A stretch of 64,000 nucleotides of DNA from an uncultured Candidatus Saccharibacteria bacterium (GTDB lineage Bacteria; Patescibacteriota; Saccharimonadia; CAILAD01; GCA-016700035), in NCBI GenBank assembly GCA_964535385.1, contig CAZHSY010000005.1, positions 263 to 64,262 on the forward strand, read 5' to 3'. A program made the translations under genes and the position numbers. Under the pieces are notes generated by a model. It saw only the letters and a list, made by a program, of their open reading frames with translations, was not told the origin of the DNA and did no database searches. How positions within the stretch are numbered: position 1 is the stretch's first letter; every line of letters starts with the position of its first letter. Positions 1-64,000 of this stretch are shown piece by piece.

Positions 1-597
1 ATTATCTTTGGTCGTCCAGTATGAGGTGAATTTAAATGACTGCTTGGGATTATTGGCGTAGTACTTGGTATTTACACCATTGCTAATCACGAAGAGCTGG
101 ACGAACTGAAAGAGCCCCTGGCCAGCCGAGTAGCTGTGGCGATGGTAGCGGGCGACTTGATTGTAGGCTTCCTTGAGCTCCATGCCGCGACGCTTCAGCT
201 CGACTTGCACGAGTGGCAAGCCGTTGATCAGAATCGTCACATCATAGCGATTTTTGTAGCTTCCCTCCATAGTGACTTGATTGGTTACTTGGTACTGATT
301 CTGACACCAGTCGCGAGAGTTGAAGAAATCCACGAAGACCGTACTGCCATCATCACGCTGAAGCGCCATGCGATCACGTAAGGTCTTCGAGCGATCATAT
401 ATATTACCTTTGGACAGATGGTTGAGGATCTTGGCGAATTCAGGCTCGGAGTATGTAGCCTGATTATGCTTCTCGAGCTGAGTTTTGAGATTAGCGAGTA
501 AGTCCCGCTCATTCCGAATCGTCACCGGCTCATACTTCATGGCGGTGAGCTGGGTAATTAGGTTTTGCTCAAGGATTTGTTCGGATTGGGTTGTCAT
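1..597 (-). CDS. hsdR: Type I restriction enzyme R subunit (HsdR), N-terminal part; runs off the window edge
   Basis: Reverse-strand translation from ATG at 597 gives MTTQSEQILEQNLITQLTAMKYEPVTIRNERDLLANLK...VTILINGLPLVQVELKRRGMELKEAYNQVARYHRHSY...GLFQFVQLFVISNGVNTKYYANN. This is the classic HsdR N-terminal nuclease/helicase lead-in. No stop before position 1. The start overlaps the upstream ORF stop by ATGA. Confidence 0.88.
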   Translation of the reverse strand, partial: MTTQSEQILEQNLITQLTAMKYEPVTIRNERDLLANLKTQLEKHNQATYSEPEFAKILNHLSKGNIYDRSKTLRDRMALQRDDGSTVFVDFFNSRDWCQNQYQVTNQVTMEGSYKNRYDVTILINGLPLVQVELKRRGMELKEAYNQVARYHRHSYSAGQGLFQFVQLFVISNGVNTKYYANNPKQSFKFTSYWTTKDN

Positions 598-986
598 AGT
601 ATTCTTAATACCTTTTTAATATTCTCAAATGCTTTGTGCTTTTCGTCATTCGACTCAACGTCTGAACTATTTGATATAAATATTAGGTTACGGGCTACTT
701 CACTTAATTCTTGCTTTTTGGGAACTATACCAAAAACAACAAATACCATTTTAAGGGCTATCGATTGATATTTTTCCTCTAAATCGCAACTTAATTGCCG
801 CAGTTCATCAAATGCATCTCTGGATACCTCTATGGGTAGATCATTAAAATACTTATTACTGTTATATTTTAAACGGTTCTGGACCATGCCTTTAACAGAC
901 CTAAACTGCATCAAAGGCTCAAGCATAAAGTTTTTCCCAAATAAGTAATCGCTGCAACAAGATATCCGATCATAACTATTAGCCAA
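594..986 (-). CDS. Hypothetical 130-aa protein embedded between hsdS and hsdR (AT-rich, predicted helical)
   Basis: Intact ORF with 4-nt ATGA overlap into hsdR and 14 nt after hsdS. Roughly 33% GC against ~50% for the genome. No motif I recognise. Confidence 0.5.
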   Translation of the reverse strand: MANSYDRISCCSDYLFGKNFMLEPLMQFRSVKGMVQNRLKYNSNKYFNDLPIEVSRDAFDELRQLSCDLEEKYQSIALKMVFVVFGIVPKKQELSEVARNLIFISNSSDVESNDEKHKAFENIKKVLRIL

Positions 987-999
987 TTCTCACTTAGCA

Positions 1000-2196
1000 T
1001 CACGGAAAAATCCTTTGAAGAAGAGCTCTCCTGAGGAGCTTTGCCAGCCTTAAGTTCTCACTTATGGAATCGATTTTCTCGTCTAGAGACTCTAAGAAGT
1101 CTGTGATTTTTTGCTGCTCTTCAAGACAAGGTAAATTAATTCTCACCTTCCTCAGTTCATTACTGCTAATTTCCATAAATGTTGAGCCACTTGATTTTAT
1201 CAAAAACTCCTTACGTGAATATCTTGCCCAATAATAAACAAATACGTTATTTATAGCCTTGTTAGCTATCATTGACTGAAAACCTTGATTTGTCGTAATA
1301 GGCATCTTTGCTATTGCAACCTCACCAACAGTTGCTCTACTTGTAAAGATAATTGCACCTGGTGGTAGTATTTTTGCTGACGAATTTTGAAGGCCCTGTT
1401 CCGTGATTGTTCGCTGACTTGATGTAATATATCTACCTTTCACCTCCGAAGGTGTCAACCAGGCAATTCTTCCTCCCCAGTATCCTGGGTTTGACGTATC
1501 TGGAGTCCCGCCCCCAACTACCTTGACAACACTGCCGAGTTTTTTCTCTTCCCAGTTCGGATAATTGCCTCCATCCACATCCTTAAATCGAATCTGCTGA
1601 GTAAAGATTTTTTGCATTACGCCTTTTTTGTATTGTTTCAAGAGCTCAAGTCGTTTTTCCAGTAACTCAATCTTCTTATCAACCGCCATCAGAAAATCTG
1701 CGATCTTTTCTTGCTCACTGCGTGAAGGCAGGCTTACTTTTATATTCTTAACAATTTCCGCAGAGAGATTACCCTGACCACCCTGCAAATACGTCTTTAG
1801 GATATTACTCTTATCCGCAGTCAGCTTTGAATATATGAAATATGTGTTTGCAGCGGGGCGGATACATAGTACCGCTTGATTAATCGCGCCATCAATCTTA
1901 GATATAGCCACCTGGCCACTTGTGGCACCATATAGTGCGTATAAAATATCCCCTTTTTCAACAGACTTAGCTGATGAAGCCTGAAGTGCTTCTCCTGATA
2001 TACACTCTTTTGTTTTAGAAAATGATATTTCTCCAGACTTAATAAAGGGTATTTTCCCCTCGTAAAATGATCGATTCGTCGACGTAGGGGTCCCTCCCGA
2101 AAAAGTTGTTGAAATATTACCCAGCTTCTTCAATACCCATTCATCAGTAAATTCTGAAAATCTTAATTTCGGAACAGGCTTCATAACAGCATTCAC
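1000..2196 (-). CDS. hsdS: Type I R-M specificity subunit HsdS (two target-recognition domains)
   Basis: Two TRDs separated and followed by the conserved HsdS repeats (LPSRSEQEKIADFL... and LPCLEEQQKITDFLESLDEKI). 4-nt overlap with the upstream gene. Low GC. Confidence 0.85.
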   Translation of the reverse strand: MNAVMKPVPKLRFSEFTDEWVLKKLGNISTTFSGGTPTSTNRSFYEGKIPFIKSGEISFSKTKECISGEALQASSAKSVEKGDILYALYGATSGQVAISKIDGAINQAVLCIRPAANTYFIYSKLTADKSNILKTYLQGGQGNLSAEIVKNIKVSLPSRSEQEKIADFLMAVDKKIELLEKRLELLKQYKKGVMQKIFTQQIRFKDVDGGNYPNWEEKKLGSVVKVVGGGTPDTSNPGYWGGRIAWLTPSEVKGRYITSSQRTITEQGLQNSSAKILPPGAIIFTSRATVGEVAIAKMPITTNQGFQSMIANKAINNVFVYYWARYSRKEFLIKSSGSTFMEISSNELRKVRINLPCLEEQQKITDFLESLDEKIDSISENLRLAKLLRRALLQRIFP

Positions 2197-3239
2197 AAAT
2201 CTTTCTCCTGTGGCTTTTCTTCCGTGCTGGGTTTGTTATGAATCTTCTTCACGGCTTCATCAAAGTCCGACACAAACTGCTTGTCTTGGATGGGCTGGAA
2301 CTCCCCGTACTCTTCGTGCGCTAGTTTCTCAGCTGCGGATCGACTCACTCTACCTGGGTCTTTAAGAATCTCATATTCATTAAAGCGCAAAAAAGCATCA
2401 ATCTTATCTGTCCAGTCAGCCATCTTCATAGCTATGCCACGCTCGGCTTGATTCTCGGCGTAATCGAGATACATGGTCACAATGCGATTCAGCTCACGCA
2501 ACTCATTCTCATTGAGGTAGTTCTTGCCTACCGTGATATCGCTCTTGAGAATCTTGCCACTTGGTGAATTCTTCCACGTCTTGAGTCCCATGTGTGGCTT
2601 CGTCGCATCGGCTGAGCTCGTAATAAGCTCCGAGGCAGTCTGGCCGTGGATGGCGAAGTGCAGTTTATTCTGCACAGTTGCAAAAAACTCCTTAGTGATC
2701 GGGGCACCTTTGTCATAATCAATTGCAGTCGCGTAAATATCCGTAATCTTCTGATAAAAATGCCTCTCGCTAGCCCGGATCTCTCGGATCTTCTCGAGCA
2801 ACTCATCGAAATAATCCTTACCAAAATGCGTACCGTTCTTCAGTCGTTCATCATCGATGGCAAAGCCCTTAATAATAAAGTTGCGCAACGTCTGGGTCGC
2901 CCAGATTCGGAATTGAGTAGCCTGATGGGAATTCACGCGATAGCCAACCGAAATAATAGCGTCGAGGTTATAAAAATTTACTTCTCTCTCAATGTCTCGG
3001 CTACCCTCTTTTTGAACTATCCGGAATTTCCGGATAGTTGCATCTTCGGTCAGTTCGTTGCTGGTATAAATATTCCCCAGATGTTCATTGATAGTTCGTA
3101 CATCAACATCGAATAGCTCTGCCATTCGCTTCTGCGTTAACCAAATAGTCTCGTCCTGGAAAAAAACTTCAACCTTCACCTCCCCGTCTGGAGCAACGTA
3201 GAGTAGAAAGTCCGACTTCTTCATCTCTGCCTCATTCAC
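2193..3239 (-). CDS. rhuM: RhuM-family virulence/DNA-binding protein, embedded in the type I R-M operon
   Basis: N-terminal FLLY..DGEVKVEV..QDETIWLTQKRMAELFDVDVRTINEHLGNIY...RKFRIVQKEGSRDIEREVNFYNLDAIISVGYRVNS.QATQFRIWAT is the RhuM signature. 4-nt overlaps on both sides. Confidence 0.8.
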   Translation of the reverse strand: MNEAEMKKSDFLLYVAPDGEVKVEVFFQDETIWLTQKRMAELFDVDVRTINEHLGNIYTSNELTEDATIRKFRIVQKEGSRDIEREVNFYNLDAIISVGYRVNSHQATQFRIWATQTLRNFIIKGFAIDDERLKNGTHFGKDYFDELLEKIREIRASERHFYQKITDIYATAIDYDKGAPITKEFFATVQNKLHFAIHGQTASELITSSADATKPHMGLKTWKNSPSGKILKSDITVGKNYLNENELRELNRIVTMYLDYAENQAERGIAMKMADWTDKIDAFLRFNEYEILKDPGRVSRSAAEKLAHEEYGEFQPIQDKQFVSDFDEAVKKIHNKPSTEEKPQEKDL

Positions 3240-4807
3240 TGAGTGCCCCCAAACGGCGTCTCAATTCCTAGCTCTTTGCAGTACTCCGCAATCTTTTGAT
3301 CTATTGCGATACTGTCTTTGTCCAGCTGTTTAATCTCACGCGTAACTTCCGCCAGATCAATCTCTGGCTCCTCTTCGAAGGTATCGACATAACGTGGGAT
3401 GTTGAGGTTGTAATCATTTTCTTTGATCTCGGCCAGAGTCGCGCGGTGGCTATACTTCTCGATCTCTTCGCGTTTGGTGTAGGTATCGAGGATCTTCGCA
3501 ATGTCTTCTTCGCGGAGCTTGTTTTGATTTTTACCCTTTTCAAAATGCTTGCTAGCATCGATGAAAAGTATATCGTTCGTGCTCTCGCGGCATTTCTTAA
3601 AGACCAAGATACAAGCTGGGATGCTGGTGCCAAAGAAAAGGTTGGCCGGTAGACCAATCACGGCATCTAGGTAGTTCTTCTCACGGATAAGAAACTCGCG
3701 GATATGCCCCTCGGCTGCGCCGCGGAAGAGGACGCCGTGTGGCATGACGGTCGCCATAGTGCCATTGTCATCCAGCTGGTACACCATGTGTTGAATAAAA
3801 GCGTAATCCGCCTTGGTCCTCGGGGCTAGCTTGCCGTACTGCGCGAAGCGATCATCTTGCAAGTGCCCAGCATCAGCCGACCAGTGCGCACTAAAAGGAG
3901 GATTGGCTACGATTGCTTCAAAGTGATGCTCTGTATGCTGCGGGTGCTCGAGCGTATTTTCCTGACGGATATCAAACCTATCGAAGCGCACATCGTGAAG
4001 AATCATATTCATGCGCGCAAGGTTGTATGTGGTCGGGTTCAGCTCCTGTCCGTAGAACGCATCTACATCTTCCACATATCGGGCCACACGTAGCAGTAGC
4101 GAGCCCGAGCCACAGGTCGGATCATACACACTCTTAAGGCGCTTCTTCCCACTCGTAACAAGGCGGGCCAGCACTTCTGATACTTCTTGCGGAGTATAAA
4201 ACTCGCCAGCTTTCTTACCAGCCCCGGCCGCGAACTGACCAATGAGATACTCGTAAGCATCACCGAGTACGTCGATCTTGGCGTCTTCAAGTCGGAAATC
4301 AATCTTATCCAGATGAAGCAATACGCGAGAGAGAAGCTTGGCGCGGTCAGCATTAGTACGTCCAAGGCGTGAAGAGTTTAACTCAATCTCGCTGAAGAGC
4401 TTATCGAAGTCATCTTCGCTATCACGACCCATAGTGCTTTGCTCGATGCTATTAAGATTGCGCTCAAGGTCTTCGATGAGATTTGGTGAATTTGCACCGT
4501 GCTCGGCCACGTAGCTAAAGAGCTCTGTGGGTCTTAAAAAATAGCCCAGACCATCGACAGCCTCCTCTCGGATAGCTTCGATCATCTGCTTATCTTGCTT
4601 TACATTCTCATCGAGATCGACGTATACGCGGCCATCTGGCTTCAGCAACTTGTCGGCGTATGCGTTCATTTGCTCCGAGAGATACTTGTAAAAGATAAAG
4701 CCCAGGATGTAGTCACGGAACTGACCGGCATCCATATTACCGCGCAACTCATTGGCGATGTTCCATAGTTGGGTCTGCAGTATCTTCTTTTGTTCCTCGG
4801 ACATCAC
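3236..4807 (-). CDS. hsdM: Type I R-M N6-adenine DNA methyltransferase subunit HsdM
   Basis: 523 aa. N-terminal HsdM_N helical domain (LWNIANELRGNMDAGQFRDYILGFIFYKYLSE), AdoMet motif DPTCGSGSLL and catalytic NPPF (IVANPPFS). Good RBS AAAGGAGAGG upstream. Confidence 0.92.
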   Translation of the reverse strand: MMSEEQKKILQTQLWNIANELRGNMDAGQFRDYILGFIFYKYLSEQMNAYADKLLKPDGRVYVDLDENVKQDKQMIEAIREEAVDGLGYFLRPTELFSYVAEHGANSPNLIEDLERNLNSIEQSTMGRDSEDDFDKLFSEIELNSSRLGRTNADRAKLLSRVLLHLDKIDFRLEDAKIDVLGDAYEYLIGQFAAGAGKKAGEFYTPQEVSEVLARLVTSGKKRLKSVYDPTCGSGSLLLRVARYVEDVDAFYGQELNPTTYNLARMNMILHDVRFDRFDIRQENTLEHPQHTEHHFEAIVANPPFSAHWSADAGHLQDDRFAQYGKLAPRTKADYAFIQHMVYQLDDNGTMATVMPHGVLFRGAAEGHIREFLIREKNYLDAVIGLPANLFFGTSIPACILVFKKCRESTNDILFIDASKHFEKGKNQNKLREEDIAKILDTYTKREEIEKYSHRATLAEIKENDYNLNIPRYVDTFEEEPEIDLAEVTREIKQLDKDSIAIDQKIAEYCKELGIETPFGGTQ

Positions 4808-4893
4808 CCTCTCCTTTTGTATAGATGTATTCTACCTGATGCAACCTGGTAAATCATTAAATATTGATTTGTTTATCAACTAGGCTCTCCAGT

Positions 4894-5415
4894 TCAGCTC
4901 ACTTCAGCTAATGCTGAGCGGAATGCCGCCAGAGAAGAATCTGAACGCACCACAAAATACAGATCATCAAGTGACTCAACACCATGACTGAGAGCATTAA
5001 GGCCTGCTCGCACCGCCACACGGGCGGCTTCCTCGAGAGGATATCCAAAGCTCCCCGTCGATATGGCGGGTATTGCTAGTGATTTTAGACCATACTCTTG
5101 TGCTCTTTGGATCGCGTTGGCGTAACAAGCTGTCAGTAACTGCTCCTCGCGCCCCTCCTCTTGTCCATATATCGGCCCCACCGTATGAAAAACATAGTTT
5201 GCTGCCAGAGCAAACCCGGGGGTCACTTTTACTTCCCCTGTCTGACAACCACCGAGGGTGCGGCAGTAATCTTTTAGCTCTGGCCCGGCGGCTCGATGAA
5301 TAGCACCATCCACCCCACCACCACCAAGCAAGGTATAGTTTGCGGCGTTTACTATGGCGTCGACTTCTAGCTGAGTAATATCGGCCTGAATGATATGTAT
5401 ATTGGCTCGAGACAT
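4894..5415 (-). CDS. Macro-domain protein (O-acetyl-ADP-ribose deacetylase, YmdB/MacroD-like)
   Basis: IIQADITQLEVDAIVNAAN..LLGGGGVDGAIHRAAG...AIPAISTGSFGYP are macro-domain motifs. Confidence 0.85.
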   Translation of the reverse strand: MSRANIHIIQADITQLEVDAIVNAANYTLLGGGGVDGAIHRAAGPELKDYCRTLGGCQTGEVKVTPGFALAANYVFHTVGPIYGQEEGREEQLLTACYANAIQRAQEYGLKSLAIPAISTGSFGYPLEEAARVAVRAGLNALSHGVESLDDLYFVVRSDSSLAAFRSALAEVS

Positions 5416-5487
5416 ACATATATGGTATCAGAGCCTGTTTTGGGTGGGCAAAAACGCTCTTCTCACGAAACAACGTAGTAAATAAAT

Positions 5488-5574
5488 TGGTGCGGATGAG
5501 AGGACTTGAACCTCCACGGGGTTGCCCCCACTAGAACCTGAATCTAGCGTGTATACCAATTTCACCACATCCGC
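5488..5574 (-). tRNA. tRNA-Leu(CAG), 87 nt with long variable arm; CCA encoded
   Basis: Reverse complement GCGGATGTGGTGAAATTGGTATACACGCTAGATTCAGGTTCTAGTGGGGGCAACCCCGTGGAGGTTCAAGTCCTCTCATCCGCACCA. 7-bp acceptor stem, anticodon stem CTAGA/TCTAG with loop TTCAGGT (anticodon CAG), GC-rich variable arm, T-loop GGTTCAAGTCC. Confidence 0.85.
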
Positions 5575-5624
5575 ATGTAAACTTTTCTCTGATCTCAGCG
5601 CGACCTACTTCTAGCACGCTGGCC

Positions 5625-5735
5625 GGCGTTGTACGCTCCTATGAAGACTCACCGTACGTCGAGTACGCCTCGTCTTCATGCGGGGCTACTGCCTTGACCA
5701 GCATCACTAGAAGATAGCTCGGTACTCAATGAAGG
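5625..5735. repeat. Dispersed intergenic repeat, copy A (core in minus orientation)
   Basis: Shares about 80% identity over ~110 nt with copy B at 10745-10860. Contains the reverse of the family core (ccagcatcactagaag..cggtact) and the internal stem atgaagac/gtcttcat. Confidence 0.6.
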
Positions 5736-5823
5736 ATCATCTTTTTTAAGGGGCTTTGGGCTGTGTTTTTCTCAGGGACGATGATTGATCAGATCCAGAA
5801 TAACAACTGCGCGTCGGAAAAAT

Positions 5824-7551
5824 CTAATTCCCCTTCTTCGCTACCTGCTTGGTCTTGAGGGCCCAGCGTTCGGCGTGATAAAAGCGATCTGACGGGCTGG
5901 TCAAGTAACTGGCCTCAACACCGCTCAAGCGAACGGTATGAGCATACAGGTAATCTGGCGAGTAAAGCAAGAGGGCGGGAGCATCATCGGCCCACAGACT
6001 GACAAATTCCTGATACTTTTTATTACGAAACGCAGGGTCCTTACCTAGCCGAGCCTGTTCGATCAAGCTATCGGCCTTCGGATTGCTGTAGGCTGATAGA
6101 TTCAGGCCAGGGTCAGTCGCCTGACTGGAGTGCCAGAAGCTATAAACATCGCTCTCCCCGCCCATGTCTTGGCCATAGAGCAAGATATCGTACTCGCGAG
6201 GACGGATGTAGTTCTGTTGAAGGCTGAAGCTGTCCACCGTCACCACATCGACTGCCACGCCGGCGTCTTGGAAATTCTTGGCTACTCGAGCTGCCAGTAC
6301 TGGATAATCGCCGCTATTGACCGTCACAAGCTTCAGGCGATTCTTGAAGACACCCTGTAAGGCTGACTGGGCAGCACTGGCGTCATATGCAGGCTTGGTG
6401 GCCTGGGCATTGAAGCCGCCGTAGCCAGGAAGGATTGGGTAATTGATAATACTCCCCTCGTCGTGTAAGACATCATGAAAAATAGCTTCACGATCGACCG
6501 CCTTCGCAAGCGCCCGCCGCACATCTACGCTATCGAGGCCAGTCCGCTTGGTATTAAAATACACACCGACCATCACCGGCAGACGACTGCGTGTAACATC
6601 AAGCTGTGAGTACTTCTCGAGAGTTTTTACTTGCTCCGGCAAAACGCCGGCCATACCGTCAATCTCACGCTTGGCATAGCTATCGAGCATGCCGCGGGCG
6701 TCATCGAACTGCTTGAGCTCAATGGCATCGAGGTAGGCCTTTTGCCCATAATATTCTGGGTTGCGCTTCAGGCGGATAGCCGTCGCCTGTGGATCAAGCG
6801 GCTCCATCATGAATGGACCACTGCCAATCGGCTGTTGATTGTACTCATCGAGTCGCAGCATATTCGGCTGAACATTGCCGAGAACGTGCTCCGGCAGAAT
6901 ACTGACGCGGCCGAGGGCGTTTAGGAAGCCGCTATAGCTGGCTGGCAACACGAACTGAATATGCGTGTCATCGATCTGATTGATCACCACCTTGCCCCAG
7001 CTAGTAGCCAGCAAGGATCGGCTATCCGGGTTTTGGATAGTCTTAAAGGTAAAAATCACGTCCTTGGCCGTGAGTGGCACCCCATCCTGCCACTTCACCC
7101 CCTGTCGCAAGCCAATCGTATAGGTACGCTTATCACTCGAAGCCTCCCAACTAGTCGCAAGATCAGGCTCAATTGTTTCATTGGCCTTGACTCGAATCAG
7201 GCGCGAGAAAACTAGAGACGTCACATCTGAGGTAGCAGTATTATCTTCATAGAGTGGATTTACCAGGTGAACACGGCCAACAATCCCCTCGCGGTAGACA
7301 CCACCACTAGCCGGAACGGTCTTCTGCCATGAGCTGTCCAGATGATCCCAAGCCCTAACCAGACCAAAGATACTGATAAAAGCGATAAAAATCCAAGCCG
7401 CAAACTGCCAACGCATCTGACCGAGTTTCTGCCAGGCACCGTAGACATGGCGCTGTACGTAGTTATGGAGCCAAAGTCGAGCAGCCTTAAACCAACGGAC
7501 GAAGGCCCGGCGAGCTTGGTGGAAACGAAAGACAAAGTAGTTTGAACGCAT
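5824..7551 (-). CDS. ABC transporter substrate-binding protein, family 5 (oligopeptide/dipeptide/nickel type), with N-terminal membrane anchor
   Basis: 575 aa. SBP_bac_5 hallmarks (YTIGLRQGVKWQDGVPLTAKDVIFTF). N-terminal TM helix FAAWIFIAFISIFGLV. The real start may be the internal Met (MRWQF...). Confidence 0.8.
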   Translation of the reverse strand: MRSNYFVFRFHQARRAFVRWFKAARLWLHNYVQRHVYGAWQKLGQMRWQFAAWIFIAFISIFGLVRAWDHLDSSWQKTVPASGGVYREGIVGRVHLVNPLYEDNTATSDVTSLVFSRLIRVKANETIEPDLATSWEASSDKRTYTIGLRQGVKWQDGVPLTAKDVIFTFKTIQNPDSRSLLATSWGKVVINQIDDTHIQFVLPASYSGFLNALGRVSILPEHVLGNVQPNMLRLDEYNQQPIGSGPFMMEPLDPQATAIRLKRNPEYYGQKAYLDAIELKQFDDARGMLDSYAKREIDGMAGVLPEQVKTLEKYSQLDVTRSRLPVMVGVYFNTKRTGLDSVDVRRALAKAVDREAIFHDVLHDEGSIINYPILPGYGGFNAQATKPAYDASAAQSALQGVFKNRLKLVTVNSGDYPVLAARVAKNFQDAGVAVDVVTVDSFSLQQNYIRPREYDILLYGQDMGGESDVYSFWHSSQATDPGLNLSAYSNPKADSLIEQARLGKDPAFRNKKYQEFVSLWADDAPALLLYSPDYLYAHTVRLSGVEASYLTSPSDRFYHAERWALKTKQVAKKGN

Positions 7552-7570
7552 AAATAGAGCGGCAGCGAGA

Positions 7571-7789
7571 CTAGGCCAGGAAAAGCCGAGCCAATAAACT
7601 CACTACCAAAATCACGGCTAGCGCGATCGTGAAACCAAACAACCCGCGCTCTGCTCCGCGTCGGGTTCGATACACATTACTTGAACCACCAAAAGCGTCT
7701 CCTAGACCGCTCCCTTGGCTCTGCAACAATACAGCCACAATCAATAAAATCGAACTGGCTACAGCAATTATATTCAGCGCTACTATCAT
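7571..7789 (-). CDS. secG: Preprotein translocase subunit SecG
   Basis: 72 aa with two TM segments and the SecG loop motif LLQSQGSGLGDAFGGSS. Confidence 0.75.
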   Translation of the reverse strand: MIVALNIIAVASSILLIVAVLLQSQGSGLGDAFGGSSNVYRTRRGAERGLFGFTIALAVILVVSLLARLFLA

Positions 7790-8151
7790 GCGACTGACTC
7801 CTTACCTGGCATCAGAGCTGAGAAGAGATAGTTGACGAGCCAAATGATAATAACGGTGCCAATAGCAGTCGTCCACTTCGTAATCGATAAAGAGGGGTAG
7901 AAGAAGCTTGTGATGTAAAGCATGGCGGCGTTCACGAATAACATGAATATCCCGAGCGTCAAGACAATGGCCGGAAGACTCAAGAGGACTACCAGTGGGC
8001 GGATGAAGGCATTGACGATACCAAAAACAAGAGCTGCAATTACCAGTACGATAATCCGATCATCATACTGAATACGCCCAGCGAAAAGCTGTGCGGCAAT
8101 CCACAAACCTACGAAATTTACTGCCCATGAGAAAAGTATTCGACGGAGCAT
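7786..8151 (-). CDS. DUF360 / phage-holin-4-like 4-TM membrane protein
   Basis: 121 aa with 4 predicted TM helices. Pattern FxGLWIAAQLF...IVNAFIRPLVVLLSLPAIVLTLGIFMLFVNAAML is typical of PF04020. 4-nt overlap with secG. Confidence 0.65.
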   Translation of the reverse strand: MLRRILFSWAVNFVGLWIAAQLFAGRIQYDDRIIVLVIAALVFGIVNAFIRPLVVLLSLPAIVLTLGIFMLFVNAAMLYITSFFYPSLSITKWTTAIGTVIIIWLVNYLFSALMPGKESVA

Positions 8152-8174
8152 AACGGCGTATATTGTATCAAAAA

Positions 8175-8336
8175 TTAGTCCTTTTTGCGAGACTTAGAGG
8201 CGCTACTCGAAACCCTGCCCAACAGAAAAACGCCCTTGCCACTAACCTTCATACGGTTAGTGGCGTATTTTTTGCGATCACGAGCTTCGGCTTTAATGAG
8301 ACTCTGGGTAAGACGAGATTTTTTAGTGCGTGCCAT
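8175..8336 (-). CDS. Small basic protein, 53 aa (MARTKKSRLTQSLIKAEARDRKKYATNRMKVSGKGVFLLGRVSSSASKSRKKD); not in the ORF track because it is under 60 aa
   Basis: My own translation. Sits 24 nt upstream of the DUF360 gene on the same strand. A TATAAT box about 13 nt upstream of the ATG suggests a leaderless or short-leader mRNA. Lys/Arg-rich like a ribosomal or nucleic-acid-binding protein, but I cannot match it to a family. Confidence 0.35.
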   Translation of the reverse strand: MARTKKSRLTQSLIKAEARDRKKYATNRMKVSGKGVFLLGRVSSSASKSRKKD

Positions 8337-8737
8337 ACGTAAGCGCATTATAACCTGGTCGTAAGTAGGATAAAAGCTTTAGGAGACGTGATCTAAGTCA
8401 CAGACATGTTCGTACGGTTTTCGGTATAATAATAACCATGATTACCGCATAATGGAGGAAATGGATATGACACTTACAAGATCTGACCTGCAAGAGATTA
8501 AGGCACTCTTTCAGGAAAATAATGCCGAGATCTTCTCGGTTATTAATGATTTAGCCTCACATACTGATAGCCAGATACAATAACTACGTCAGGATATAGA
8601 AAAGATGCGAGACGATATTACCGACCTACGTGTCGACCTCACTAATCTGCAGTCAGAAGTCCGCACTGGCTTTGCTTACGTCAACCAATCAATCACTAGC
8701 CTTCAAACTACTCAAGCTCGATTGGAAGCACGATAAA

Positions 8738-10213
8738 CTAAGACGACAAACCGCTTGCTCCAACGTGCTGCTGGATAACCCTAGCTTTAGCGGCCCCGAC
8801 TACTCCACTTAAATCCGCCAAACTAGCCTCACGTACGCCTTTCACGCTGCCGAACTGCCTAATAAGCTTCTTGCGGGTGGTTGGCCCTACCCCCGGCACA
8901 CTATCAAGCCAGCTAGTAGTGGTTCGCTTATCGCGCACCGTCGTGTGATAGCTGACCGCAAACCGATGAGCCTCATCCCGAATGCGCTGCAAGAGCTGTA
9001 AGACTTTGCTGGTATGTGGCAAGGAAATAATCCGAAACTCTCCATCAATGTGTTCTTCTAGGCGACCAGCGCGCAGGCTCGGCGCATCGCGCAGGCGCTG
9101 CACGATCTGCTCATGTCGCTTAGCTAAACCAGCAGCTGGGATCTTCACGCCTAGCTCATCCAGTACCTCGGTTGCTGCCGCTAACTGCCCCTTCCCACCA
9201 TCGATGATGATTAAATCAGGCAGAGGCCAATCCTCGTGCTTGCCGGAGAAGCGCCGACGCATGGTCTCGGCCATCATGGCGAAGTCATTCGGGCCCTTGC
9301 TGCGCATTTTAAACTTCCGATATTGGCTCTGGTGAGCCGTGCCATTGGTGAATACCACCATTGAAGAGACGGCATCTCCACCTTGGAAGTTTGAGATATC
9401 GTAGCACTCCATGCGATTTGGTAATTTTTGCATACCCAACCGTTCGGCGAGACCAGTCAGGGCTTGATCCATGGCAATGTCAAAGCTCTCTTGATTACCA
9501 AACAAGACCTTGCGTGATAAGGCTTTGAGTGCCAAGTACTGATCGCGCAGCGCCGCCGCTTCTTCGTAATGCTTAGCCTTGGCAGCTCGATTCATCCCCT
9601 TCTCCAGGTCGCGCACCAGGGCTGTACTGCGGCCCTCCAGTACCATCATCAGACGGCGGATATTGGCTCGATATTCACTCACCGAGATGTCCGGTCGTGG
9701 TGCCACGCCGATCTGATGCTCGAGAGCAGATTTGGTCACTAGCTTAGAGTCCGAGAAGTATGGGAAGATCCGACGCAGTAAACGCAAAGCCTCTCGCACA
9801 AGACTGGTCGAGATGAACGGACCAAAGTAGCGGGCTTTATCATCGGCCGGTCGCCGCACGACCGTAATCTTCGGATAATCCTCCTGCACACTCACCCGTA
9901 TATAGATGAAGTTTTTATCATCCTTACCGTCGACGTTAAAGATTGGTTTGTAGCGCTTAATCAACTCAGCTTCAAGGAACAGCGCCTCAACCTCACTACC
10001 AGTCACAATCCAGTCCAGAGCAGCAATATTCTGCACCAAGATTGGCGTCTTGATATCTCGATGACTCTTCGTAAAGTACGAACGCACGCGTCGTTTGAGG
10101 ATGGAAGCCTTACCGACGTAGATAATTGTGCCGGCCTTATCCTTATACAAATACACGCCGGGCTCAGCAGGGAGCTCGGCCAGGCGGTCTTTGAGGTGAG
10201 CGGGGGCTGGCAT
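8738..10213 (-). CDS. uvrC: Excinuclease ABC subunit C (UvrC)
   Basis: N-terminal GIY-YIG (PGVYLYKDKAGTIIYVGKA...LKRRVRSYF), UvrBC-interaction region, and C-terminal (HhH)2 (VPGVGPTTRKKLIRQFGSVKGVREASLADL). Confidence 0.9.
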   Translation of the reverse strand: MPAPAHLKDRLAELPAEPGVYLYKDKAGTIIYVGKASILKRRVRSYFTKSHRDIKTPILVQNIAALDWIVTGSEVEALFLEAELIKRYKPIFNVDGKDDKNFIYIRVSVQEDYPKITVVRRPADDKARYFGPFISTSLVREALRLLRRIFPYFSDSKLVTKSALEHQIGVAPRPDISVSEYRANIRRLMMVLEGRSTALVRDLEKGMNRAAKAKHYEEAAALRDQYLALKALSRKVLFGNQESFDIAMDQALTGLAERLGMQKLPNRMECYDISNFQGGDAVSSMVVFTNGTAHQSQYRKFKMRSKGPNDFAMMAETMRRRFSGKHEDWPLPDLIIIDGGKGQLAAATEVLDELGVKIPAAGLAKRHEQIVQRLRDAPSLRAGRLEEHIDGEFRIISLPHTSKVLQLLQRIRDEAHRFAVSYHTTVRDKRTTTSWLDSVPGVGPTTRKKLIRQFGSVKGVREASLADLSGVVGAAKARVIQQHVGASGLSS

Positions 10214-10359
10214 ATTTATCGAATATTCCGTGTGAGATTTTATACTTGAATAGTATGGCCTTTTATTGTACCATGACCATGAAAACCAAACCTACGGCGA
10301 AAAACCATCCGGGTTTTCTTCGTACCTACCCACCTTGGCATCATAAGGAGGTGATACCT

Positions 10360-10641
10360 ATGCACGACGTCAATGCATTCCTGAGGGAGCACGGCCGAAG
10401 CGACCGAGAAGGCCTGGAAAGGCTAGTCTGTGACTATCTCGAAGTCGAATTCGAGATGGACCAGAAGAGCACTTCCTGGACCGACCCCGAGCTACAGCTC
10501 AAGCTGCGCGGCATCGTTCAGCAACTAGAAGTCTTGTTCGGCCTGCTTCCCGAAGACATCGATCTGGTGGCTGATGAGACCGAAGCCTTCCGCGCATACC
10601 TGATCGAACATAAGCCCCAGACTCTGAAGGAGACAGCGTGA
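10360..10641 (+). CDS. Hypothetical acidic protein, 93 aa
   Basis: The track ORF 10246..10641 begins at a TTG. A strong RBS AAGGAGG sits 7 nt before the internal ATG at 10360 (MHDVNAFLREHG...), so I place the start there. No recognisable domain. Confidence 0.45.
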   Translation: MHDVNAFLREHGRSDREGLERLVCDYLEVEFEMDQKSTSWTDPELQLKLRGIVQQLEVLFGLLPEDIDLVADETEAFRAYLIEHKPQTLKETA

Positions 10642-10659
10642 CTTCAGAAGTAACAAATA

Positions 10660-10696
10660 GTCCCTGATCGATATCGTAATTCGATCAGGGACTCAT
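10660..10696. terminator. Perfect 13-bp inverted repeat AGTCCCTGATCGA-N9-TCGATCAGGGACT, downstream of the 93-aa gene
   Basis: The palindrome is seen directly. No clean U-tract, so it could be a terminator or a protein-binding site. Confidence 0.4.
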
Positions 10697-10744
10697 CATG
10701 TATGCATTGCCGAGTCCTGGATACGGCTTATTTCCGGCACGCTG

Positions 10745-10860
10745 GGCGGCGGCATACGCTCCTATGAAAGCTCACCGTACTTCATGTACGCCTCACTTTC
10801 AAGCGGGGCTATTTCTTGCCCAGCATCACCAGAAAATAACCCGGTACTTAATAAAGGCGA
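10745..10860. repeat. Dispersed intergenic repeat, copy B
   Basis: Aligns to copy A with covarying stem (A: gaagac/gtcttc; B: gaaagc/actttc). Ends with cccagcatcaccagaaaataacccggtact, the reverse of the family core. Confidence 0.6.
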
Positions 10861-11001
10861 GTGGGCACTGGAAAGAATTTCATCCCAAACCTATTTTGGG
10901 ACGACAAACCCGATTCACCTCGTAGTCAAGGTTCGACCTGAGTGATACTGAGCAAGGTTTTCTTGTGTAAACGACGCTCAGCGCGCTCTAGATCGGGCTG
11001 A

Positions 11002-13881
11002 TTATTTCTTTAGTAGCTTCTTGAGATACTTACCAGTATGACTCTTCTCGATCTTCGCAATGTCCTCGGGGGTGCCTTCGCCAACTATCGTACCACCGCC
11101 AGAGCCACCCTCGGGACCGAGATCAATTAACCAGTCGGCAGATTTAATGACGTCAAGATTGTGCTCGATAATCAGGACACTATTCCCCATCTCGACAAGC
11201 TTCTGAATTACTTCGAGTAACCGATGGACATCTTCAAAATGCAGACCAGTGGTTGGTTCGTCTAAGATATACATAGTTTTACCCGTCGCTCGTCGTGATA
11301 ACTCGGAAGCTAACTTAATGCGCTGCGCTTCACCGCCAGACAGCGTAGTGGCTGGCTGACCAAGCTTGATGTAGCCCAAGCCAACTTCGTTGAGTGTCCC
11401 CAGCTTGCGAGCCACGGTCGGGATATTGCCAAAGAACTCATGGGCTTCCTCGACGGTCATGCCAAGCACATCGGAGATCGTCTTGTCCTTATACGTAATC
11501 TCGAGGGCTTCGCGGTTATACCGCTTCCCGTTACAAGTCTCGCAGGTCACATAAACGTCCGGTAAGAAATGCATCTCAATCTTAATAATCCCGTCACCCT
11601 TACAGGTCTCGCAGCGACCACCTTTAACATTAAACGAGAAGCGTCCGGCCGAGTAGCCACGGATCTTGGCCTCGGGAGTCTGCGCAAACAGATCGCGGAT
11701 ATCAGTGAAGGCTCCGGTGTAGGTTGCCGGGTTTGAGCGCGGGGTTCGACCGATCGGGCTCTGATCGATATCGATGACTTTATCGAGATTTTCGACGCCA
11801 TCGATGCGTTCGTGCTTCCCGGCTGGCTCCTGGCTACGGTGGTATTCCTGACTGAGCTTGCGAGCCAGAATATCGTTAATAAGTGAGCTCTTACCAGAGC
11901 CAGATACACCTGTCACTACGGTCATATTCCCAAGTGGGATCGAGACCGTGACGTTCTGTAAGTTGTGCTCAGTTGCGCCAACGATGGTCAGCGACTTGCC
12001 GTTGCCTTTGCGCCGTGTCTTCGGGACAACGATCTTTTTCTTGCCCGAGAGGTACTGGCCAGTGATCGACTTCGGATTCTTAGCTACCTCGGCTGGAGTA
12101 CCGATAGCCACAACTTCCCCACCGTGTTCGCCGGCGGCTGGGCCGATATCAATTACGCAGTCAGAGGCTAGAATCGTATCCTCATCATGCTCTACCACGA
12201 TCACCGTATTACCGAGATTGCGCAAGCGCTTGAGGGTCTCGATCAAGCGATCATTATCACGCTGATGTAAGCCAATCGATGGCTCATCAAGAATGTATAA
12301 GACGCCCATCAATGAGCTCCCGATTTGGGTAGCCAAACGAATCCGCTGAGCTTCTCCACCAGCCAAGGTGTTAGCGCTACGATTGAGGGTTAGATAGCTT
12401 AAGCCAACGTCGTTTAAGAAAGTTAGGCGCTCACAGATTTCTTTTAAAATCTGCTTAGCGATCTGAGCTTGCTGCTCATTGAGTGTTAGACCGGTGAAAT
12501 AAGCCACGGCCTTCTCAACACTCATCTCGGTCACATCGGCAATTGACTTGTCGTTGACAGTGATCGCCAAGACTTCCGGCTTGAGTCGCTTCCCCTGACA
12601 GACCGGGCAGACCATATTGTTCATATAGCGCTCGATCTCGCCTTTGACAAAATCACTATCGCTCTCACGATAGCGCCGCTCGAGATTCGGGATAACCCCT
12701 TCGAAAGTCGTCTTATAAGTACGGCCACCTGGTCCAGGCACTTCGATCGCCGCGCTACCAGTACCGTACAAGACCGTCGCCAGCTCATCTTGGGTCAGCT
12801 CGTTGACTGGCTTATCGAGTGAAAATTTGTGCGTCTTAGCCACGGCCTGCAGGAGCTTGGTGTACCAAGTCATGCGGCTGGTCGTGCGGCTCCAGGGACG
12901 AATAGCACCTTCACTGATGCTCAAGCGGGCGTTCGGGATCACCAGACCGGGGTCGACCACTAAGAGCGCACCGAGACCGGTGCAGTTTGGACAAGCACCG
13001 TGCGGAGCATTAAAAGAAAACAAGCGAGGCTCAATTTCGGCCAAGGAGAAACCAGAGTCGGTGGTGGCATAGTGTTCGGAGAAGACCTGCTCCTGTTTAG
13101 TTACAAAATCCTGCACGCTCAAGACGCCATCACCCAGGCGAAGTGCCTGCTCGACAGCCTCAGCCAAGCGCTGATGCTCCTCGGTCTCCACAGCTAAGCG
13201 ATCAACTACGACTTCAATGGTGTGCTTCTTCTGCTTCTCGAGCTCACCGACCTCATCGAGATCAATTTCTAGGTCATCGACACGGGCCTTGAGATAACCA
13301 GCCTTAATCAGCTCTTCAATAACATGACGATGTTCGCCCTTCTTGTCCTTGACGACGGTCGCTAGGATAACGACTCGGGTGCCAGCTGGGAAGCCTTCGA
13401 TTGCCTCAACAATCTGGGCTGGCGTCTGACGAGTTAATTCCTCGCCGGTCTTAGGGTCGTGCGGGACACCGATGCGAGCGAAAAGCAGCCGTAAATAATC
13501 ATAGATCTCGGTCACTGTAGCAACGGTAGAGCGTGGATTACGGCTGGTTGATTTCTGGTCAATCGAAATGGCTGGTGAAAGCCCTTCGATCTGATCAACA
13601 TCCGGCTTTTCCATCTGGCCTAAGAATTGACGAGCATAAGCTGAGAGCGACTCGACGTAGCGACGTTGGCCTTCGGCGTAGATGGTATCAAAAGCCAGCG
13701 AGCTCTTCCCAGACCCAGACAGGCCGGTAATAACTACCAGCTTATCCCGCGGGATAGTGACATCGATGTTCTTAAGATTGTTTTCTCGAGCGCCGCGAAT
13801 AACTAATTTATCATGCATAGAGGTCTTGTTGCTCTCACTTGTTACTAAATTCTTATCTGTTGCTCGGACAGGCCACATCAC
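11002..13881 (-). CDS. uvrA: Excinuclease ABC subunit A (UvrA)
   Basis: 959 aa, two ABC ATPase modules. [61 protein letters not shown] and the Zn-finger cysteines are present. The conserved core begins at M22 (MHDKLV, start 13818); the upstream ATGATG follows a TATAAT box. Confidence 0.95.
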
Positions 13882-14054
13882 ACAAAACTAGCGAGCAATT
13901 ATACGCGCCTAAGACCAGCCTTTCAAGCCTCCCTGGATCTTCCGAAAAGCGCTTTTTATTTACAAAACCGCCCGTACATGCCCAAATATTCACTCGAGTT
14001 ACGTCTTTTTAATCGAAGCCGATATTTGTTATACTTATTCTTGAATCATAAGAG

Positions 14055-14750
14055 GTGTTTATGCTCCCATCTACCCCATCACCCGAAGCTAGCGAACCGG
14101 TAAGCCATACTCCCGGAGCCCTTCAAGCCGCCCAAGAAGCCCAGGCAGCTTTTCTAAACAATCAACCTACCGTTCCCGAAGCTGTTGCGCCAACTGACGC
14201 CCAGCAGCCTATCGCCGTACCAGTTACTACTGACAATCCAGCTGGCACTGGCTTCCTAGGTGATCTGGCTGGAGCCCAAAAAGAGCCAGTCCTTCCAACA
14301 AATACTGCGACAGGGCAACAATTTACACAAGCCCCTGATGCTCCGTACGAGGCCGCGCCTCTTGTACCGCCAACACCGCCCGTCGTGGAGTCTGCAGCTG
14401 TCTCTCCAGCTACAGAAGCTACGCCACCAACACCTACTCCGCTCGAGGTAGCCCCTCCTACAGCATTAGTTCCAGAAGCCACGACTCCGAGTACCATCCT
14501 AGAAGACGGAGACAAGCTTGTCATTCCACCCCAAGTCGGAGAAGAGAAAGTAGAAGCCGTCAAACGAGAGGCCGGCGAAACTATCGCCAGCCCAACCGAC
14601 CTACGTGTACTTGGTGAAAAACTCGCGCAGCTACCTGAACAACTCAGCCCTCGAGAAGCTTCCGAACTAATTGTCGACCTGGTGCTCGCTCAGCGACATC
14701 TCGAAAATCAAGTTTTAAGCGCAACCGATACTCACCCTCAAGCAGCCTAA
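14055..14750 (+). CDS. Pro/Ala/Thr-rich low-complexity protein with C-terminal helical segment
   Basis: 231 aa. RBS AAGAGG upstream. Composition-biased. Convergent with the acidic-protein operon. Confidence 0.45.
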   Translation: MFMLPSTPSPEASEPVSHTPGALQAAQEAQAAFLNNQPTVPEAVAPTDAQQPIAVPVTTDNPAGTGFLGDLAGAQKEPVLPTNTATGQQFTQAPDAPYEAAPLVPPTPPVVESAAVSPATEATPPTPTPLEVAPPTALVPEATTPSTILEDGDKLVIPPQVGEEKVEAVKREAGETIASPTDLRVLGEKLAQLPEQLSPREASELIVDLVLAQRHLENQVLSATDTHPQAA

Positions 14751-14834
14751 CTTAGGAAATTCGCTATACAAAACACCGGCTGCTAATGAGCCGGTTTTTG
14801 TATATTCTGATCTGTAGCGTAATGCTATTTTGAA

Positions 14835-16142
14835 CTATTTTGTAAAGCGACTCTTCAGTGCAGCCAGCTCGTCACGAACCTTCTGCAGACCAGCATCAAG
14901 CTCATCAACGTGCTGTTCGAGACGAACTAAGGCAGCCTGTGTCTCGCCGCTGTCATCTGGTTTGACTTCTCCCGTAGTAGCTGCGATATCTACGCTCGAC
15001 TCCGAGTCATCGTTTGGTGTTACTACCCTGTCCTCTTCCTTAGCCTTTGGATCGCTGCTGTCGGTCACGTATTCGCCACGGCCTGAGAGAATATCACTGA
15101 CTTCACCAGCAACTTCGGCGGATTTTTCATCTGAGGCGGCTTGAGGGGCTTCAGATAACGCATCCTCACTCGTAGGGACACCCTCATCCACTTTGCTAGA
15201 CTGTTCGGATTGCCAAGCCTGACCTTCTTCGACCGGTGGGGCTGGTGGCTCGGGTGAGCTATCTGATGTCGTGTCAGTACCCGAAACTACCGCATCAGCA
15301 AATGGAGCTTCTGCGGTGACAGTGGGCTCATCCGGTACCTCGACTGCAGATGGTACTTCTTCGCTTGCAGAAGGCTCTGCGACCGGCTCAATGTCGGCGA
15401 CTGGGGTTTCTTCAGTCGTCGCTGGCTCAAATGGATGACTTGGAATCTCAAAACTATCATGACTAGCCTCCGGACTCTCTAGTGATGGAGTATCCACTGG
15501 ACTAGGTTCTGTGGGTTCTTCAGGCGAGGTTAGCTCAGGGGTATCGGTCTGACTATTCTGAACCGCATTGGCAGCGTGAGCAGCCTGAGCGTCCTTCAGG
15601 GCCTGCATATCTGGGTCTGTACTCTCGGTAGCTTCAGCCGCAGCAGACTCTTCTAGGACTGGAGTATCACTGTCTGGAGTGCTAGCTTCTAGGCTAGGGA
15701 CTGGCTCATCCGCAGCCATAACTTCTGAAGTAGGGGTTGGCTCATCTGTAATTGGAGCTTGGTCGGCAGCCGCTTCCGCCGCCGGAGTCTCAGGCGCAAC
15801 CGAAGGAGTCTCGCTCGCAGTGAGGTCAACTGGCTCATGTCCACCCTTAGGAATAGCATGCACATCACTCATAGTACTATTGCTCACGACTGCCTCAGGA
15901 GTTGGCGCTTCCAAGGGTGCTGGCGGGTCAGTCTCAGTCGTAGCGGCAGTCGCAAGATCAGCCACACCGGCCGCGGCTGCATCTTCCGGATGAATCACGT
16001 TCGGATCAGCTGGAGCTTCATCTGCGACTGCTGCAGTTGGGTCATCATGGTGACCAAAAATCTTACTAAAGAATCCCCCCTGCTTGGCGTGAGCGTCCTC
16101 GGCGTGCATCGACGTACTTTTCCTCTCTTTATTGGCGTACAA
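14835..16142 (-). CDS. Highly acidic intrinsically disordered protein (Glu/Asp/Pro/Thr/Ala-rich) with C-terminal coiled coil
   Basis: 435 aa. Long open frame across GC-rich DNA. C-terminal ETQAALVRLEQHVDELDAGLQKVRDELAALKSRF. Confidence 0.5.
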   Translation of the reverse strand: MYANKERKSTSMHAEDAHAKQGGFFSKIFGHHDDPTAAVADEAPADPNVIHPEDAAAAGVADLATAATTETDPPAPLEAPTPEAVVSNSTMSDVHAIPKGGHEPVDLTASETPSVAPETPAAEAAADQAPITDEPTPTSEVMAADEPVPSLEASTPDSDTPVLEESAAAEATESTDPDMQALKDAQAAHAANAVQNSQTDTPELTSPEEPTEPSPVDTPSLESPEASHDSFEIPSHPFEPATTEETPVADIEPVAEPSASEEVPSAVEVPDEPTVTAEAPFADAVVSGTDTTSDSSPEPPAPPVEEGQAWQSEQSSKVDEGVPTSEDALSEAPQAASDEKSAEVAGEVSDILSGRGEYVTDSSDPKAKEEDRVVTPNDDSESSVDIAATTGEVKPDDSGETQAALVRLEQHVDELDAGLQKVRDELAALKSRFTK

Positions 16143-16217
16143 AATCTTAATTGGCGTGCAAAGAGCTTATGCTCTAATCACATTAAGTGTAGCAAAGTTT
16201 TAGCTTACCGCCTAGGC

Positions 16218-17273
16218 TTATTCATACCCCTCAGGAGTAAGCTCAACCGACGGCGTTCGTACCTTTAAAGTAACTTCCTCTTCGACTGTTTTGGCGGCGT
16301 CCTGATCGAGCCTACTCTCCGTATCGGCTAACCGAGCGAGATCTCGTTTGAAGCGATCATTGCGTTGACTAAAATCGCGTAAAGACTCCTGCATCTGTCC
16401 TGGCGGGAAACGATATAAGAGTTGATTGAGCTGATCAATCAGAGTAGTGAGAGCAGTCTCAAGCTGTTGTGCTTGGTCTCGCAGTTCGCCTGAGAAACTC
16501 CGGGCTGTGGCCAAATCGGGCTGTGCTTGCAAGCCTTCACGGCCCTTATTTAGGCTATATGACGATTGATAAACTTGATCTTGGAATTGCTGACGAGCCT
16601 GCAGAAGCTCGGCCGCCATTGGTCCACCCTGCAAAGCTTGTTCGAGAGGCTTGAGCTTCTCGTCAACTTCGCGGTGTAGCATGCGTGTAAGATTGTTTGT
16701 TGTCCTGAAGCGCTGCTCGAGCTCGCCATTATATTGCTCTTGCTCTGGAACTTCTGCTTCCGCAGGCTCGAGAGCCGCTGATGCCCGGTCGGATACCCTG
16801 ACAGCAGCTGCTTCAGCTGACGCTGGCGCCTCCTGGGCCGGTAAAGCTTCCGGCGTCATATCGGCTACCAGGATATCCTCTTGCATCTCGCCGGTCAGGT
16901 TTGGATTCGATGCGGGTGTATCCTGAGGCTGTTCCCAGGCCGTGTTTTCATCCGGGGAGTCGTCGGCATCGATTTGCGCTTGATAGGCGGCCTCATAAGA
17001 TTCGAAAGTCATGTACTGACCAGCGGCATTCTCTACAAACCATCGACCGTCCGGCATAGCATGTCCAGATATACCACCCTCGTCAAAGAAATCCTTACGA
17101 AATTGCTTGAGCTGGCGATCCGCCTCAGCTTGATCGCGGTCGGCCTGCTCGGCGGTCTGACGATTAGTCAGATCAGCAATGCCTTGCAAGTCATGTCGAC
17201 GGGTATCTTCTGGAGAGTCAGCCGAGACCTCAGGCTGGGTGTCCTCCGTACTCTCATATTCTGGACTTAGCAT
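16218..17273 (-). CDS. Acidic coiled-coil protein of unknown function
   Basis: 351 aa. Gln/Glu/Ala/Asp-rich with heptad-like C-terminal half. Confidence 0.5.
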   Translation of the reverse strand: MLSPEYESTEDTQPEVSADSPEDTRRHDLQGIADLTNRQTAEQADRDQAEADRQLKQFRKDFFDEGGISGHAMPDGRWFVENAAGQYMTFESYEAAYQAQIDADDSPDENTAWEQPQDTPASNPNLTGEMQEDILVADMTPEALPAQEAPASAEAAAVRVSDRASAALEPAEAEVPEQEQYNGELEQRFRTTNNLTRMLHREVDEKLKPLEQALQGGPMAAELLQARQQFQDQVYQSSYSLNKGREGLQAQPDLATARSFSGELRDQAQQLETALTTLIDQLNQLLYRFPPGQMQESLRDFSQRNDRFKRDLARLADTESRLDQDAAKTVEEEVTLKVRTPSVELTPEGYE

Positions 17274-17322
17274 ATCTCTATACCACTCATGCTTCTAGTA
17301 TGACATAGCTATTCATAAAGAA

Positions 17323-18387
17323 CTACGGCAGACGCCGCTGAACTGGTGATTGGTTAAAGTAGCGATTCAAAACAGGCTCAAGAGCTACAATATGTGACCC
17401 ACCGTAGGGAACAAATGGCTTTTTACCAGATTTCACAGCGCCGGTTATCGCCTCAAAGATATGTCGATCCCGAAAAACACTGACTCGATTTCCAATCTGA
17501 TTCATTCTCCCATCACGAGTTGGCGATGCTAGGTTGATAAGCTCCGTCGGATCCTCGATGCCGAAACGTAATTCACCATCTACCACTGTGAATTCTGGCA
17601 AGCCTTGCTCCTCCAGAATTGGGTTGAAGTGTTGCAAGGCAAACTCTGTGCCGCGATGGGCGAAATCAGCCAACACCTCAGCTGTGCGTTGAGGATCGCG
17701 GCTGATCTCAGTCTTCTCCTCTTCGGTAAGCTCATGAAAACCCGGTACAGCATTACGAGCTAACTGGAAGCAAATCAACGCTGGCAAATTCCCTGTTCCT
17801 CGTTCGGCTAGAAGTTGTGGCCCAAGAGCTCGCAAAGTAGTGAAGAGAGCCGTTTCAGTGCGCGATATACCTTGCCGCTCAAGTTCCGTCGCCACCTCAC
17901 CATCTGACGGCTCCCCAGAAATAGCCGGCGTTTGCGTCTGAGCAGCCAAGAACTGAGCCAGACCCGAATCGGCTCGTCGCTGAATTGCGGTGGTGCGATC
18001 CGTAAAAGACTGAGCTGACCCCTCAAAGATAAGCAGTCTCTCATCTGGTGGCGTCTCCTCCAGATACTTCTGAAATGAGGCTTCGAGATCGCGATGGGCC
18101 TGGGCTTCAGGATCTTGCTCATGTCCGCTAATGGCTTCTCCGGACGCATCAACTCGTATTGAAGCTACGAGTGTAGCGCCTGGATAATGATACTCAGTTA
18201 TCTTTCCGGCTTTAGTCCGCTCTTGATTAGCTCGATCGTACCGATCGTCATAGCCAGAGTATTCACTCCAGGCCTCTTCACGGCGCTCTGACTCGTCTTG
18301 GGCTGCACTGCTATCCATTATCATCTTCAAGCCGTCGGTTTCAGGAAATAAGACTTCGGACTCATCCCGACTACCCTCCGGGTTCAC
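17323..18387 (-). CDS. Hypothetical protein overlapping uvrB by 1 nt
   Basis: 354 aa. The start overlaps the uvrB stop by 1 nt. Acidic N-terminal half and a more ordered C-terminal half (…RDRHIFEAITGAVKSGKKPFVPYGGSHIVALEPVL). Confidence 0.55.
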   Translation of the reverse strand: MNPEGSRDESEVLFPETDGLKMIMDSSAAQDESERREEAWSEYSGYDDRYDRANQERTKAGKITEYHYPGATLVASIRVDASGEAISGHEQDPEAQAHRDLEASFQKYLEETPPDERLLIFEGSAQSFTDRTTAIQRRADSGLAQFLAAQTQTPAISGEPSDGEVATELERQGISRTETALFTTLRALGPQLLAERGTGNLPALICFQLARNAVPGFHELTEEEKTEISRDPQRTAEVLADFAHRGTEFALQHFNPILEEQGLPEFTVVDGELRFGIEDPTELINLASPTRDGRMNQIGNRVSVFRDRHIFEAITGAVKSGKKPFVPYGGSHIVALEPVLNRYFNQSPVQRRLP

Positions 18388-20372
18388 TACTTCTTTATCC
18401 TTTGTCCGAGCTGGAAATCTTTAATCTCGGCAATCTGATCACGCAGCTCAGCGGCTTTTTCAAACTGCAAATTCGCGGCTGCCATGTCCATCTGCTCATT
18501 AAGTTGCTTCAGAAGCTGCTTCAGCTCATCCTTGGGGATCTTATTCAGATCCAGCTCCTTCACATCGGCAAGCTCAGTCTCCTTCTCCTCGGCCATCCGC
18601 TCGGCAATTGCCTTTTGGATACCCTGCGGCGTGATGCCATGCGCTTCGTTATAGGCTTGTTGCTTCTCACGGCGGCGCTCGGTCTCATCGATGGCGGCCT
18701 TCATCGATCGCGTGATCGTATCGGCGTACATAATCACCCGTCCGTCAACGTGACGAGCCGCTCTACCAATGGTCTGAATCAGGGCCGACTGGCTACGCAA
18801 GAAGCCTTCTTTATCGGCGTCAATGATGGCCACCAACGAGACTTCTGGGAGATCGAGCCCTTCGCGCAAGAGATTGATCCCAACCAAAACGTCGTACACA
18901 CCCAAGCGTAAGTCGCGCAAGATATCAGTCCGCTCGAGTGTGTTTACCTCGGAGTGCAGGTACTGGACTTTAATGCCAATATCGGCCAGATATTCTGAGA
19001 GATCCTCGGACATCCGCTTGGTTAGGGTGGTAACGAGTGTTCGCTGCCCCTTTTTGACTCGATCGCGAATCTCGGCGATAAGATCGTCAATCTGATGCTC
19101 GACCGGACGAACTTCGATCTTAGGATCGATAAGACCAGTCGGACGAATAATTTGTTCGACAACCCGTGATGAACGTGACAGTTCATAGTCGGTCGGCGTC
19201 GCCGAGACATAAACGACTTGATTAATGTGGCGATCAAATTCCTCAAAGCGAAGTGGCCTATTGTCTAGTGCGCTTGGCAAACGAAAGCCATAGTTAACCA
19301 ACACTTCCTTACGGGCTCGGTCACCATTAAACATACCTCGCACCTGCGGTACAGTAATATGACTCTCGTCAATCAACATTAGAAAGTCATCCGGAAAATA
19401 GTCGAGCAAGGTGGCTGGCTGCTCGCCTGGTTCGCGATTAGTCAGATAGCGTGAGTAATTCTCGATACCTTTTACAAAACCAGTCTGCTCGAGGATCTCA
19501 CAGTCATATTGAATGCGTTGCTCAAGACGTTGAGCTTCTAAGTGCTGCTCATTCTTCTTGAAATAGGCAATCCGCTCAGTAGCTTCGCTTTTAATCTGCA
19601 CAATTGCCTTCTGAAGCTGCTCCTTGGGCGTCACATAGTGCTTAGCCGGAAAGATCGTGATCTGATCTGGTCGATCAAGCATCTCGCCGGTGAGCGGATC
19701 GAGCTTAGCAATCGACTCTACTTCGTCACCAAAGAACTGAATCCGATAGGCCTCTTCGCCATCGGCTGGGATCACGTCGACATACTCACCGCGCACCCGG
19801 AAGGTACCACGCATGAAGTTCTGGTCATTGCGGCTGTACTGAATGTCGGTCAGATGGCGCAAGAATTTATCACGCCTGCGCAACTCACCTTTCTTAATCG
19901 GTAGCGCCATAGCCGAGAACGCCTCGACCGTACCGATGCCGTAGATACACGATACCGAAGCAATGATCAGCGTGTCCGGGCGGGTCAACAATGAGCTGGT
20001 CGCGGCCAAACGCAAGCGATCAATTTCTTCATTGATCGAGCTATCCTTCTCGATATACGTATCACTCCGGGGAATATAAGCTTCTGGCTGGTAATAATCG
20101 AAGTAGCTCACAAAATAGTGCACCGCGTTGTCCGGGAAGAATTCTTTAAACTCCGAGTACAACTGAGCCGCCAGTGTCTTATTGTGGCTTAAGACCAGCG
20201 TCGGCTTATTGCGTTGAGCAATAAGATTGGCCATCGAGAAGGTCTTGCCGGATCCTGTCACGCCGAGTAGGGTTTGCTCGCGCTCACCAGTAGCTATGCC
20301 GGAGGCAAGCTGCCTAATTGCCTCGGGTTGGTCGCCGGATGGTTCGTATTTTGATCGGAGATTGAAGGCCAT
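18387..20372 (-). CDS. uvrB: Excinuclease ABC subunit B (UvrB)
   Basis: 661 aa. Helicase motifs ([12 protein letters not shown]), beta-hairpin region, and C-terminal UVR domain ([15 protein letters not shown]). Confidence 0.95.
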
Positions 20373-20476
20373 AACCTTCAGTATAGCGCGTTTTTAAAAA
20401 ACCGTAAGCCCCATCAAGCAGTTGAGCCACCCAAAGACCTGGGTGGCTCACGATAGCGCCGACTAAGCCGGCCTGG

Positions 20477-21607
20477 CTATTTCTTAGTCGCAGGATTAGC
20501 AGGAGTGGGTGGTGTCGCTGATATGACAGGCGAAACTTGAGTGGTCGTTCCAGGATTTGTAGGAGTAGTGGTCGTGGTAGAGGGTGGAGGAGTAGTTGGT
20601 GTCGGAGTGACTGAGGGGTCACCAACCGTCGCGTCGCGAGTAATTAGATTAAGAAGGATCTCTTTTTTATACTCTCCAGTGATATATATCTGTAAGCCTT
20701 TAGTTACATCCTTAATCGTGACATACTGGCAAACTCGGAAGTCCTTGAACCCGCTCGTACCAGCTGGTGTCTGTATGTAGTTTACATCTCGAGCACCGAC
20801 ACCATTACCATCGAAACCGATACTCAACGCGCTACTGCTTGAAGCCTCTATGCAATAATTTGCTGTACCAACTACAGGCTTAACCTGAACATATAAATAC
20901 TCTCCACCAGGTGAGGTTGCCGTACCGCCACTGGGGACACTCTTACTTACAATGTAGGGACTCCAGGATGACTGAAGAGTCCCGTACTTGAGAGCTGCAT
21001 TGGCCTGACTTGGATCAATTGTAATAGCGCTTGGCCGCCACGCAAAATCTCCAGACGTACCAGCCGAGTTAGCGATAAACCGCACTGCGCCTATTGAGGC
21101 CGAGCCGCCAGTAACTGATAGCTCAAATTCACGATTAGGATATGTATTGTCTGCGCCTACCTGCACACAACTTGATGTTGTAGAGGCGGCTTTTACTCTA
21201 TTCGTTCCATTGACGCTAAAAACAGATAGTGTCACTACCGCTTCACCGCCACCGTAGAGTATCGTTGCCGGCATCGCACAGTATGTACCCGCACCTAGAT
21301 TCTGATGGGCTATGCGAAAGCTTCCCTCCTGCGCGTACCAAGTGGTAGCCGGCGTTGAGCCAGGCAGTGTCGCGCGCACCCCACCATAGCCATCCGTTAC
21401 ATTAAATGACTGAAAACTATCGGCATACCATACCTTTGTGCCAACTGCGACAGTAGCTGCCTTACTCAACTGGTAATACAAGAAGCCAAGAGCCACAACG
21501 ATCACACCTGCGACCAGAGTAAGCGTTTTCCAGTTAAAAGAGGTCTTTTTTAAGGCTGTTTTTGTAGCGACACGAGACTTAGCTACTGTTTTGTTGACGA
21601 CGGCCAT
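20477..21607 (-). CDS. Secreted/membrane-anchored beta-rich protein with C-terminal Pro/Thr-rich tail; carries the shared N-terminal anchor module
   Basis: 376 aa. N-terminus KKTSFNWKTLTLVAGVIVVALGFLYYQLSKA. C-terminus TPTPTTPPPSTTTTTPTNPGTTTQ. Two internal Cys-containing repeats. Confidence 0.6.
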   Translation of the reverse strand: MAVVNKTVAKSRVATKTALKKTSFNWKTLTLVAGVIVVALGFLYYQLSKAATVAVGTKVWYADSFQSFNVTDGYGGVRATLPGSTPATTWYAQEGSFRIAHQNLGAGTYCAMPATILYGGGEAVVTLSVFSVNGTNRVKAASTTSSCVQVGADNTYPNREFELSVTGGSASIGAVRFIANSAGTSGDFAWRPSAITIDPSQANAALKYGTLQSSWSPYIVSKSVPSGGTATSPGGEYLYVQVKPVVGTANYCIEASSSSALSIGFDGNGVGARDVNYIQTPAGTSGFKDFRVCQYVTIKDVTKGLQIYITGEYKKEILLNLITRDATVGDPSVTPTPTTPPPSTTTTTPTNPGTTTQVSPVISATPPTPANPATKK

Positions 21608-21674
21608 GGTTTTTCCTTTTTTATTTTCTACTAGTAATACTTATGCTTAAAGATAGCTGAAGAGAGATGATATG

Positions 21675-23147
21675 TCAAAGTTTTTTATGCTGTTTTCGCG
21701 CCATGATGAAAGACCTTATCACATACCAGATAGCTAGCATGCCCGATATCGGCACTATCCAATCACCCACGTATTCGTAAACGGTTTTCTTACTATTGGC
21801 CCGCACCTCGGCCGCCACCACCGCCCCTTGACCAGACCACGCAAAAGCTTGGGTTTTGCCATCCTTATCTAGGATATATGCCGGTCCGCCCTTAGCTGAC
21901 TGCACGAAAGGCTTAGCGTGAGCCACGGCTGCCAGTCGGTTCATTTGTAAGGCTTCATGATGAAAAAGTGGTGAGATACCCATGGTGTCTAGTGCTGCCG
22001 AATTCGTAAAAATCTCGGCGCCTTGCTGAGCTAGTTGGTTATAGAAGTCTGGTGAAAGCACCCCCGAGCAAGCGTGCGCACCGTAGCTCACCCCCTCATA
22101 CTCAAAAGGTCTTTCTAGCGCTTCACCGCGACTTACACTCTTCTGCTGATTAAAATGTAACAGCAACTGACCATGTCCGGCATATGCTAATACGACCTGG
22201 TAAATGTATGGCACGTATTCCCCAGCCGGCACAACAAACCACTTCTGCTGCTGGTTCAGCGTGTCCCCGGTCGCAGTTTGGAAGGTTAGTAAATTATGAC
22301 TTTGAGCGGCAGTACTGTCGCGCCGACTATGAATTATTAAGCCCTCATCACGCTTCATGAGCGATGTCAGCACAGCTGCATCAGCTTCTCGATCGCTCGC
22401 CGTATCAAAATAATGCGAATACTCCGGTAGCACCAAGGTATCCAAGCGACTCTTGGGGCCGGCGCTCAGGACCGGATAACTCTCACTAGAACGCAGATAG
22501 GTTGCGTCCTGTCGAGCATATTCCACCGCGCCAATCGTTAGGCTTTGACCATGGTCGGCACGATACAAAAACCAGCCCGCAAAGGTCAGCCCAAGCACTA
22601 GGGTTATAATAAGCACTAGAGGTCGTACTTGTTGAAGTCGCCACCACTGATAGGCAGCTACCGCCAAGGCCATAATGACAAAACTCAACAGATACACTCC
22701 ACCGAAACGAGACAGGTATGATACTGGTGTCTCGGCCAGGTAGTAGCCCAGATGACCAAACGTCCAATATGGCCCCACTCTGCCGTCCGGCCCCAGGCTA
22801 ATGATGGAGAATAGGATCGCCCGTAGATACTCAGAAACAACCCAGAGGGCCGGTATCAGCCAGAGAGCTTGCCGGTCAGTCCACTTCACGCCCGAGCGTC
22901 GCTGAAGCCAAACAAAGACCATAAAGCCCAGTGCCAAACCGCTTACAGTTACCAGTGCGACCGAGAAAGCTACGATTTTTATCAAAAAGCCGTCTGCTAT
23001 CTCCGAGGTCTTGATGGTCGCCATCCAGGAAACCACGAGGGAGAAATAGATGATACCAATGGCATACGAGCTCACGTACGGATGCCGCCATGACCAATTA
23101 CGTAAGCGCTTTATAACCAATGCAGGACTTTTGTTTGGCTTTGACAT
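21675..23147 (-). CDS. Polytopic membrane protein with C-terminal CN-hydrolase-like domain (apolipoprotein N-acyltransferase/Lnt-like, divergent)
   Basis: 490 aa. At least 6 N-terminal TM helices and the Lnt-like WLIPALWVVSEYLR motif. Soluble domain with conserved Cys (GAHACSG). A terminal TM helix as in Lnt. Confidence 0.45.
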   Translation of the reverse strand: MSKPNKSPALVIKRLRNWSWRHPYVSSYAIGIIYFSLVVSWMATIKTSEIADGFLIKIVAFSVALVTVSGLALGFMVFVWLQRRSGVKWTDRQALWLIPALWVVSEYLRAILFSIISLGPDGRVGPYWTFGHLGYYLAETPVSYLSRFGGVYLLSFVIMALAVAAYQWWRLQQVRPLVLIITLVLGLTFAGWFLYRADHGQSLTIGAVEYARQDATYLRSSESYPVLSAGPKSRLDTLVLPEYSHYFDTASDREADAAVLTSLMKRDEGLIIHSRRDSTAAQSHNLLTFQTATGDTLNQQQKWFVVPAGEYVPYIYQVVLAYAGHGQLLLHFNQQKSVSRGEALERPFEYEGVSYGAHACSGVLSPDFYNQLAQQGAEIFTNSAALDTMGISPLFHHEALQMNRLAAVAHAKPFVQSAKGGPAYILDKDGKTQAFAWSGQGAVVAAEVRANSKKTVYEYVGDWIVPISGMLAIWYVIRSFIMARKQHKKL

Positions 23148-23214
23148 ATCCCAACTACCATACCAAAACTACCTCGGCTGACCGAGGTAGTTTTTTAATA
23201 GTTTAGATACCCCC

Positions 23215-24216
23215 TTACGACTTCCTGGCCGCGTTCGGACTGGCGAGGGCATTCCAGGTATTTGTGCCGACCACGCCGTCTTTAGGCAGACCACTCTTGG
23301 ACTGGAAGACCTTAACTGCACTGGTAGTTTTCTCGCCATAGATGCCGTCTACAGTACCAGGATCATAGCCGAGATCTTTGAGGCGCTGCTGGATGAAGGT
23401 TACGCAGGCGTTTTGATTACCTTGGCCGTTGACCATGGTGGCGCAATTAAGCGGCGTCGGCGTAGCGGGAGCTGGAGCTTTGGCGGCCGGGTTGGCGGCG
23501 GGAGGCGGCGTGGTGGCTGGAGCGGGATTCGAGGTTGGCGTGGTGGCAGCGCGAGTTTTGGCGGCGGAGTCCGAGACTGGAGTGGGCGCAGCACCGACAA
23601 CTCTTATCCCAGTAATATAGTCACCAGTGCTAATACCCACTTCTAACTTAACCGGCTCATTTGGGCCACACATTTTCTTGATATGACCCGCCGGCACGGG
23701 CAGAGATAGCGTGAAGGGAGCTTTAACCACACCTGTGGTGACTTGTTCGACCGACAGATCATTACTTGCGCATCTCGCCGTTATGGATGCGTTACCTCTT
23801 GCCACAAAGCCATCATTATCCGAATCAAACAAAGTAACCTGATATGTTGTGTCAGCATCTGGATAGGCCAGCAATCCCCCGCTATTACCGAGCCCTACAT
23901 TAGGATAGGTATTCACGCTGCCAAACCCCGGGCCGTAAATAACCTTCGTGCCATTAACCTTTGTACCCTGGCTAGCACCGTCCGTCTTTTTAATATCGTC
24001 AACGCTAATGGTACCGATGCCAGAAGCCCTGCTCAACCGTACATACAAAAATCCAAGAGCGAGCACCAGCACAACTGCTATTAGGCCGACTATCTTCCAA
24101 TTAAACTTTAGCTTTTTACTGAGGACACCACTCTTAGCGACATTGGTCTTGTTGGTTTTCATAGCCCTCGATGTAGCTTTTGATTTATTTTTTGCAGGCG
24201 CTGACTTAGTAACCAT
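23215..24216 (-). CDS. Membrane-anchored secreted protein with C-terminal peptidoglycan-binding domain (PG_binding_1)
   Basis: 333 aa. N-terminus KKLKFNWKIVGLIAVVLVLALGFLYVRLSRA, a Pro/Ala-rich linker, and C-terminal CVTFIQQRLKDLGYDPGTVDGIYGEKTTSAVKVFQSKSGLPKDGVVGTNTWNAL. Confidence 0.7.
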   Translation of the reverse strand: MVTKSAPAKNKSKATSRAMKTNKTNVAKSGVLSKKLKFNWKIVGLIAVVLVLALGFLYVRLSRASGIGTISVDDIKKTDGASQGTKVNGTKVIYGPGFGSVNTYPNVGLGNSGGLLAYPDADTTYQVTLFDSDNDGFVARGNASITARCASNDLSVEQVTTGVVKAPFTLSLPVPAGHIKKMCGPNEPVKLEVGISTGDYITGIRVVGAAPTPVSDSAAKTRAATTPTSNPAPATTPPPAANPAAKAPAPATPTPLNCATMVNGQGNQNACVTFIQQRLKDLGYDPGTVDGIYGEKTTSAVKVFQSKSGLPKDGVVGTNTWNALASPNAARKS

Positions 24217-24323
24217 GAATGATTTTCCTCTTTTTGACAGGTTTTATAAATGCTTATGCTTATGCTTAAGAATAGCTGTGAGTCATAATAGCTGTCAACT
24301 ACCTGACTGCGACGGAGCCACGG

Positions 24324-25004
24324 CTAGAACTTGTACGCCGCGCCGCTTCCGCCGCCGCCGATAATCGTGCCGTAGCCCGATATAGATGCGTCGGTCTTAC
24401 TGTAGTTACGACGCACTACCTGATCGCTAACATTACCTTCGATAGTTGAGACCTGGGGCTCTTTATTGGCCGGAAAATCAACCTTCTCAACAATGCCGGT
24501 ATGACTCTCGTCATCACCGAAGACAATTACGTCACCGGGCGCAGGCGTGTAGCTTCCATTTCGACCACCCCATTGCCAGGTGCCTTGAGTGGAGAAATAG
24601 TCGCGTAGATTCGGCTTGCCAGCTACTTTTTTCCAGGCTAAAGTAATACGCCAGGAACTTCGGCCTGCCTCAGGTGTGGTATAGAAGGGGTAGCCTGCTG
24701 ACATATATACCCAGCTCACAAAGTCAGCACACCATCGCTCGCGATGTCCTTCGGTGTAAGCCAGGACTTGCGGACTATATTCTCGCTGCCCCACCTGTGA
24801 GCTGGCCACCTGTAGAACACGCAAGCGTTGGTAGCCATCATAGTTGGCTGCCCGAGACAACCGTACGTATAAGTAACCAAGTGCGGCAACCATAACCACC
24901 CCTATCATGGCTGCAATCTTCCAATTAAATCTTTGTTTTTTGTTCAGAGCAGTCTTCTTAGCAGTGTGGCCTCGGGTGGGTTTGGTAGATGACTTGGTGG
25001 GCAT
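24324..25004 (-). CDS. Membrane-anchored CHAP-domain peptidoglycan amidase/peptidase
   Basis: 226 aa. N-terminus KKQRFNWKIAAMIGVVMVAALGYLYVRLSRA. CHAP Cys motif WCADFVSWVY and His motif GDDESHTGIV. Confidence 0.75.
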   Translation of the reverse strand: MPTKSSTKPTRGHTAKKTALNKKQRFNWKIAAMIGVVMVAALGYLYVRLSRAANYDGYQRLRVLQVASSQVGQREYSPQVLAYTEGHRERWCADFVSWVYMSAGYPFYTTPEAGRSSWRITLAWKKVAGKPNLRDYFSTQGTWQWGGRNGSYTPAPGDVIVFGDDESHTGIVEKVDFPANKEPQVSTIEGNVSDQVVRRNYSKTDASISGYGTIIGGGGSGAAYKF

Positions 25005-25052
25005 AATGAGCTTCTTTTAATTTGTCATAAGCATAAGCGCAAAGAAGCCAAT

Positions 25053-25097
25053 CTGTCAAAAAAAGACTTACATAATCTGTAAGTCTTTTTTTGACAG
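25053..25097. terminator. Perfect 18-bp palindrome GTCAAAAAAAGACTTACA-taatc-TGTAAGTCTTTTTTTGAC with flanking A/T runs; probable bidirectional terminator after grx
   Basis: Inverted repeat with U-tracts on both strands, lying between the grx 3' end and the CHAP gene start. Confidence 0.55.
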
Positions 25098-25106
25098 TAT
25101 GCGACC

Positions 25107-25355
25107 CTAGGTAGCCAGGGCAGCTTCAAGCTTCGGCTTATCAAAGCCCACGATAACAGTCCCCTTGATGTCGGTCACGGGCACGCCCATCTGGCCGGAC
25201 TTATCGATCATTTCTTGAGCCTTAGCCGAGTCAGCCAGGACATTAATCTCCTCGTAAGCTACCCCTTTCTCATCGAGCATAGCCTTCACATTCTTGCAAA
25301 AGACACAGGTTGGGGTGCTGTAAATAATCACCTTATCTTGGACTTGATCACTCAT
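25107..25355 (-). CDS. Glutaredoxin-like protein (NrdH/Grx family, CxxC)
   Basis: 82 aa. IIYSTPTCVFCKNVKAMLDEKGVAYEEINV is a thioredoxin-fold CVFC active site. Confidence 0.8.
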   Translation of the reverse strand: MSDQVQDKVIIYSTPTCVFCKNVKAMLDEKGVAYEEINVLADSAKAQEMIDKSGQMGVPVTDIKGTVIVGFDKPKLEAALAT

Positions 25356-25424
25356 GAATTTCCTCCTAATTTAATACATAACAGTTAACATGTTTACTAA
25401 AATTTTACCACACATGTATGGCCA

Positions 25425-25600
25425 AATCCAGGCCGTGGCTAGTCACGGCCTGGCCTGCGCACAAAAACACTACCCGCCCCATCCTCCTAGTACCCGGTCG
25501 CCCTGAGTGATGCTGGCAAGTACTTCTTCTCTTAGGGTGTATTAAGGTGTATACGCAATTACGCCGCCTGAGCACCGCAGAGAAAAACTACTAGCCAGCG
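25425..25600. repeat. Dispersed intergenic repeat, copy C (core in plus orientation)
   Basis: ggccgtggctagtcacggcctggcctgcgcacaaaaac...tagtacccggtcgccctgagtgatgctggcaagtacttcttctcttagg...ccgcagagaaaaac. About 170 nt, collinear with copy D. Confidence 0.6.
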
Positions 25601-25620
25601 CGCTCTAGACTGGGCGGCTT

Positions 25621-26652
25621 TCAGGAGTCAGTGTTGACCTTAAGCCAAGTGGAGACTTCCATAGCCGCCTTAGCCCCCTCGCCGGCCGCCACGATAATCT
25701 GCTTGTGCGGCACATCGGTCACATCGCCAGCCGCAAAAACGCCTTCAACCGACGTCATATTGTGTTTATCAATAATAATTTCATGATTGTCGTTGAGTTT
25801 CACAAAGCCTTCTGCGAAGTCATCAGCCGGTATAGAGCCAGCTTCAATCATCACACCTTGTACCGCCAGCTCCTTCTCCTTGCCCGTCGACTTCTCCTGC
25901 ACGGTGATGGCCTGCACGACGCTGTCTCCGGTGATCCGCAATGTCTGGGCATCATTGATTATGCGAATATTGGCTGCTGCCCGAGCCTTGTCGACCATCA
26001 CTTCATCGGCCGTCAATTCAGCCGTAAGATTAATAATATATACCTGCGTAGCAATCTTCTCGACTACAAAAGCAGCGTCAAGGGCCGAGTTGCCACCACC
26101 GATGATAGCCACGGCTTTATCTTTAAATAATGGACCGTCACACCACGCACAGTACGTTACACCCTTATGTAGGAATTCTGTCTCACCCGGAATACCAAGC
26201 TGCCTAGGCTGTTTTCCGCTAGATATAATTACCGCCCGAGCAGCCTGACTACTGCCGTCTGCTAGTACCAGGCGAAATCCTTGCTTACCAAGGGAAACAA
26301 TTTCGCGCACACCATCCTTAGTGAGTTTAAGAGTAATATCTTCCCGGAAAGCTTGGAGATGATCCTGAAAATGCCGGGTCAGCTCAGCTCCAGTCAGCAG
26401 AGTATAGCCAAGGTAGTTTTCGACATCGCTCGACCAAGCCGTCTGACCACCAATGTCCTTGGTAATCAGCAGCGTCTTCAGCTTCTTGCGAGCTAAATAT
26501 ATACAGGCTGCCATGCCAGCCGGTCCGCTGCCGATGACGGCGACATCATGCTGTGACGGTCGATCAGCCGGATTAGCCACAGCCAAAACAGCCGCCTGAC
26601 TACGCTGAGTCGGCGCAGTCGTCAAAATAGATGAGGACGTAGTGGCTTCCAT
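25621..26652 (-). CDS. trxB: Thioredoxin-disulfide reductase
   Basis: FAD motif VAVIGSGPAGMAACIY, redox-active CAWCDG, NADPH motif IIGGGNSALDAAF. Confidence 0.9.
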   Translation of the reverse strand: MEATTSSSILTTAPTQRSQAAVLAVANPADRPSQHDVAVIGSGPAGMAACIYLARKKLKTLLITKDIGGQTAWSSDVENYLGYTLLTGAELTRHFQDHLQAFREDITLKLTKDGVREIVSLGKQGFRLVLADGSSQAARAVIISSGKQPRQLGIPGETEFLHKGVTYCAWCDGPLFKDKAVAIIGGGNSALDAAFVVEKIATQVYIINLTAELTADEVMVDKARAAANIRIINDAQTLRITGDSVVQAITVQEKSTGKEKELAVQGVMIEAGSIPADDFAEGFVKLNDNHEIIIDKHNMTSVEGVFAAGDVTDVPHKQIIVAAGEGAKAAMEVSTWLKVNTDS

Positions 26653-26782
26653 AGCTCAAAGACTAACCATAATCATAAGCAGTATACAACGCTGACGCCG
26701 GTCAGTGGTAGTGGGCATTTCCGCGGCTCAACTTGGCCTAGCCTAAAAATATTGTCCGAAGGGCTCGGTCCTCCATGATTAT

Positions 26783-27805
26783 CTATGCTGGCTTATACTC
26801 TTTCGGCTCGTAGTCCTTTGGCGCCTGGCGCAGGTAGGCCTCAAGCTCGTGTCGTTTGAGGAGGCCAGCTTGAGCGCCGACCTTCTGCACAACACTCATG
26901 GAGTTGATCGGCCCCCACTTCATAGCCTCTTTCAGGTCACCAGTCACAATCAAGCCAGCAATCAAGGTCGAGGCATAAGAGTCGCCAGCGCCCGTGCGCT
27001 CATACGGTGGTGCTGGATCTGGATAATTACGCATACTGTAAACAGTCGTACCATTCGAAGCATAGCTTCCATGCGGTCCATCGGTGATCACCACAATCTT
27101 CGGGCCATGTCCATGAATGACTTCAGCCAACTTGCGAATATCACGTTCCCCTGGCTGCTTGGTCATCATCTGAGCTTCTTCGACATTTACACCAAAAATC
27201 TCAGTCTGCTTATATAGATAGGCCAGTTTCTCGAAGCCCATACGCATCTGGAAGGTGCCTGGCTGGAAGGCTAGCTTGACTTCGGGATGCCTGGTTAAAT
27301 ACTCACTAATTTCTTTATGCAAATGCTCACCGCTTTCGGCAAACGAGCTCAAATAAATCCAACGTGGCGTGTCCTCCTCGGGAATCCGTGGCCACTTATA
27401 CTCGTAGTTCTCGTGCTTAATCAAAATCGTCCGGTCATCCTTATACCAAAGCACGTAGTGATAGTTACTAACCTTGCCATGATTGACGTGCACATACTGA
27501 GTTTGCACACCATTCTTCTTCAGCGCCGCCAACATATCGCGGCCGATCTGGTCAGCGCCAATATTTGCATAAATCGAAGCTTTGAGACCAAGGCGAGCAA
27601 TCGATACCGCCGCATTCGCACTATTGCCTACCCCTTCGATAACCTGAGCTTCTTCAAAAGGAATCTTGGTGCCATAGGGCATACACAACAAGGGGTGCTT
27701 ATCGGCCGCTTTCGAAGGATCGAGCTCAGCCTCCGTCTGCAGAAGTTTTATAAACGCGTCGGTGACGATATCTCCGACAGCAAGTACATCTATACGGTTG
27801 GCCAT
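26783..27805 (-). CDS. PfkB-family carbohydrate kinase (ribokinase/fructokinase-like)
   Basis: 340 aa. N-terminal LAVGDIVTDAF and C-terminal TGAGDSYASTLIAGL (the GAGD anion hole). Confidence 0.8.
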   Translation of the reverse strand: MANRIDVLAVGDIVTDAFIKLLQTEAELDPSKAADKHPLLCMPYGTKIPFEEAQVIEGVGNSANAAVSIARLGLKASIYANIGADQIGRDMLAALKKNGVQTQYVHVNHGKVSNYHYVLWYKDDRTILIKHENYEYKWPRIPEEDTPRWIYLSSFAESGEHLHKEISEYLTRHPEVKLAFQPGTFQMRMGFEKLAYLYKQTEIFGVNVEEAQMMTKQPGERDIRKLAEVIHGHGPKIVVITDGPHGSYASNGTTVYSMRNYPDPAPPYERTGAGDSYASTLIAGLIVTGDLKEAMKWGPINSMSVVQKVGAQAGLLKRHELEAYLRQAPKDYEPKEYKPA

Positions 27806-27905
27806 GAAAATCCTTTCATTACTTTAGTAACTAGGAGTTAGAAGCTTAGAATTAGCATTCTTGTAGTAACCGCTGACTTCTATCTTCCAATTCTTAACTT
27901 CTAAC

Positions 27906-28868
27906 TCACGATTCGAAAACGCTTACCTTTATTTCTAACACATCGACCTCAAGATTGCGAAGTATCCCAGCCTTAGCGCCGATGTAGCCGATGACCGATG
28001 TGGCGTTAGCGGCTGCAAAACTAAGGGCTTGCTCGAGACTCTTACCGGCCTGAATGGCGGCTACAAAGCCGGCCCCAAAAGCATCTCCAGCCCCAGTTCG
28101 ATCGATAACCTTAACATTTTTATACAGGCCGGCCCTATAGACATAACTGCCGTCTAGCAGCCAGCTACCCTGATCGGCATCGGTCACAATCAATGAATGC
28201 CAACCAGCCCGTCTAGCCAGACGGAAGAGATCATACATGTCAGATTCCTCAAATAACTCAACGGCTTCACTATGATTCAAAATCACGACATCTGCCTGGC
28301 GCAAGAGTCGTTTCAGGCGTACGGCTTTCTCGAGCTCCATCTGACCTGGGTTGACGGCTACTTTCACTCCCTGCAAGGAAGCCCACTTCAATAATCGCCC
28401 GAGGACTACTAAATCGCCCGCCAGCGAAGTAACGTACAACCAGTCAGCTGAGATGTCCTTAAAACTAAAATCATTACGCTTGTACTCATAACCAGCCCCA
28501 CGATGACTGAGGAGCGTATCTTCCCCTTGTGGGCCTTTTAGGATAACTGACTGACCAGTCTGATGGCCGCGCTCCTTAATAAGAAAGTTATGAATTTTCT
28601 CTTTGCCAAGTTCACGTTCGACTTCTCGACCAGCCCCATCGAGACCCACCTTAGCCATGCAGGCCGTCTTTCGCCCAGTTCGCGCAAAGGTCACAGCCGC
28701 ATTCGTACCCCCGCCGCCTGTACTGATCGCAATGTCCGGAATATCAACCTTGGTGGCGGCGGGAATCAGTAGATATTTCTGAGCATCTTGGGTCTCGGCG
28801 GCAAATTCGCGTGATAAGAGAAAAGTATCCTGCGTCGCCGCGCCGACTGTCACCACATCAAATTTCAT
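27906..28868 (-). CDS. PfkB-family carbohydrate kinase (second paralogue)
   Basis: 320 aa. DRTGAGDAFGAGFVAAI. N-terminal Gly-rich sugar-binding region. Confidence 0.8.
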   Translation of the reverse strand: MKFDVVTVGAATQDTFLLSREFAAETQDAQKYLLIPAATKVDIPDIAISTGGGGTNAAVTFARTGRKTACMAKVGLDGAGREVERELGKEKIHNFLIKERGHQTGQSVILKGPQGEDTLLSHRGAGYEYKRNDFSFKDISADWLYVTSLAGDLVVLGRLLKWASLQGVKVAVNPGQMELEKAVRLKRLLRQADVVILNHSEAVELFEESDMYDLFRLARRAGWHSLIVTDADQGSWLLDGSYVYRAGLYKNVKVIDRTGAGDAFGAGFVAAIQAGKSLEQALSFAAANATSVIGYIGAKAGILRNLEVDVLEIKVSVFES

Positions 28869-29855
28869 TTAAGCCTTGTCCGCTATAACATTCTTGGCTG
28901 CTTTTACAATATGTGGAGCGGTTAACTTGTATTGCTCCCAAAGCTCGCCGACCTTGCCTGACTGCCCAAAACAATCACGGATACCAATCCGTCGCAAATA
29001 GGATGGCTGCTTTTCAGAGAGCAGTTCTGCTATCACACTTCCCAAGCCACCGGCTATTTGAGCCTCCTCAATTGTGACTACGGCGTTGGTCTTACGCACG
29101 CTTTTCAAAATCGTTATTTCATCTAGTGGCTTTATGCTCGGGCTATTGATCAGTTCGGCGCTAATGCCAGTCCGGGCGAGCTCCTCACACGCCTTGAGCG
29201 CCTCATAAGCTAACGGCCCGGCTACAACAAGCGTCACGTCCGAACCCTCTCGCCAAATTTGAGCTTTACCAATTTCAAACGGTGAGTCGGTCGTCGTGAC
29301 AACCGGCGACTTCTCACGAACCAATCGTAAGTAAACCGGCTGCTTAGTTTTAGCAATTGCCAGCGTAGCCTTGCGCGCCTCGTGCATATCACAGGGCACA
29401 ATAACGGTCATATTTGGCAAGACACGCATTAAAGCAATATCTTCAAGCATCTGATGGGTGGCTCCGTCAGGTCCGACTGATAAACCAGCGTGTGAACCTA
29501 CCACCTTCACTGGCTGTTCGTTGAGACAGGCTGTCGTACGAATCTGCTCCCAATTTCTTCCTGGCGAGAAAGCTGCGTAGGAGCTCGTAAAAGGAATTTT
29601 ACCTTCAGCGGCCATCCCGGCGGCCACAGTTACCAAGTTTTGTTCGGCCACACCTACCTCCACAAAGCGCTCAGGATATTTCTTCGCAAAAGCTTCGATC
29701 ATAGTCGATTCAGTTAAATCAGCGCATAGGGCAACCACTCGCGCGTCGGTATCGCCAGCGAGTACTAATCCTTCGCTGAAACCTTTACGGATGAGCTCTT
29801 GATCAATTGAGTCGAGGAAAAGCTGGCGAGAAAGATGATGAGCGTATTTATTCAT
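28869..29855 (-). CDS. tktB: Transketolase, C-terminal section (pyrimidine-binding + C-terminal domain)
   Basis: 328 aa, matching the split-transketolase subunit B. Immediately follows the N-terminal-subunit gene with an 8-nt overlap. Confidence 0.9.
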   Translation of the reverse strand: MNKYAHHLSRQLFLDSIDQELIRKGFSEGLVLAGDTDARVVALCADLTESTMIEAFAKKYPERFVEVGVAEQNLVTVAAGMAAEGKIPFTSSYAAFSPGRNWEQIRTTACLNEQPVKVVGSHAGLSVGPDGATHQMLEDIALMRVLPNMTVIVPCDMHEARKATLAIAKTKQPVYLRLVREKSPVVTTTDSPFEIGKAQIWREGSDVTLVVAGPLAYEALKACEELARTGISAELINSPSIKPLDEITILKSVRKTNAVVTIEEAQIAGGLGSVIAELLSEKQPSYLRRIGIRDCFGQSGKVGELWEQYKLTAPHIVKAAKNVIADKA

Positions 29856-30729
29856 GTTCGCTCCTTATCTTGCCACGTAATGTTCTTAGGTCGGCAAGCG
29901 CCACCTTGACTTGCTCTTCCTTTGGCGGGTCACCCGGCACATCTTTTAGACCCGGCGGCATACCATGCCAAATCGGCTCACCTTCCATATACTCGACTCC
30001 TTTGCCGGGAATAGTATGGGCAATAATAATTGTAGGACGTTCAAAGATAGCCTTAGCCTGGTTGCAGGCGCCAACAATTTCCTCAATGTTATGGCCATCG
30101 ACTTCGATAACATGCCAGCCAAAGGCCTGCCACTTCATGGCGAGAGGCTCGAGTGGCATAACTGCCTCAGTTAAACCATCAATCTGAATATTATTACGAT
30201 CAATGATGCCGGTTAGGTTTGAGAGTTTATTTTTGCCGATAAACATAGCGGCCTCCCATATGTTTCCTTCATTCAGTTCGCCATCGCCCATCACCACATA
30301 GACGTGGTTCTTCTTACCATCCATCCTGAGCGCCGTCGCAATACCAGCTGCCTGGCTTAAGCCCTCGCCGAGTGGACCGGACGTCGTCTCCATGCCAGGT
30401 AATCTAGTTCTCTCTGGATGACCCTGTAAGCGCGAGCCAAAGTGACGAAGCGTTTTGAGTTCTTCTTTGGGGAAATAACCGGCTTCAGCCATGGTTGCAT
30501 ATCTAACCGGTACGATGTGGCCATTGCTTAAGATGAGCTTGTCACGTTCCTCCCAATCAGGATTCTTTGGGTCGTGCTTCATGACTTCAAAGTAAAGCGC
30601 GGTAAATACATCGGCCATACCCAACGGTCCCGCCGAATGCCCGGAACCCGCTGCTTCGACCAGCATTTTGATGATATCTTGCCGAATGGTGTTGGCCCTG
30701 AGCTCAAGGTCTTTGACACTATGCTTCAC
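29848..30729 (-). CDS. tktA: Transketolase, N-terminal section (TPP-binding)
   Basis: 293 aa. GHSAGPLGMADVFTALYF and GDGELNEGNIWEA are the TPP-binding motifs. Confidence 0.9.
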   Translation of the reverse strand: MKHSVKDLELRANTIRQDIIKMLVEAAGSGHSAGPLGMADVFTALYFEVMKHDPKNPDWEERDKLILSNGHIVPVRYATMAEAGYFPKEELKTLRHFGSRLQGHPERTRLPGMETTSGPLGEGLSQAAGIATALRMDGKKNHVYVVMGDGELNEGNIWEAAMFIGKNKLSNLTGIIDRNNIQIDGLTEAVMPLEPLAMKWQAFGWHVIEVDGHNIEEIVGACNQAKAIFERPTIIIAHTIPGKGVEYMEGEPIWHGMPPGLKDVPGDPPKEEQVKVALADLRTLRGKIRSEHE

Positions 30730-31358
30730 GGATTGAGGGCTCCGATCAGCTCGTGATAACGCGTTAAGACCGAATCAGCACTAAAGAGATAGCTATTCGT
30801 ACAGACAAAATCAAATTTGGCCTTAGCGATCTTATTCAGGGTGGCTTCCTCGACGCCACCATCCAGGCCAACTTCGAGATTACCATCCAGCTCTCGCACC
30901 TCGGCGACTCGCTTGAGTACACTTGGCTGGAGTTTCTGCCCGGCGAAGCCAGCTGGGTAGGCCATGAGCAGCACAGTTGAGAGCTTCTCAAGATTATCAT
31001 TGACGACACTCAGGTCAGTGCCGGGGTTAATAGCAATGCCAGCCCGGATACCACCAGCTGTAATCTTAGCGATCGCCTCGCTCACACCCTGCTCAGCCTC
31101 AGCCTGCACAATCACCGTGTAGGGCCGCAAGCGAATCGCCTGAGAGATATACTCCAGGGGCCGCTGCACCATTAAATGAATATCGACCTTCAAACTATCT
31201 GGCGGATCAATCTCCTGGGGCTGAATTGTACGATTATCGACAAATCTGCCGTCAATCACATCGAGCTGGAAGCGGCCGGTCAGCTGTCGAACTTGGGCTA
31301 CCTTCCGTCGGTACTCGCCAGCAGTCGTTTCTAAAATAGCTGGTACTATCTTGGTCAT
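30726..31358 (-). CDS. rpe: Ribulose-phosphate 3-epimerase
   Basis: 210 aa. IVPAIL...DVIDGRFVDN...HLMV are the RPE motifs. 4-nt overlap with tktA. Confidence 0.88.
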   Translation of the reverse strand: MTKIVPAILETTAGEYRRKVAQVRQLTGRFQLDVIDGRFVDNRTIQPQEIDPPDSLKVDIHLMVQRPLEYISQAIRLRPYTVIVQAEAEQGVSEAIAKITAGGIRAGIAINPGTDLSVVNDNLEKLSTVLLMAYPAGFAGQKLQPSVLKRVAEVRELDGNLEVGLDGGVEEATLNKIAKAKFDFVCTNSYLFSADSVLTRYHELIGALNP

Positions 31359-31819
31359 TAACCCTCCTCTAGTCGAGCGATTTGCTCAATCCGCCGCTTG
31401 TGTCGCGCTTCACCCGAGAAAGGCGTGCTTAAGAAGCGACGCGTGATTTTGATGAGGTCGGCCTCTGATTCAAACCGAGCTGGTAAAGCTAGGATATTGG
31501 CGTCATTATCTTGGCGGGTTTCTTCGGCCACTACCTCGTCCCAGACAACGGCTGCGCGAATGCCGTCAATCTTATTAGCCGCTATCGCCATGCCCTCCCC
31601 CGAGCCGCAGACCAGTACACCGAGGCTACCGGAGTCTGTGACGACTTTAATTGCGGTCTGTCTGGCGTGAGGAGTGAAGTCGTCACTCGGATCAAGCCGG
31701 TCTGGCCCAAGATCCACAATCCTGAATTCACCCTCCAGTTCATTCACGATTTTCCTCTTAGCTGTCAGCCCGGCGTGATCGGCTGCAATATAGACAGTGT
31801 GTGGTTTGAAGTCTGCCAT
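31358..31819 (-). CDS. rpiB: Ribose-5-phosphate isomerase B (RpiB/LacAB family)
   Basis: 153 aa. VYIAADHAGL...VLVCGSGEGMAIAANK. Confidence 0.88.
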   Translation of the reverse strand: MADFKPHTVYIAADHAGLTAKRKIVNELEGEFRIVDLGPDRLDPSDDFTPHARQTAIKVVTDSGSLGVLVCGSGEGMAIAANKIDGIRAAVVWDEVVAEETRQDNDANILALPARFESEADLIKITRRFLSTPFSGEARHKRRIEQIARLEEG

Positions 31820-31860
31820 GCCTGTATCTAGTATATAGGAGTTGGCAGTTAGGGGCTAGA

Positions 31861-32325
31861 TTAGCCCACGCCTCGCCACCGAAAACACTGCTGAGATTTC
31901 GGTGAACCATGGAGTTTGAGCAAAGCTTGATAGGTTCCAAAATTGCGAAGGCTAAGGCGCTGATCGATCTGCTTACGCATGTGCGCGTTGAGCCGCCGAA
32001 GATATGGCCAAAAATCAACGCCCAGGTAGCTTATGCCACGACGAGTACGATCAATGTGATCAAGTCGTGGATTAATCGTCAGCTTGAGCTCAGCCTGCAA
32101 GAAATAACTAGCTAATCTGCGCGTGGGATCAAGGGCTTGACCACGAGTGTGAAAACTCAACCAATCATCACCGTAGCGCATATAGGCCGCTGGTTTGAGC
32201 TGATGCACCATAAAACGATCGAACTCATGCAAGTAAATATTGACGAATATTTGGCTGGTTAAGCTACCAATCGGAATAGCCATCGACTGTTTGGCTTTTG
32301 ATACTATCCGGCTTTCGCGCCTCAC
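31861..32325 (-). pseudogene. Reverse transcriptase, C-terminal fragment (motifs 4-7 only) with a diversity-generating-retroelement (DGR) type signature
   Basis: 154-aa ORF with a GTG start. It contains AIPIGSLTSQIFVNIYLHEFDRF (DGR RTs carry IGxxxSQ where group II intron RTs carry SP) and YMRYGDDWLSF (the YxDD catalytic box). Fingers motifs 1-3 are absent. All three upstream frames are closed by stops within 270 nt. Confidence 0.6.
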
Positions 32326-32600
32326 GCATGAGGTGGAAATATCATTTCTTTCAGCACTCTTGTAATAGCACTCATATCAAAAACGTGGGGTGAAGGGGTT
32401 CTAAACGGATAGACATTTCCAAGAGAAACTGCGTGGAATGCGTACACAGTCCACGTTCACCAAGGAAACTTGCTTTATAGCCTATCAATCGTCGTGCATT
32501 TGGGGCACCGTGCGATTGACCGTTGCAATCGTAGGGCTACGTACCCCAATCGTTGGTTGTAAAAGGATCTAAAGAAAAATGAAGGAGCAAAGACTAAGGC

Positions 32601-33140
32601 CTACCCCACCACCAGCCGTGCCTGGTAGTCATCCTCGACAAACGACCCGCCCAAGTTCGGCTCGCCACCGAAGTACACGTAGGAATCCGGAACCTCGGAA
32701 TAGCCATCGACTGCTTGAGGCTCCAAATCAAAATGACGAATGTAGGTACGGTCGAAAGCACCACTATCAGACAGTTCGTCGCCGCCAGCTCGCAATGCAT
32801 ACCAATAGGTCACTGCATCGAGTGCCGACGGTACCCGGAGATGAAGCTCTGGCTGATCAGTTTGCAGGCGAGCCAAGGTTTGTCGCTGCTCACGGGCCGT
32901 TTGATAGCCCAAGACTCGAGACTGGCATGAAGGTATTAGGCTAAAACGGACGGGTATACCTGTAGCCGATCCTGATAATTCCTGGCCACTGTAGTGCCCG
33001 GGCTTATACAGCTCCTCATAGATACGCGTGGGGTATGGTTGGGTCAGCCCAAAGTTCTCCGCCAGACTGACCACGGCCTCTGGGCTGGTCTCGACTTCGG
33101 GAGTTGCCACGACCCGGAAGCTCGCACCATCCGATAGCAT
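32601..33140 (-). CDS. Hypothetical acidic protein, 179 aa, immediately upstream of the RT fragment
   Basis: Intact ORF. The C-terminal tail YFGGEPNLGGSFVEDDYQARLVVG loosely resembles the end of C-type-lectin-fold DGR variable regions (GGSW...GFRxV). Confidence 0.4.
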   Translation of the reverse strand: MLSDGASFRVVATPEVETSPEAVVSLAENFGLTQPYPTRIYEELYKPGHYSGQELSGSATGIPVRFSLIPSCQSRVLGYQTAREQRQTLARLQTDQPELHLRVPSALDAVTYWYALRAGGDELSDSGAFDRTYIRHFDLEPQAVDGYSEVPDSYVYFGGEPNLGGSFVEDDYQARLVVG

Positions 33141-33204
33141 AGTTTTCGCAACATATTCATAGACGCCTCGGGTCAGCCATTCCTGATGCTTTTGTTCGTA
33201 AAAT

Positions 33205-33250
33205 GTCGCTAGCCAAGGCCTGGCCTGACATGAAAAACCAATACCCGACT
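33205..33250. repeat. Partial copy of the dispersed repeat (5' module aggcctggcctgacatgaaaaaccaatacccg)
   Basis: Same module as 34391-34425. Flanks gap on the downstream side. Confidence 0.5.
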
Positions 33251-34268
33251 ACTTCTTGAGTTTTCTGCCGATCAGGGACACCAACTCAACCAGCCGGTTT
33301 GAGTACCCCCACTCGTTGTCGTACCAGGCAACGACTTTCACCATGTTACCACCGACGACATTGGTAAGTTTGGTGTCGACAACCCCGCTGTGGGGATCAC
33401 CAATGAAGTCACTCGAGACGAGTTCTTCCTCGGTGTAGGTTAAGACACCACGGAAACGCTCTTGGCGTGAAGCTTTTTTAATGACCGCGTTAACTTCTTC
33501 GATTGTAGTGTTTTTCTTGGTCAAAAACGTAAAATCAGACATCGAAACAACCGGGGTCGGGACTCGTACCGACAGTCCCTGGAAAACGCCCTCAAGAGCC
33601 GGCAAGGCTTTAGCAGCTGCGAGCGTCGCACCCGTACTGGTCGGCACAATATTCTCAGCGGCATTACGACCTTCACGCAGATCTTTGGCTGGAGCATCCT
33701 GCAAGACCTGGCTGGCAGTATAACTATGGATGGTCGTCATCATAGCCTTCTCGATACCAAACTCACGCTCGATAATGGCTGCAACCGGCGTAATGTTATT
33801 GGTCGTACAACTAGCATTTGAGAAGACATTAGTCTTAGCCACATCGATGTCTTGCTCATTCACACTTATGACGTTGGTCGACACACTCGTATCGTCGCCC
33901 TTGGCCGGAGCTGAGATCACGACCTTTTTGGCGCCGGCCTTAATGTGGAGACTGGCATCCTCCCCCTTTACAAAGCGACCAGTGGACTCAATGACAACAT
34001 CGATATTCATGTGCTTCCATGGAAGGAGCGCCGGATCCTTCTCGGCGGTAACGGCAATCTTAATGCCATCGACTATAATGTGCTTCTCGTCATATTCGAC
34101 TTTCTTATGATACAGGCCGTAATTACTATCGTGCTTAAGTAGATGAGCCAGGGTCTTGGTGTCGGTTAGGTCATTAATAGCAATTATTTTGGTGTCAGGA
34201 CGGGCAAAGGCAATCTTAAAAGCATTGCGGCCAATGCGGCCAAACCCGTTAATAGCGACGCGAGTCAT
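33249..34268 (-). CDS. gap: Glyceraldehyde-3-phosphate dehydrogenase (type I)
   Basis: 339 aa. N-terminus VAINGFGRIGRNAF, catalytic ASCTTN, and C-terminus WYDNEWGYSNR. Confidence 0.95.
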   Translation of the reverse strand: MTRVAINGFGRIGRNAFKIAFARPDTKIIAINDLTDTKTLAHLLKHDSNYGLYHKKVEYDEKHIIVDGIKIAVTAEKDPALLPWKHMNIDVVIESTGRFVKGEDASLHIKAGAKKVVISAPAKGDDTSVSTNVISVNEQDIDVAKTNVFSNASCTTNNITPVAAIIEREFGIEKAMMTTIHSYTASQVLQDAPAKDLREGRNAAENIVPTSTGATLAAAKALPALEGVFQGLSVRVPTPVVSMSDFTFLTKKNTTIEEVNAVIKKASRQERFRGVLTYTEEELVSSDFIGDPHSGVVDTKLTNVVGGNMVKVVAWYDNEWGYSNRLVELVSLIGRKLKK

Positions 34269-34364
34269 AGAGTATGAATCCTTTGTTTAGTTAAAGCGCT
34301 TATGCTCACTATTGTACGGGGTTCATACATGAATGTCATGTTTTGTTAGGGGCTAGGATGTGGC

Positions 34365-34560
34365 AATCACGCTGCAGGCCAGGCCTTGGCTCGCCAGGGC
34401 CTGGCCTGACACGAAAACCAATGCCCACCCCCTCTCAGGTAAGTACCCGGTCGTCTTGGGTGATACTAGTCGGTATTTCTTCTCCTAGGAACGGAGTAAA
34501 CTGTACAGATAAGCACATCGTCGAGTACCGCAGAGAAAAATGCCGGTTAGCTCGTACTAA
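34365..34560. repeat. Dispersed intergenic repeat, copy D (core in plus orientation)
   Basis: ggcctggcctgacacgaaaaccaatgcccacc...gtaagtacccggtcgtcttgggtgatactagtcggtatttcttctcctagg...ccgcagagaaaaatg. Collinear with copy C. Confidence 0.6.
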
Positions 34561-34913
34561 GACGGGTGGCTCTCTTTACCCCTCATATCACTATGCGGCT
34601 GACAGACCCCATCTTTACAATCCTCGCCTTGCATAAAAGCTCGTAGTATCGCCTCTTCCTGAACGCCACATAGTGCCTGGTGAGTTTGCGTATTCACAAA
34701 GGCCGGCACACCAGCATAACCACCGCAAGCTTCACCGATGATGTCGCTGTATTGAGCCATGATTTTCTCATTTTCAGGGTTCTGCCAGACTTCAAGCTTC
34801 GTAATCTCTACCTCGAGCTCGTCTTCTAGCTGCTGAATGATCGGTCGCATACTAACGCAATGCGGGCAGGTCTCACCATAGAACTCAATAATATGTTCAA
34901 GCTTCTTCTTCAT
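34557..34913 (-). CDS. Thioredoxin/glutaredoxin-fold protein (CPHC active site)
   Basis: Start placed at the internal Met (MKKKLEHIIEFYGETCPHCVSM). Last gene of the DsbA-VKOR operon. Confidence 0.65.
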   Translation of the reverse strand: MKKKLEHIIEFYGETCPHCVSMRPIIQQLEDELEVEITKLEVWQNPENEKIMAQYSDIIGEACGGYAGVPAFVNTQTHQALCGVQEEAILRAFMQGEDCKDGVCQPHSDMRGKESHPS

Positions 34914-35382
34914 CGCTCGCCTCCTCCTTATTGTCGTGATTAACTGAACGTGATTGCAGATAGGCCACAATCGCTAATATAAAAATCAACGTCGATGACA
35001 AGCCAGACAAAAGACAGTACTGACACCAAGCGTGGATTACAAATGCCTGCAAGAAAGTCAGGAAGACCGAGCTAGCAAAGCCAAGACTCGCCCAGACCAG
35101 CAATGGCAGGCGTGGCAAACGAGTCTGGTTTGTAACGGCGAAAATAACCGCAAAGAGAATTACCCCATAAAAGATAATACCTAGAGCTGAAGTCGGAATC
35201 GGTCCAATGCTGGCCCATCGGCTGGTCAGAACCGTCTCACAGCCCTGCGTGAACGTGCACGGCAAGGTCAGTGCTTTGTAGTGCTCAATAGTCAGTAGTA
35301 TAGAGTCAGCCACCCCGCCAAGAGCGATCAGGCCAACAAGCGCCTCAATCCACTCTGGCCTAGCCTGATCTCGGGCCTGCAA
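34897..35382 (-). CDS. Vitamin K epoxide reductase (VKOR) family membrane protein
   Basis: 161 aa, 4-5 TM helices. Loop cysteine pair (PCTFTQGC) and TM CxxC (AWCQYC). Confidence 0.78.
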   Translation of the reverse strand: MQARDQARPEWIEALVGLIALGGVADSILLTIEHYKALTLPCTFTQGCETVLTSRWASIGPIPTSALGIIFYGVILFAVIFAVTNQTRLPRLPLLVWASLGFASSVFLTFLQAFVIHAWCQYCLLSGLSSTLIFILAIVAYLQSRSVNHDNKEEASDEEEA

Positions 35383-35385
35383 AAT

Positions 35386-36072
35386 CTACTGTCCGTTTCC
35401 GTTTACGAGACTTTCGATCTTAGTCTTGAGGCCGGCCGGACCACCAGATGTCTGATAAGCTTCACCATTGATAAAGAATGACGGCGTGCCAGAGAGTTTA
35501 ATCTCCTTCCCAAACGCTAGATCACGATCGATGTTTGCCTTACCCGCCTGATTGTCATAGTCCTTCGTAAAGGTATCAACATTAAGATTCAGCTCTCGAG
35601 CATAGCCAACAAATTTATCTTTCGGGTCAGACAGGCTCACCCATTCATCCTGCTTCTCGTACAGGGCGTCATGCATTTCCCAGAATTTGCCTTGATTAGC
35701 AGCAGCCTCGGAAGCGTAGGCAGCGTTGCGTGCGTTCTTATGAGGCTGCGGGAAGAGTGGGAAATGCTTCCATACGAACAACATCTTATCTGAATACTTC
35801 TGGCGCAACTCCTCAATAGTAGATTCATACTGCTTACAGGCTGGACATTCAAAATCACCAAACTCCGTCAGTACAACAGTAGCCTGCCCATTGCCATACT
35901 TCTGTCCTTCTTTGAGTTGATCTTTTTGCTTCTGCGTCAAAGCTTGCGGGGTTGGCGAGGCTGTATCTTCTGGCTTGGAATCATTACCACTGCTCACGAG
36001 TGCGCGAATAGCAAAGAACAATATAACAACAATGATGACCGTAAAGATGACCGGCGCGAGATATTTTTTCAT
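35386..36072 (-). CDS. DsbA-like thiol:disulfide oxidoreductase (Thioredoxin_4) with N-terminal anchor
   Basis: 228 aa. EFGDFECPACKQYE (CPAC). N-terminal TM helix. Confidence 0.8.
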   Translation of the reverse strand: MKKYLAPVIFTVIIVVILFFAIRALVSSGNDSKPEDTASPTPQALTQKQKDQLKEGQKYGNGQATVVLTEFGDFECPACKQYESTIEELRQKYSDKMLFVWKHFPLFPQPHKNARNAAYASEAAANQGKFWEMHDALYEKQDEWVSLSDPKDKFVGYARELNLNVDTFTKDYDNQAGKANIDRDLAFGKEIKLSGTPSFFINGEAYQTSGGPAGLKTKIESLVNGNGQ

Positions 36073-36386
36073 ACGCCTGATTGTATCAAACCTGATAGCA
36101 TCAGGCCATTGTCTACCGACCTAATATCTAGATCTAGACTGCAAAAACAGCCAAACTAATTGCGGCCAATACTATAGCTACACCTGCAATGATGCATATA
36201 TCGATAAAACTTATCTGACTCTTAAAGAATTTCATACGTCCAATCTACTTATGCTTAAGTTACTGGAATTTCTCAATAAATTCAAATCTACACCTGAAAA
36301 ACTACGCCTAGTCAAACCATCACCAGCACTATAGATCGGCACAGACTAGACAGGGGGGTTTCTTTCTGGTAACGTAGACACTCGTT

Positions 36387-36560
36387 ATGGCAAAGAAACA
36401 AGCGCGCCAACTTATCGTTCTCAAGAACCCGGAAACGGGCAGTTTGTATTACACAAAAAAGAACCCGATTAACTCACCAGACAAGCTCACCATGAAGAAG
36501 TATGATCCGAAGCTTCGCAAGGTAGCAGAATTTACCGAAACTAAAATGAAGCTGGGCTAA
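36387..36560 (+). CDS. rpmG: 50S ribosomal protein L33 (cysteine-less form)
   Basis: My own translation: MAKKQARQLIVLKNPETGSLYYTKKNPINSPDKLTMKKYDPKLRKVAEFTETKMKLG (57 aa). Matches the L33 pattern ..YTT.KN.RN.P.KLELKKYDP.LRKH....E.K. Not in the ORF track because it is under 60 aa. Confidence 0.72.
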   Translation: MAKKQARQLIVLKNPETGSLYYTKKNPINSPDKLTMKKYDPKLRKVAEFTETKMKLG

Positions 36561-36591
36561 TCCTAGTCCACTTAAGAACTTCTCTCAAAGC

Positions 36592-36626
36592 AAATACCCA
36601 TCCGGCAGATGGGTATTTTTTATTTC
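36592..36626 (+). terminator. Rho-independent terminator after rpmG
   Basis: Hairpin ATACCCATC-cggca-GATGGGTAT followed by TTTTTTATTT. Confidence 0.65.
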
Positions 36627-36729
36627 ACAATGAAACTTATACTTGGTTTTCTAGCGTAAAACCAGTAAAATACCCGGTGGATTAGCGATTTCCAGCTTAT
36701 TCGTACTACGCACCTACACGGGAGAATAC

Positions 36730-37401
36730 ATGTCTGTGATTGTCACGATTGACGGAGGCGCCGGCACCGGCACCTCTAGCTTGGCGGCTGGCCTAGCTGA
36801 AAAACTCGGCTCCCCAGCCCTCAACAGCGGTCACCTCTACCGAGGCCTGACACTGTTGGCTCTGGATGAACTCCGCACTGCTGAGGCATTCCCTGGCCAT
36901 ACCGAGCGCATCATTGACCTCGCCCAGAGCATCAACTTTGGCTTCAAGGGTGGTTCGGTCATCGAGATCAACGGCCTGGGCGTCGAAGAGTCAGCTCTGC
37001 GATCGGTCAGCGAAGCTGTGCCGCATCTGGCTCACATCCCTGAGGTTCGCTTGGCTCTGAGGATTTGGCAGCACCGCTTCGCAGAAGATCATGAGTGCCT
37101 GGTGGCAGAGGGGCGCGACCTCGGAACGGTCGTCTTCCCAGATGCCACACGTAAGATCTTCCTGGTCTGCGACGATGAGGAACGCGCACGGCGTCGTTCC
37201 AATCAGGCCGGGCGACTCATCACTGTCGGGGAACTGCTCGAACGTGACCGCCTGGACAGCGAGCGCGATGACTCACCAATGCGACACGGTGGCGATGCCA
37301 TCATCTTCGACACCACCAAGACCAGCGTCCCAGCCCTGGTTAAGAACGTCATCAATTCCCTGCGAGGAGTCCCCGCTTTCGAACGGCTCTTCGCCGAGTA
37401 G
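36730..37401 (+). CDS. cmk: Cytidylate kinase
   Basis: IVTIDGGAGTGTSSLAAGLAEKLG...LNSGHLYR P-loop/NMP-binding. 223 aa. Confidence 0.88.
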   Translation: MSVIVTIDGGAGTGTSSLAAGLAEKLGSPALNSGHLYRGLTLLALDELRTAEAFPGHTERIIDLAQSINFGFKGGSVIEINGLGVEESALRSVSEAVPHLAHIPEVRLALRIWQHRFAEDHECLVAEGRDLGTVVFPDATRKIFLVCDDEERARRRSNQAGRLITVGELLERDRLDSERDDSPMRHGGDAIIFDTTKTSVPALVKNVINSLRGVPAFERLFAE

Positions 37402-37420
37402 TCGGTTCGCCGATTACCAA

Positions 37421-37452
37421 GGGGGTAACCATCCGGTTACCCCCTTTTTCTT
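37421..37452 (+). terminator. Rho-independent terminator after cmk
   Basis: GGGGGTAACC-atccg-GGTTACCCCC followed by TTTTTCTTTC. Confidence 0.65.
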
Positions 37453-37504
37453 TCATTTAGTCAAAACTAAACCTGTTTTTATTTTCATAGTCCAACCATT
37501 CCCA

Positions 37505-37625
37505 TCTGGTACCCGGTCATTATGAGTGAGCCAAAACTGACTTTCTCTGGTAGGAGCGCAGAGCCTCCAGGCCTGTACCCGATCACCCTGAGTGATGCTG
37601 GTGAGTATTTATCCTCGAGGAGTGC
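37505..37625. repeat. Dispersed repeat, copy E (two half-sites GTACCCGGTCATTATGAGTGAG ... GTACCCGATCACCCTGAGTGATGCTGG)
   Basis: Collinear with copy F at 39362-39450 and shares the family core with C and D. Confidence 0.6.
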
Positions 37626-37706
37626 AGCAAGGCGTATGTATAATTACGGTGTCGATCACCGGAGAGGGAAATGCTCACCAGCGCGCTCAAGAGCGAGCGG
37701 CCTTCT

Positions 37707-38510
37707 TCATATCTCTAAAGTAATACTGACGGGGCAATGATCCGAGCCCATAACCTCCGGGTGAATGTCTGCGGCGACCACCTTATCCTTCAGACTTTCG
37801 GAAACCAGCACATAATCAATCCGCCAGCCAACATTATTCGCGCGCGCGCCACCAAAGTGTGACCACCAGGTATAGTAACCGCTACCTTCTTTAAACATTC
37901 GCAGAGTATCTATGAAACCAGCATCAATAAAATTCTGAAAGCCTTGGCGTTCTTCTGCCGTGAAACCCTTTTTGCCAACATTCGGCTTGGGCCGGGCTAG
38001 ATCATCTTCGGTGTGAGCCACGTTCAAGTCCCCACAGAAGACCACCGGCTTGGTCTTCTCTAGAAGTTTACAGTACTCCAGAAAAACTGGATCCCAGTGT
38101 TTATGACGAAGCGGGATTCGAGACAAATCATCCTTGGCGTTTGGCGTGTAGACGGTTACCACCCAAAACTTCTCGAACTCCGCCGCCATAATTCGCCCTT
38201 CGCTAGCCGAGTCTCCATAAGCATCGGCTAAGGTGTACTTTTGTAATAACTCTTTAGGCAATCCATTGATAACCGATAGTGGCTTTAGCTTTGTAAAAAT
38301 CGCTGTCCCTGAGTAGCCTTTGCGTTCGGCTGAATTCCAGTACTCTTCATAGCCGAGCAGATCGACCTCGGCTTGGCCTTGTTGGGCCTTGGTCTCTTGT
38401 AGGCACCAAATATCGGGCTTCTCTGCATCAATAAATGGTTTTAAAGCATCCTTACGCACCACTGCGCGGATACCATTTACATTCCAGGAGTAAATTCGAG
38501 TTTTTGTCAT
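37707..38510 (-). CDS. xth: Exodeoxyribonuclease III / AP endonuclease
   Basis: Conserved start MTKTRIYSWNVNGIRA (the track ORF has a 16-aa upstream extension). ...LQETK..., C-terminal SDHCPV. Confidence 0.88.
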   Translation of the reverse strand: MTKTRIYSWNVNGIRAVVRKDALKPFIDAEKPDIWCLQETKAQQGQAEVDLLGYEEYWNSAERKGYSGTAIFTKLKPLSVINGLPKELLQKYTLADAYGDSASEGRIMAAEFEKFWVVTVYTPNAKDDLSRIPLRHKHWDPVFLEYCKLLEKTKPVVFCGDLNVAHTEDDLARPKPNVGKKGFTAEERQGFQNFIDAGFIDTLRMFKEGSGYYTWWSHFGGARANNVGWRIDYVLVSESLKDKVVAADIHPEVMGSDHCPVSITLEI

Positions 38511-38564
38511 AGCAGTAGTATAGCAAATGAAAGCCCCTCCGAGTTGCGGAGGGGCCAAATTACC

Positions 38565-38825
38565 CTATCGGGTAGGCGCTAGTCGGCGACGCCGCGCAAA
38601 AGCGAACTCATCGGTCAGCTGGGTATGGAAATCTTGACGCATCTTCCGTGCGATCAGCTCGATCAGGGGCCGAGCCGTAGCAGTCACCTCAAGACTACCC
38701 TCCAAGCCTCGCCTCACCTGGAAGCGTGGGTCACCCACTCCCCGAGCGCAAATCAGCCGGCGCAGATCGGCCGGTGACATGTCCTCGCCAAAATCACTGC
38801 GCCGTTCGACGATCAGAATATACAT
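38565..38825 (-). CDS. Hypothetical 86-aa protein
   Basis: Intact ORF only. No RBS or motif I recognise. Possibly a remnant. Confidence 0.25.
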   Translation of the reverse strand: MYILIVERRSDFGEDMSPADLRRLICARGVGDPRFQVRRGLEGSLEVTATARPLIELIARKMRQDFHTQLTDEFAFARRRRLAPTR

Positions 38826-38833
38826 GATACCTC

Positions 38834-39055
38834 CTAGTGAGCGATGAAGTTACGTATGATCAACGGTGGTTTATAGCTGATTGATTCGATGGGGCTCAGA
38901 GCACGCCCTGTCACCAAGCGTTCACTCCAGACCTCCAGCGATGTGCGCTCGGCTACGATATGAAAGCAAGTGAAATCCAGATCGAACGGTGTCTTACCAA
39001 GGCCAAAGCCTGTGACTCCAGGCCACGACCCACTTCGCCAAGCTTCATTGGCCAA
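38834..39055 (-). CDS. Hypothetical 73-aa protein
   Basis: Intact ORF only. 8 nt upstream of the 86-aa ORF. Confidence 0.25.
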   Translation of the reverse strand: MANEAWRSGSWPGVTGFGLGKTPFDLDFTCFHIVAERTSLEVWSERLVTGRALSPIESISYKPPLIIRNFIAH

Positions 39056-39149
39056 TCATAGACATTGCTGCTCCAGCCGGCTTGAGGCTTCGGTCTGCCG
39101 CTTAAGATAAATAGGTACTCCACGTACACTCCTCCTTGATTCTATCCGT

Positions 39150-39188
39150 AGAAACAAAAACGCCCGGAGGAATCCGGACGGTGGTTGG
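39150..39188 (-). terminator. Rho-independent terminator on the minus strand (CCGGAUUCCUCCGG hairpin + GCGUUUUUGUUUCU)
   Basis: Minus-strand reading ccgtCCGGAttccTCCGGgcgtttttgtttct. It terminates a transcript coming from the 39.2-39.8 kb region. Confidence 0.5.
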
Positions 39189-39361
39189 TCGATGACGTGT
39201 TACTCAGAGTAAGCTTATTCGTCAATCCTAATCCGAACCTCCGCCCGTTCCCGGACGATAAGCTTACAAAGCACGTTTAGGATGTGATCGAAATACTTCA
39301 CGTTCATCAGCTTACGCTTATAGTCAGGAAAATGCAAGCTACTAAAATTAACATCTAACCC

Positions 39362-39450
39362 TTACTCAGTACCCGGTTATTTTGAGTGAGTTCCAAGTGA
39401 CTTTCTGGCAGGATCTTGAGGCCTTCGGATATGTACCCGATTGTCTTAGA
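39362..39450. repeat. Dispersed repeat, copy F
   Basis: cagtacccggttattttgagtgagttccaagtgactttctggcaggatcttgaggccttcggatatgtacccgattgtcttagag, collinear with copy E. Confidence 0.6.
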
Positions 39451-39636
39451 GCCCGACTGCATACAAAGAAGACCTCGTGGCAATATACCGCGAGGTCTTC
39501 GTAAAATCTTCAAATAAATTAGATGAAGGGAATCAGTTCGGCGTGTGACCGCTTAGAATCTAGTCAAACTTGGAGCTTCCCTAGGCTCACAAGAGGCTGA
39601 CAAAGCCTGTTCACACGCTTTGGCCTTTAGAACGCT

Positions 39637-39792
39637 ACTAGATAGCGTTTCTCGTTTTGAGTCTGAGACTATTAAGTCTCTCGGCCTTGAGCGCCCATTT
39701 TGTCGCCATCTCATCCATGAGCTCATCGACGGTACGCATGTCATGGATTAGATTTTTTGGTGCTCTCCGGTGTCTACGAATTGGTTTTCTCA
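39637..39792 (-). CDS. Candidate small ORF, 52 aa (MRKPIRRHRRAPKNLIHDMRTVDELMDEMATKWALKAERLNSLRLKTRNAI), with a perfect AGGAGG RBS
   Basis: My own translation. AGGAGG 6 nt upstream of the ATG. It overlaps the track ORF 39553..39744 in another frame. No recognisable domain. Confidence 0.3.
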
Positions 39793-39865
39793 TTTGAGTC
39801 CTCCTGTCGTTTTAATACCGTGATTACACTATATATCCAGTCAACTGAGAAAACGGTGAAAAATC

Positions 39866-41053
39866 TTACATGTGTGCGTGACGCTTCTGCGGACCCCAGG
39901 CCAAGAGTCGTGGCAATAGGAAGAGATAGCAGAACGTAGCGATAAAACCGAAGAGAAAAACAGTATTAAGCTGGCCAGTAATCAATACCACCAAACAAGC
40001 CAACAGCCGGCCCATCCCGATCCAAAGCTGCCGAAAGAAGAAATAATTAGCCCGATCAGTGCTCTCCTCGGCCTCTGTATAAACTACCTTCTCATAGGCC
40101 GTATCTAGCAGATGATAGCTCAGCTGGCCATACAGATTTGATATGAAGAAACCAAAGGGCGAGACCAGGAGTAAGCGGATAATCCAACTCGGTGCGTGTA
40201 GGAGTACTCCCCCAACCAGGCTCTCGATTGGTTTACGATCAACTCGCCGACCGTACCAGAGAATGAATATCACCATAATAATGGTCGTAAGCGTGAAGAC
40301 CGTGCCGACATCCAGAACACTCTGTAACAAAATATACATATAGAGTGGCCAGAACGTTTCCGTAGCTAGCTGGAGTGAACCGTAACCAACATAGCTTATA
40401 GCCTTATCAGGCTTGTCGGCACGACGTAACCGTTTCCATGAAAAAATTGGTTTCTTTTCTTTAAAATCTGGCGAAAAAAAGAGTGGTGCACATGAAAGCA
40501 AACTCAACACAGCCGCCACAATAAATGACGTGATAAATGAGCTGTTTACGATCAAGACCGATCCAATAAATGGACCAAGCGCGCTAGCTATGAGGATGAT
40601 TGATTTAACCACCGATAGATCTTGGCCTTCAGCTCGGCGGTCGGCACTACGAGTAAAGTCAACCTGATAAGCCGCCCAGAAGAGGCCTCCCGAGAAAGCG
40701 AAGAGCAGAATCGGCAGTAGAGCTGCTACCCCAAATGCCTTCAAGGTAGTCAGTGAGAAGAGATAGCCTATAAAAAGAAGGTCACCAAGCAGCATCGTCT
40801 TCTTCACTCCAATTTTGTAATTTAGCCATAGGCCAAGCGGAGTGGCTAAAACTACACCGAGAAATTCAAAGACATAGAAGCAGGCGATCGAACGGATCGA
40901 AAAATTAAGGCTGTAGAGAAAGATCGGAACAAATAGCAGGACCAAACTATGGGCGACATTCTTAATAAAAACCGCTAGGTAGAGCTCAGTCATTTCCCGA
41001 TTGCGGAAGTAGCGGATGATATTGAAACCCGGGAAGGCCAGCTGATAACTCAT
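39866..41053 (-). CDS. Polytopic membrane transporter (MFS-like, about 12 TM)
   Basis: 395 aa. Alternating hydrophobic helices with short basic loops (GRRVDRK), organised as 6+6. Confidence 0.55.
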   Translation of the reverse strand: MSYQLAFPGFNIIRYFRNREMTELYLAVFIKNVAHSLVLLFVPIFLYSLNFSIRSIACFYVFEFLGVVLATPLGLWLNYKIGVKKTMLLGDLLFIGYLFSLTTLKAFGVAALLPILLFAFSGGLFWAAYQVDFTRSADRRAEGQDLSVVKSIILIASALGPFIGSVLIVNSSFITSFIVAAVLSLLSCAPLFFSPDFKEKKPIFSWKRLRRADKPDKAISYVGYGSLQLATETFWPLYMYILLQSVLDVGTVFTLTTIIMVIFILWYGRRVDRKPIESLVGGVLLHAPSWIIRLLLVSPFGFFISNLYGQLSYHLLDTAYEKVVYTEAEESTDRANYFFFRQLWIGMGRLLACLVVLITGQLNTVFLFGFIATFCYLFLLPRLLAWGPQKRHAHM

Positions 41054-41172
41054 ACGGTTATTGTACCATTCCCGGTACGACTTACCTCCGATGTCCTGGT
41101 CACTACTAAGGAGGTAACCAGAGCACTAGAAAGTAACCCTTCACTAGATGGGGTAGTCGATTTCTATTGAAT

Positions 41173-41583
41173 CTAGTTTGGCAGAATAACGAGAATTATG
41201 CCCATACCGATCAAGGCAACTAGGGTATAACCGAGATTAATTGCCAGGACACGTTTGGAGCCACCAGAGAACAAGGTGTGAATGGCGTTGGTCGTGAAGG
41301 CAAAGCCAGCCCAAGCCCAGAAACCAGTCACGGCACCCTCGATCCAGGTGTCGGCAGCGATATATTGGACAGCATGAGCCATGACATAGGCTACGAGGAG
41401 CCAAAGTAGCGCGGTCAGGAGATAGACCTGGCCGGCATCTTTTTGTAGATCTTCAGGCTTCTTGCCAACGAGCTGCATCCATCGTTTTCCAAAAACTGGT
41501 ATTGAGTACCAAAGTACCCCGAGCACCATAGCGAAGGCCGTAGCCGCAGCAACACCCCAGAGATTAATTTGTACAGGTGGCAT
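41173..41583 (-). CDS. DUF1761-like small membrane protein
   Basis: 136 aa, 4 TM helices. N-terminal VFGKRWMQL pattern. Confidence 0.55.
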   Translation of the reverse strand: MPPVQINLWGVAAATAFAMVLGVLWYSIPVFGKRWMQLVGKKPEDLQKDAGQVYLLTALLWLLVAYVMAHAVQYIAADTWIEGAVTGFWAWAGFAFTTNAIHTLFSGGSKRVLAINLGYTLVALIGMGIILVILPN

Positions 41584-41670
41584 GGAACAATTCCCTCATT
41601 AATGTATCTGAACTGAAAATATTATGCCCGGTTGAATCTCCCGGTGCAAGCTAGGAACAATGTATGCCGT

Positions 41671-43095
41671 TTAGTAAGACTGGCCGAAAATCCAAGTATG
41701 GTCGGCTGCCTTGCCTGTATAAAAATCAATCCCCGGGGCATCCTCACCGATTAAACGACAGCGACTAGTTGCTGTCGTCTCCTGCTTGATATTAGCCTCA
41801 ATTTCAGGGTTGTCATTCCAGTGCACCTTAATAAAGCCCTTGTGCTCCTGCATTATCCGCTTGAAATCGTCATAATTAGTCGCCACACGAGTATTCTCAC
41901 GCGTATGCTGCTTGGATAGCTCAAGTAGATGGGCTTGGATGCCATCAAGTAGGTTTGTGATATAGATCACGCTTTCTTCAATCGGCAGCTCAGCTTCGCC
42001 ACCAGTATCACGACGCTTGATGAGCGTCACTCCCCGCTCGACTTCTTTAGGCCCGAGCTTCAGGATGATCGGCACACCTTTGACTTCCCACTTATTAAGT
42101 TTGAAACCAAACGTCTCATCATCACGAGTATCAATCAGAGCACGTATTCCAGCCGCCTCGAGAGCTTGCTGTAAACGTTCGGCGTACTGCACAACATCAT
42201 CTTGGATTTTAGCCGGCACAAGTACTACCTGGGTTGGCGCAATCTTTGGCGGCAAGATAAGACCACTATCATCGCCGTGGGCCAAGATGAGACCACCAAT
42301 CGACCGAGTACTGAGGCCCCAACTGGTCTGCCAAGCAAACTCAGTTTCACCGTTACGACCCTGGAAAGAAATATCAAAGGTTTTTGAGAAGTTTTGCCCT
42401 AGATCATGTGAAGTACAGCTCTGCAGAGCCTTCCCACTAGGCATAAGGGCCTCAAATGTCAACGTCGTATTGGCGCCAGCAAAGCGCTCACTAGTCGACT
42501 TGAAACCCACATACCCATCTATGGCGAGGTATTCTCGATAGATCTCTTGATATGTCGCCATCGCCCAGTCCTGCATAGCGACAGCTTCATCATGGGTCTC
42601 ATGCGCCGTGTGGCCTTCTTGCCAGAGAAATTCACTCGTTCTGAGAAACGGCGTGGTTCGCTTCTCCCACCGCACGACGTTATTCCACTGATTCATAGCC
42701 AGCGGCAGGTCACGCCAAGACTGGATCCACTTTGCGTAAGAATTGTACATGATCGTCTCACTAGTCGGACGCACCGCCAGCGACTCCTCGAGCTTCTCAC
42801 CCCCACCATGGGTGACAACGGCTAGTTCGGGAGCAAACCCCTCGACGTGATTTTTTTCTTTCTCCAAGAAAGACATTGGAATAAAAATCGGAAAGTAGGC
42901 ATTACCTACTCCATGAGCTTTGATCTTTGGATCAAGTGCCGCCCGTATGGCTTCCCACAGCGCGTATCCATACGGCTTCATAATCATCGTACCGCGGACT
43001 GGGCCGTAATCGGCCAAATCGGCTAACTGAATAACCGAGGTGTACCATTCAGAAATGTCATCGGTTTTTTTGGGGAGAAGTCGCTTGTCGCTCAT
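41671..43095 (-). CDS. proS: Prolyl-tRNA synthetase, archaeal/eukaryotic type (no INS editing domain)
   Basis: 474 aa. Class II motifs. C-terminal Zn-binding-like domain ending ...WIFGQSY. Anticodon-binding domain present. Confidence 0.93.
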   Translation of the reverse strand: MSDKRLLPKKTDDISEWYTSVIQLADLADYGPVRGTMIMKPYGYALWEAIRAALDPKIKAHGVGNAYFPIFIPMSFLEKEKNHVEGFAPELAVVTHGGGEKLEESLAVRPTSETIMYNSYAKWIQSWRDLPLAMNQWNNVVRWEKRTTPFLRTSEFLWQEGHTAHETHDEAVAMQDWAMATYQEIYREYLAIDGYVGFKSTSERFAGANTTLTFEALMPSGKALQSCTSHDLGQNFSKTFDISFQGRNGETEFAWQTSWGLSTRSIGGLILAHGDDSGLILPPKIAPTQVVLVPAKIQDDVVQYAERLQQALEAAGIRALIDTRDDETFGFKLNKWEVKGVPIILKLGPKEVERGVTLIKRRDTGGEAELPIEESVIYITNLLDGIQAHLLELSKQHTRENTRVATNYDDFKRIMQEHKGFIKVHWNDNPEIEANIKQETTATSRCRLIGEDAPGIDFYTGKAADHTWIFGQSY

Positions 43096-43196
43096 ATTTT
43101 TGTACTCCTAGTATACCTGAAATTACTCTGCTTTGACCAAGGAGACAGTCTCATCCATACTAGGGCTAGTCAATCTCACGCCTTGGAGATGCACCT

Positions 43197-43610
43197 ATGA
43201 TCTGTATCGTGACCGTAAACTGCACTTACTGCTCAATCGCTTCTAGCGTGGCGGCCTCAGTAGTCAGCGTCTTTCGTTTCGATGAGCCATCGATGCCGAT
43301 GTGGGCCAGCTTCCAGTGTCCGGCCTGTCAGCGATGGCAAACACACGGCTTGAATCAACGCACCCTGCGGGGCTTGCGAGAGACATGTGAGGGGCAAGCC
43401 CAGGAGTATATGTTTCGCTTCCATGCATTAAACCGCATCATCAAGGCTGATAAGGTTCGAGTACGACCACTGTCCCAGACGAGCATCGATCGAATGATCT
43501 GGCGGGTCAAGCACGAGGCCGAGTTCGAGGAAGACCTGCGTAATTTCTTCGAGCTCATGACCGAATCCGAGACCTTTGCCCGACTACTCGATCAAGTCCG
43601 CCCTGAATAA
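43197..43610 (+). CDS. Hypothetical protein with N-terminal Cys4 zinc-ribbon-like motif (CTYC...CPAC)
   Basis: 137 aa. RBS GGAGA 8 nt upstream. Confidence 0.4.
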   Translation: MICIVTVNCTYCSIASSVAASVVSVFRFDEPSMPMWASFQCPACQRWQTHGLNQRTLRGLRETCEGQAQEYMFRFHALNRIIKADKVRVRPLSQTSIDRMIWRVKHEAEFEEDLRNFFELMTESETFARLLDQVRPE

Positions 43611-43701
43611 TCTCAGGCTACTACCAGCCCGATCTACTTGTGCAGTGTAGGTCGGGCCTTATTTAATTTCTGCCCAAAGCAAGGATTGAGCTTACTGCGG
43701 G

Positions 43702-44658
43702 CTAAATCAAAACATCGCGGACAGCCGCGAGGTTGCGACACTCCATGAGCCGCGTCCGCAGCTCGGCGGCTCCGTCGAAGCCGGAAATGTAGATTTTGAA
43801 AAAGCGCTTGAGGGGCTCGAAGCGACGCTGCTGATCTTCAAGCGATAGCGTCGTTTCCCAGATCTCCAAATGACGTCGGAGGGCCGCCGTCCGTTCGGCT
43901 AGACTATGCTCGCGGGGCTCGGCCTCGAAAGCCCAAGGGTCATGAAAAATCCCTCGCCCAATCATGACGCCATCACAGCCAGCCTGTTCGATAAGCCGAA
44001 GCGCGTGCGGGCGATTTTCGACATCGCCATTCCCATACAACTTAGTCTGTGGGGCGATTTTGTCACGCAAGCGCACCAGCTCGGGCATGACTTCCCAATG
44101 AGCTGGGACTTTACTGAGCTCTTTGACGGTGCGTAGATGCACACTTAAAGCCGCAATATCTTGACGCAAGAGATGCTCAATCCAGCCCATGTCGATCTGC
44201 GTTTTACCGAGACGAGTCTTGACACTAACCGGAAGCTTCGGCGCGCCAGCCTTAGTAGCGGCGATTATTTCAGCTGCCCGCCCAGGATCGCCGATAAGGC
44301 CCGAACAAGCCCCCTTGCGCACTACATCGCGTACCGGACAGCCCATGTTGAGATCGATCCCGACAAAGCCACGGCCTGAAATATCCCGAGCAAACTGGCG
44401 GAAGTTCTCTGGATGTAGTCCCCAGATCTGCGCGATCACACGCTTCTCTCCCGGGCCCTCCCCAAGAAGTACTCGACGCTCGACAGCATGACGACCTGGC
44501 GAGCACCAGCCATCGGCATTAGCAAATTCGGTCATATAAAAATCAGCCGGTGCCAGCTCCTCGACGAGCTGCCGGAACACTAGGTCGGTTACATCGTCCA
44601 TTGGTGCTAAAATCACACCCGGATTATATGCTTCCCAAATATTTCCCTGAGTAGTCAT
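43702..44658 (-). CDS. tRNA-dihydrouridine synthase (Dus family)
   Basis: 318 aa. ILAPMDDVTDLVFRQL...IDLNMGCP...catalytic Cys in a TIM-barrel flavoenzyme pattern. Confidence 0.85.
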   Translation of the reverse strand: MTTQGNIWEAYNPGVILAPMDDVTDLVFRQLVEELAPADFYMTEFANADGWCSPGRHAVERRVLLGEGPGEKRVIAQIWGLHPENFRQFARDISGRGFVGIDLNMGCPVRDVVRKGACSGLIGDPGRAAEIIAATKAGAPKLPVSVKTRLGKTQIDMGWIEHLLRQDIAALSVHLRTVKELSKVPAHWEVMPELVRLRDKIAPQTKLYGNGDVENRPHALRLIEQAGCDGVMIGRGIFHDPWAFEAEPREHSLAERTAALRRHLEIWETTLSLEDQQRRFEPLKRFFKIYISGFDGAAELRTRLMECRNLAAVRDVLI

Positions 44659-44747
44659 TGCCGCAAGATTTTAGCAGAAAAATCGGCCCATGTCACCAGT
44701 GCAGTAAGGCGGTATGTAGCTACCGTCAAAAATGATACAATCTAGTT

Positions 44748-45995
44748 ATGCTTGCGCAAAATATGCGAGCTCGTCCTCTGACGCCTTACTCTCAATGGAT
44801 TGACACTGCTCTGACTCACCGACTTGAGCACCACGGACGAGCCCTAAATCAACACAAAATTTACGAAATCAACTCTACCGCCATCGGTGGTGGCGTAGTT
44901 GAATTGCTTCGTTCGCAACTCCCCCTTACCCGTGGTCTTGGCATCGACGCCCACTGGCTCGTCATGCCGCCAGACAAGCAATTTTTCACTATTACTAAGC
45001 AAATTCATAACGCTCTGCAGGGCAAAGTCCTTGACAAACCGCTTGATCTTGATTATTACGCCGACTACACCAAATCCGTCGCGCGCGATCTCCCCCTGGA
45101 TGGTAATCTCTATATACTGCATGACCCTCAGACACTTGGTCTCATTCCTGCACTGACTGCGGCCGGCAAGACGGTAATCTGGCGCTGCCACATTGATCTG
45201 ACTAAATCAGACCCCACGATACATAGATGGGTGGCTGACCAACTCGATAATGTCGCAGCCATTATCGTCTCCCTGCATAGCTATGCCCACGGCTTAGATA
45301 GTCACAAGATCCGCGTGGTCACTCCAGCTATCGATCCACTCGCAGCCAAAAACCAACCCCTGTCCACCGCCATGCACCAACGCATTCTGAAAGCTCAAGG
45401 CATTGACCCGACCGCACCGTTCATCGCCCAAGTATCACGCTATGATCGCTTCAAGGATCCGCTGGGGGTAATTAACGTCTACGACCACCTCCAACACTAC
45501 TTCCCAGGCTTACAATGTGTCATGCTCGGGAATGATGCCAGCGATGACCCTGAGGGCCGCGAAGTCTATGGCGAGGTCCGGGCACGGGCGGCCTCGAGCC
45601 ATGGCAAAGTCCATGTGATCTGTAAGAATTCGGAGCTCCTGGCCAACACCATCCAGGCGACTGCCCGTGCTATCATCCAATACTCAAACCGCGAGGGCTT
45701 TGGCTTGACCGTCACCGAAGCCCTCTGGAAGAAGGCCGTCGTCTTGGCTCGGCCAGTTGGCGGCATCCAGCTGCAGATTATAGACAACAAGACCGGTATA
45801 GCCGCTACCGGAAAGCCCCGCTACGACGCCGAGCGCCTAGCTGAAGTACTCCAATCTCCAAAACAGAGCTTGCGCCTACAAACCCTCGGCCACGAGTACG
45901 TGCGTCGTCACTTCATAACCCCGGTCATGCTCGAGAAATATTTAGCCGTTTATCAATCGACTATTGCAATACCGGCTCAGACCGCCATCGCCTAA
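44748..45995 (+). CDS. GT4-family glycosyltransferase (trehalose synthase TreT-like)
   Basis: 415 aa. N-terminal INSTAIGGGVVELLRSQLPL; C-terminal GT-B E..G....EA motif (EGFGLTVTEALWKK). Confidence 0.6.
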   Translation: MLAQNMRARPLTPYSQWIDTALTHRLEHHGRALNQHKIYEINSTAIGGGVVELLRSQLPLTRGLGIDAHWLVMPPDKQFFTITKQIHNALQGKVLDKPLDLDYYADYTKSVARDLPLDGNLYILHDPQTLGLIPALTAAGKTVIWRCHIDLTKSDPTIHRWVADQLDNVAAIIVSLHSYAHGLDSHKIRVVTPAIDPLAAKNQPLSTAMHQRILKAQGIDPTAPFIAQVSRYDRFKDPLGVINVYDHLQHYFPGLQCVMLGNDASDDPEGREVYGEVRARAASSHGKVHVICKNSELLANTIQATARAIIQYSNREGFGLTVTEALWKKAVVLARPVGGIQLQIIDNKTGIAATGKPRYDAERLAEVLQSPKQSLRLQTLGHEYVRRHFITPVMLEKYLAVYQSTIAIPAQTAIA

Positions 45996-46047
45996 AATTT
46001 AGCTAAAGAACGATCGTCACTCAGGCTGGCGTATTATAATAATAGCT

Positions 46048-46842
46048 ATGGCAAATTACGCAATCATTACCAATGACACTCCATTTGCAACCGAGGTCAG
46101 CGAAGAGCTTAGGGCTGCTCTGGAGGCAACCCCCCTGCTCGACCATCCCGAGCCAATTGTATTTGCTGTCGGCGGTGATGGCACCTTCCTAACAGCCATC
46201 CGCCAACACTTGCTTGCCGACGCTCTCTTCGTCGGCATTTCAGCGGGTACACTTGGCTTCCTCCAGTCCATTCAGCGCGAGCAAATCTCTGACATCATTG
46301 CCGCCCTCAATACAAAGAGCTTCTCACTCCTCGAAGCCCCGCTCTTAACCGCTACATACCAGGGATCGACAGATCATCTCGGCTTTGCCTTCAACGACAT
46401 CACCGTTGATCGTGGCAGTGCGCAAGCGATTAAATTTGACCTCGCGATTGATAAATCGACCGGCAGCTTCATCGGTGATGGCGTGATTTTCTCAACTCCG
46501 CTGGGATCGACAGCCTATTCGTTAGCCGCAGGTGGACCAATTATTGACTCAAAAATCCGCGATTGCTTTGTAATTACGCCAAGTAATCCGCATTTCTCAA
46601 CCCTATACTCTAGCTTACAGCGCCCGCACGTGACTCACCGTAGCCGGAGAGTTGACATCATCCTCGATGCGGCCGACAGCCAGAAGCGACCAGCCCGACT
46701 TATGATCGATGGGCATACTATCCTAGAAACAATCACTCAAAACATTACTATCTCTCTATCCAAGAATCACGTGAAGATTGTCCAGCTAAACCCGGATGAT
46801 TTTCATTCTAGGATAGAATCTAAGCGACTCGGCCGAAATTAA
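46048..46842 (+). CDS. nadK: NAD kinase
   Basis: GGDGTFL and NDITVDRG...DGVIFSTPLGSTAYSLAAGGP. Confidence 0.9.
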   Translation: MANYAIITNDTPFATEVSEELRAALEATPLLDHPEPIVFAVGGDGTFLTAIRQHLLADALFVGISAGTLGFLQSIQREQISDIIAALNTKSFSLLEAPLLTATYQGSTDHLGFAFNDITVDRGSAQAIKFDLAIDKSTGSFIGDGVIFSTPLGSTAYSLAAGGPIIDSKIRDCFVITPSNPHFSTLYSSLQRPHVTHRSRRVDIILDAADSQKRPARLMIDGHTILETITQNITISLSKNHVKIVQLNPDDFHSRIESKRLGRN

Positions 46843-46920
46843 GTTGTTTCCCGAGTTCTGAATCCTGCGCTGAACTTGTTTCAGTATTGTTTCAGGATGA
46901 CAGCTTCTTGAAGTACACAA

Positions 46921-47904
46921 CTATCCGACGGGAAGAGTAACTTTAAAGGTCGATCCTTTATGCGGGACTGTACTCACATCGATAACACCACCGTGGGCGT
47001 CAACGATATGCTTGGCTAGCGAAAGGCCTAAGCCATACCCGCTGGCTTGCTGCTTCGAGCGAGAGCTTTCAGCTCTATAAAAACGATCAAAGATATGCGG
47101 CAAATGCTCAGCTGCAATACCATCACCCCTATCACGCACCTCTATTACAGCCTGATGCTTGATTTGATTGACCGCAATTTTCACCTGTGAACCACGTGGA
47201 CTGTACTTAATTGCATTATCTACCAGCACAGCCACCACCTCCACAAGGCTGGCCGCATCCCCCCGGGAAGTAACCGACTTTAACTGAGTCTTGAAGGTAA
47301 CCTTACGCTGTTTGGCAGCCGACTCGTAGCGCTCCATCACCTGTCGTACTACCTCCGACAAGTCAACTGTCTCTGTTGAGACCTGCTGATTCTCTGCTCG
47401 GCTTAGCTGCAGAAGATCCTCGGCTAAGGAGCGCAGTTTGCCAACCTCTTCCAAATTACTATCTAGTAATTCACGGGCCTCGACCAAGGTTAAGCGCTTA
47501 TCGCGCAGAGCTACCTCAATCTCTGTCTGCATAGCTGTAAGAGGCGTGCGAAGCTCATGCGAAGCATCGCTGGCAAATCGACTCTGAGCCTCCATCGAAG
47601 CTTCGATCGGTTTTAAGGTTCGTCGAGCTAACCAATAGCTAGCTCCGCCGCCAAGACCAAGCGTCACGAGATTTAGTAATAGTAGGTTCTGCTTCACATT
47701 ACTCTCGCCAGTCAATAAATCTTGGCGACGCAGTTCACTCATATTCCGTTGGTAGAAATAATATGGAAGTGGTCGATTTGCACTGCGGCTTAACTCAGCC
47801 ACCGAAACGTTATACAGCAAAAAACTGAAGCCGACCGACAACAGCATAATAATAGCCAAATATGAAAGTGTTAGCCGTATAACCGCCGAGCGGATGACTC
47901 TCAC
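46921..47904 (-). CDS. Sensor histidine kinase (2 TM, HisKA + HATPase_c)
   Basis: H-box SHELRTPLTAMQ. N, G1, G2 boxes (DRGDGI, GYGLGLS). Confidence 0.9.
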   Translation of the reverse strand: MRVIRSAVIRLTLSYLAIIMLLSVGFSFLLYNVSVAELSRSANRPLPYYFYQRNMSELRRQDLLTGESNVKQNLLLLNLVTLGLGGGASYWLARRTLKPIEASMEAQSRFASDASHELRTPLTAMQTEIEVALRDKRLTLVEARELLDSNLEEVGKLRSLAEDLLQLSRAENQQVSTETVDLSEVVRQVMERYESAAKQRKVTFKTQLKSVTSRGDAASLVEVVAVLVDNAIKYSPRGSQVKIAVNQIKHQAVIEVRDRGDGIAAEHLPHIFDRFYRAESSRSKQQASGYGLGLSLAKHIVDAHGGVIDVSTVPHKGSTFKVTLPVG

Positions 47905-48581
47905 TGTACAGTCCCAAGCCGATAGCCGAATCCACGCACCGTGTTAAGCAGTGGTTGACCCTTAAATGGGTCGTCGATCTTCTTACGCAGATAGCCCATG
48001 TAGACCTCTACCGTATTCGGCAAAACATCGGCATCATAATCCCAGACATGGGCAATAATGGCGTCCTTTGAGAGTACCCGACGCGAATTACGCAGTAAGT
48101 ATTCGAGCAAGGCATATTCACGACTCGTCAGATCCACAACCTTACCCGCACGACGAACCGTCTTGGTATTCGTATCTAGCTCCAAATCATCCAGCTTGAG
48201 CGTCGTACCAAGGGCTTCGTGCGGGCGGCGCAAGAGTGCCTTGACTCGAGCCAATAATTCTTCAAAGGCAAATGGCTTGATTAAGTAATCATCAGCCCCG
48301 GCATTGAGCCCGGTCACACGATCGCGAATCTGATCCTTAGCAGTCAACATAATAATAGGCGTATGCAATTTAGCTTCACGTACCGCTCGACAAATATCCA
48401 GGCCTTCTTTATCTCCTGGTAAAAGTCGATCAAGAATAATCAGATCATGTTCGCCGGAAGTAGCCTCCATCTCGCCATCTTCAGCGTCATAGACCACATC
48501 AACCGCATAGGACTCCTGCTCAAGACCACGCTTGAGGGCTTGGGCAATCTTATGCTCATCTTCAACAATAAGAATTCTCAT
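47901..48581 (-). CDS. OmpR/PhoB-family response regulator
   Basis: REC domain (ILIVEDE...D51...K) plus winged-helix C-terminus (LTSREYALLEYL...GFGYRL). 4-nt overlap with the kinase gene. Confidence 0.9.
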   Translation of the reverse strand: MRILIVEDEHKIAQALKRGLEQESYAVDVVYDAEDGEMEATSGEHDLIILDRLLPGDKEGLDICRAVREAKLHTPIIMLTAKDQIRDRVTGLNAGADDYLIKPFAFEELLARVKALLRRPHEALGTTLKLDDLELDTNTKTVRRAGKVVDLTSREYALLEYLLRNSRRVLSKDAIIAHVWDYDADVLPNTVEVYMGYLRKKIDDPFKGQPLLNTVRGFGYRLGTVQ

Positions 48582-48694
48582 GCCCCCATTGTAGCCTGAA
48601 AAAGCTGAAAGGAAACTTAGAAAGAGTCCATCTTCTGGGGAATTAGTGCTAACGCGAGCGCAATCGTTATTTATAACGTAACGTATGTGTGTCG

Positions 48695-49987
48695 TTACTC
48701 ATAACGAAGTGCATCAATTGGATTCTGCTTGGCGGCTCGCCGTGCAGGCAGGGTGCCAGCCAAGAAGGCAATCAACATAATTAATCCAACGATACCAACC
48801 ACTGACTGCCAGGGGAACGACAAGAGTTGCAAGCCGACCAAGTCTTTTAAGAATGTCTGGCTGGCGATCTGGTTAGCTATTCGGCCACCAACCTCAGCCA
48901 CTGCCACGCCAAGCAAACTGCCCCAGAAGCCGAGCATGGCGGCTTCAATACTAAAGAGCAAGAAAATCCTCCCACTACTCATGCCCATAGCTTTCATCAG
49001 GCCGATCTCCTTGGTACGCTCCTGTACGGCCATAAGTAATGTATTAATAATACCGAAGCTGGCAGCGAGGAGTGCGATAGCGGCAAAGAAGTTCAACACG
49101 CCAATAATACCGCCGATCACCTGCTGCACGATGCCAATTTGATCCTCAATTGTAGAAGCTTGATACCCCTTATCTGTTAACTGTCTCTTAAGCTCAGTTA
49201 TCTGACTCTCGTTATAGTCAGCTGGAAAACGTGCGAATATGACCGGAAATTGATCGGTTCTCGCAGCTGGCAACCCTACGTTCTGTAAATCATGAAGTTG
49301 ATTGAGAAAAGCCGTATTAATCGAGGCTTCATTGGTAGCAAACAGACTTGGCTGCAACACACCAACGACTGTTGCCTCACGAGTCTCGACCTGACTGTCG
49401 GCGTTCGTTACCGCAACGGTCACCTTCTTACCTACCGCCTGCTCGGCTGAGCCGAGACCAAGTACATTAATATAGTTCAAGGGAATAAGAATCTGATTAT
49501 GGTCGGCCTGATTACTTAAGCCTCCACCAGCCGCCAAATCTAAATTAGTGCCATCAATATACTGCGACAATGTAACCCTAAACTTATCATGATCCGGACG
49601 TGTAATGTAGTTAGCCGATACACTCCGCAGTGGCTCAGCACTCACCACGCCAGCCTGTGATCGAACTTTTTCTAGATCGGATGATGTTAATACAGGCTGA
49701 TCACTACGGAAGATTGTGTTCGTAGTAGCACGATTGGGATCATACTTCGGCGGATCATCAGTGTTCTGCGAAGTAGTCGTCTCGGCCTTAGGCTGTATCA
49801 GTAAGATATCTTTCGCCCCCAGGCTATCAACTTGTCGATCAATATAGCTAGATATTCCTGCACCCAAACCATTTGTCAACGTCAAAGTCAGTGAGCCAAT
49901 AAAGATCGCAATGATCGTCAAGAAGCTACGCAGTTTAGCCCGTGTTAAATTGGAGCTGGCAGTCAGGATGATATCTGTGAGCTTCAT
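48695..49987 (-). CDS. ABC transporter permease, FtsX/MacB-type (4 TM with large extracytoplasmic domain)
   Basis: 430 aa. N-terminal TM, about 250-aa periplasmic domain, and 3 C-terminal TM helices with the FtsX motif. Confidence 0.82.
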   Translation of the reverse strand: MKLTDIILTASSNLTRAKLRSFLTIIAIFIGSLTLTLTNGLGAGISSYIDRQVDSLGAKDILLIQPKAETTTSQNTDDPPKYDPNRATTNTIFRSDQPVLTSSDLEKVRSQAGVVSAEPLRSVSANYITRPDHDKFRVTLSQYIDGTNLDLAAGGGLSNQADHNQILIPLNYINVLGLGSAEQAVGKKVTVAVTNADSQVETREATVVGVLQPSLFATNEASINTAFLNQLHDLQNVGLPAARTDQFPVIFARFPADYNESQITELKRQLTDKGYQASTIEDQIGIVQQVIGGIIGVLNFFAAIALLAASFGIINTLLMAVQERTKEIGLMKAMGMSSGRIFLLFSIEAAMLGFWGSLLGVAVAEVGGRIANQIASQTFLKDLVGLQLLSFPWQSVVGIVGLIMLIAFLAGTLPARRAAKQNPIDALRYE

Positions 49988-50694
49988 GTCAGCTTACCTC
50001 GTATGAGCTTACCATCCTTAATGAACACTTGCCGGTCGCAACGCCGAGCCAGATCATAGTCGTGTGTCACGATTATTAACGTAATACCCTCGTTCTTATT
50101 GAGCTTAAAGAGCAATTCTTCAATCTTGCTGCCAGTATTGCTATCCAGGTTGCCAGTTGGCTCGTCGGCAAAGATAACATCGGGCTTATTCATGAGTGCT
50201 CGAGCGATAACTACTCGCTGCTTTTGGCCGCCACTGAGATCATTAGCCTTATTCTTAGCTTTATCCTCTAGCCCTACCTGACGCAATACTTCGAGCCCGC
50301 GCTTGTTGCGCTCTCGTCGGCTCTTACCAGCAATCTTCAGCGGCAAAACGATGTTCTCCAAGACACTAGCATTCCCGTTTAAGAAGAACTGCTGAAAGAC
50401 GAAGCCAAACTCTTGGTTGCGCAGTCGATCCAGTTGGCGCTTCTTGAGCTTAGCAGCTGAATCGCTATGGATTAAGACGCTGCCGTCGGTTGGCTTATCG
50501 AGCAGTGCTAAGAGATGCATAAGAGTCGATTTTCCAGAGCCACTCTTCCCAATAACAGCCACGCTCTCGCCAGCCTTAATATCAAGATTAACGTCATGAA
50601 GAGCAGTAAAGGCGTTTTCGCCTTTACCATAGACCTTGTAGAGATTTTGGGTGGTAAGTACCGACTTTGTAGACTGTTTTGGCATTACCCCCAT
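49984..50694 (-). CDS. ABC transporter ATP-binding protein (MacB/LolD-like)
   Basis: Walker A GKSGSGKST. Signature LSGGQKQRVVIARAL. Walker B IIFADEPT. 4-nt overlap with the permease gene. Confidence 0.9.
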   Translation of the reverse strand: MGVMPKQSTKSVLTTQNLYKVYGKGENAFTALHDVNLDIKAGESVAVIGKSGSGKSTLMHLLALLDKPTDGSVLIHSDSAAKLKKRQLDRLRNQEFGFVFQQFFLNGNASVLENIVLPLKIAGKSRRERNKRGLEVLRQVGLEDKAKNKANDLSGGQKQRVVIARALMNKPDVIFADEPTGNLDSNTGSKIEELLFKLNKNEGITLIIVTHDYDLARRCDRQVFIKDGKLIRGKLT

Positions 50695-50709
50695 TGTACG
50701 CGATTCCGC

Positions 50710-51906
50710 CTAGCGAGGCCACGTACCATCATAGTATGCCCAGCCGAGATATTGATTGCTCAAGCCTGTCACGCGATGCTGCCAAACTGGCGAGCGTTGG
50801 CCACTATATCCTTGAGTCGAAATTACATAGCCATTTCCGATAGATATCCCCACATGCCCATCGGCACCAGCATAGAAAACGAAGGCACCAGCTGGTGGAC
50901 TAGCATCGGTATGCATAGCCCCACGCTGCAAGCGATACTGGTAATGAGTGAAGGCTGAAGCGGCCCGACCACGGACACCATAGGCCAGCTCAACAAACGT
51001 CTCACATCGGCCCGACCACCAGGCACCAAGTTGATCACTCCAAGCCGGAGCCGGTGAGCTCCTCTCGGCGCTGACCCAAGCCACCGCTCGAACTTCAGCG
51101 GCCGTTTGACAGGCTGGCGCGATACCCTGCACTGGATGTGTCTTCAAGGTGAGCTCGAGGTTATCGCGACTTAGCTCTGTAATCGGCTGGCCGGACTGAC
51201 AGCGCTGCAATTGCTCGGCCTCGCGGTATTCGAGGGCTTGTTCACCCTGTAAGAGAAAGGCACTCGCACTATAGCTCGCCGAGTGCACCAGCTGACCGCT
51301 TGGTAGTTGTGGCAACTGACGCACGCCTACTTCAGCTCGCCAGACCAAGACGCCATGTTCAAAATCCTGTCGCCGCTCACCCTGCCAATCAAACGCATCA
51401 CCAATTGGCTGGCCCAGGTTCGTTCGATGATCTAACTGACTGTAGTACGACCAGAAAGGCTCAGGAACCACGAAGCTGCTGGCCGGTGTCGCAACTACCG
51501 CCACGGTACCGAGGCTGCCACCGCTGAATACCTGGGTAGAACCAACCTCAGTTTGGTCGGCTTCCGATAGCGGCATGCCGATAGTTAGTGGATCCAGCTC
51601 CTCCACGACACGCCAAATCTCTGGCTGTACAACCACCACTCGGCTGCCGCAACCAGGAGCCATTAGTGTCGTCTCCCGCCCATCATCGCGATACGTCTGG
51701 GTGCAGCCCAATTGGGTGACGGTCGGAGGAGTTGGCTCCCCAAGCTCTCCTCTTGCGCTTAACTCAGCTTGCTTCTGCTCAAAAGCCCGAGCTGCGACCT
51801 GACTCACCACGGCAGGCCGAGCACCGGCCTGCGCAGCTTGAGGAACTAGTAAATAAACTGCCACCACCCCCATAACCTGTACTAGATATCGTAAACGAAT
51901 CTTCAC
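50710..51906 (-). CDS. Secreted LGFP-repeat + NlpC/P60/CHAP-like cell-wall peptidase
   Basis: Sec signal peptide (AQA). LGFP-like repeats (W..Y.....LG.P....Q.FE.G.L.W). C-terminal Cys/His catalytic domain (CETFV...GHVGISIG). Confidence 0.65.
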   Translation of the reverse strand: MKIRLRYLVQVMGVVAVYLLVPQAAQAGARPAVVSQVAARAFEQKQAELSARGELGEPTPPTVTQLGCTQTYRDDGRETTLMAPGCGSRVVVVQPEIWRVVEELDPLTIGMPLSEADQTEVGSTQVFSGGSLGTVAVVATPASSFVVPEPFWSYYSQLDHRTNLGQPIGDAFDWQGERRQDFEHGVLVWRAEVGVRQLPQLPSGQLVHSASYSASAFLLQGEQALEYREAEQLQRCQSGQPITELSRDNLELTLKTHPVQGIAPACQTAAEVRAVAWVSAERSSPAPAWSDQLGAWWSGRCETFVELAYGVRGRAASAFTHYQYRLQRGAMHTDASPPAGAFVFYAGADGHVGISIGNGYVISTQGYSGQRSPVWQHRVTGLSNQYLGWAYYDGTWPR

Positions 51907-52044
51907 TCTCTTCTCTCCTTAGCTGTGACGCCATCGTAAGGAGAGATCTAGATATAGCCAAGCATCAGGATGATGCCTGACGCAGTATCAGCGTGACCTA
52001 GATCACACCTTCACAGAGAAATGGCCTACACGAGATCCACGATT

Positions 52045-52602
52045 TCAGCTTTCGGATACTAGTTGCCCCAGGACTGGGAAAAGTTGGTCATTCAGGGCAG
52101 CTTCAAGTACCACATGGGCTTCGTTGTTATATGGTAGCCGGTAGAGTATTTGTTGGAGGAGCCGCAAATGACTGTCGATCGAATCTCGCTCTACTTGTGA
52201 TAATTGACCTGACACACCCAGTGTAGCTATAAGATCACCAACGTGCTCCAAAGCGTCCAAGCAAGCTCCCTGCCCGTCGTAATCACGCTCGCCCAGCTGA
52301 CTACACAGCACTCTCACGGCGCGCTGGACTTGTTCGAGCTCGCTCAAAGCCCGACGACGATTACGGTTTACTGCGACTAGTTCTTGCGAGCCTCCTGCCT
52401 CGTACCGCTTCTCTTGAATCTGGTACTCATGCACTTCAGCTGGTAGTACTGTCAGAGCTTGAATATCTGACTCACTTACTAATAAATCCTCCAGAGGTGA
52501 CGAAGGCAAACCTGGTTCTTCCGGCCTAGCCAACATCGACTGCAAGTCGTGCTTAAGATCATTATTTGACCTAGATTCTTCAGTAAAGTGAGTTTCTCGC
52601 AT
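52045..52602 (-). CDS. Hypothetical protein, 185 aa
   Basis: Intact ORF, divergent from the sortase gene. No recognisable domain. Confidence 0.4.
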   Translation of the reverse strand: MRETHFTEESRSNNDLKHDLQSMLARPEEPGLPSSPLEDLLVSESDIQALTVLPAEVHEYQIQEKRYEAGGSQELVAVNRNRRRALSELEQVQRAVRVLCSQLGERDYDGQGACLDALEHVGDLIATLGVSGQLSQVERDSIDSHLRLLQQILYRLPYNNEAHVVLEAALNDQLFPVLGQLVSES

Positions 52603-52649
52603 AACGCTAGTATAGCGGATATGCTTATGCTCCGGTTACAATAGAAAGC

Positions 52650-53288
52650 ATGATCCGTCGTAGACCCCGCACTGCGGTGCAAGCCCACCCCCATGAGACT
52701 CCCTACTACGCTCCTGGCAAAACCAAAGCCAAAAGACGTCGAGTGGTGCTATTAATCTTGGCAATAGCCTGCATCCTAGCCGGATTGTATCTGGGTTACC
52801 TTTTGCTCAGCCCAAAGATCGCTACTCTAGTGCCGATCAAAACCAAGATTGACCTTAATACAACCGACGACTCGACCGATCATCGTAATCGTATCCAGAT
52901 ACAGAAGATCAATCTTGAAGTGCCGTTCCTGGAAGGCGACGCTAGCTCATTAGATCACGGCGCCTGGCACCGTTACCCCGAGCGAGGCAATCCCGAAGAT
53001 GGCGGCAACTTCATCCTCTCAGCTCACCGCTTTAATATTGGTACCACACCAGTAGAAACAAAAGAACGCTCACCTTTCTATAATGTTGATAAACTAAAAG
53101 TCGGCGACACTATGCGGGTTTTTTATAATGACCACTGGTATGACTATGTAATCACCAAGACCTACAGCGTTAAGCCAAATGCGATTGAGATCGAAGCCCC
53201 GTCCGAAGATGCTCACCTCACTCTCTACAGTTGTTCGCTGGGAGGTAGCAGTGACGGCCGAACCGTCATTGAAGCCAAGCTTAAATAA
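52650..53288 (+). CDS. Sortase (class E/F-like transpeptidase) with N-terminal membrane anchor
   Basis: Catalytic His (LSAHRF), TLxTC-type motif LTLYSCS, and conserved Arg near the C-terminus. Confidence 0.78.
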   Translation: MIRRRPRTAVQAHPHETPYYAPGKTKAKRRRVVLLILAIACILAGLYLGYLLLSPKIATLVPIKTKIDLNTTDDSTDHRNRIQIQKINLEVPFLEGDASSLDHGAWHRYPERGNPEDGGNFILSAHRFNIGTTPVETKERSPFYNVDKLKVGDTMRVFYNDHWYDYVITKTYSVKPNAIEIEAPSEDAHLTLYSCSLGGSSDGRTVIEAKLK

Positions 53289-53302
53289 AAACTTGCCATA
53301 TA

Positions 53303-53332
53303 AAAACCAGGCTCCGATAGCCTGGTTTTTAT
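53303..53332. terminator. Bidirectional rho-independent terminator between the convergent sortase and ABC-2 genes
   Basis: AAAAACCAGGCT-ccgat-AGCCTGGTTTTT. Confidence 0.65.
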
Positions 53333-53348
53333 ATGGAACACAGGAGTG

Positions 53349-54143
53349 CTAAGCTCGACGCTTGTAAGCCCAGACAGCTAACGGCACGAAGATGACCAAG
53401 AGACCAAGAGACCAAGTGGCTGCCTTCCACGGTGCACCATAGGTATTCACCCCAAGAGCAAATTCACGCGACGCATTGACCACGAACGTAACCGGCTGAT
53501 TGCGCACAAATGCCTGCAACCAATCTGGTAGAGTTTGAGTCGGTACGAAAGCTGAGCTCGCGAACGTCAGCGGAAATATAGCTAAGAAACTAGCCAGCTG
53601 AGCCGTCTCCGCATCACGCACACTCAAGCCAATGAAAGCAAAGAGCCATGACAAGGCATAGCCAAACAACGCCGAAATACCGATCATACCAAGTGCACCA
53701 GTTAAGCCATTCTGAAAGCGGAAGCCGAGCAAGGCGCCGACAGAAATCATAATAAGCATGACGGCCAAGTTACGAACCAGGTCGGATAGAGTTCGGCCAG
53801 CGATAACAGCAATCCGGCTCATCGGCAGAGATCGATACCGATCAACAATCCCTTTGCCCATGTCCTCGGCTAGACCGATACCGGTCTGCACACCCCCAAA
53901 CATGACGGTCTGAATGAGGATGCCGGGAAGTAAGAAGTTAATATACTTTCCGCCTGGAATAGCAGCGATGGCTCCAGCTCCGATGGCCCCACCAAAGACA
54001 TAGTTAAACAGTACCAAAAACATAATTGGTTGAACTGAGCTGAAGAACAACAGCTGTGGCAGACGAACATAGCGCAAGAGATTACGCTTCGCGATAATCG
54101 TCGTGTCGCGGAAAGCTTTAGCAAAACGCTTCAACGGATTCAT
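53349..54143 (-). CDS. ABC-2 type transporter permease (6 TM)
   Basis: 264 aa. ABC-2 topology. 4-nt overlap with the ATPase gene. Confidence 0.8.
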   Translation of the reverse strand: MNPLKRFAKAFRDTTIIAKRNLLRYVRLPQLLFFSSVQPIMFLVLFNYVFGGAIGAGAIAAIPGGKYINFLLPGILIQTVMFGGVQTGIGLAEDMGKGIVDRYRSLPMSRIAVIAGRTLSDLVRNLAVMLIMISVGALLGFRFQNGLTGALGMIGISALFGYALSWLFAFIGLSVRDAETAQLASFLAIFPLTFASSAFVPTQTLPDWLQAFVRNQPVTFVVNASREFALGVNTYGAPWKAATWSLGLLVIFVPLAVWAYKRRA

Positions 54144-55141
54144 GAGCGTCCGCCTTTCTTACCCGAGGTCGGCTTCTCAGTGTCCTCAGTCCGTTCTCCA
54201 GTCAGGGCGAGGAAGACATCATCGAGTGACGGACGGTGGAGTGAGATGCCCGTCATATCCACCTTGATGTTGCCTAAGGCCTGCACGATTACAAGCAAAT
54301 CCTTGGTACCACGAGCTACTGGCACAATAATTCGCTTGCCTTCATCTTCGACCTTCGGAGCCTTAGCGGCGATTGCCTTGACCGCTTCGAGCACTTGAGC
54401 TTCTCGCCCACCCTGAGCAAACTCAAGCTCAACGACATCACCACCCAAGCGAGCCTTGAGCTCGTCAGATGTACCTTCGGCAATAATCTTGCCTTTATTC
54501 AATACTGCAATGCGATCAGCCAGCTCATCGGCTTCTTCGAGATATTGAGTAGTCAAGACAATACTACGACCTTCACTCACCAGGTCGCGAATGATTTGCC
54601 ACAGCTCCAAGCGAGTCCGCGGATCAAGACCAGTGGTTGGCTCATCGAGCAAAATGACCTGAGCTTCACCGACCAAACTGGCACCAAGGTCGAGGCGGCG
54701 GCGCATCCCGCCAGAGTATGTCCGTACCGGACGATTGGCGGCATCAGTAAGGCTCAAGCGCTCGAGAATAGCGTTGGTCCGACGCTTAGCCTCAGCCGTA
54801 GTCAAGCCATACAGCCGACCAGTAATGTAGATATTTTCATAGCCAGTTAAGAACTCATCGACAGCTGCATACTGACCAGCTAAACCAATCAGACTCCGAA
54901 CTCCTTCAGGATCCTCGGCAACATCAACACCTAACACTTTTAGACTACCCTTGTCGGGTGCGAGAAGTGTCGCCAGAGCTCGTACGAGGGTTGTCTTACC
55001 AGCCCCATTCGGACCAAGTAATCCGAAAATTGTGCCGGCCTTTGCTTCGAGTGTCACCCCATCAAGTGCCTTGACGCTACCGAAGTGCTTCCGTACACCA
55101 CGAGCGCTAAAAGCTAATTGATCTGATATTTTCATTGACAT
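54140..55141 (-). CDS. ABC transporter ATP-binding protein (DrrA-like)
   Basis: Start placed at MSMKIS, preceded by RBS AAGGAGA (the track ORF has a 19-aa extension). Walker A GPNGAGKTT, signature YSGGMRRRL, and a C-terminal DrrA-type extension. Confidence 0.88.
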   Translation of the reverse strand: MSMKISDQLAFSARGVRKHFGSVKALDGVTLEAKAGTIFGLLGPNGAGKTTLVRALATLLAPDKGSLKVLGVDVAEDPEGVRSLIGLAGQYAAVDEFLTGYENIYITGRLYGLTTAEAKRRTNAILERLSLTDAANRPVRTYSGGMRRRLDLGASLVGEAQVILLDEPTTGLDPRTRLELWQIIRDLVSEGRSIVLTTQYLEEADELADRIAVLNKGKIIAEGTSDELKARLGGDVVELEFAQGGREAQVLEAVKAIAAKAPKVEDEGKRIIVPVARGTKDLLVIVQALGNIKVDMTGISLHRPSLDDVFLALTGERTEDTEKPTSGKKGGRS

Positions 55142-55346
55142 AACTATTCTCCTTATAATTTCTGTATCTACGAGATTCTTCCAGGGATTACCCGACAAAT
55201 CTGCTTGCTTTCAGATCTATAAACTCTATATATATGTAGCCCCGTATGAGAGCCCGCAAGCGCGCAGTCTTCAAGGCGCCCGTAAAAATCTATGTAGACG
55301 TATTGGCTACTCCTGCAGCTTAATATCCGGCTCTGCCCAAGCCAAT

Positions 55347-55892
55347 TTAGCCGGCCTCCGAGTAAGGCTTGCCTGTCTCCGAAGCATCCGAGCCGTCGGC
55401 GATATCGCACAAGTCTTTGAGAGATTTTTCAACGACTTCTCGGGCTGCGTCAAACTGTTGATCACTACCATGGCGAATAATCTGCTTCATGGTTTTCATA
55501 AACTGCATACCGATCATGCGGAGCTGCATGATGCGTTCTGGCGCACGATTACCACGCTCCCAAGGCATGTCCTGTGGATCTTGGCTTTTAGCCTTCTGCT
55601 TGCCAGCCTCTGTTAGGGAGTAGATTTTCTTACCCTTATCCTCTTCGGCTTCGATAAGCCCCTGATCAACCAACATTTGGAGAGTTGGGTAAATCGAACC
55701 AGGGCTTGGGCGCCAAACGCCCTGACTGCGGTCTTCTAAGTAACGGATAATCTCATACCCGTGCATTGGTTTGCTTTGTAGTACATCCAAGATCATAGCT
55801 TGAATATCGCCACGACCGGCCTTCCAGTCGTTACGCCAATTGTCATGTATATCTCGCCAATCTTGGCCGTGATGATAGCCTCTGTGTTCCAT
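55347..55892 (-). CDS. PadR-family transcriptional regulator
   Basis: ILDVLQSKPMHGYEIIRYLEDRS...SPGSIYPTLQMLVDQGLIEA is a PadR winged helix. It heads the padR-ABC operon. Confidence 0.85.
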   Translation of the reverse strand: MEHRGYHHGQDWRDIHDNWRNDWKAGRGDIQAMILDVLQSKPMHGYEIIRYLEDRSQGVWRPSPGSIYPTLQMLVDQGLIEAEEDKGKKIYSLTEAGKQKAKSQDPQDMPWERGNRAPERIMQLRMIGMQFMKTMKQIIRHGSDQQFDAAREVVEKSLKDLCDIADGSDASETGKPYSEAG

Positions 55893-55920
55893 AGAGACTC
55901 CTTTCGATTACTTTTATTCG

Positions 55921-55968
55921 ATAATACGATATATCGTGATATATCATAGTTCACGATATATCGTATTG
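55921..55968. promoter_or_regulatory. Candidate PadR operator: two copies of the perfect palindrome ACGATATATCGT flanking TGATATATCA, overlapping a GATAAT -10-like box upstream of padR
   Basis: The palindromes are seen directly at 55926-55937 and 55953-55964. PadR regulators bind inverted repeats and autoregulate. Confidence 0.5.
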
Positions 55969-56072
55969 TCAAGACTTTTCTTAAATCAATTTCAACCAAG
56001 AAATCCATTGTAATATTACTGTTTTTATTGTATAGTTACGCGATGTCACACCGAGTAAAGGAAGTTCTGGCC

Positions 56073-56780
56073 ATGCGCGCTGTGCGCGGATTTTTGATTG
56101 TGGCTGCACTTGGTCTGCTGGCCGTAATCGGCAAACAACACTATGCGCAGTCAGTGACGGCCGAAGACACCAAGCCCTGCGGTCTCAACTGCTGGCATAC
56201 CGACATAACTACCACCTACGAACAGGGTGGCACTCGCGCTACCGCCGATGATATGGGGCAGAGCAATCGCCCATCAGCCTGGTATCGAGATTGGTCAAAG
56301 CACCTGTGTGGGGCTGACAAGGCCGGCAATCGTACTGTCGTGCAGGCTGGCTGTGACAATCTCTTCTACTTCGCACTACCCTGCAGTGACTACGATAGCC
56401 ACGGTCCCATCAAGAGCCACATTCAAGCATCACCTTGGGCAAAGGATAACCTCGCGACTAATCAGTCTTGGTTTAAGAACAAATGGATTGAGATCCGCTA
56501 CCAAGGCAAAACGGTCTATGCCCAGTGGGAAGACGTTGGTCCAATGGGCCAAGCCGGTCATGAGATTGAAGACTGTAAGTATGTCTTTGGTTCCGACCGC
56601 CCCAAGCAAGAACGTGACCAGCACGCCTACAGTGCTCTGGATATATCGCCGGCTGCCTTCAAGCTTCTTACCGATGACGACCTTGAAATTGGCATGATTC
56701 AGACCCAGTGGCGCTTCGTCGAAGCTCCACCGGACGGTATTTGGTCGGCCAATATCACCACAAGTGGTCCTGATTGGTAG
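56073..56780 (+). CDS. Secreted protein with possible RlpA/expansin-like DPBB fold (putative cell-wall binding/lytic)
   Basis: Start at MRAVRGFLIVAALGLLAVIG (signal peptide) with RBS AAGGAAG. The C-terminal pattern VYAQWEDVGPMG...ALDISPAAFKLL resembles V..DRGP....ID.S..AF..L of DPBB proteins. A weak call. Confidence 0.4.
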   Translation: MRAVRGFLIVAALGLLAVIGKQHYAQSVTAEDTKPCGLNCWHTDITTTYEQGGTRATADDMGQSNRPSAWYRDWSKHLCGADKAGNRTVVQAGCDNLFYFALPCSDYDSHGPIKSHIQASPWAKDNLATNQSWFKNKWIEIRYQGKTVYAQWEDVGPMGQAGHEIEDCKYVFGSDRPKQERDQHAYSALDISPAAFKLLTDDDLEIGMIQTQWRFVEAPPDGIWSANITTSGPDW

Positions 56781-56943
56781 TCTCTCCAAGAAACTGCCTC
56801 CACTTGACGGAGCTCCGAGATCATTCTCGGAGCTCTTTTATACTTATATCCTCTTGAGAATCCCTATATATTGACTTTTTATAGTACTTATGTTAATATA
56901 AACAATCCTTTCCAGACACCCAGATACAGGAGATGCACCTGAC

Positions 56944-58203
56944 ATGTTCAAGCTTCCGCGCAATCTGCTGGCGGCACTGGCGGTCCTCGTGACCGTCATC
57001 GCCGCAGCCTGTTCGCCCGCTCCCAGCGGGGGCGGCACAACCGTTCCGACCAAGCCAGCTGTCAACCTGATCGCCAACCCCTCCCTGGAGGCTGGTACGG
57101 CGACCGGTGTTGAGCACTGGACCAGTGCTGGCTACGGTTCGCTGAACGCTGCCTTCTCGGTGTCTTCGGATGCCCAACAAGGCACGCGAGCAGCTCGGGT
57201 CGACGTGACCAACTACGAGTCCGGCGATGCCAAGTGGATCTTCGATCCCGTCAACGTCAGCCCGAACACGACCTACATCTTCTCCGACTACTACAAGTCG
57301 TCGGCGAAGTCACAGGTGCTGGCTGTCACCACTGACTTGGCCGGAACCGCCACCTACCAGTGGCTGTCCGACCTCGATCTGACCTCAACCTGGAAGCAGG
57401 TCAAGCAGTCCGTCACCGTACCGGCTAACGCCGTCACTCTGACGGTCTACCACCTGCTCTTTTCCAACGGCGCCCTGACCATCGACAATGCGTCGCTGGT
57501 ACAGGCACCCAAGGGCCAGGCCATGGTTTCGATCGAGTTCGACGATGGCTGGCGCAGCGCCTACACGCTGGGCCTGCCCATCGTCCGCAGCTTCGGCTGG
57601 GTTCCAACCCAGTACGTCATCACTGACCCGGTCAAGAACCCGGGTAACTACGACGGCGAGTACATGACCGCCAGTCAGGTAAAGGACTGGGTGGCCCAGG
57701 GCGGTCAGATCGGTAACCACACCGTGGATCACGCCGATCTCACCACCCTCACCGCCACCCAGACCCAGGCCGAACTGGCTGACAGTCAGGCCTATCTGAA
57801 GTCCCTGCTCGGTACCGCCCCGCGCCTGTTCGCGACGCCCTATTGCGCCACAAACGACGCGGTCACAGCACTCGCCAAGCAGTACTTCATCGGCCAGCGC
57901 AACTGCGCCACGCCGTTCAACACCCTGGGCGACTGGAACCCCTACAATCTGGGGTCCTTCCAGGTCCTGGCCACCACCACGGTGGCTGAGATCCAGGCAG
58001 CTCTGGCTCAGGCCAAGGCCAATGGCTCATGGCTGACGCTGACCTTCCACGAAGTGGGTGCACCAGTCGATCCGACCGATGCCGCCTACGCCGTGACGGC
58101 AGCTCAGCTGACCGCCATGCTGCAGGTTGTGAAGGATTCGGGACTTCCCGTCTATTCCAGCCAGCAGGCGTTCGACAAGACGAACGCGCTTGCCAATAGC
58201 TAA
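56944..58203 (+). CDS. Polysaccharide deacetylase (NodB homology domain) lipoprotein with N-terminal carbohydrate-binding-like domain; atypically high GC
   Basis: Lipobox VIAAAC. NodB motifs SIEFDDGW, H..DH and LTFHEV. Local GC is 63-75% against about 50% for the genome, with G/C-ending codons. Confidence 0.8.
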   Translation: MFKLPRNLLAALAVLVTVIAAACSPAPSGGGTTVPTKPAVNLIANPSLEAGTATGVEHWTSAGYGSLNAAFSVSSDAQQGTRAARVDVTNYESGDAKWIFDPVNVSPNTTYIFSDYYKSSAKSQVLAVTTDLAGTATYQWLSDLDLTSTWKQVKQSVTVPANAVTLTVYHLLFSNGALTIDNASLVQAPKGQAMVSIEFDDGWRSAYTLGLPIVRSFGWVPTQYVITDPVKNPGNYDGEYMTASQVKDWVAQGGQIGNHTVDHADLTTLTATQTQAELADSQAYLKSLLGTAPRLFATPYCATNDAVTALAKQYFIGQRNCATPFNTLGDWNPYNLGSFQVLATTTVAEIQAALAQAKANGSWLTLTFHEVGAPVDPTDAAYAVTAAQLTAMLQVVKDSGLPVYSSQQAFDKTNALANS

Positions 58204-58229
58204 AGTATCGGTTCCGGTAGTTTAGCGCC

Positions 58230-58262
58230 AAACGGTCACCCTTCGGGGTGGCCGTTTTCCAT
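58230..58262 (+). terminator. Rho-independent terminator after the deacetylase gene
   Basis: AACGGTCACCC-ttcg-GGGTGGCCGTT followed by a T-rich run. Confidence 0.6.
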
Positions 58263-58284
58263 TTCTAAGTAATGCTTTGCTTGG

Positions 58285-59382
58285 TTATAGTAAAAACTGA
58301 GCTTTCTGATCGGCTATAATCACACCGACCAAGACTGCAATGAGTCCGTACGCCAGACTCACATCCGGCAGGAACACCTGAATAATAGCTACGAGGATAC
58401 TGGCCACTAAGATCGTCGGGAAGACCATTCCGCCCCGATAGTGACTGGCCTTTGACCAGCCAATGGCAGCCATTTTGACCACCAGCATCCAGGCGAGGCC
58501 AGCAAGACCTAATGCACTCGCTTGCTGGAGCATCGGGTTGATTGCCTCATTGCCAGTGAACTCCACCAGTGGGCCACCCAGCCAATAGATAATAGTCAGG
58601 CCGAGAGCAGCCACGATAGCCTTCGCCCACCACGGATGACGAGCCACTACACCCTGCGCATACCTCGATGCATCGTGTAAGAATTTAATGCCAAAGGTAA
58701 CCCCGTATCCAGCCACCAATAAAAATACCAGTGCTATTGCTGTATGAATATTCAGCACCCAGCCAACATCTGGAATATCGATCAAGGGACGTGACGGCAC
58801 CAGTGAAAGCACAGCCACTGTTGTCAGTGAAGCCAACACAGCAAAGGCCAGTAACTTCGCATTCAGCTTAAGATTCTTTTCTTTCAGCACTAGAAGTAGA
58901 CCGATCAGGCCAGCCGCGAAGGAGTGAAAGAAAGCCGCGAAGAGCGCGACGAATCCAACCATGGCCAGGAGATTACTGGCTGGCTGGTTTCTCTTAAAGA
59001 CCCGATCACCAACCAAGCCGCCGATTATTAATGAAGCTGGCACCAGGATGGCCTCAGGGCCAAGTGAAGCACCTGCTAGGAGCGAAAGAAAGCCTATAAA
59101 TAAGACCTGGATATAGGCTTTCCCCGTAAACTGCGGCGTCTCTCCTAAGCCCTTAGACTCCCTTGCTTCTGACTTTGGGTCGAGAATATGCTGGGCGCCA
59201 AAAAATAATAGCGAAAGCACTAAGCACAGCGGCAACACCACCCACCGCAAGCTATCGGTCTGAAAGACTTCCGTCCAGATTACACTGGTCGATACACGCA
59301 CCGCCCACTCGAATACCGAATACGTCAGCGCCACACCAACGCTTACCACCATCGTCGCAAAAATAGCCTTTATGAGCTTCAT
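58285..59382 (-). CDS. ClC-family chloride channel / H+-Cl- antiporter (short form)
   Basis: ClC selectivity motifs AGASLGPEAILV (GxEGP) and YRGGMVFPTI (GxFxP). I place the start at MKLIKAIF. The first 91 aa of the track ORF overlap the upstream gene and a TATAAT box, so I treat them as non-coding. Confidence 0.65.
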   Translation of the reverse strand: MKLIKAIFATMVVSVGVALTYSVFEWAVRVSTSVIWTEVFQTDSLRWVVLPLCLVLSLLFFGAQHILDPKSEARESKGLGETPQFTGKAYIQVLFIGFLSLLAGASLGPEAILVPASLIIGGLVGDRVFKRNQPASNLLAMVGFVALFAAFFHSFAAGLIGLLLVLKEKNLKLNAKLLAFAVLASLTTVAVLSLVPSRPLIDIPDVGWVLNIHTAIALVFLLVAGYGVTFGIKFLHDASRYAQGVVARHPWWAKAIVAALGLTIIYWLGGPLVEFTGNEAINPMLQQASALGLAGLAWMLVVKMAAIGWSKASHYRGGMVFPTILVASILVAIIQVFLPDVSLAYGLIAVLVGVIIADQKAQFLL

Positions 59383-59467
59383 CTCTATTACTGCCATTAT
59401 ACCCTGCTTCGCTCTCAGAATGTAAGCAGAACATACCATTGAATCAAGCCTGCTTAAAACCGCTTGT

Positions 59468-59520
59468 CTACACATGTAAAAAGGTGCTTGCAGCCACCTC
59501 ATAGGTAAGCTGCAAGCACC
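59468..59520 (-). terminator. Minus-strand rho-independent terminator after the 59625..60590 gene
   Basis: Minus reading AAGGTGCTTGCAGC-ttacctatgaggtg-GCTGCAAGCACCTTTTT. Confidence 0.5.
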
Positions 59521-59624
59521 TTGCTTAACGACGCCGGAACTCGGCCATTTGTTGACGGACGCGCTGAATCGACGTCTCTCTCTCATGGTATTCATGCGGT
59601 ACCAGTGTCTGGCGATAACACTGC

Positions 59625-60590
59625 TCAGCAATTGCCAAGCATGATCGCATGACAATCCTCGTCACTCCTAACAGGCCGTGGCTCTAGCACCGTGCAGGCC
59701 GGTGGTTGGTCGCTCCGAATCGGCGGATCAAGTGTCGCCGCCACTGGAATCACGACTCCACGCATCATTTGCATGGTGCCCCTCTTGAGCGGCTGCATAT
59801 GAACCTTTCGCCAATGCAAGTCGTGCGACGCACTGGGTGCAATGGCTAGAAGATGGCCACCCTGAGCCTGCAGCCAAGCCACTTCAAGCTTGGTTAGCCG
59901 GTTACTCAGACTCACCAAGCCATCTGGAAATGCCCTATCCCGTGTCGTCGGCGTAGTAGGAAAACTAAACACCACATTGGCAAAGAGCTGGATCGCCTCA
60001 ACTGCCGACATCTCCGGCAGGCCAGTCGCCGCTAGTTTGGTGGTGGTAATACCGCGACCAATCACCAACGTACTGCGTTCAGAGAATTCTTCTGGTGGCA
60101 ACCATGGCTCACTCTCCAAGCGACAAGCGCCCAACACCAATGCAATATCAATGACATTACTGTGATTGGTAACCAACGTGTAGTTACTCCCCCTGCAAGC
60201 CATCTCGGCAGTGATCAGGGCCAGCATATGGCCCAGCGGTCGCAGAGCTTCCGGGATAATCGGGAAGGCCGAATGGGTGGCTGACCCAATCATAGCCAAA
60301 TCCTGATTGTTAATTGGCGTAGTCGGCATCAGAACCGTCTCGAGCTGATGATAGGGTTTCTGCGCCGAATAAGCCATCAACTTGAGCAGTCCACCCGTAT
60401 GACGATCGCCCAGCTCGGTCAAAAGTGAGTAAACCTCACTAGAGTTGTATTGTCTAAGCTGCTCAATCAAGGCAGCTCGACGTGCTTCGTATTCGACACG
60501 ATCCATCTCGCCTCCAACGTTCAAATAAAAGGTACAATTATCCGATTGCAGTATGTCAGGTTTTTGGTGAGAATACGATGACTTAGCCAT
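59625..60590 (-). CDS. Hypothetical protein, possible acyltransferase (NHxxxxD motif)
   Basis: 321 aa. VTNHSNVIDIALVL fits LPLAT motif I (NH.S..D). The other motifs are weak. Confidence 0.35.
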   Translation of the reverse strand: MAKSSYSHQKPDILQSDNCTFYLNVGGEMDRVEYEARRAALIEQLRQYNSSEVYSLLTELGDRHTGGLLKLMAYSAQKPYHQLETVLMPTTPINNQDLAMIGSATHSAFPIIPEALRPLGHMLALITAEMACRGSNYTLVTNHSNVIDIALVLGACRLESEPWLPPEEFSERSTLVIGRGITTTKLAATGLPEMSAVEAIQLFANVVFSFPTTPTTRDRAFPDGLVSLSNRLTKLEVAWLQAQGGHLLAIAPSASHDLHWRKVHMQPLKRGTMQMMRGVVIPVAATLDPPIRSDQPPACTVLEPRPVRSDEDCHAIMLGNC

Positions 60591-60615
60591 TGCCGGCCTC
60601 GCAGGCCAGACGACC

Positions 60616-62280
60616 TTATTTATCTAAACCGTCGATCGACACGACTTCCCCGCCCAAGGCTTGGCCGAAGTAGCTATCGTGCGAGATGTAGAGAACCGCC
60701 CCATCGTAGCGCTTGAGGGCCATCTCCAGTTCTTCGATCGAGGGCAAATCAAGGTGGTTGGTTGGCTCATCCAAAATTAATAAATTCGGCCGATGTGCAA
60801 ACAATGCGATCAATTGAATCCGTGCCTTCTGCCCTCCCGAAAGCTGAGCTACCGGTACACTACCGTCATGTCGATCAAATAGATACTCGGCCAGCGTCTG
60901 GAAGATCGCTTCATCATTAACTGGACGATTAGCGGCTCGATAGATGCTGGCAATGGCTTCAGCCAGCGTCTTATTAAGTAAATCAGACCGAATCTCCTGC
61001 TCATAGCGGCCGATTACCAGCCCCTGACTACAGTCGATAAAGCCATCGTAAATCGTGCAGTTCAACTGCTCACCAGCAGCCGTAGCGCACAGAGCATCAA
61101 CGAACGTCGTCTTACCCGCACCATTGCGACCAATAATATGTATGCGCTCACCGGCTCGCACTTCGAACTTCACATCGCGAAACAACGGCTCGCCATAACC
61201 GAGGGCTAGATTATCAACTCGAACAAGTTGTGAGGCATGACCAACGGCGCCGTGCTTGGCATCCTTGAGTGTAATATTGCGAGCCTTATACTTCTCGTAT
61301 TGCTCAGACTGCCCGCGTTTCAGTTCTTGGGTCGAAGCTTGATCGATCCAAATTGTCGGTTTCTTCGTCCGTTCTTCCAGCGCCTCAACCTCCTTCTCAA
61401 GTCGACGTACCAGTGGAATAAATGGGTTTGGCGACTGTTTCGAACGATCCTTCTTAATCCGTGCTTGACGCAGAGCTTCACGCCGATTCTCCAGCGTCTT
61501 ACTGTCCACTTCATACTGATGCATAGCCGAAACGTTAGAGCTGGCGTTTTGCTTGAGATAGGCAGCGTAATCACCAGAGAAAGAATATAGCTGATGATCC
61601 TTCAGCTCGATGATACGGTCAACTGCCGCTAAGACGTCTCGATCGTGGGAGATCACCAGCACACCGGAGCTAGTGTCTTGAAGCCAATCTACGAAATTAG
61701 CCTTGGCCACATAGTCCATATGATTGGTTGGCTCGTCTAGGAGCAAGAGATCAGCATTTGAATACTCGATTTGGACGAGCTGCGCGAAGCGTTTCTGACC
61801 ACCTGACAGTGCTTGAAATGGCCCATGGATCTGGGCTTTGCTCAGCTGGTAGGCCTTGAGTGACTCACTAATCTGATCACGGACGTGATAATAGCCATAG
61901 GTCGCGTATTTTTCTAGGGCGTCAGAATACAGTTGAATTTTCTCCATATCCTCACCGTCTGGTCCAGCCTCGATGATGGCCGTCAACTCACGGTAATCTC
62001 TTAAGCCATCCAACACATAATCAAACACGCTCGTCTCCGCCTTGGCTCGCTGTTCTTGGTCGGTCGTCAGAATCATCAAGCCTCTCGCTACATCGACCGT
62101 ACCAAGAAAATCCTTATCTTCGCCTAGAATTATTCGCGCTAGTGTCGTTTTGCCTACACCATTACGGCCAACAAAGCCAACTTTCTCTCCATCTTGAATC
62201 TTAAGCTCACTATCTTGAATGAGTAGTTTTGCGCCAGCTTGTTTTTCTTCTATATATGCGGAGCACAGCATTCCAATCAA
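60616..62280 (-). CDS. ABC-F family ATPase (tandem ABC domains, no TM)
   Basis: 554 aa. Two Walker A sites (GRNGVGKTT, GRNGAGKTT) and two signatures (LSGGQKRFAQL, LSGGQKARIQL) with an inter-domain linker. Confidence 0.9.
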   Translation of the reverse strand: MIGMLCSAYIEEKQAGAKLLIQDSELKIQDGEKVGFVGRNGVGKTTLARIILGEDKDFLGTVDVARGLMILTTDQEQRAKAETSVFDYVLDGLRDYRELTAIIEAGPDGEDMEKIQLYSDALEKYATYGYYHVRDQISESLKAYQLSKAQIHGPFQALSGGQKRFAQLVQIEYSNADLLLLDEPTNHMDYVAKANFVDWLQDTSSGVLVISHDRDVLAAVDRIIELKDHQLYSFSGDYAAYLKQNASSNVSAMHQYEVDSKTLENRREALRQARIKKDRSKQSPNPFIPLVRRLEKEVEALEERTKKPTIWIDQASTQELKRGQSEQYEKYKARNITLKDAKHGAVGHASQLVRVDNLALGYGEPLFRDVKFEVRAGERIHIIGRNGAGKTTFVDALCATAAGEQLNCTIYDGFIDCSQGLVIGRYEQEIRSDLLNKTLAEAIASIYRAANRPVNDEAIFQTLAEYLFDRHDGSVPVAQLSGGQKARIQLIALFAHRPNLLILDEPTNHLDLPSIEELEMALKRYDGAVLYISHDSYFGQALGGEVVSIDGLDK

Positions 62281-62389
62281 AAGCCACCTTGAGTAATGAT
62301 CCCTTAGTCTACCGGTTAGGACTCAGAATAGCAAAAAGCAAGCCTTGCCAACCCGTGCTAAACTTAGGGCAGCAAAGGGAAATCCACAA

Positions 62390-63946
62390 ATGACCAAGCA
62401 GACTACGAAAACCAGCAACCCAACACTTGCACTGCTTCTTGCGATGGCAATGTTTGTATTGGTTGTCGATACTTCTATCATGAACGTGTCAATCTCGTCA
62501 GTCGTCCAATCCCTCAATACTACTGTCAGTAGCGTACAGTCAGTTATCGCCCTGGAGGCTCTCATATCGGCGGCTTTTATTCTCATAAGTAGTAAGCTCG
62601 GCGATATAATTGGTCGCAAACGAGCCTACACACTCGGCCTCATAGCCTATGGTATGGGAGCGCTCTCAATGGCTCTGGCCCATAACCTTCAAGCCATCAT
62701 TATTTTTTGGGCTATTATTGGCGGCCTCGGCGCCTCACTCCTACTCCCTGCTATGCAGTCTCTAATCCATGGGAACTTCGAAGGTGCTGCGCAGAAAAAA
62801 ACCTACGCGCTAGTAGGGGCTGCCGCTGCGATTGCAGCTGCGGTAGGCCCACTTATCGGTGGGTTCCTAACGACCTATCTGTCATACCGATTTGCTTTCC
62901 TGCTTGAATTTCTGATCATTGTCATTGTGCTCCTGGGCAACAAGCTCATTCGCGACGTACCCTATACTGGCTCACGCAAGATTGATTATGTGGGTACTAT
63001 CTTATCAATACTAGGTATGGGCGGCGTAGTACTCGGCATTCTGGTCTGGCAGGAGGGTGGCGATTTCGTCGGCCTGCTTATCACTCTCGGTATTATCATG
63101 CTCGGATCACTGGCCTGGTGGCTTAAACGACAAGATGCGGCCGGCAAAACTACCCTGATAGATCCCAAGCTATTCAAATTTCCCCACTTTCGCCTCGGAA
63201 TCTCTGGACAAATGATGCAGAACATTGTACTCGGTGGCTCCATGATTGCCTTACCCATTTTCCTGCAAATTTCGCTTGAATATAATGCCATGCAAACCGG
63301 CCTGACCATTGCGCCACTCTCGCTATCCATGTTCGCCGTGGCGTTGATCGCGGGGCGTAAATTTGCCCACGTTCGTACAAGCAAGATCATCAAGTACGGC
63401 TTCTTACTCTCAACCCTCGGCTTCCTCATCTTATTGCCACTGATCCCCTCGGCTGAGTCAGGCTGGTGGCTAGTTATCCCGCTCTTAATCATTGGCTCCG
63501 GCCTCGGCCTCTTAGTCTCGCAGCTCAATAACTATACCCTCGCACCCATAAGCGAGAAGCGTGTCAGCGAGGCTGCTGGGATAAATTCTGCAGCTGGCTC
63601 CTTCGGACTGTCCTTTGGTCTGGCTGTAGCTGGTGGCGTACTTCTAGCCGCTTTGTCGATCAGCTTTACCAACCTCACCAATCAAAGCTCAGCCATCCCA
63701 AGTACTCAAAAGCAGCAAATTGCCACCAAGTTGGAGGCCAGTGCTGAGGTGGTCAGCAATGGTGATTTAGAACAGGCCATCAGCAGCCAACCGGCTGAGG
63801 TTCGGGAAGCTATTCTAGCCATCAATACCGATGCCACCCATCTTGCTCTTCAAATTGCGCTGCTGGTGCCCTTAGTTGCGTCCCTTATTGGCACAATTAA
63901 CGCTTTTCACATGGAGACTTTACCGGAGATTAAGCCATCTAGCTAA
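62390..63946 (+). CDS. MFS transporter, DHA2 (14-TM drug:H+ antiporter, EmrB/QacA-like)
   Basis: Start at MTKQTTK (the track ORF has a 15-aa extension). MFS motif A (GDIIGRKRAY) and 14 hydrophobic segments. Confidence 0.85.
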   Translation: MTKQTTKTSNPTLALLLAMAMFVLVVDTSIMNVSISSVVQSLNTTVSSVQSVIALEALISAAFILISSKLGDIIGRKRAYTLGLIAYGMGALSMALAHNLQAIIIFWAIIGGLGASLLLPAMQSLIHGNFEGAAQKKTYALVGAAAAIAAAVGPLIGGFLTTYLSYRFAFLLEFLIIVIVLLGNKLIRDVPYTGSRKIDYVGTILSILGMGGVVLGILVWQEGGDFVGLLITLGIIMLGSLAWWLKRQDAAGKTTLIDPKLFKFPHFRLGISGQMMQNIVLGGSMIALPIFLQISLEYNAMQTGLTIAPLSLSMFAVALIAGRKFAHVRTSKIIKYGFLLSTLGFLILLPLIPSAESGWWLVIPLLIIGSGLGLLVSQLNNYTLAPISEKRVSEAAGINSAAGSFGLSFGLAVAGGVLLAALSISFTNLTNQSSAIPSTQKQQIATKLEASAEVVSNGDLEQAISSQPAEVREAILAINTDATHLALQIALLVPLVASLIGTINAFHMETLPEIKPSS

Positions 63947-64000
63947 GCCTTGATGGCCCTTAGCCGATGAAGGAATTCCGACCACACAGCCATCGTGCCC

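Follow-up and report, generated by a model that had tools for sequence, protein, structure and literature searches.

Restriction-modification operon and the gene between hsdS and hsdR

The window (the whole stretch of DNA analysed here, 64,000 nucleotides) begins with a type I restriction-modification (R-M) operon, which is encoded on the minus strand in the order hsdM, rhuM, hsdS, X, and hsdR. X is used as the label for the conserved family of about 135 aa that is represented by the gene between hsdS and hsdR. The genes surrounding X are as follows.

3236..4807, minus strand: hsdM, methyltransferase subunit, first gene of the operon (N6_Mtase E=5e-112, HsdM_N E=5e-19)
2193..3239, minus strand: rhuM-family gene between hsdM and hsdS (Virulence_RhuM E=2e-116)
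1000..2196, minus strand: hsdS, specificity subunit, immediately upstream of X (Methylase_S E=7e-54)
1..597, minus strand: 5' part of hsdR, its first 199 codons, after which the gene runs off the window (HSDR_N E=7e-41)

A complete HsdR of 943 aa is encoded on contig L009, which is identical to the window. The GC content of X is 0.337, compared with 0.402 in hsdS, 0.484 in hsdR, 0.499 in hsdM, and 0.504 in the whole window, in agreement with the AT-rich character ascribed to this gene in a preliminary description (33.7% GC versus 48-50% in hsdR and hsdM). The overlap with the hsdR start that was described there is also present, as the stop codon of X (TGA, 596..594) and the start codon of hsdR (ATG, 597..595) share the tetranucleotide ATGA. 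At the other end, the start codon of X (ATG, 1000..998) overlaps the stop codon of hsdS (TGA, 1002..1000) in the sequence TGATG. Because stop and start codons overlap on both sides of X, hsdS, X, and hsdR in the window's clade would be translated as one coupled chain. No promoter or terminator signal above shuffle expectation was found between hsdS and hsdR, and an Rfam search of the whole window returned a tRNA as its sole match.

The window copy of X is split by a frameshift

The preliminary description had reported a 130-aa ORF at 594-986. Such an ORF is present on the minus strand (986..594, TTG start, 130 codons) and belongs to a real gene, but its 5' end had been misread, because the gene is frameshifted and its true start is the ATG at 1000..998. 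The features that make up the window copy are listed below in the direction of translation.

932..1000, minus strand: 5' segment of X, N-terminal transmembrane helix, reading MLSENWLIVMIGYLVAAITYLGK and aligning with the N-termini of P0002-P0009
984..986, minus strand: TTG of the mechanical ORF call; residues 1-18 of that reading align with no homologue
932..938, minus strand: frameshift site G GGA AAA, 1-nt deletion relative to the homologues in the DNA alignment, an X XXY YYZ heptamer in the upstream frame
594..932, minus strand: 3' segment of X, 112 codons and stop, predicted cytoplasmic four-helix bundle with the motifs QNRLKY, ELRQLSCDLEE-Y, and LIFxSNS
924..926, minus strand: internal ATG, M21 of the 130-aa reading and start of the annotated 110-aa product P0001
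911..913, minus strand: TGA closing the 29-codon upstream frame; a 29-aa gene is called at the same place in L009

Codons 1-18 of the 130-aa reading (MANSYDRISCCSDYLFGK) represent the transmembrane-helix segment read out of frame, and the TTG at 986..984 is probably not the biological start. The frame opened by the ATG at 1000..998 gives MLSENWLIVMIGYLVAAITYLGK, which resembles the N-termini of the homologues (for example, MSENWQIALTGYGVAVVTYLAK in P0002), and then ends at the TGA at 913..911 after 29 codons in total. In a tblastn comparison, residues 1-23 of X map to 1000..932, while residues 21-135 map to a different frame. The DNA alignment places the lesion precisely, since one base is missing from the window (TATTTGG-GAAAAAC) where the homologues have TATTTGGCGAAGAAC; this 1-nt deletion moved the downstream part of X into the frame of the 130-aa ORF. 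When a -1 shift is made at G GGA AAA (938..932), a 135-aa protein colinear with the family is restored, and the junction between YLGK and NF agrees residue for residue with the homologues. X in the window is a gene of about 135 codons that is spread over two frames and coupled at both ends, and not an intact 130-aa ORF.

The same lesion was found in three Logan assemblies from separate runs, namely L009 (100% identical), L010, and L011. L010 differs from the window by eight SNPs, all of them in hsdR, and represents a slightly different haplotype. An assembly error is ruled out as the cause of the frameshift, as three assemblies from separate runs carry the lesion and one of them is another haplotype. 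In the annotations made by gene callers, X is divided into an ORF of 29 aa and another of 110 aa, the latter beginning with the ATG at 926..924, and the 110-aa gene was called in L009, L010, and L011. As regards genome annotation, the 110-aa model of the public records and the 130-aa ORF of the mechanical call both turn out to be frameshift artefacts.

A programmed -1 frameshift, which would set how much anchor peptide is made relative to full-length protein and, via coupling, the level of HsdR, was considered as an explanation of the two-frame arrangement. The slippery heptamer G GGA AAA follows the X XXY YYZ pattern exactly and lies in phase with the ATG at 1000..998, its product agrees with the homologues, and the allele occurs in two slightly different haplotypes. 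However, a deletion in a G/A run creates such a heptamer by itself, and in the systems studied, AAA in the A site shifts only weakly when no stimulator is present. A stimulatory RNA structure was not found downstream, where the folding energy (MFE -14.5 kcal/mol) is no better than that of shuffled sequences (-12.6 +/- 2.7, z=-0.71), and the frameshift is not conserved, all other lineages encoding X as one uninterrupted ORF. Because both the downstream structure and any frameshift in other lineages are missing, the arrangement is therefore read as a mutation, and programmed recoding is considered very unlikely. The window most likely carries a split or loss-of-function allele of recent origin, whose product is probably defective or reduced to an anchorless domain.

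The deletion splits the anchor from the bundle, and it breaks the translational chain from hsdS through X to hsdR unless slippage or reinitiation occurs. Full-length X would be made in the window only through rare -1 slippage at G GGA AAA. Without slippage, the locus would give a membrane peptide of 29 aa; a 110-aa domain lacking the anchor may be made as well through reinitiation at the ATG at 926..924, and this reinitiation would also be required to keep the coupling into hsdR. Termination-reinitiation at this ATG is possible; the TGA that closes the 29-codon frame follows it at a distance of 10 nt.

Homologues, distribution, and conservation

A search of 5.8 billion proteins yielded nine relatives of X with E values from 1e-21 to 1e-62. 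Apart from P0001, which is the window's own truncated 110-aa product, these relatives are 134-141 aa long, and all of them except P0001 carry the hydrophobic N-terminal helix that is missing from the 130-aa reading. An exhaustive profile search covering 1.84 billion cluster representatives retrieved 740 proteins (clusters at the 50% identity level) at a cutoff of E<=1e-3, of which 126 reached E<=1e-10; nearly all of the 740 are 130-175 aa in length and share a common layout. The preliminary description had named a lack of conservation outside this genome among the grounds for dismissing the gene, to which these nine relatives and 740 cluster representatives are a clear answer. A second indexed search gave 85 close members, all unnamed or labelled "hypothetical protein" and with no precomputed Pfam domain. 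The members with a stated source come mostly from Candidatus Saccharibacteria, and also from Elusimicrobia, Solirubrobacterales, and Beckwithbacteria; the distribution across phyla is patchy.

As the preliminary description had stated, no recognised motif is present: Pfam, NCBIfam, and PADLOC gave no match for the ORF and only chance-level matches among 73 family members. The sequence profile search of the PDB likewise gave only a chance match (E=0.41). The sole real profile match is the uncharacterised phage protein family phrog_7512, which was hit by the 130-aa reading at E=1.6e-8 and by the reconstructed X at E=4e-9, the latter over nearly full length (positions 7-134 of X against 7-135 of 141). 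This phage family was matched by 34 of the 73 members, with a best E value of 2.5e-14. No relative was found with three different members as queries in 50,697 phage genomes (tblastn), in plasmids, or in IMG/VR (pattern search), and the phage branch of the family is distant, given that neither the phage genomes nor IMG/VR held a relative.

Between homologues, dN is about 0.24 and dS is saturated, which indicates purifying selection on X; judged from these sequence comparisons, X is a real gene rather than a chance ORF. In an alignment of 215 sequences, conservation is highest at R68 (213/215), N111, S110, L44, L74, L106, and L132, and S71, C72, and Y78 are conserved as well. The nearly invariant polar residues are R68, S71, C72, S110, and N111. 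Within the transmembrane helix, the same alignment shows a conserved glycine (G12) and, at position 19, a residue that is consistently small.

Predicted topology and structure

AlphaFold2 modelled the full-length X with high confidence from the 73-sequence alignment (pLDDT 95.2, pTM 0.83), and the soluble part alone gave similar values (pLDDT 95.5, pTM 0.87). Both models are all-helical without any strand, which bears out the helical prediction of the preliminary description. The modelled helices comprise a long one at residues 4-46, which includes the membrane segment, and four others at 57-79, 84-89, 96-111, and 115-132. A single hydropathy peak of transmembrane grade lies at positions 9-27 (family-mean Kyte-Doolittle value 1.83 in a 19-residue window), and, averaged over the family, the segment preceding the helix has a net charge of -0.49 and the segment following it one of +2.21, in keeping with the positive-inside rule. 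X is thus predicted to have a single-pass anchor in N-out/C-in orientation and a compact cytoplasmic four-helix bundle. The earlier reading had overlooked this anchor as well as the frameshift. A second transmembrane or re-entrant segment at residues 82-93 was rejected, as the family-mean hydropathy there is only about 0.4-0.9.

Foldseek searches against the PDB and BFVD returned no significant neighbour (best E=0.06-0.08). The best structural neighbour is Lin2004 (2huj), with a TM score of 0.54-0.66, a Foldseek probability of 1.00, E=0.06-0.08, 11-12% identity, and an rmsd of about 4 A. Lin2004 and YppE (2im8, 2hfi), which rank together as the nearest structures to the model, are four-helix bundles like the X model, but they are soluble and themselves uncharacterised, whereas X has a predicted anchor. 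At the level of the models, the match to 2huj looks like that of a generic up-down bundle and carries no functional information.

Several identities that could be expected at such a locus were examined with these data, including the HEPN, Abi, and nucleotidyltransferase folds raised in the preliminary description, none of which was recovered. A nucleotidyltransferase fold, with its alpha/beta core, mixed beta-sheet, and GS...D(x)D motif, is excluded by high-confidence models that contain no beta-sheet. For the ORF, Pfam and PADLOC gave zero matches to Abi families (Abi_2, AbiEii, Abi-C, and others) or to known defence proteins, and the matches in the 73 members were at chance level. An anticodon nuclease of the PrrC/RloC type was rejected, as X has only 135 aa, no P-loop, and no AAA or ABC match, and has only the genomic position in common with these nucleases. 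A DNA-mimic anti-restriction protein (Ocr/ArdA-like) does not agree with a soluble part that is charge-neutral (17 K+R versus 16 D+E).

In favour of a divergent RNase toxin of the HEPN or Abi type, X is all-helical and small and occupies a slot in which HEPN proteins have been found, R68 is nearly invariant, and a HEPN gene adjoins X in two of the loci (L002 and L008). However, the Rx4-6H motif is absent: no His stands 4-6 residues past R68, which is followed by Q-L-S-C-D-L-E-E-K-Y, and the 215 aligned members contain no conserved His column. The 73 members gave no match to a HEPN profile in Pfam or PADLOC, and the HEPN toxins 8yuf, 8xeh, 8xdj, and 7ae8 align poorly with the model (TM 0.37-0.43, E>=2). 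A membrane anchor would also be atypical for such a toxin, and this identity is considered highly improbable.

Genomic context in other lineages

For the analysis of genomic context, 68 loci were reduced to 28 lineages (80% identity clusters and four remote ones). X touches a restriction system in 18 of the 28 lineages, a co-occurrence that supports the suggestion of the preliminary description that it is an R-M-associated accessory gene. Type I hsd genes are the neighbours in 16 of these; one further lineage has a type III Res gene and another has methyltransferases together with a 285-aa gene. In the type III clade, X follows the Res gene (ResIII + RE_endonuc), while in the last case, a remote member, it comes after two N6_N4 methyltransferases and the 285-aa gene. 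X therefore has the properties of an R-M-embedded gene, being on the same strand within the hsdM/hsdS/hsdR operon and recurring in unrelated genomes (the window and 16 of 28 lineages).

Two forms of X were distinguished. The short form (133-146 aa), to which the window copy belongs, is typically arranged as hsdS-X-hsdR, where each of the two junctions is an overlap of 1 or 4 nt, and was found beside two different HsdR families. Its similarity tracks the HsdR family, with 67% identity to X of the L004 type and 45-50% to X of the L002 type. The long form (159-174 aa) is located downstream of hsdR at a distance of 11 nt or slightly more, up to 49 nt, and long-form copies of one cluster with at least 80% identity come after HsdR proteins whose mutual identity is only 26%. 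The GC content of X is below that of its flanks in 23 of the 23 loci compared.

In about one third of the lineages, no restriction gene is present near X. Solo copies have AbiEii, Panacea toxin-antitoxin, TIR-like, SLFN-helicase, and MazG-like genes as neighbours, and in two lineages X lies immediately behind genes for aminoacyl-tRNA synthetases (loci L014, L067, and L068). In oral Saccharibacteria, the R-M system upstream of X is swapped, whereas the downstream gene stays the same; X may here be a fixed gene at the edge of a variable hot spot, and part of the R-M adjacency may be positional. An obligatory two-gene cassette is ruled out, as the upstream neighbours of X (252/244-aa HEPN-like, 274-aa, and 200-aa proteins) are mutually unrelated; in some loci there is no such partner at all.

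Comparison with known R-M-embedded genes

PrrC is the classical example of a second-line defence embedded in an R-M system (PMC12707154). In the PrrC/RloC arrangement (EcoprrI, hsdM-hsdS-prrC-hsdR), the extra gene lies between hsdS and hsdR, which is the same slot as that of X, and its expression goes along with that of the restriction enzyme. However, PrrC is a soluble protein of about 400 aa with an ABC-type ATPase and a C-terminal nuclease domain, whereas X has about 135 aa with a predicted anchor and bundle, contains no ATPase or nuclease motif, and shows no sequence or profile similarity to PrrC. TgvAB of Vibrio cholerae VPI-2 and the HEC "guilt-by-embedding" candidates also interrupt type I R-M operons, and several of them are independent defence systems (PMC11411939; bioRxiv 10.1101/2024.01.29.577857). 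Like X, they were genes of unknown function embedded in type I R-M operons; unlike X, which is far smaller and matches no PADLOC model, they are GmrSD-like, ABC ATPase, HEPN, RelE, or NYN proteins. Genes embedded in restriction operons have thus repeatedly proved to be second-line immune systems (PrrC, TgvAB, HEC), and X is a new unnamed family within an already known kind of arrangement. Our literature search for a membrane-anchored R-M partner found no description of one.

Small single-pass prophage proteins that exclude superinfection or block injection are represented by lactococcal Sie2009 and HK97 gp15. This type shares with X the small size, the N-terminal anchor, the nature of an AT-rich accessory gene, and a defence setting. 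X differs from it in being mostly chromosomal within R-M operons and in the predicted cytoplasmic location of its bulk.

Proposed function of X

Taken together, the locus contains a frameshifted copy of a conserved, unnamed family that is predicted to be membrane-anchored and resides mostly in or beside restriction operons. This family would serve as an accessory defence module, and we give the explanation as a whole about an even chance. In its more specific form, which draws on the analogy with other embedded genes and is put forward tentatively, at somewhat less than an even chance, X would be an autonomous module that rides in restriction operons and acts at the membrane. It could do so as an effector or sensor of the abortive-infection type or by blocking DNA entry. 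The conserved face of glycine and small residues together with the membrane anchor suggests oligomeric action at the membrane, in which X would oligomerise through this transmembrane face and the cytoplasmic bundle would serve as a regulatory or interaction domain. A pore model has a weak basis in one single transmembrane helix. A mobile accessory gene fits the variable partners, the swapped R-M systems, the solo copies in defence neighbourhoods, the phage-family relative, and the deviant base composition, all of which agree less well with a fixed subunit of one enzyme. Counting against a defence module are the copies of X in housekeeping surroundings, the possibly positional R-M adjacency in oral Saccharibacteria, the lack of relatives in the phage genomes, plasmids, and IMG/VR searched, and the failure to find any catalytic motif or informative structural neighbour.

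An unlikely alternative is that X is a dedicated accessory subunit or regulator, which would bind the motor-nuclease HsdR (or Res) and hold or control it on the inner side of the membrane, at the place of entry of foreign DNA, or else restrain it in the manner of restriction alleviation. X always adjoins the gene for the nuclease subunit and not hsdM, being placed before hsdR in the short form and after it in the long form; it is also found behind a Res gene of type III and behind a putative endonuclease gene, its predicted C-in topology puts the bundle in the cytoplasm, and the short form varies with the HsdR family, as described above. In the long form, however, closely related copies stand beside unrelated HsdR families and a sister clade stands beside type III Res, and about one third of the lineages have no restriction gene near X. 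To our knowledge, type I systems also generally work without an X-like protein. X is unlikely to be a constant subunit of any single restriction enzyme. A broader reading, in which X represents a new and widespread class of membrane-anchored partners of restriction endonucleases, mainly in CPR/Saccharibacteria, is slightly less improbable than the dedicated subunit but is still doubtful; X would then be either a PrrC-like guard whose output is a membrane lesion in place of tRNA cleavage or a tether at the site of DNA entry. The tether would position the nucleases of type I and type III systems and possibly those of type II. The association of type I enzymes with the membrane is an old observation, for which a tether, if true, would provide the molecular basis. 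Less probable again than the dedicated subunit is a general small membrane protein without a defence function, brought next to R-M genes by insertion hot spots and hitch-hiking. The copies directly behind aminoacyl-tRNA synthetase genes, the constant downstream gene with swapped R-M systems in oral Saccharibacteria, and the PADLOC result (a match in 0 of 73 members) are in its favour. But in at least 10 distinct lineages X lies inside the operon between hsdS and hsdR with codon overlaps on both sides, where a model of a merely flanking gene fails, and the lower GC content, the patchy occurrence among phyla, the phage-family relative, and the toxin-antitoxin and Abi neighbours of solo copies fit a mobile accessory gene.

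Phage defence in Saccharibacteria and other CPR is largely restriction-based, since CRISPR is rare in them. X, which is concentrated in these bacteria, offers a defined and testable candidate for the accessory defence module that we favour, being 135 aa long and having two polar residues, R68 and N111, that hardly vary. The family is large (740 clusters), has no name in Pfam, NCBIfam, or PADLOC, and has a confidently predicted fold without an informative neighbour.

Genes of various kinds were also observed adjoining X. The HEPN gene in L002 and L008 is RiboL-PSP-like and carries RHVIIH/RNVIVH motifs. In other loci, the adjoining genes encode a 274-aa protein (L066), a 200-aa protein (L015, L033, and L047), and a pair of AAA_21 and DUF4276 proteins (L024).

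Guest genes in the restriction-modification operon

The type I restriction-modification operon of the window carries two embedded guest genes. One is X (the family of about 135 aa encoded between hsdS and hsdR); the other is a rhuM-family gene, which separates hsdM from hsdS and overlaps both. The same hsdM/hsdS slot is also occupied by rhuM in the related operons of three other loci (L020, L021, and L042).

Window 2193-3239, minus strand: rhuM-family gene (Virulence_RhuM, E=2e-116)

In two further X-bearing loci, hsdS and X are separated by a gene of 244-252 aa, which directly precedes X. Its product contains Rx4H motifs (RHVIIH/RNVIVH) and gives a weak match to HEPN_RiboL-PSP (E=0.004). The gene, which shares its operon with X, probably encodes a HEPN RNase.

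L002 9243-10001: gene of 244-252 aa
L008 1972-2706: gene of 244-252 aa

Two Elusimicrobia loci encode an AAA_21 ATPase and a DUF4276 protein after X and ahead of hsdR, and L024 has an SNF2 helicase there as well; here, one type I operon holds several stacked guest modules.

L024 8476-10301: AAA_21 ATPase and DUF4276 protein, between X and hsdR
L026 8552-10401: AAA_21 ATPase and DUF4276 protein, between X and hsdR

Surroundings and variation of the window block

A macro-domain gene and a tRNA-Leu(CAG) gene are found close upstream of hsdM; thus, the restriction-modification block adjoins a tRNA gene, as is typical of sites where islands insert. Near the restriction-modification operon of L002, too, there is a macro-domain gene.

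Window 4894-5415, minus strand: stand-alone macro-domain gene (E=4.5e-44)
Window 5488-5574, minus strand: tRNA-Leu(CAG) gene

Compared with the near-identical Logan contig L010, the window showed eight differences over 3396 nt, all eight confined to 94 nt of hsdR (window 187-280), which looks like a small recombination patch rather than scattered mutation.

X in other genomic contexts

Long-form X in the clade of L015, L033, and L047 is in every case preceded by a gene for a 200-218-aa protein, which is without a Pfam match and is kept at 59-89% identity across the three loci.

L015 7289-7945: 200-218-aa protein gene, before long-form X
L033 6328-6930: same
L047 6335-6937: same

Farther upstream, the content is variable (a type III Res gene, DUF2130, or an acidic 586-aa protein), and L015 and L033 also have a ParA-like ATPase after X. 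The 200-218-aa gene and long-form X may belong together as a two-gene unit carried by a mobile element.

In two lineages, X comes immediately after an aminoacyl-tRNA synthetase gene, which is a non-defence context; the L014 copy is C-terminally truncated (105 aa).

L014 5477-5794: X
L067 7001-7420: X

The distant branch of the family (remote members P0087 and P0243; L057 and L062-L064) has a different, recurring context, namely a conserved trio of a 73-aa HTH gene, a DUF5667 gene (436-464 aa), and X. Finally, L009, the window's own extended contig, and L001, an unrelated solo locus, share a DUF2779 gene a few genes downstream of X, in L009 past hsdR; either chance or linkage of one more gene could account for this.

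L009 8181-9548: DUF2779 gene
L001 12581-14071: DUF2779 gene

Follow-up and report, generated by a model that had tools for sequence, protein, structure and literature searches.

REPINs, known from Pseudomonas and Enterobacteria, are doublets of REP sequences that are mobilised by RAYT transposases (PMC3116915, PMC3733652); they possess conserved inverted ends around a variable spacer, form a hairpin, commonly show compensatory changes, carry a 5' tail, and leave singlets as remnants (PMC3116915). REPs are found mostly downstream of coding regions and bear an unpaired tag at one end (PMC3733652). Further palindromic or dispersed repeats include the ~127-bp imperfect palindromes termed ERIC or IRU in Enterobacteriaceae, for which orientation-dependent behaviour is on record, the Correia (NEMIS) elements of Neisseria, and the ~155 bp bcr1 repeats of the Bacillus cereus group (PMC3184786).

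Here, we analysed a dispersed repeat family in a stretch of 64,000 nucleotides (hereafter the window) whose host is a member of Candidatus Saccharibacteria. With genomes of ~1 Mb and very short spacers, Saccharibacteria (TM7) and other Patescibacteria are not bacteria in which dispersed repeats would be expected. In the literature searched, no REP-, REPIN- or MITE-like family was reported for Saccharibacteria or Patescibacteria. The family in the window is confirmed as genuine, and its best reading is that of a known kind of element, REPIN/ERIC-like, in a new phylum.

Architecture and membership of the repeat family

A preliminary description had claimed a dispersed intergenic family at seven sites, and related sequence of one family was indeed present at all seven, whereas an eighth site, that of copy H, had been overlooked. 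The window contains six full copies (A, B, C, D, F, H) and four fragments (E1, G1, G2, P; Table 1), and with three copies in relatives the full copies number nine. The sites had been located correctly, but not the ends of the copies, as C reaches 25622, D ~34576 and F 37705. Furthermore, E and F had been taken for versions with two half-sites; instead, E1 is a left-end-only fragment preceding the full copy F, and G consists of two left-end fragments. The supposed partial copy at 33205-33250 is a fragment, but one of the accessory GC-hairpin module only.

The full unit is an imperfect palindrome of 125-135 nt (shortened in H), in which two conserved ends enclose a variable middle: the left end (CCCGGT..TGAGTGATGCTGG) follows an unpaired 5' GTAC tag, and the right end (CCAGCGCGCTCTAGA..GGGCGGC) represents an imperfect inverted copy of the left one. 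The left end TGAGTGATGCTGG base-pairs with CCAGCGCGCTC of the right end, giving the inverted ends and variable spacer by which REPINs are recognised, and the apex of the spacer is a conserved hairpin, GCGUAC-loop-GUACG. The whole unit thereby forms a rod of ~45 base pairs; rods were obtained for all nine full copies. The tag is usually GTAC, with GTTC in X78, the copy of relative L078, and GTAG in H alone. As read directly, the left end lacks self-complementarity; the palindromes AGCGCGCT and TCTAGA lie within the right end, where a local stem of 4-5 bp is possible in C and H. A and B are reverse-complement copies with the same architecture.

The exact core occurs at 25490-25516 and a version with two mismatches at 37575-37601, where chance would produce none. 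Pairwise BLASTN within the window linked A with B (79% over 135 nt, E 1e-27), C with D (71% over 200 nt, E 8e-23), C with F (73% over 133 nt, E 6e-19), and E1 with G1 (72% over 75 nt, E 9e-8), and identity between copies within a subfamily is 63-79%. The two modules that C and D had been said to have in common, a 5' GGCCTGGCCTG hairpin and a 3' CCGCAGAGAAAAA, were both recovered, the latter being the 3' strand of an inner stem with TTCTTCTC as its partner strand.

Table 1. Repeat copies, accessory modules and fragments of the window (CM, bits of the model match; fold energies in kcal/mol)
Feature	Position	Strand	Description	Fold	Context
Copy A	5595-5728	-	Full rod, A/B subfamily; CM 93.6 bits	-63.6, z -6.0	Between solute-binding-protein gene stop (5824) and tRNA-Leu (5574-5488); sole full copy with right end not toward a gene 3' end
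Copy B	10719-10850	-	Full rod, 77-79% identity to A		Right end toward 3' end of small + strand gene 10360-10641, whose terminator hairpin (10661-10695) sits between gene and copy
Copy H	10922-11005	+	Shortened rod, interior deleted; CM 61.7 bits, E 1e-14		Right end overlaps uvrA stop codon (11002-11004)
Accessory 5' module of C	25428-25486	+	GC-rich hairpin CCAGGCCGTG/CACGGCCTGG, then A/C-rich leader	z -2.8
Copy C	25487-25622	+	Full rod, nearest to family consensus; CM 134 bits	-60.3, z -5.5	Right end terminates at trxB stop codon (25621-25623)
Fragment P	33205-33247	+	Accessory 5' module only: right hairpin half and leader		Ends 1 nt from gap stop codon (33249-33251)
Accessory 5' module of D	34374-34439	+	Hairpin with perfect 11-bp core (CAGGCCAGGCC/GGCCTGGCCTG), then leader	z -4.5	Immediately upstream of conserved gap promoter (ATGACA-17-TACAAT, 34339-34311, - strand)
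Copy D	34440-34576	+	Full-length, most degraded rod; CM 111.8 bits	-41.4, z -1.7	Thioredoxin-like gene stop codon (34557-34559) within right end; same position as X78 in L078
Fragment E1	37506-37574	+	Left end only (GTACCCGGTCATTATGAGTGAG...); 72% to G1	No significant fold (z -0.4)	Preceded by boxes TAGTCA-16 nt-TATTTT (promoter-like)
Copy F	37572-37705	+	Full rod; CM 131 bits	-54.7	Right end 2 nt short of exo/endonuclease-phosphatase gene stop codon (37707-37709)
Fragments G1 and G2	39366-39432 and 39433-39465	+	Tandem left-end-only pieces; CM 10.2 bits		Preceded by boxes TAGTCA-16 nt-TAAAAT (before G1); followed by hairpin 39470-39512

Distribution among relatives

Within ~150 kb of clade sequence examined, two related lineages contained diverged copies, some of them at other gene ends than in the window, while 58 kb from three more distant relatives contained none. 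The corresponding spacers of these distant relatives measure merely 12-95 nt (for instance, 12-54 nt between gap and rpiB), in contrast to ~220-290 nt in spacers carrying the repeat; the spacer between the thioredoxin-like gene and gap is 70-73 nt in L084 and L085. Copies H and B are confined to the window lineage, and B is absent downstream of uvrA in L094 and L095. A copy after trxB exists in the window but not in L080, whereas the one after grx was found in L080 only, in place of a canonical terminator. Downstream of gap, L080 carries a full copy, and the window and L078 retain remnants; the ortholog of A in L094 is present but decayed. Furthermore, the gap-rpiB junction contains different extra genes in different lineages.

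The occurrence of copies at partly different gene ends and their absence from the distant relatives mark them as lineage-specific insertions, with gain, loss, and decay evident across three lineages when matching gene ends are compared. A conserved cis-regulatory RNA could not be established, as the same spacers lack copies in distant relatives, the gene ends differ, and some copies have decayed. Synonymous sites are saturated between the lineages (0.37-0.40 identity) and the family is still recognisable, which may reflect either sequence constraint or later spread.

Placement relative to genes

The genes next to the copies are unrelated (uvrA, trxB, gap, grx, and a nuclease). The right end points toward a gene's 3' end in five of the six window copies and in all three copies of relatives, and in seven of the nine full copies it lies no further than ~13 nt from the stop codon or overlaps it. 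The earlier impression of free orientation with respect to flanking genes is refuted by this bias (8/9); copy B, on the opposite strand beside an opposite-strand gene, keeps the same gene-relative orientation. A T-run, as required of an intrinsic terminator, is absent after the window rods on both strands, so that a terminator role is unsupported for these copies. Only in the L080 copies is the inner stem flanked by A5 and T5 tracts.

Structure and covariation

Folding energies of the rods range from -29 to -74 kcal/mol across all full copies, with z down to -10.6. The compensatory change between A and B, reported before, is visible in the folds (AUGAAGAC/GUCUUCAU in A vs UGAAAGU/GCUUUCA in B). 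In the outer stem, 14 of 23 pairs have changed on both sides, as expected of a REPIN, and 86.9% of the cells are paired, compared with 73% in shuffles, where 0/500 reached any measure. The subfamily of C, D, F and X78 shares a 41-pair rod with changes on both sides in 16 pairs. Overall, the observed value was reached by 0/500 shuffles in nine of ten measures and by 3/500 in the tenth, and controls in which the structure was slid were 34-48% paired vs 87-93% for the real one. Copies that are 28-37% apart still fold at -55 to -74 kcal/mol, whereas random substitution at 20-30% of positions leads to about -37 to -41 kcal/mol (sd 6). Each of the three lineages has retained the core with its bulged A, the AA bulge, and the GCGUAC/GUACG motif at the apex. 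The rod structure is maintained beyond neutral expectation, and most copies are kept rather than simply decaying.

The preliminary description had argued for a conserved RNA structure, of which the conserved structure and the covariation are real, whereas the assignment to RNA is not established: transition mismatches between the arms, in a register-neutral count, are symmetric between the strands (32 vs 29, p = 0.8). By minimum free energy, the GTAC strand folds better in seven of nine copies, by 5-20 kcal/mol, and its conserved core forms an uninterrupted helix that includes two U-G pairs and a single bulged A; in the gene-sense reading, two C-A mismatches fall into the most conserved helix. 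A single-stranded DNA hairpin or an RNA of either strand fits the data equally well.

Searches for known families and mobility genes

In a covariance-model scan against Rfam 15, only tRNA-Leu passed and the repeats had no match at or close to the gathering score; permissive scans of three copies returned chance matches of 12-17 bits. Transposase, RAYT or integrase domains were found neither in any scanned ORF of the window nor among the called genes of the L078, L080, L094 and L095 loci, and the window contains no insertion sequence. Target-site duplications were likewise absent, as the longest common words of the flanks (3-6 nt) were no better than in shuffles in eight of nine copies. The outermost arm segments differ between copies yet stay complementary, and MITE-type terminal inverted repeats, conserved between copies and common to a parent insertion sequence, were not seen. 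The conserved tetranucleotide is GTAC, not the unpaired GTAG or CGTC tag of REPs.

Discussion

The repeats of this Candidatus Saccharibacteria genome probably constitute a lineage-specific, non-autonomous palindromic family akin to REPIN, ERIC and bcr1. The fallback of the preliminary description, a decaying REP-like repeat, came closest to the truth in being REP-like, but most copies are maintained. Several observations count against this REPIN/ERIC-like assignment, namely the GTAC tag, the lack of a transposase in the window and the loci of relatives, the lack of target-site duplications, and the low identity between copies, which gives no sign of very recent transposition; in addition, template switching in quasi-palindromes can also yield compensatory-looking changes without selection. 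We hypothesize that an enzyme encoded elsewhere spreads the copies in trans and might recognise, in single-stranded DNA, the hairpin together with its 5' tag, much as REP-associated transposases act on REPINs, and that left-end-only fragments would be dead remnants. Because the rod starts 0-13 nt past the stop codon, it is likely transcribed together with the upstream gene as the 3' end of the mRNA, where it could provide a stable 3' structure acting as an exonuclease barrier, processing site or terminator. The inner stem of the L080 subfamily carries A- and U-tracts resembling a bidirectional terminator, where relatives have a normal one.

The tight placement and fixed orientation at stop codons, together with a rod kept beyond neutral expectation, are also what one would predict for a host-selected cis-acting 3' UTR RNA, in which the gene-sense rod would be kept for stabilising the upstream mRNA, for its processing or termination, or for a coupling to translation termination at the adjacent stop codon, and mobility would be incidental. 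The L080 copies, one of which supplants the terminator after grx, are in line with such a role. However, the genes that would be served are unrelated, the element is missing at the same genes in relatives, D, H and the L094 ortholog of A have decayed, and the two C-A mismatches fall into the most conserved helix of the very strand concerned; moreover, short ancestral spacers alone would put any insertion near a stop codon. We regard a cis-acting RNA as unlikely.

We would give similarly limited credence to the rods being an undescribed functional class of structured nucleic acid in Patescibacteria, which a dedicated putative protein would recognise and set down exactly at stop codons, always in the same orientation; the core with its U-G pairs and bulged A, the AA bulge, and the GCGUAC-loop-GUACG apex are their conserved features. 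If true, it could imply either a new mobilisation mechanism tied to the ends of genes or, in an ultra-small genome, a novel RNA system acting at 3' ends or in antisense.

The better folding and continuous core helix of the GTAC strand might instead suggest small RNA genes that are independently transcribed from this strand, which runs antisense to the end of the adjacent gene or converges on it. Every tag is preceded, at a distance of 5-15 nt, by a C-rich stretch, and such a leader could pair with ribosome-binding sites; promoter-like boxes (TAGTCA-16 nt-TAWWWT) precede E1 and G1. Yet inspection by eye of the 100 nt that precede A, B, C, D and H revealed no such boxes, a formal scan of 25000-40000 yielded promoter-like sites no more often than shuffles (18 vs 15.4), no terminator follows the rods, the arm mismatches show no strand bias, and Rfam offers no match, which renders small RNA genes rather improbable.

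Neutral relics of an old burst of palindromic elements, now decaying with neither present function nor mobility, would account for the degraded D, H and L094 ortholog of A, for the common fragments (E1, G1, G2, P, and the L078 remnants after gap), and for an identity of just 63-79% between copies, provided that template switching in quasi-palindromes or intra-hairpin repair mechanically preserved the complementarity of the arms. At saturated synonymous divergence, however, unconstrained sequence should be unrecognisable, whereas the motifs persist in three lineages, and the gain of H and B postdates the separation from the L078 lineage; we consider relics very unlikely. Finally, it seems extremely improbable that the repeats are attC-like sites for integron-type recombination and the genes beside them its cassettes: size, imperfect palindromy, fixed orientation directly past stop codons, a conserved extrahelical base, variable but complementary arms, and the lineage-specific extra genes at the gap-rpiB junction are reminiscent of attC sites, but direct reading of the ends reveals no RYYYAAC/GTTRRRY boxes, an integrase is absent from the window and the loci of relatives, and the genes on either side are large, have housekeeping roles, and keep a conserved order.

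A maintained and structured repeat that is specific to a lineage and lengthens its spacers suggests that palindromic elements, whether selfish or co-opted, are able to persist even in extremely reduced genomes. In practice, the repeat could serve as a marker to tell apart strains or lineages of an uncultured clade. Should its placement at stop codons be mechanistic, rather than due to lack of space, this would link element insertion to gene ends.

Comparison with known repeat systems

The family is reminiscent of REPINs in that two conserved inverted ends enclose a less conserved spacer and the whole unit forms a hairpin (~100 nt in REPINs), with compensatory changes, an unpaired tag at one end, single-end remnants, a location mostly downstream of coding regions, and vertical persistence as lineage-specific populations. 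In contrast, its tag is GTAC rather than the GTAG or CGTC of described REPs, its left end is not self-complementary whereas REP ends are palindromes of 20-40 nt, its unit is longer (125-135 nt), no RAYT, the Y1 transposase whose single-copy gene the repeat flanks in REPIN systems, was seen in the window or the loci of relatives, the copies are far more diverged, and the host is a reduced-genome member of the Patescibacteria instead of a proteobacterium. With ERIC and Correia elements it has in common a similar size, palindromy along the whole length, an intergenic location, presumed co-transcription at gene 3' ends, and a presence that varies between relatives; these elements, however, duplicate a TA target and keep the same terminal inverted repeats from copy to copy, neither of which was seen here, and show no sequence similarity to the family. 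Like bcr1, the family is dispersed and lineage-specific, its positions are not conserved between strains, and it displays compensatory base changes (which in bcr1 concern structure at the RNA level) as well as some destabilised copies. While bcr1 consists of two independent stem-loops with 5-bp flanking direct repeats, the family described here forms a single rod without a flanking repeat.

Copies and subfamilies

The dispersed family of structured repeats reported in the preliminary description was confirmed and could be extended. The core proposed there matches exactly at 25490-25516 and, with two mismatches, at 37575-37601, zero matches being expected by chance in either case. Repeat finding, together with BLASTN searches of the window with each site, resolved three groups among the sites, pairing A with B (79 % identity over 135 nt, E 1e-27), C with both D (71 %, 200 nt, E 8e-23) and F (73 %, 133 nt, E 6e-19), and the fragments E1 with G1 (72 %, 75 nt, E 9e-8), and the architecture of A and B is the reverse complement of that of C, D, and F. 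Copy H had been overlooked; beyond these sites, even an unfiltered scan of the window with a covariance model made from seven copies detected no additional full copies. The total is thus six full copies and four fragments, all confined to 5.6-39.5 kb.

Three subfamilies emerge from pairwise identity, which amounts to 0.77 within the A/B subfamily, 0.63-0.72 within a second one formed by C, D, F, and X78 (a full copy from the related locus L078), and 0.73 within a third one formed by the two copies of the related locus L080. Between subfamilies it is close to the shuffled baseline of 0.50, except in the common core and apex.

Coordinates of repeat copies, fragments, and neighbouring features (window positions unless a related locus is named)
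Feature	Position	Strand	Description
A	5595-5728	-	full copy
B	10719-10850	-	full copy
H	10922-11005	+	full copy; right end at uvrA
C	25487-25622	+	full copy; right end at trxB
D	34440-34576	+	full copy; right end at thioredoxin-like gene
F	37572-37705	+	full copy; right end at exo/endonuclease-phosphatase gene
X78	locus L078		full copy; right end at thioredoxin-like gene
L080 copies (two)	locus L080		full copies; right ends at gap and grx
E1	37506-37574		left end only
G1	39366-39432		left end only
G2	39433-39465		left end only
P	33205-33247		accessory GC hairpin only
C-rich stretches	25470-25486, 34424-34439, 37487-37505, 39352-39366		examples, 5-15 nt upstream of each GTAC tag
Restriction-modification operon	1000-4807	-	type I; RhuM-family gene between hsdS (1000-2196) and hsdM (3236-4807)
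Small gene	10360-10641	+	between uvrC and uvrA; 93 aa from ATG after AAGGAGG
Counterpart of small gene	L094 13027-13311		94 aa; same position and orientation, matched by location alone
Inverted repeat	25053-25097		just after grx; perfect, 20 bp, A7/T7 flanks; looks like a bidirectional intrinsic terminator
gap-rpiB junction	31861-33140		two ORFs, 179 and 154 aa, no assigned function
gap-rpiB junction, relative	L078 11202-13172		656-aa ORF, no assigned function
ORF-poor region	38826-39866		~1 kb, no ORF of at least 80 aa; contains the G fragments
Terminator-like site	39180-39161	-	within the ORF-poor region
Hairpin	39470-39512		within the ORF-poor region
Palindrome	55920-55970		25 nt, 88 % complementary; between padR-family gene (55347-55892, -) and divergent ORF (56028-56780); probably the PadR operator

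Anatomy and fold of the unit

In the orientation of copy C, the unit starts with an unpaired (A/T)GTAC tag, CCCGGT, 5-7 variable nt, and TGAGTGATGCTGG, proceeds through a variable interior with a conserved apex (GCGTAY-loop-RTACG..GTCGAG), and closes with CCAGCGCGCTCTAGA, a variable segment, and GGGCGGC. Every full copy folds into a single rod of ~45 pairs, with energies between -29 and -74 kcal/mol and z reaching -10.6. Most copies, including those of other lineages, have in common a helix of G-U-G-(bulged A)-U-G-C-U against A-G-C-G-C-G-C with two U-G pairs, an AA bulge (CAAGG), and an apical hairpin. Both modules previously described for C and D are present and could be assigned: CCGCAGAGAAAAA, listed as a 3' module, forms the 3' strand of an inner stem by pairing with TTCTTCTC, and the 5' module, which P shares with C and D, is a GC-rich hairpin of its own (z -2.8 and -4.5).

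With respect to the strand, folding favours the one carrying GTAC in seven of nine copies, and the conserved core forms an uninterrupted helix there. Wobble pairing, however, favours neither strand: G-U counts in the folds are similar (41 vs 36), and in a register-neutral comparison of the arms, 32 mismatches would be wobbles on the GTAC strand vs 29 on the opposite one (p = 0.8). The hairpin may act on either strand, as RNA or as DNA. Boxes resembling promoters (TAGTCA, 16 nt, TAWWWT) occur only before the fragments E1 and G1. The window rods are followed by no U-tract on either strand, and in the L080 copies A5 and T5 flank the inner stem.

A small peptide was rejected because, on direct reading, the ORFs in A and B are of unequal length and have no ribosome-binding site, and a K-turn or box C/D reading of GUGAUGC because the partner strand contains no GA. 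E1 and G1 were likewise rejected as structured units, their folds not being significant (z -0.4 and -1.3). Separately, the C-rich stretches preceding the tags (CCCCATCCTCC, CCCACCCCCTCTC, CCATTCCCATC, CTAACCCTTAC) read as GGAGG-like purine runs on the gene-sense strand.

Maintenance of the rod

Covariation was counted on two alignments, one of seven copies (A, B, C, D, F, H, X78) and one of the C/D/F/X78 subfamily, since MAFFT, run on all subfamilies together, placed the 3' arms of the L080 copies wrongly. Within the outer stem of the seven copies, both sides have changed in 14 of 23 pairs and 86.9 % of cells are paired, vs 73.4 % in shuffles and 34-41 % in slid controls, and none of 500 shuffles reached the observed value in any of the five measures. 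The structure of the C/D/F/X78 subfamily comprises 41 pairs, 16 of them changed on both sides, with 93.3 % of cells paired vs 82.9 % (shuffles) and 36-48 % (slid controls); the observed value was reached in 0/500 shuffles for four measures and in 3/500 for the fifth. The compensatory change between A and B noted earlier is real, as ladder views of the folds revealed. Furthermore, even at 28-37 % divergence the copies retain folds of -55 to -74 kcal/mol, while randomly substituting 20-30 % of the positions of C, A, or X78 yields approximately -37 to -41 kcal/mol (sd ~6). Among the copies, D (-41 kcal/mol) and H alone look decayed. The rod structure is real and maintained.

Position and orientation at gene ends

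In C, D, X78, F, H, and both L080 copies, a gene reads toward the right end, which stops at its stop codon, overlaps it, or lies no more than 13 nt away. B obeys this rule on the opposite strand: it faces the small gene at 10360-10641, whose ribosome-binding site is strong, and a terminator hairpin separates the two. A is the sole exception. As the C-terminal lengths of UvrA and TrxB are normal, the insertions lie just past native stop codons, and the closeness to stop codons may in part reflect short ancestral spacers. The extra ORFs at the gap-rpiB junction each adjoin repeat remnants, which suggests that this junction is an insertion hot spot. In the relatives, the region matching the ORF-poor stretch holds ORFs of 52-89 aa only.

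Distribution among relatives

The nearest named homologs of the window gap and uvrA proteins belong to Candidatus Saccharibacteria / Saccharimonadales; exact matches to the proteins are confined to an NCBI record and Logan assemblies. Using both genes as anchors, we obtained loci from relatives. The lineage of L078 and L094 (gap identity 94 %) carries X78, an A ortholog that is decayed but still alignable, and remnants after gap. X78 occupies the site of D, between the thioredoxin-like gene and gap, and its stems, including a perfect 15-bp helix, are wholly different in sequence. The lineage of L080 and L095 (90 %) has two diverged full copies right after the gap and grx stop codons, and three distant relatives (L084, L085, L086; 81-83 %) have no copies in 58 kb.

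The matching spacers are very short in the distant relatives: gap-rpiB measures 12-54 nt in the distant relatives and 221 nt in L080, the thioredoxin-like gene-gap spacer 70-73 nt in L084 and L085 and 288 nt in the window, and the one following trxB 66-94 nt in the distant relatives and 265 nt in the window. Only the window lineage has H and B, after uvrA; the copy after trxB is present in the window and absent from L080; and the one after grx is restricted to L080, the same place being taken by a canonical bidirectional terminator in the window, L084, and L085. With its gains, losses, and occasional decay, the family has the behaviour of a lineage-specific insertion.

Four-fold degenerate sites between the window, L078, and L080 lineages are saturated (0.37-0.40 identity vs 0.305 for L084) and the family is yet recognisable, so that it is either constrained or spread after the lineage split. 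Despite this saturation, proteins encoded at 11002-13881 and 33249-34268 are 89-95 % identical in the closest relatives available (L094/L095 and L078/L080). The listed uvrA ORF (GTG at 13881) is ~20 codons longer than the relatives' start (MHDKL) implies.

Comparison with known systems

Among public genomes, in a representative set that does not include the host species, the exact pattern GTACCCGGTNNNNNTGAGTGA gave 76 single matches in unrelated phyla, all attributable to chance, as were two high-GC coding matches to a two-box pattern in metagenomes and seven matches in viral contigs, three of which are one phage coding sequence. No Rfam 15 family matches the repeat at gathering or permissive thresholds, and our literature search found no paper on Saccharibacteria repeats.

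The repeat contains no attC boxes, and neither the scanned window ORFs nor the gene listings of the relatives' loci include a transposase, integrase, or Y1/HUH domain. No target-site duplications were found around the copies and the outermost arms vary between them, so the repeat falls outside the definition of a MITE. The closest description is that of REPINs, which possess conserved inverted ends, a variable spacer, a long hairpin with frequent compensatory changes, and a 5' single-stranded tail, and whose singlets are dead remnants (PMC3116915); REPs are reported to lie mainly downstream of coding regions and to bear an unpaired tag at one end (PMC3733652). The Saccharibacteria repeat departs from REPINs in that its tag is GTAC, its ends lack self-palindromes, it is longer and more diverged, and it has no known partner enzyme. 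In size and behaviour it also resembles ERIC and bcr1 (PMC3184786). We therefore file it as a REPIN/ERIC-type element in a phylum with none reported in the literature found, one that would work like a non-autonomous palindromic element of this type.

Follow-up and report, generated by a model that had tools for sequence, protein, structure and literature searches.

The 64,000-nucleotide stretch of DNA from an uncultured Candidatus Saccharibacteria bacterium analysed here (the window) encodes three proteins that resemble one another at the N terminus and nowhere else, which raises the question of what this N terminus is for. Our best explanation, to which we assign a probability of about 0.55, is that it is a lineage-specific, specialised export leader, cleavable and of the Sec type, with an extended conserved n-region and tied to a locus with an Lnt-like gene.

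Three window proteins with a common leader

The three genes lie on the minus strand. The 226-aa protein P0003 (24324..25004) consists of the leader and a CHAP peptidoglycan hydrolase domain (Pfam, E 4.9e-11), and its best match in the PDB was the CHAP lysin Ly7917 (5d74). The 333-aa protein P0002 (23215..24216) carries the leader, an unknown beta-rich domain, a Pro/Thr/Ala linker and a C-terminal PG_binding_1 domain (E 2.8e-20). In the 376-aa protein P0001 (20477..21607) the leader is followed by two beta-rich domains of unknown fold and a Pro/Thr-rich C-terminal tail; this protein had no family match in Pfam or NCBIfam and no relative was found in the PDB, its AF2 model was poor (pLDDT 50), and P0105, P0109 and P0122 are its homologues. 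The first-pass annotation had called all three cell-wall proteins, and a recognisable cell-wall domain is present in two of them and absent from the third. It had also described the genes as adjacent, but a 490-aa Lnt-like gene separates the 376-aa gene from the other two.

The open reading frames were as described, and the Lys/Thr-rich tail, FNWK, the hydrophobic stretch and LG(F/Y)LY(V/Y)(R/Q)LS(K/R)A were all found at the three N termini. Near-identical, as they had been called, is too strong a term for leaders whose 31-residue core is 52-71% identical among the three. The C-terminal domains do differ: the mature parts showed pairwise identities of 5-13% and no detectable similarity among the three (BLASTP of the mature 376-aa against the mature 333-aa protein, E 1.3), and only the N terminus is common to them. 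Chance as the origin of this likeness was excluded. In the six-frame translation of the window the FNWK-type and LG[FY]LY motifs occurred three times each, only at these N termini, and an HMM of the three leaders gave them E values from 1e-25 to 1e-34, against 0.94 for the best of the remaining window ORFs (467 in all).

The leaders are 50-64 residues long. In the CHAP protein, residues 1-52 (24849..25004, minus strand) read MPTKSSTKPTRGHTAKKTALNKKQRFNWKIAAMIGVVMVAALGYLYVRLSRA and are followed by ANYDG; in the PG_binding_1 protein, residues 1-64 (24025..24216, minus strand) end with KKLKFNWKIVGLIAVVLVLALGFLYVRLSRA, followed by SGIG; and in the 376-aa protein, residues 1-50 (21458..21607, minus strand) read MAVVNKTVAKSRVATKTALKKTSFNWKTLTLVAGVIVVALGFLYYQLSKA and are followed by ATVAVG. 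Each has a basic n-region, then FNWK, exactly 12 residues, LG[FY]LY and finally [VY][RQ]LS[KR]A. The n-region contains 7-12 K/R and no D/E, and has the motif [KR][ST]N[VI]A[KR] and a terminal KKxKFNWK.

Distribution and cargo of the leader

A profile search of 1.84 billion representative proteins gave 49 clusters at E <= 1e-3 and 27 at E <= 1e-10, and in 47 of the 49 the match began in the first 13 residues; two long proteins with short internal matches only (E about 5e-5) are probably spurious. The credible leader proteins are 46-624 aa long. Among the 185,579 species genomes of GTDB the only true matches were in 7 species-level Saccharibacteria/Patescibacteria MAGs, all confirmed matches fell within one narrow lineage of this group, and no match was found among viral contigs. 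The motif is thus not confined to these three genes; such confinement is what the first-pass annotation had named as counting against its idea. The leader matched no model in Pfam (E <= 0.1) or NCBIfam (E <= 1).

The leader heads at least 16 cargo groups that are not linked by BLAST, which bears out its proposed reuse on unrelated C-terminal domains. The Pfam domains among these diverse, mostly non-lytic cargos are PG_binding_1, CHAP, DUF5074, DUF3472 and GH43. In the same window an NlpC/P60+LGFP hydrolase, a polysaccharide deacetylase, a DsbA-like protein and a solute-binding protein have ordinary N termini without the FNWK module. Because exported proteins including the NlpC/P60 wall hydrolase do so, the leader is neither the default signal of the organism nor a general tag for cell-wall sorting. 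The earlier idea of a reused sorting or localisation module is correct as to reuse, but not as a general property of cell-wall proteins. The distribution is very narrow, with a single lineage and a single type of locus.

Proposed export route

Our inferences on the Sec route, topology, cleavage and partner are as follows. The basic, acid-free n-region would stay in the cytoplasm and the 18-residue hydrophobic helix would insert N-in/C-out via Sec/YidC, after which the cargo would be exported. Signal peptidase I would cut after the invariant S-x-A and leave an A, G or S at the new N terminus. As the leader is conserved far beyond the needs of export, some specific partner, within the membrane or at its surface, would also have to recognise it, and the neighbouring Lnt-family acyltransferase is the best candidate for this role. 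The positively charged n-region and the A-x-A rule of Sec-type signal peptides (small uncharged residues at -3 and -1, variable -2) are both found in the leader. The Arg at -5, seldom seen in the c-region of Sec signals, speaks against this reading.

The Lnt-like gene and its neighbourhood

The gene between the leader genes (P0005; 21675..23147, minus strand, 490 aa) encodes a homologue of the Lnt-family N-acyltransferases, a membrane protein with multiple passes and a CN_hydrolase domain; LNT_N matched it above the cut-off (E 2e-12). It aligns over its full length to E. coli Lnt (5xhq), with the catalytic E242-K302-C360 aligned, and the E-K-C triad is invariant in 11 Lnt-like homologues. Judged from its sequence P0005 is clearly an Lnt homologue at the family level; its score against TIGR00546 was 89.7 bits, under the cut-off of 132.9, and the equivalog level was thus not reached.

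Every confident leader member (E <= 1e-4) with a neighbourhood long enough to judge adjoins an Lnt-like gene. This neighbour, the most informative part of the context, had escaped the first-pass annotation. The order Grx-Lnt-[1-4 leader genes]-UvrB was found in the window and in L006, L007, L012, L016, L020, L021, L022, L029, L033 and L044. In L045 and L047, where Lnt is 33-34% identical, SpoU-Lnt is flanked by variant-leader genes, and in L048 a leader gene precedes Lnt, with a gap of 30 nt, beside LexA. Most of these loci are not independent observations because they are syntenic orthologues, and the number of independent contexts is about three. A weak profile match (P0142, E 6.6e-4) and its neighbour adjoin tatA/tatC, and no Lnt-like gene was among those called in the 12 kb covered there. 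The linkage of leader and Lnt-like genes is a hint that surface proteins have a dedicated pathway which sorts them and may also anchor them by a lipid. The Lnt-like enzyme could be simply the housekeeping Lnt, and the window does contain one lipobox-like protein (56944-58203).

A close parallel is the AatD-CexE/Aap system of enteric E. coli (PMC7943197, PMC7478709), in which small exported proteins likewise come with a gene for an Lnt-family acyltransferase that has the E-K-C triad, as they do at all leader loci with sufficient flank. Its substrates too have a signal of the signal peptidase I type and an N terminus rich in small residues, without a lipobox cysteine. Acylation of the new N terminus, as AatD does for CexE, is by this analogy possibly a candidate activity of the Lnt-like enzyme. 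As a tentative extension of the export reading, the enzyme would dock the leader helix and, after the signal peptidase I cut, acylate the alpha-amino group of the newly exposed A, G or S, much as AatD treats the N-terminal glycine of CexE and Aap in E. coli. This leader-guided lipidation would need no cysteine, and the acylated cargo might then be retained at the external side of the membrane in this single-membrane cell. There is a precedent in an Lnt homologue that acylates an N-terminal Gly made by signal peptidase I (PMC7943197). The invariance of the catalytic triad and the persistence of leader-Lnt adjacency down to 33% Lnt identity, in three flanking contexts, argue for such a function, although the adjacency may mirror an envelope gene island and the enzyme may be an ordinary lipoprotein enzyme; moreover, the most distant Lnt homologue checked (L046, 30% identity) had no leader-type neighbours. 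Downstream of the 333-aa gene, P0005 begins after a gap of 67 nt that contains no strong promoter-like site (10 of 12 matches); this short distance, like that of L048, fits co-transcription of leader gene and Lnt. Co-transcription is not obligatory, because each leader gene has its own promoter.

The mature N termini, rich in small residues, would also suit acylation: position +1 was A in 26, G in 20 and S in 10 leaders (56 of 59) and position +2 was G, T, S or A, but the Gly that is invariant at +1 in CexE/Aap is not invariant here. Lipidation would explain why a monoderm cell needs a leader that holds the substrate at the enzyme, and hence the conservation of the whole helix; the coupling has to be postulated, since the leader is gone after cleavage. 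Acylation is argued here by analogy, and the host has a single membrane. The Aat substrates have an ordinary signal peptide; in the proteins described here, by contrast, no part is as conserved as the leader. Among the products annotated at the inspected loci, of which several had no family match, none was recognisable as an Aat-like ABC or TolC partner, and many cargos already have a C-terminal PG_binding_1 domain for retention. With the Lgt-LspA-Lnt pathway the loci have in common an Lnt homologue with a conserved triad in the cluster and N-terminal signals that end in small residues. They differ from it in the sub-cut-off TIGR00546 score of P0005 and in the lack of a lipobox, no Cys being present at +1 in any of the 59 leaders; a signal peptidase II lipoprotein signal was rejected for the same reason.

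Cleavage or anchoring

The specialised-leader reading includes cleavage, and the leader could instead be kept as a signal anchor, a permanent N-in/C-out transmembrane segment with a basic cytoplasmic tail and a conserved helix face for oligomerisation or for a membrane partner, which would tether the cargo to the membrane in line with the anchor module of the first-pass annotation. We hold this to be somewhat less probable than lipidation. The helix has 18 hydrophobic residues with a mean Kyte-Doolittle value of 2.3-3.1 over the best 15, and in the AF2 model of P0003 (pLDDT 84) it spans residues 28-50; this length is compatible with a long Gram-positive-type signal peptide as well as with a signal anchor. 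The 18-residue h-region and the predicted helix of 23 residues may therefore suit a stable anchor too, which counts against cleavage. Small residues recur every four positions along the helix (A-21, G-17, V/A-13, G-9), and such spacing is commoner in permanent contacts between transmembrane helices than in transient signal peptides. The conserved cytoplasmic SNVAK and KKxKFNWK likewise suggest a lasting function of the tail.

The end of the leader points the other way. Position -3 was S in 56 of 57 leaders and position -1 was A in all 57, with -2 free (Q, K, S, R and others), in a search whose pattern permitted S/T/G at -3 and A/V at -1. This is the signature of signal peptidase I, for which an anchor would have no evident use. 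A-1 is invariant in 28 CHAP orthologues, and both G-9 and A-1 are invariant even in distant CHAP orthologues without FNWK. Paralogues cease to resemble one another exactly at S-x-A, and this holds for at least 16 unrelated cargo groups. In the model of P0003, residues 51-53 are disordered or of low confidence and the confident fold starts at about residue 57, about 5 residues past the S-R-A site; since the globular part starts there, an uncleaved leader would leave the CHAP domain without a spacer, and the tethered enzyme could hardly reach the peptidoglycan. A wall-binding domain of their own, needed only if the protein is released, is present in 15 of 51 leader members. Judged from these sequences and the model, cleavage at S-x-A looks more likely than retention.

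Comparison with other long signal peptides

By analogy, the best reading is that the leader would work like the YSIRK or ESPR type of signal. The YSIRK/GXXS signal (PF04650, TIGR01168) is also a long signal peptide with a conserved aromatic-polar-hydrophobic-basic motif at the n/h boundary (YSIRK against FNWK) and a conserved Gly in the h-region; it too occurs, within one lineage, on envelope proteins that are not otherwise related, and is cleaved by signal peptidase I, as predicted for the leader. The YSIRK motif directs secretion to the septum (PMC5962339). Neither of its two models matched the leader, at E <= 0.1 in Pfam or E <= 1 in NCBIfam. The n-region of the leader is much longer (23-40 residues) with a motif of its own, and conservation covers the whole helix and the c-region. 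The leader genes lie in one cluster beside an Lnt-like gene in the phylum Saccharibacteria, whereas YSIRK genes are scattered. No LPXTG-like C-terminal sorting signal was found in the three window proteins, which end with ...NPATKK (the PT-rich tail), PG_binding_1 and ...GAAYKF. The ESPR of autotransporters and TPS proteins (PF13018) is similarly a conserved N-terminal extension of an unusually long signal peptide in one class of exported proteins. It belongs to Gram-negative outer-membrane pathways and has a hydrophobic segment of its own, whereas the extension of the leader is purely basic and polar. TIGR03715, PF19258 and PF13018 (KxYKxGKxW / ESPR) gave no match.

Evolution of the leader cassette

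Each of the three window leader genes has its own top-scoring sigma-70-like TTGACA promoter on the minus strand. That of the CHAP gene is TTGACA-18-TATGCT (25030..25059), among the three top-scoring sites with 10/12 matches; that of the 333-aa gene is TTGACA-18-TATTCT with the initial-transcribed element TAAGCATAAGCATAAGCAT (24250..24298); and that of the 376-aa gene is TTGACA-17-TATCTT with the element TAAGCATAAGTAT (21637..21678), overlapping the end of the Lnt-like gene. Between the glutaredoxin and CHAP genes a perfect hairpin with a 19-bp stem and A and T runs on either side (25053..25097, no strand assigned) is likely a terminator that shields the cluster from upstream transcription. The promoter and the TAAGCATAAGTA 5'UTR are conserved together with the leader in 10 other loci.

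Such a pattern could also arise without any special function, if recent tandem duplication, gene conversion or cassette recombination had multiplied an ordinary signal peptide along with its promoter and the copies had not yet diverged. Promoter, 5'UTR and leader do duplicate as a unit, and the tandem leader genes occupy one variable slot of 1-4 genes whose content varies between genomes. This account is nevertheless improbable. When the window copies are compared with one another, the codon is the same for only 6-10 of the 16-23 identical residues and synonymous sites are largely randomised; the likeness is therefore not due to gene conversion. The leader is conserved between genomes in which UvrB is only ~84% and Lnt 45-64% identical, and where Lnt identity falls to 33-37%, variants of the leader can still be recognised. 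As a rule, an ordinary signal peptide changes faster than the cargo behind it. Here the leader core was more identical than the mature part in 1583 of 1597 pairs, in agreement with the claim that conservation exceeds the need of a generic signal anchor; pairs with <10% cargo identity had a median leader identity of 55%, and between the window CHAP protein and its orthologues the leader was 71-81% and the enzyme domain 48-59% identical. These comparisons indicate that selection acts on the leader peptide. The first-pass annotation had set reuse against paralogy, and it was right that the cargos differ, but the leaders themselves are paralogous and were duplicated with promoter and 5'UTR. The evolving unit is a cassette of promoter, 5'UTR and leader; within one small gene cluster it was duplicated and joined to many envelope-active cargos that are unrelated to each other.

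A Tat (twin-arginine) signal peptide, which the long n-region, the conserved basic/aromatic motif at the n/h boundary, the Sec-avoidance-like basic residue R-5 and a loosely similar leader pair beside tatA/tatC in L042 might suggest, is very improbable, given that the consensus is KKxKFNWK with Lys predominant at the basic positions and RR absent from nearly all 58 leaders, that no Tat signal model in Pfam or NCBIfam matched, and that the hydrophobicity of the h-region far exceeds that of Tat h-regions. Cofactors are not expected in CHAP, PG_binding_1 and GH43 proteins, which leaves no evident reason for export in a folded state, although most cargos are of unknown fold. A SAR endolysin domain, which would have a weakly hydrophobic Gly/Ala/Ser-rich transmembrane segment on a muralytic and usually phage-encoded enzyme, was also rejected, in view of the strongly hydrophobic helix, the diverse and mostly non-lytic cargos and the viral contigs without a match.

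Elsewhere in the window we observed a sortase gene (52650-53288).

The leader and its genes

Between a glutaredoxin gene and uvrB lie four minus-strand genes in the same orientation, encoding a 226-aa protein with a CHAP domain (24324-25004), a 333-aa protein with a C-terminal PG_binding_1 domain (23215-24216), a 490-aa homologue assigned to the Lnt family of N-acyltransferases (21675-23147) and a 376-aa protein without a family match in Pfam or NCBIfam (20477-21607). The window UvrB is 84-85% identical to the UvrB of MAGs titled Candidatus Saccharibacteria, and the closest named homologue of the CHAP protein is also from Saccharibacteria. The three proteins other than the Lnt-like one begin with 23-37 residues rich in Lys, Thr and Ser, with 7-12 K/R and no D/E, followed in each case by FNWK, exactly 12 residues, LG[FY]LY and then [VY][RQ]LS[KR]A. 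Past the S-x-A that ends this leader, the three proteins are unrelated in sequence.

In a six-frame translation the leader motifs were absent elsewhere in the window, and an HMM of the three leaders gave E-values of 1e-25 to 1e-34 for its own proteins versus 0.94 for the best of 467 other ORFs. Neither Pfam nor NCBIfam has a model for the leader, and no description of it was found in literature searches on FNWK. The N-terminal module is real, non-random and not catalogued before. The motif and the HMM separation bear out the first-pass annotation in its view that three proteins share such a module. The same annotation had called the leaders near-identical and the genes adjacent, but the 31-residue core is only 52-71% identical and the Lnt-like gene interrupts the trio, making four genes rather than three. 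The Lnt-like neighbour, the single locus type and the co-duplication of the promoter, which provide the decisive context, were not part of that annotation.

Conservation of the leader

In pairs of the three window leaders, identical codons were used at 6-10 of 16-23 identical residues (Met and Trp excluded). As identical residues mostly use different codons, the identity of the leaders does not come from recent duplication or gene conversion. We gathered 59 leader-bearing proteins from other assemblies. Of 1597 pairs, 1583 showed higher conservation in the leader core than in the mature part; where the mature parts were less than 10% identical, the median leader identity was 55%. Similarly, the window CHAP protein and its orthologues are 71-81% identical in the leader and 48-59% in the catalytic domain, whereas ordinary signal peptides generally have the reverse pattern, with the cargo more conserved than the signal.

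Other exported proteins of the window (an NlpC/P60 and LGFP hydrolase, a polysaccharide deacetylase, a DsbA-like protein and a solute-binding protein) do not carry the FNWK leader and have ordinary, unrelated N-termini, so the leader is neither the default signal of the organism nor a general cell-wall tag. The hydrolase (50710-51906, minus strand) has a classical AQA signal, and the protein with CBM_4_9 and polysaccharide deacetylase domains (56944-58203, plus strand) a lipobox-like VIAAAC. The product of the sortase gene (52650-53288, plus strand) is likewise without the leader. The family-5 solute-binding protein (5824-7551, minus strand) has an N-terminal extension of about 50 residues with a transmembrane anchor in place of the lipobox, which is unusual for a monoderm solute-binding protein and bears on the extent of canonical lipoprotein processing in this organism.

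A single type of locus with an Lnt-like gene

Every confident member (E <= 1e-4) with a visible neighbourhood is housed in one kind of cluster. The order glutaredoxin, Lnt-like gene, one to four leader genes and uvrB was found in the window and in loci L006, L007, L012, L016, L020, L021, L022, L029, L033 and L044 from other assemblies, with two leader genes upstream of the Lnt-like gene and one downstream in the window; in two truncated contigs (L038 and L041) the uvrB side alone is visible. Different surroundings accompany the Lnt-like proteins of only 33-37% identity: SpoU is next to Lnt in L045 and L047, and LexA is followed further on by a leader gene and Lnt in L048. In these three loci the Lnt-like gene is still flanked by genes with recognisable variant leaders, which consist of a K-rich tail, FTFKPWQ, NFSPK or FNPK, a helix and then GY.xVx[FL]SxA. 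No leader-type neighbours were seen beside a 30%-identical Lnt homologue (L046), and no Lnt gene adjoins a distant CHAP orthologue that lacks FNWK; a 478-aa neighbour of a distant CHAP orthologue in L031, which has no Pfam match, was tested as an Lnt and rejected. One weakly matching protein (P0142, E 6.6e-4) encoded beside tatA/tatC rather than Lnt was treated as a borderline non-member. Two genes arranged in tandem in L042 (3546-8068), whose leaders are loosely similar (MPAKTKTK...PRFNALTLTLIAVGLAVVGYFIIKSLAAA), immediately precede tatA and tatC and do not adjoin an Lnt gene.

Solved Lnt structures can be aligned with the whole of the Lnt-like protein, catalytic Glu-Lys-Cys included, and this triad is invariant in 11 of the protein's homologues. 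The protein scores below the NCBIfam equivalog cut-off. Literature searches for Lnt in Saccharibacteria or Patescibacteria found nothing.

Several further features of these neighbourhoods were observed. In L045 (519-10378; GCA_964600985.1) about six exoprotein genes (VanY, DUF4214 with VanY, CLIPPER-like and unknowns) surround the 33%-identical Lnt-like gene and bear a degenerate version of the leader; they appear to form an exoprotein island that can expand. A single 755-aa ORF in L020 (5105-7372) joins a leader-bearing gene in frame to uvrB lacking about its first 97 codons; the fusion is due either to misassembly or to a genuine deletion at the border of the variable slot. In the window, uvrC, uvrA and uvrB all lie inside 12 kb, and three consecutive proteins without a Pfam match (435, 351 and 354 aa; 14835-18387, minus strand) are encoded between uvrA and uvrB, the 354-aa one having a visibly acidic N-terminus. 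Unannotated proteins are similarly placed beside uvrB in L029 and L033. A 121-aa Phage_holin_4_2 protein with four transmembrane segments (7786-8151, minus strand; E 6e-24) is in a chromosomal context.

Distribution and cargo

Among 1.84 billion cluster representatives, a profile built from 13 leader sequences matched 49 proteins at E <= 1e-3, 27 of them at E <= 1e-10. In 47 of the 49, which are 46-624 aa long, the match begins within the first 13 residues; the remaining two are long proteins with short internal matches only (E about 5e-5) and are probably spurious. A degenerate DNA pattern searched against 185,579 species genomes gave true matches in seven Saccharibacteria/Patescibacteria MAGs only. 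A Bacteroidetes family with GFNWK...KLGYFYH, which has no basic n-region and is not N-terminal, was rejected as unrelated, as were out-of-frame matches. In JGI metagenomes the degenerate leader pattern returned six stretches, one of them a true leader, adjoining uvrB. The module is thus not limited to three tandem duplicates, although the family is still phylogenetically narrow. Viral contigs gave no leader match, and both a phage origin and a SAR-endolysin reading were dropped.

Pfam searches on 51 members found PG_binding_1 (15), DUF5074 (2), DUF3472, GH43, CHAP and one weak GH42-like match, and most members had no Pfam match. When the cargos were grouped by BLAST on the first 130 mature residues, at least 16 groups without BLAST links were obtained, and the three window proteins fell in three different ones, in agreement with the earlier proposal of a reused module with differing C-terminal parts. 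An uncharacterised domain of about 140 aa without a Pfam match is the cargo seen most often (24 of 59); it starts with [AG][AG]Y.W.P...G....K.DG. and is exemplified by P0088, P0096, P0100 and L021 6277-6915. For the 376-aa protein, a profile search of the PDB found nothing, and an AF2 model from five sequences (pLDDT 50) was too poor for a fold search. A possible homology of its mature part with that of the 333-aa protein ('GTKVWY' vs 'GTKVIY') was not significant.

Cleavage or anchoring

The first-pass annotation had regarded the module as an anchor. The helix is long and very hydrophobic, has small residues four apart and follows a cytoplasmic tail with conserved motifs, all of which would suit an anchor. 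However, counted from the putative cut after S-x-A, all 57 leaders have A at -1 and 56 of them S at -3, while -2 is free and +1 is A, G or S; even CHAP orthologues that are distant keep A at -1 and G at -9 without exception. Homology among paralogues stops exactly at S-x-A. In a confident AF2 model of the CHAP protein (pLDDT 84) residues 28-50 form a helix and 51-53 are disordered; as the globular domain starts near residue 57, a tethered enzyme would be left without a spacer to reach the wall. Many cargos have a peptidoglycan-binding domain of their own, which also argues for cleavage. On balance we consider cleavage at S-x-A roughly twice as likely as a permanent anchor, and the anchor reading is probably wrong.

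A possible role for the Lnt-like enzyme

The leader is probably a specialised Sec-type signal that would insert N-in via its basic tail; the cargo would be exported and signal peptidase I would remove the leader at S-x-A. Recognition by a dedicated membrane partner probably explains the exceptional conservation, and to judge from the gene neighbourhood this partner may be the Lnt-like acyltransferase. In our proposal the helix would dock the pre-protein on this enzyme before the cut, and the new A, G or S N-terminus would then be N-acylated. In a cell that lacks an outer membrane the substrate, once released, would be lost by diffusion, and prior docking would account for conservation of the whole helix. 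Acylation would pin a fast-changing set of proteins active on wall and glycans to the surface of a host-attached cell. We give a previously unrecognised, cysteine-independent lipoprotein pathway of Saccharibacteria, formed by leader and Lnt-like enzyme, a probability of about 0.3, and the acylation step is itself a tentative suggestion.

AatD N-acylates the glycine of CexE and Aap that signal peptidase I generates (PMC7943197). The leader system resembles this pair in gene linkage and in the small residue at the N-terminus, but lacks the invariant Gly and recognisable Aat transport partners. Like YSIRK/GXXS, KxYKxGKxW and ESPR, the leader would work as a specialised signal peptide; it matches none of their models, its motif differs, and the three window proteins have no LPXTG-like C-terminal signal. 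Unlike a Tat signal it has no RR and its helix is very hydrophobic, unlike a lipobox signal it has no Cys, and it does not belong to the SAR domains. Should some protein other than Lnt be the partner, the closest analogue in function is the YSIRK/GXXS signal, which directs where secretion occurs (PMC5962339). In our view the leader adds a previously uncatalogued case to the short list of specialised signal peptides (YSIRK, KxYKxGKxW, ESPR) in which sequence conservation carries information beyond the instruction for export.

The lifestyle of Saccharibacteria and other Patescibacteria is one of attachment to host bacteria, and little has been described of how they display and deliver their surface proteins. 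The leader marks a small, rapidly diversifying exported set of peptidoglycan hydrolases, peptidoglycan binders, glycoside hydrolases and many unknowns, expressed from strong conserved predicted promoters in one hot-spot. Its HMM offers a sequence handle for candidate surface and host-interaction proteins of the lineage, and the leader a portable export tag for genetics in these organisms. A functional link with Lnt would make this the second cysteine-less lipidation known, and the first in a monoderm or the candidate phyla radiation.

Promoter and 5'UTR element

Each of the three leader genes is preceded, at 26-53 nt, by one of the three best sigma-70-like sites in 20200-25700, all of which match at 10/12 positions and have a perfect TTGACA; no site of this strength precedes the Lnt-like gene, which starts 67 nt past the 333-aa gene. 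In ten other loci, the more distant L044 among them, the promoter and a following TAAGCATAAGTA element are likewise conserved ahead of leader genes, so the duplicated unit comprises promoter, 5'UTR and leader, with the cargo varying. Such a cassette could act as a plug-in socket by which new cargo joins the proposed pathway. At two mismatches, the AAGCATAAGCAT element had 12 matches vs 6.4 expected, a number reached in 3 of 100 shuffles. Given these counts and a copy before an unrelated small ORF, a dedicated operator was rejected, and AAGCATAAGCAT is more likely a general promoter-proximal element co-duplicated with the leader. A copy of TAAGCATAAGTA also precedes a 33-aa hydrophobic small ORF (MKFFKSQISFIDICIIAGVAIVLAAISLAVFAV; 36134-36290, minus strand), and in this organism TAAGCATAAGTA may serve generally as a promoter-proximal or initial-transcribed element. 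Between the glutaredoxin and CHAP genes, a perfect hairpin (25053-25097; CTGTCAAAAAAAGACTTAC-AGATTAT-GTAAGTCTTTTTTTGACAG) looks like a bidirectional intrinsic terminator; the TTGACA that forms the -35 box of the CHAP promoter lies in its 3' arm.

Follow-up and report, generated by a model that had tools for sequence, protein, structure and literature searches.

The segment at positions 31861-33248 of the analyzed window, a 64-kb (64,000-nt) stretch of DNA from an uncultured Candidatus Saccharibacteria bacterium, is very probably an inactivated chromosomal diversity-generating retroelement (DGR), an ordinary dead element. An earlier note, made from the letters of the sequence alone, had suggested a DGR in decay, inserted between gap and the pentose-phosphate operon. 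This suggestion is borne out by the clade to which the reverse transcriptase (RT) belongs, by the target gene family, by a remaining stub of the template repeat (TR), and by the set of missing parts. Direct support comes from the homology of the remaining pieces to DGRs of related bacteria, the anatomy of the segment, the TR stub, the absence of the other parts from the window, and the same structure in a second assembly.

Locus layout and the target gene family

On the minus strand, the order is gap, a 179-aa ORF (ORF2), 275 nt with no open frame, a 154-aa ORF (ORF1), and the rpiB-rpe-tktN-tktC-pfkB-pfkB genes, the first of which starts 41 nt past the stop of the RT fragment (Table 1). The closed stretch had been pointed out in the earlier note, and stops do occur in all three minus-strand frames between 32326 and 32600. 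The identities of the flanking genes were established by Pfam matches, with LacAB_rpiB, Ribul_P_3_epim, and Transketolase found on the identical genes of the L009 contig, and PfkB on the next two genes.

Table 1. Features of the DGR remnant and its flanks in window coordinates
Feature	Position	Strand	Basis or remark
gap (GAPDH), upstream flank	33249..34268	-	ORF list; Pfam Gp_dh_N and Gp_dh_C on the identical L009 gene
gap stop codon	33249-33251	-	abuts the truncated target gene
3' remnant of the target (variable protein) gene, last ~203 codons	32604..33212	-	homology to relatives
ORF2, 179 aa	32601-33140	-	ATG start at 33140, stop at 32601-32603
Variable region (VR), last ~114 nt of the target gene	32604..32717	-	in-register alignment with VRs of L052, L003, L005
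VR-to-TR spacer, non-coding, stops in every frame	32294..32603	-	
TR stub, first 23 nt	32271..32293	-	repeat of the VR start
C-terminal half of the DGR RT, motifs 4-7 and thumb	31864..32277	-	RT profiles, homologues, PDB match
ORF1, 154 aa, GTG start	31861-32325, including stop	-	
RT motif 4, IGSLTSQ	32251-32271	-	read from translation
RT motif 5, YMRYGDDW	32161-32184	-	read from translation
rpiB, downstream flank, first gene of rpiB-rpe-tktN-tktC-pfkB-pfkB	31358..31819	-	

In the distant relative L024, the distance from gap to rpiB is 385 nt, which hints at insertion of the DGR between these genes in the lineage of the window. A scan of genome contigs for RpiB gave nearest matches of only 47-48% identity, and DGR parts were seen at the locus in 0/34 loci; an intact copy between gap and rpiB in related genomes, which the earlier note had proposed to look for, was found at none of them.

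ORF2 ends in GGSFVEDDYQARLVVG. Its frame is open from position 33248, right after the gap stop, and homology to relatives begins about 36 nt past that stop; thus, ORF2 itself is truncated at the 5' end. No family match to ORF2 was found in Pfam, NCBIfam, or PADLOC. The best match in the target family is a 697-aa protein of L052 (53% over the last 203 residues). Members of the family are either about 300 aa or 655-731 aa long, and the only part common to both forms is a C-terminal module of approximately 180 residues. A profile search gave at least 146 members, none with a Pfam domain, which, where named, come from Saccharibacteria, Saccharimonadales, or Patescibacteria. An AF2 model of the family member P0005 (pLDDT 89.5), that is, of a relative and not of ORF2, matches C-type-lectin folds, TvpA, and Mtd. 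As judged from this model and from the VR alignment, ORF2 represents the C-terminal remainder of a genuine DGR target, from a family with the VR in a predicted C-type-lectin fold. The VR tail of the C-lectin type that the earlier note had recognized in the 179-aa ORF thus holds at the level of the family, and a large, previously unannotated group of Saccharibacteria proteins is now assigned as DGR targets.

Some members of the family have no visible DGR. In L006 and L007, a full-length member follows rpe-tktN-tktC-fba, with no TR or RT nearby; thus, orphan targets persist, again beside pentose-phosphate genes.

The reverse transcriptase fragment and the cassettes of its relatives

ORF1 carries both motifs read in it by the earlier note, IGSLTSQ and YMRYGDDW, and profiles match it from motif 4 onward only, in agreement with the claim that it starts at this motif and lacks the fingers motifs 1-3. 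Searches with group II intron, retron, and Abi/UG profiles, which had been recommended in the same place, were run with the NCBIfam, PADLOC, and Pfam libraries, and every match was below threshold; these libraries hold no DGR model, and the matches of ORF1 are to generic RTs. The NCBIfam group II RT profile (TIGR04416) aligns at positions 177-274 of 353, with 41.5 bits against a cut-off of 300. The PADLOC RT models, topped by RT-Cas1 or UG17, match with E-values of 1e-10 to 5e-13, but the matches are partial and far under the cut-offs. The scores with RTs of defence systems are low as well, 37.8 bits for Drt2 (cut-off 390) and 22.9 bits for retron St85 (cut-off 235).

A word-indexed protein search with ORF1 gave two non-self homologues only, both with 53% identity: P0002 (L001) and P0003 (L002). 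Both adjoin bAvd and TR/VR pairs, and their cassettes are DGRs. ORF1 is 52-54% identical to the C-terminal halves of the RTs of L001, L002, and L003, and covers residues 175-313 of the 324-aa RT of L003; the cassettes of these nearest relatives are of Patescibacteria/Saccharibacteria origin. The best PDB match of the fragment is 8ub7 (328 aa; E 1.9e-9), with group-II-like and retron-type RTs following at 1.6e-5 or weaker. The intact RT of L003 matches 8ub7 with an E-value of 3.8e-34, and the aligned chain reads GIPIGSLTSQ...YMDD. We take the 8ub7 RT to be the Bordetella bRT, from its sequence, its length, and a bRT-Avd cryo-EM preprint (10.1101/2023.10.23.563531) rather than from a printed accession; a literature search on 8UB7 did not find the accession in text. 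The RT half keeps 30 of the 34 columns conserved in the relatives, and live relatives of the DGR clade deviate at 0-5 columns in a leave-one-out comparison.

By its sequence, the fragment is placed in the DGR RT clade, every close homologue being part of a DGR cassette. A different source, such as a group II intron, a retron, an Abi/UG defence system, or RT-Cas1, might be read from the top profiles, namely group II intron RT in NCBIfam and RT-Cas1/UG17 in PADLOC, but these come from libraries without a DGR model, the scores are far below the cut-offs, and motif 4 has the form IGxxxSQ. Further, the neighbours are housekeeping genes, and Rfam, searched on the window for intron RNA or another RNA family, found one tRNA only. 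Since a non-DGR class is at the top neither among solved structures, where 8ub7 is best, nor among nearest neighbours, the assignment to DGR-type RTs by the earlier note stands, and we consider the chance of a non-DGR origin to be negligible.

A search of 1.84 billion representatives with the fragment yielded 3,447 matches, many of which are short ORFs beginning at or near motif 4, a form in which a real fragment is indistinguishable from one caused by a contig end. An in-frame tetrapeptide repeat was present in 0 of the 26 top matches inspected. An RT-profile scan of viral contigs gave no contig beyond one already known.

The layout of the relatives' DGRs is illustrated by L001, with a target gene containing a 111-nt VR (714-824), a TR (1155-1265), a bAvd gene of opposite orientation, and an RT. 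In L002, bAvd (Pfam PF22296) adjoins the RT. The bAvd protein is present in L001, L002, L003, L005, L045, L049, L050, L052, L054, L062, L063, and L066; in the relatives, the avd gene is located between TR and RT, runs in the opposite direction, and extends into the beginning of the RT gene. The 3'-terminal ~110 nt of the family gene are repeated, downstream or upstream, beside Avd and RT in L003, L005, L045, L052, L054, L062, L063, and L066. In this set, 18-21 of 19-23 TR/VR mismatches occur at TR adenines; within the repeats of L001, L003, and L005, each mismatch does so, the non-adenine mismatches being confined to the added 10-nt flanks. In L052, L054, and L055, three samples of one population, the 2,094-nt target genes differ at 10-16 sites, all of them in the VR at TR-adenine positions and 0 elsewhere. 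These differences between samples are direct evidence of adenine-site diversification in the family.

The RT gene of the relatives also contains a tetranucleotide microsatellite located exactly between ...SY and G[IL]PIGNLTSQ. In tract lengths taken from short reads and hence unreliable, it amounts to (AGAC)19 in L005, (AGAC)13+13 in L062, and (AGAC)18 plus degenerate units in L063, all out of frame, and to at least 14 units of (CAGT) in L049, where it stands at the contig end and the frame is not determinable. The (AGAC)24 tract of L066 is in frame, encoding a (DRQT)8 insert, and this RT is intact within a complete cassette whose TR/VR pair is adenine-biased. L001 lacks 4 nt at this site; L003, L052, and L054 have no tract, and their RTs are intact. 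The break of the RT in the window is within a few bases of the relatives' microsatellite site.

Repeat remnants, missing parts and the probable course of decay

The earlier note had seen no template/variable repeat pair by eye. However, a direct repeat of 23 nt exists: the TR stub (CAAACAGTCGATGGCTATTCCGA) and the first 23 nt of the VR, at 32695-32717, are identical at 22/23 positions. The single mismatch, A in the stub and G in the VR, has the polarity expected of TR versus VR. The repeat is unique in the 64-kb window, and 0/100 shuffles gave any match. Its register is that of the 5' TR/VR boundary of L052 and L005. The distance from the VR start to the stub start is 424 nt, and the VR-to-TR distances of the relatives are 414-447 nt (L001, L005, L052, L054, L062, L063, L066); at the DNA level, the spacer has no similarity to the relatives' spacers. 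At the other end, the VR finishes before the stop with the GC-rich run GGCTGGTGGTGGGG.

After the 23 nt of the stub, RT motif 4 follows at once. This fusion points to a deletion. Where motif 4 has the invariant Gly of G[ILM]PIG, the fragment has Ala, and the GCT codon of this residue is stub sequence. At the homologous place, the RT gene of L003 reads GGCATTCCGATTGG, and the stub ends in GGCTATTCCGA. The last 7 nt of the stub, ATTCCGA (32271-32277), equally begin the retained RT sequence. These 7 nt are likely to be a microhomology junction, as judged by comparison with a 52%-identical relative, which is not the true ancestor.

Other DGR parts are absent from the window. The N-terminal half of the RT was found in the 64 kb neither by six-frame translation nor by tblastn with six RT N-halves at E-values up to 50, and correction of a frameshift, raised in the earlier note as a way to an intact gene, does not restore a full-length RT in 31800-33300 or elsewhere in the window. 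For Avd, tblastn with the proteins of three relatives gave only noise in the 64 kb, the best match (E 0.05) being outside the locus. In the search for a TR, both blastn with word size 7 and an adenine-tolerant scan with the 130-nt VR region, on both strands of the 64 kb, returned only the VR itself and the 23-nt stub. No second target gene is present in the 64-kb window.

The same structure is seen in L009, a Logan assembly of SRR10761721, which over 6.4 kb is 99.98% identical to the window and shares its junctions and its VR; the sole difference, at position 34809, is outside the element. An identical 140-aa product is encoded on four contigs. The L009 data argue against an assembly artefact and against current diversification, the invariance of the VR resting on two or three assemblies that perhaps do not represent independent populations. 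DGR repeats and microsatellites do break short-read assemblies, as at the contig end of L049 inside (CAGT)n, and an error of assembly or sequencing could in this way hide an intact RT and TR. But L009 was assembled independently, similarity to the RT N-terminus is found in no upstream frame, and the sequence shared at the junction is 7 nt, far under the k-mer sizes of assemblers. An artefact is therefore extremely unlikely.

The locus thus holds an RT of the DGR clade and, 3'-terminal in a target gene, a VR, in a C-type-lectin fold by the model of the relative. It lacks a complete RT, a full TR/VR pair, and Avd, and the assemblies compared show no ongoing diversification. Without a template, Avd, and the RT fingers, mutagenic retrohoming is impossible, which leaves the VR fixed in its final state.

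A functional split DGR would escape this conclusion, either with an RT made of two halves or with the N-terminal half, Avd, and TR encoded elsewhere and acting in trans on the VR. In the relatives, the RT often reads as two ORFs, with the break at this very site (L001, L005, L062, L063), the VR of the window retains its GC-rich 3' end, and, as the search covered 64 kb, an intact DGR elsewhere with a matching TR could in principle act on it. However, the halves in the relatives are adjacent and parted only by the microsatellite or by a loss of 4 nt, whereas here the N-terminal half is absent, and the fusion of the TR stub to motif 4 is the mark of a deletion. Avd and TR are also absent from the window, and the VR is identical between assemblies, in contrast to the 10-16 VR differences between samples of an active relative. 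The same absences and the same fusion speak against the non-canonical split RT that the earlier note had offered as its second reading, and we regard a functional split DGR as very unlikely.

The inactivated DGR very probably derives, by two deletions, from an ancestral cassette arranged like those of the relatives, with a target gene ending in a VR of C-type-lectin fold, a spacer of ~310 nt, a TR of ~115 nt, an oppositely oriented bAvd gene, and an RT of ~320 aa. One deletion, probably via ATTCCGA, fused the TR at position ~23 to the codon that precedes RT motif 4; about 90 nt of the TR, the avd gene, and the RT up to residue ~175 were lost with it. The other took away the 5' portion of the target gene together with anything that separated it from gap, a loss of ~100 codons or more, and of ~480 if the ancestral gene was of the long form. 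Since neither ORF contains a stop and 30/34 columns are kept in the RT, either the deletions were recent or the pieces have been tolerated or retained. We infer the microhomology mechanism, the relative order of the deletions, and their recency, and the residual ORFs would be without expression or function.

The site of the break allows a further, doubtful suggestion. The place of the break may be no coincidence: slipped-strand phase variation in the RT gene may turn Saccharibacteria DGRs ON and OFF, and the element of the window might then be an irreversible end state, formed by deletion from the TR to the microsatellite boundary. The microsatellite would, hypothetically, be comparable to a contingency-locus switch on the RT. 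A full-text literature search found no paper linking DGRs to repeat-mediated phase variation; if confirmed as such, the RT microsatellite would add a new level of regulation to targeted hypermutation.

Decay of the DGR may also have left pieces that were domesticated, with ORF2 serving as a complete C-type-lectin-fold binding domain of fixed specificity, the RT half in a non-catalytic role, or both; the two would share a transcript with gap and the pentose-phosphate genes. This would be a refinement of decay, not an alternative to it. The ATG at 33140 stands at the position in the family where the C-terminal module starts (P0005 residues ~128-304), the only part common to the ~300-aa and 655-731-aa forms. 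Both ORFs are intact, the RT half deviates at conserved columns to no greater extent than the live relatives do, orphan full-length targets exist in L006 and L007, and the structure is fixed in two assemblies. On the other hand, both start codons lack a Shine-Dalgarno-like sequence ahead of them, and no promoter-like site is present inside the segment, the only one on this strand being upstream of gap; a weak terminator-like hairpin (32584-32607) overlaps the ORF2 stop. The product started at the ATG would be devoid of the helices equivalent to P0005 68-130, and we know of no activity of an RT palm and thumb without fingers. Hence, we consider domestication unlikely.

A dead DGR changes little by itself, since DGRs are known to abound in Patescibacteria. 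The locus provides a base-resolution case of DGR loss from a streamlined genome, in which a TR stub and a frozen VR remain and the deletions cut exactly to the borders of essential neighbours.

Comparison with known systems

The prototype is the DGR of Bordetella phage BPP-1 (mtd-VR, avd, TR, brt), of which the window has fragments only, with 23 nt of the TR, no Avd, and no RT fingers. In BPP-1, the genes are arranged in the order mtd-avd-TR-brt and are co-oriented, unlike the relatives of the window element, in which avd is on the opposite strand between TR and RT. The locations differ as well: the BPP-1 DGR is in a phage tail-fibre locus, whereas the element described here is chromosomal and lies inside a sugar-metabolism operon.

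Chromosomal DGRs are reportedly found in the Candidate Phyla Radiation/Patescibacteria and in DPANN archaea. Those of the CPR/Patescibacteria belong to the same host lineage as the window element, and share with it a compact chromosomal cassette and targets of the C-type-lectin type; the differences are that the copy in the window is dead and that its target family has no Pfam match. An archaeal and viral precedent for DGRs is also available (PMC4372165).

Another comparison is provided by TvpA of Treponema denticola (PDB 2y3c), a DGR variable protein with 13% sequence identity. TvpA is a surface lipoprotein; by contrast, no N-terminal signal peptide is obvious by eye in the sequences of the target family. 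Group II intron RTs and maturases have the palm motifs 4-7 in common with ORF1, which explains the weak profile matches, but the fragment differs from them by SQ in motif 4 and by the lack of an intron RNA and of a maturase or endonuclease domain.

Finally, incomplete or degenerate DGRs and orphan DGR RTs have reportedly been encountered in surveys. Like these, the element of the window has DGR components without a working TR/VR pair. Unlike them, it has a decay path that is readable at base resolution, from the fusion of the TR stub with RT motif 4 to the target gene cut at the gap stop.

Target genes of the family

The same target gene, 698 codons long, is present on three metagenome contigs (L052, L054, and L055; see the table). 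Its copies differ at 10-16 VR positions only, and every one of these positions corresponds to a TR adenine. These differences between samples are direct evidence that the diversity-generating retroelement (DGR) is actively diversifying in this target family.

A full-length member of the family (290 aa) is found in the loci L006 and L007 between fba and pfkB, following rpe-tktN-tktC. It has neither TR nor Avd nor RT in its vicinity and is an orphan target. Its pentose-phosphate neighborhood is similar to that of the window, but the position within it is different. In L051, two target-family paralogs are arranged in tandem on one contig, and neither RT nor Avd was detected beside them within 4.9 kb.

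Coordinates of the described features in the window and in loci carrying relatives of its DGR genes
Feature	Locus	Position	Remark
Target gene	L052	1641-3734	698 codons
Target gene	L054	1294-3387	698 codons
Target gene	L055	2567-4660	698 codons
Orphan target	L006	6001-6873	290 aa
Orphan target	L007	3739-4611	290 aa
Tandem targets	L051	82-585, 589-1509	
RT-gene microsatellite	L005	7833-7908	out of frame
RT-gene microsatellite	L062	6228-6336	out of frame
RT-gene microsatellite	L063	2003-2100	out of frame
RT-gene microsatellite	L049	9236-9295	
RT-gene microsatellite	L066	3525-3620	in frame
Split RT	L001	2103-2126	185 aa + 131 aa
RT with internal deletion	L002	474-953	
bAvd / RT start	L001	1268-1663 / 1584	
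bAvd / RT start	L052	4206-4559 / 4516	
bAvd / RT start	L005	6993-7382 / 7309	
bAvd / RT start	L066	2685-3074 / 3001	
Hairpin and T-run	window	32584-32607	minus strand
Cytidylate kinase gene	window	36730-37401	plus strand

Microsatellites and breaks in the RT genes

In five of the loci (see the table), a long microsatellite with tetranucleotide units, either (AGAC)n or (CAGT)n, is located within the DGR RT gene directly 5' of motif 4. The in-frame repeat of L066, a locus on the same contig as L065, is translated into a (DRQT)8 insert, the RT being intact and the cassette complete. It is possible that the microsatellite serves as a phase-variable ON/OFF switch of the RT; we found no description of such a repeat at motif 4 in the literature.

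The RT of L001 is split into two ORFs at the same site. The split results from a 4-nt shortfall, the distance from ...SY to PIGNLTSQ being 23 nt rather than 27; the surrounding sequence is AGCAAGCAAGG. In the RT of L002, which adjoins an intact bAvd, an internal deletion joins the first ~38 residues straight to ...YLHEFDRF, just past motif 4. This gene represents either a further case of decay within the same clade, by a different route, or an assembly artifact, the contig being 1.4 kb long. Many of the 150 closest representatives of the window's RT fragment (P0126-P0274) are short ORFs of 110-250 aa starting at or shortly before motif 4 (e.g., MPIGNLTSQ...). These could reflect widespread splitting of the RT genes at this point, or could merely be fragments at contig ends.

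Additional features of the window

A hairpin that resembles a terminator and is trailed by a T-run overlaps with both the stop codon and the GC-rich 3' terminus of the VR. This hairpin may be the terminator of gap and the target remnant ORF2, or it may be what is left of the stem-loop located downstream of DGR VRs. Separately, the cytidylate kinase gene, encoded on the strand opposite to that of its neighbors, has ~60% G+C; the genes around it have ~50%, and the intergenic DNA immediately upstream of it has 37-45%.

Orientation of bAvd

In every intact relative, the target, TR, and RT share one strand, and bAvd, placed between TR and RT, is on the other; the overlap of the bAvd 5' end with the start of RT is about 45-80 nt. 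This arrangement is unlike that of the prototype DGR from the Bordetella phage, in which the order is co-oriented.
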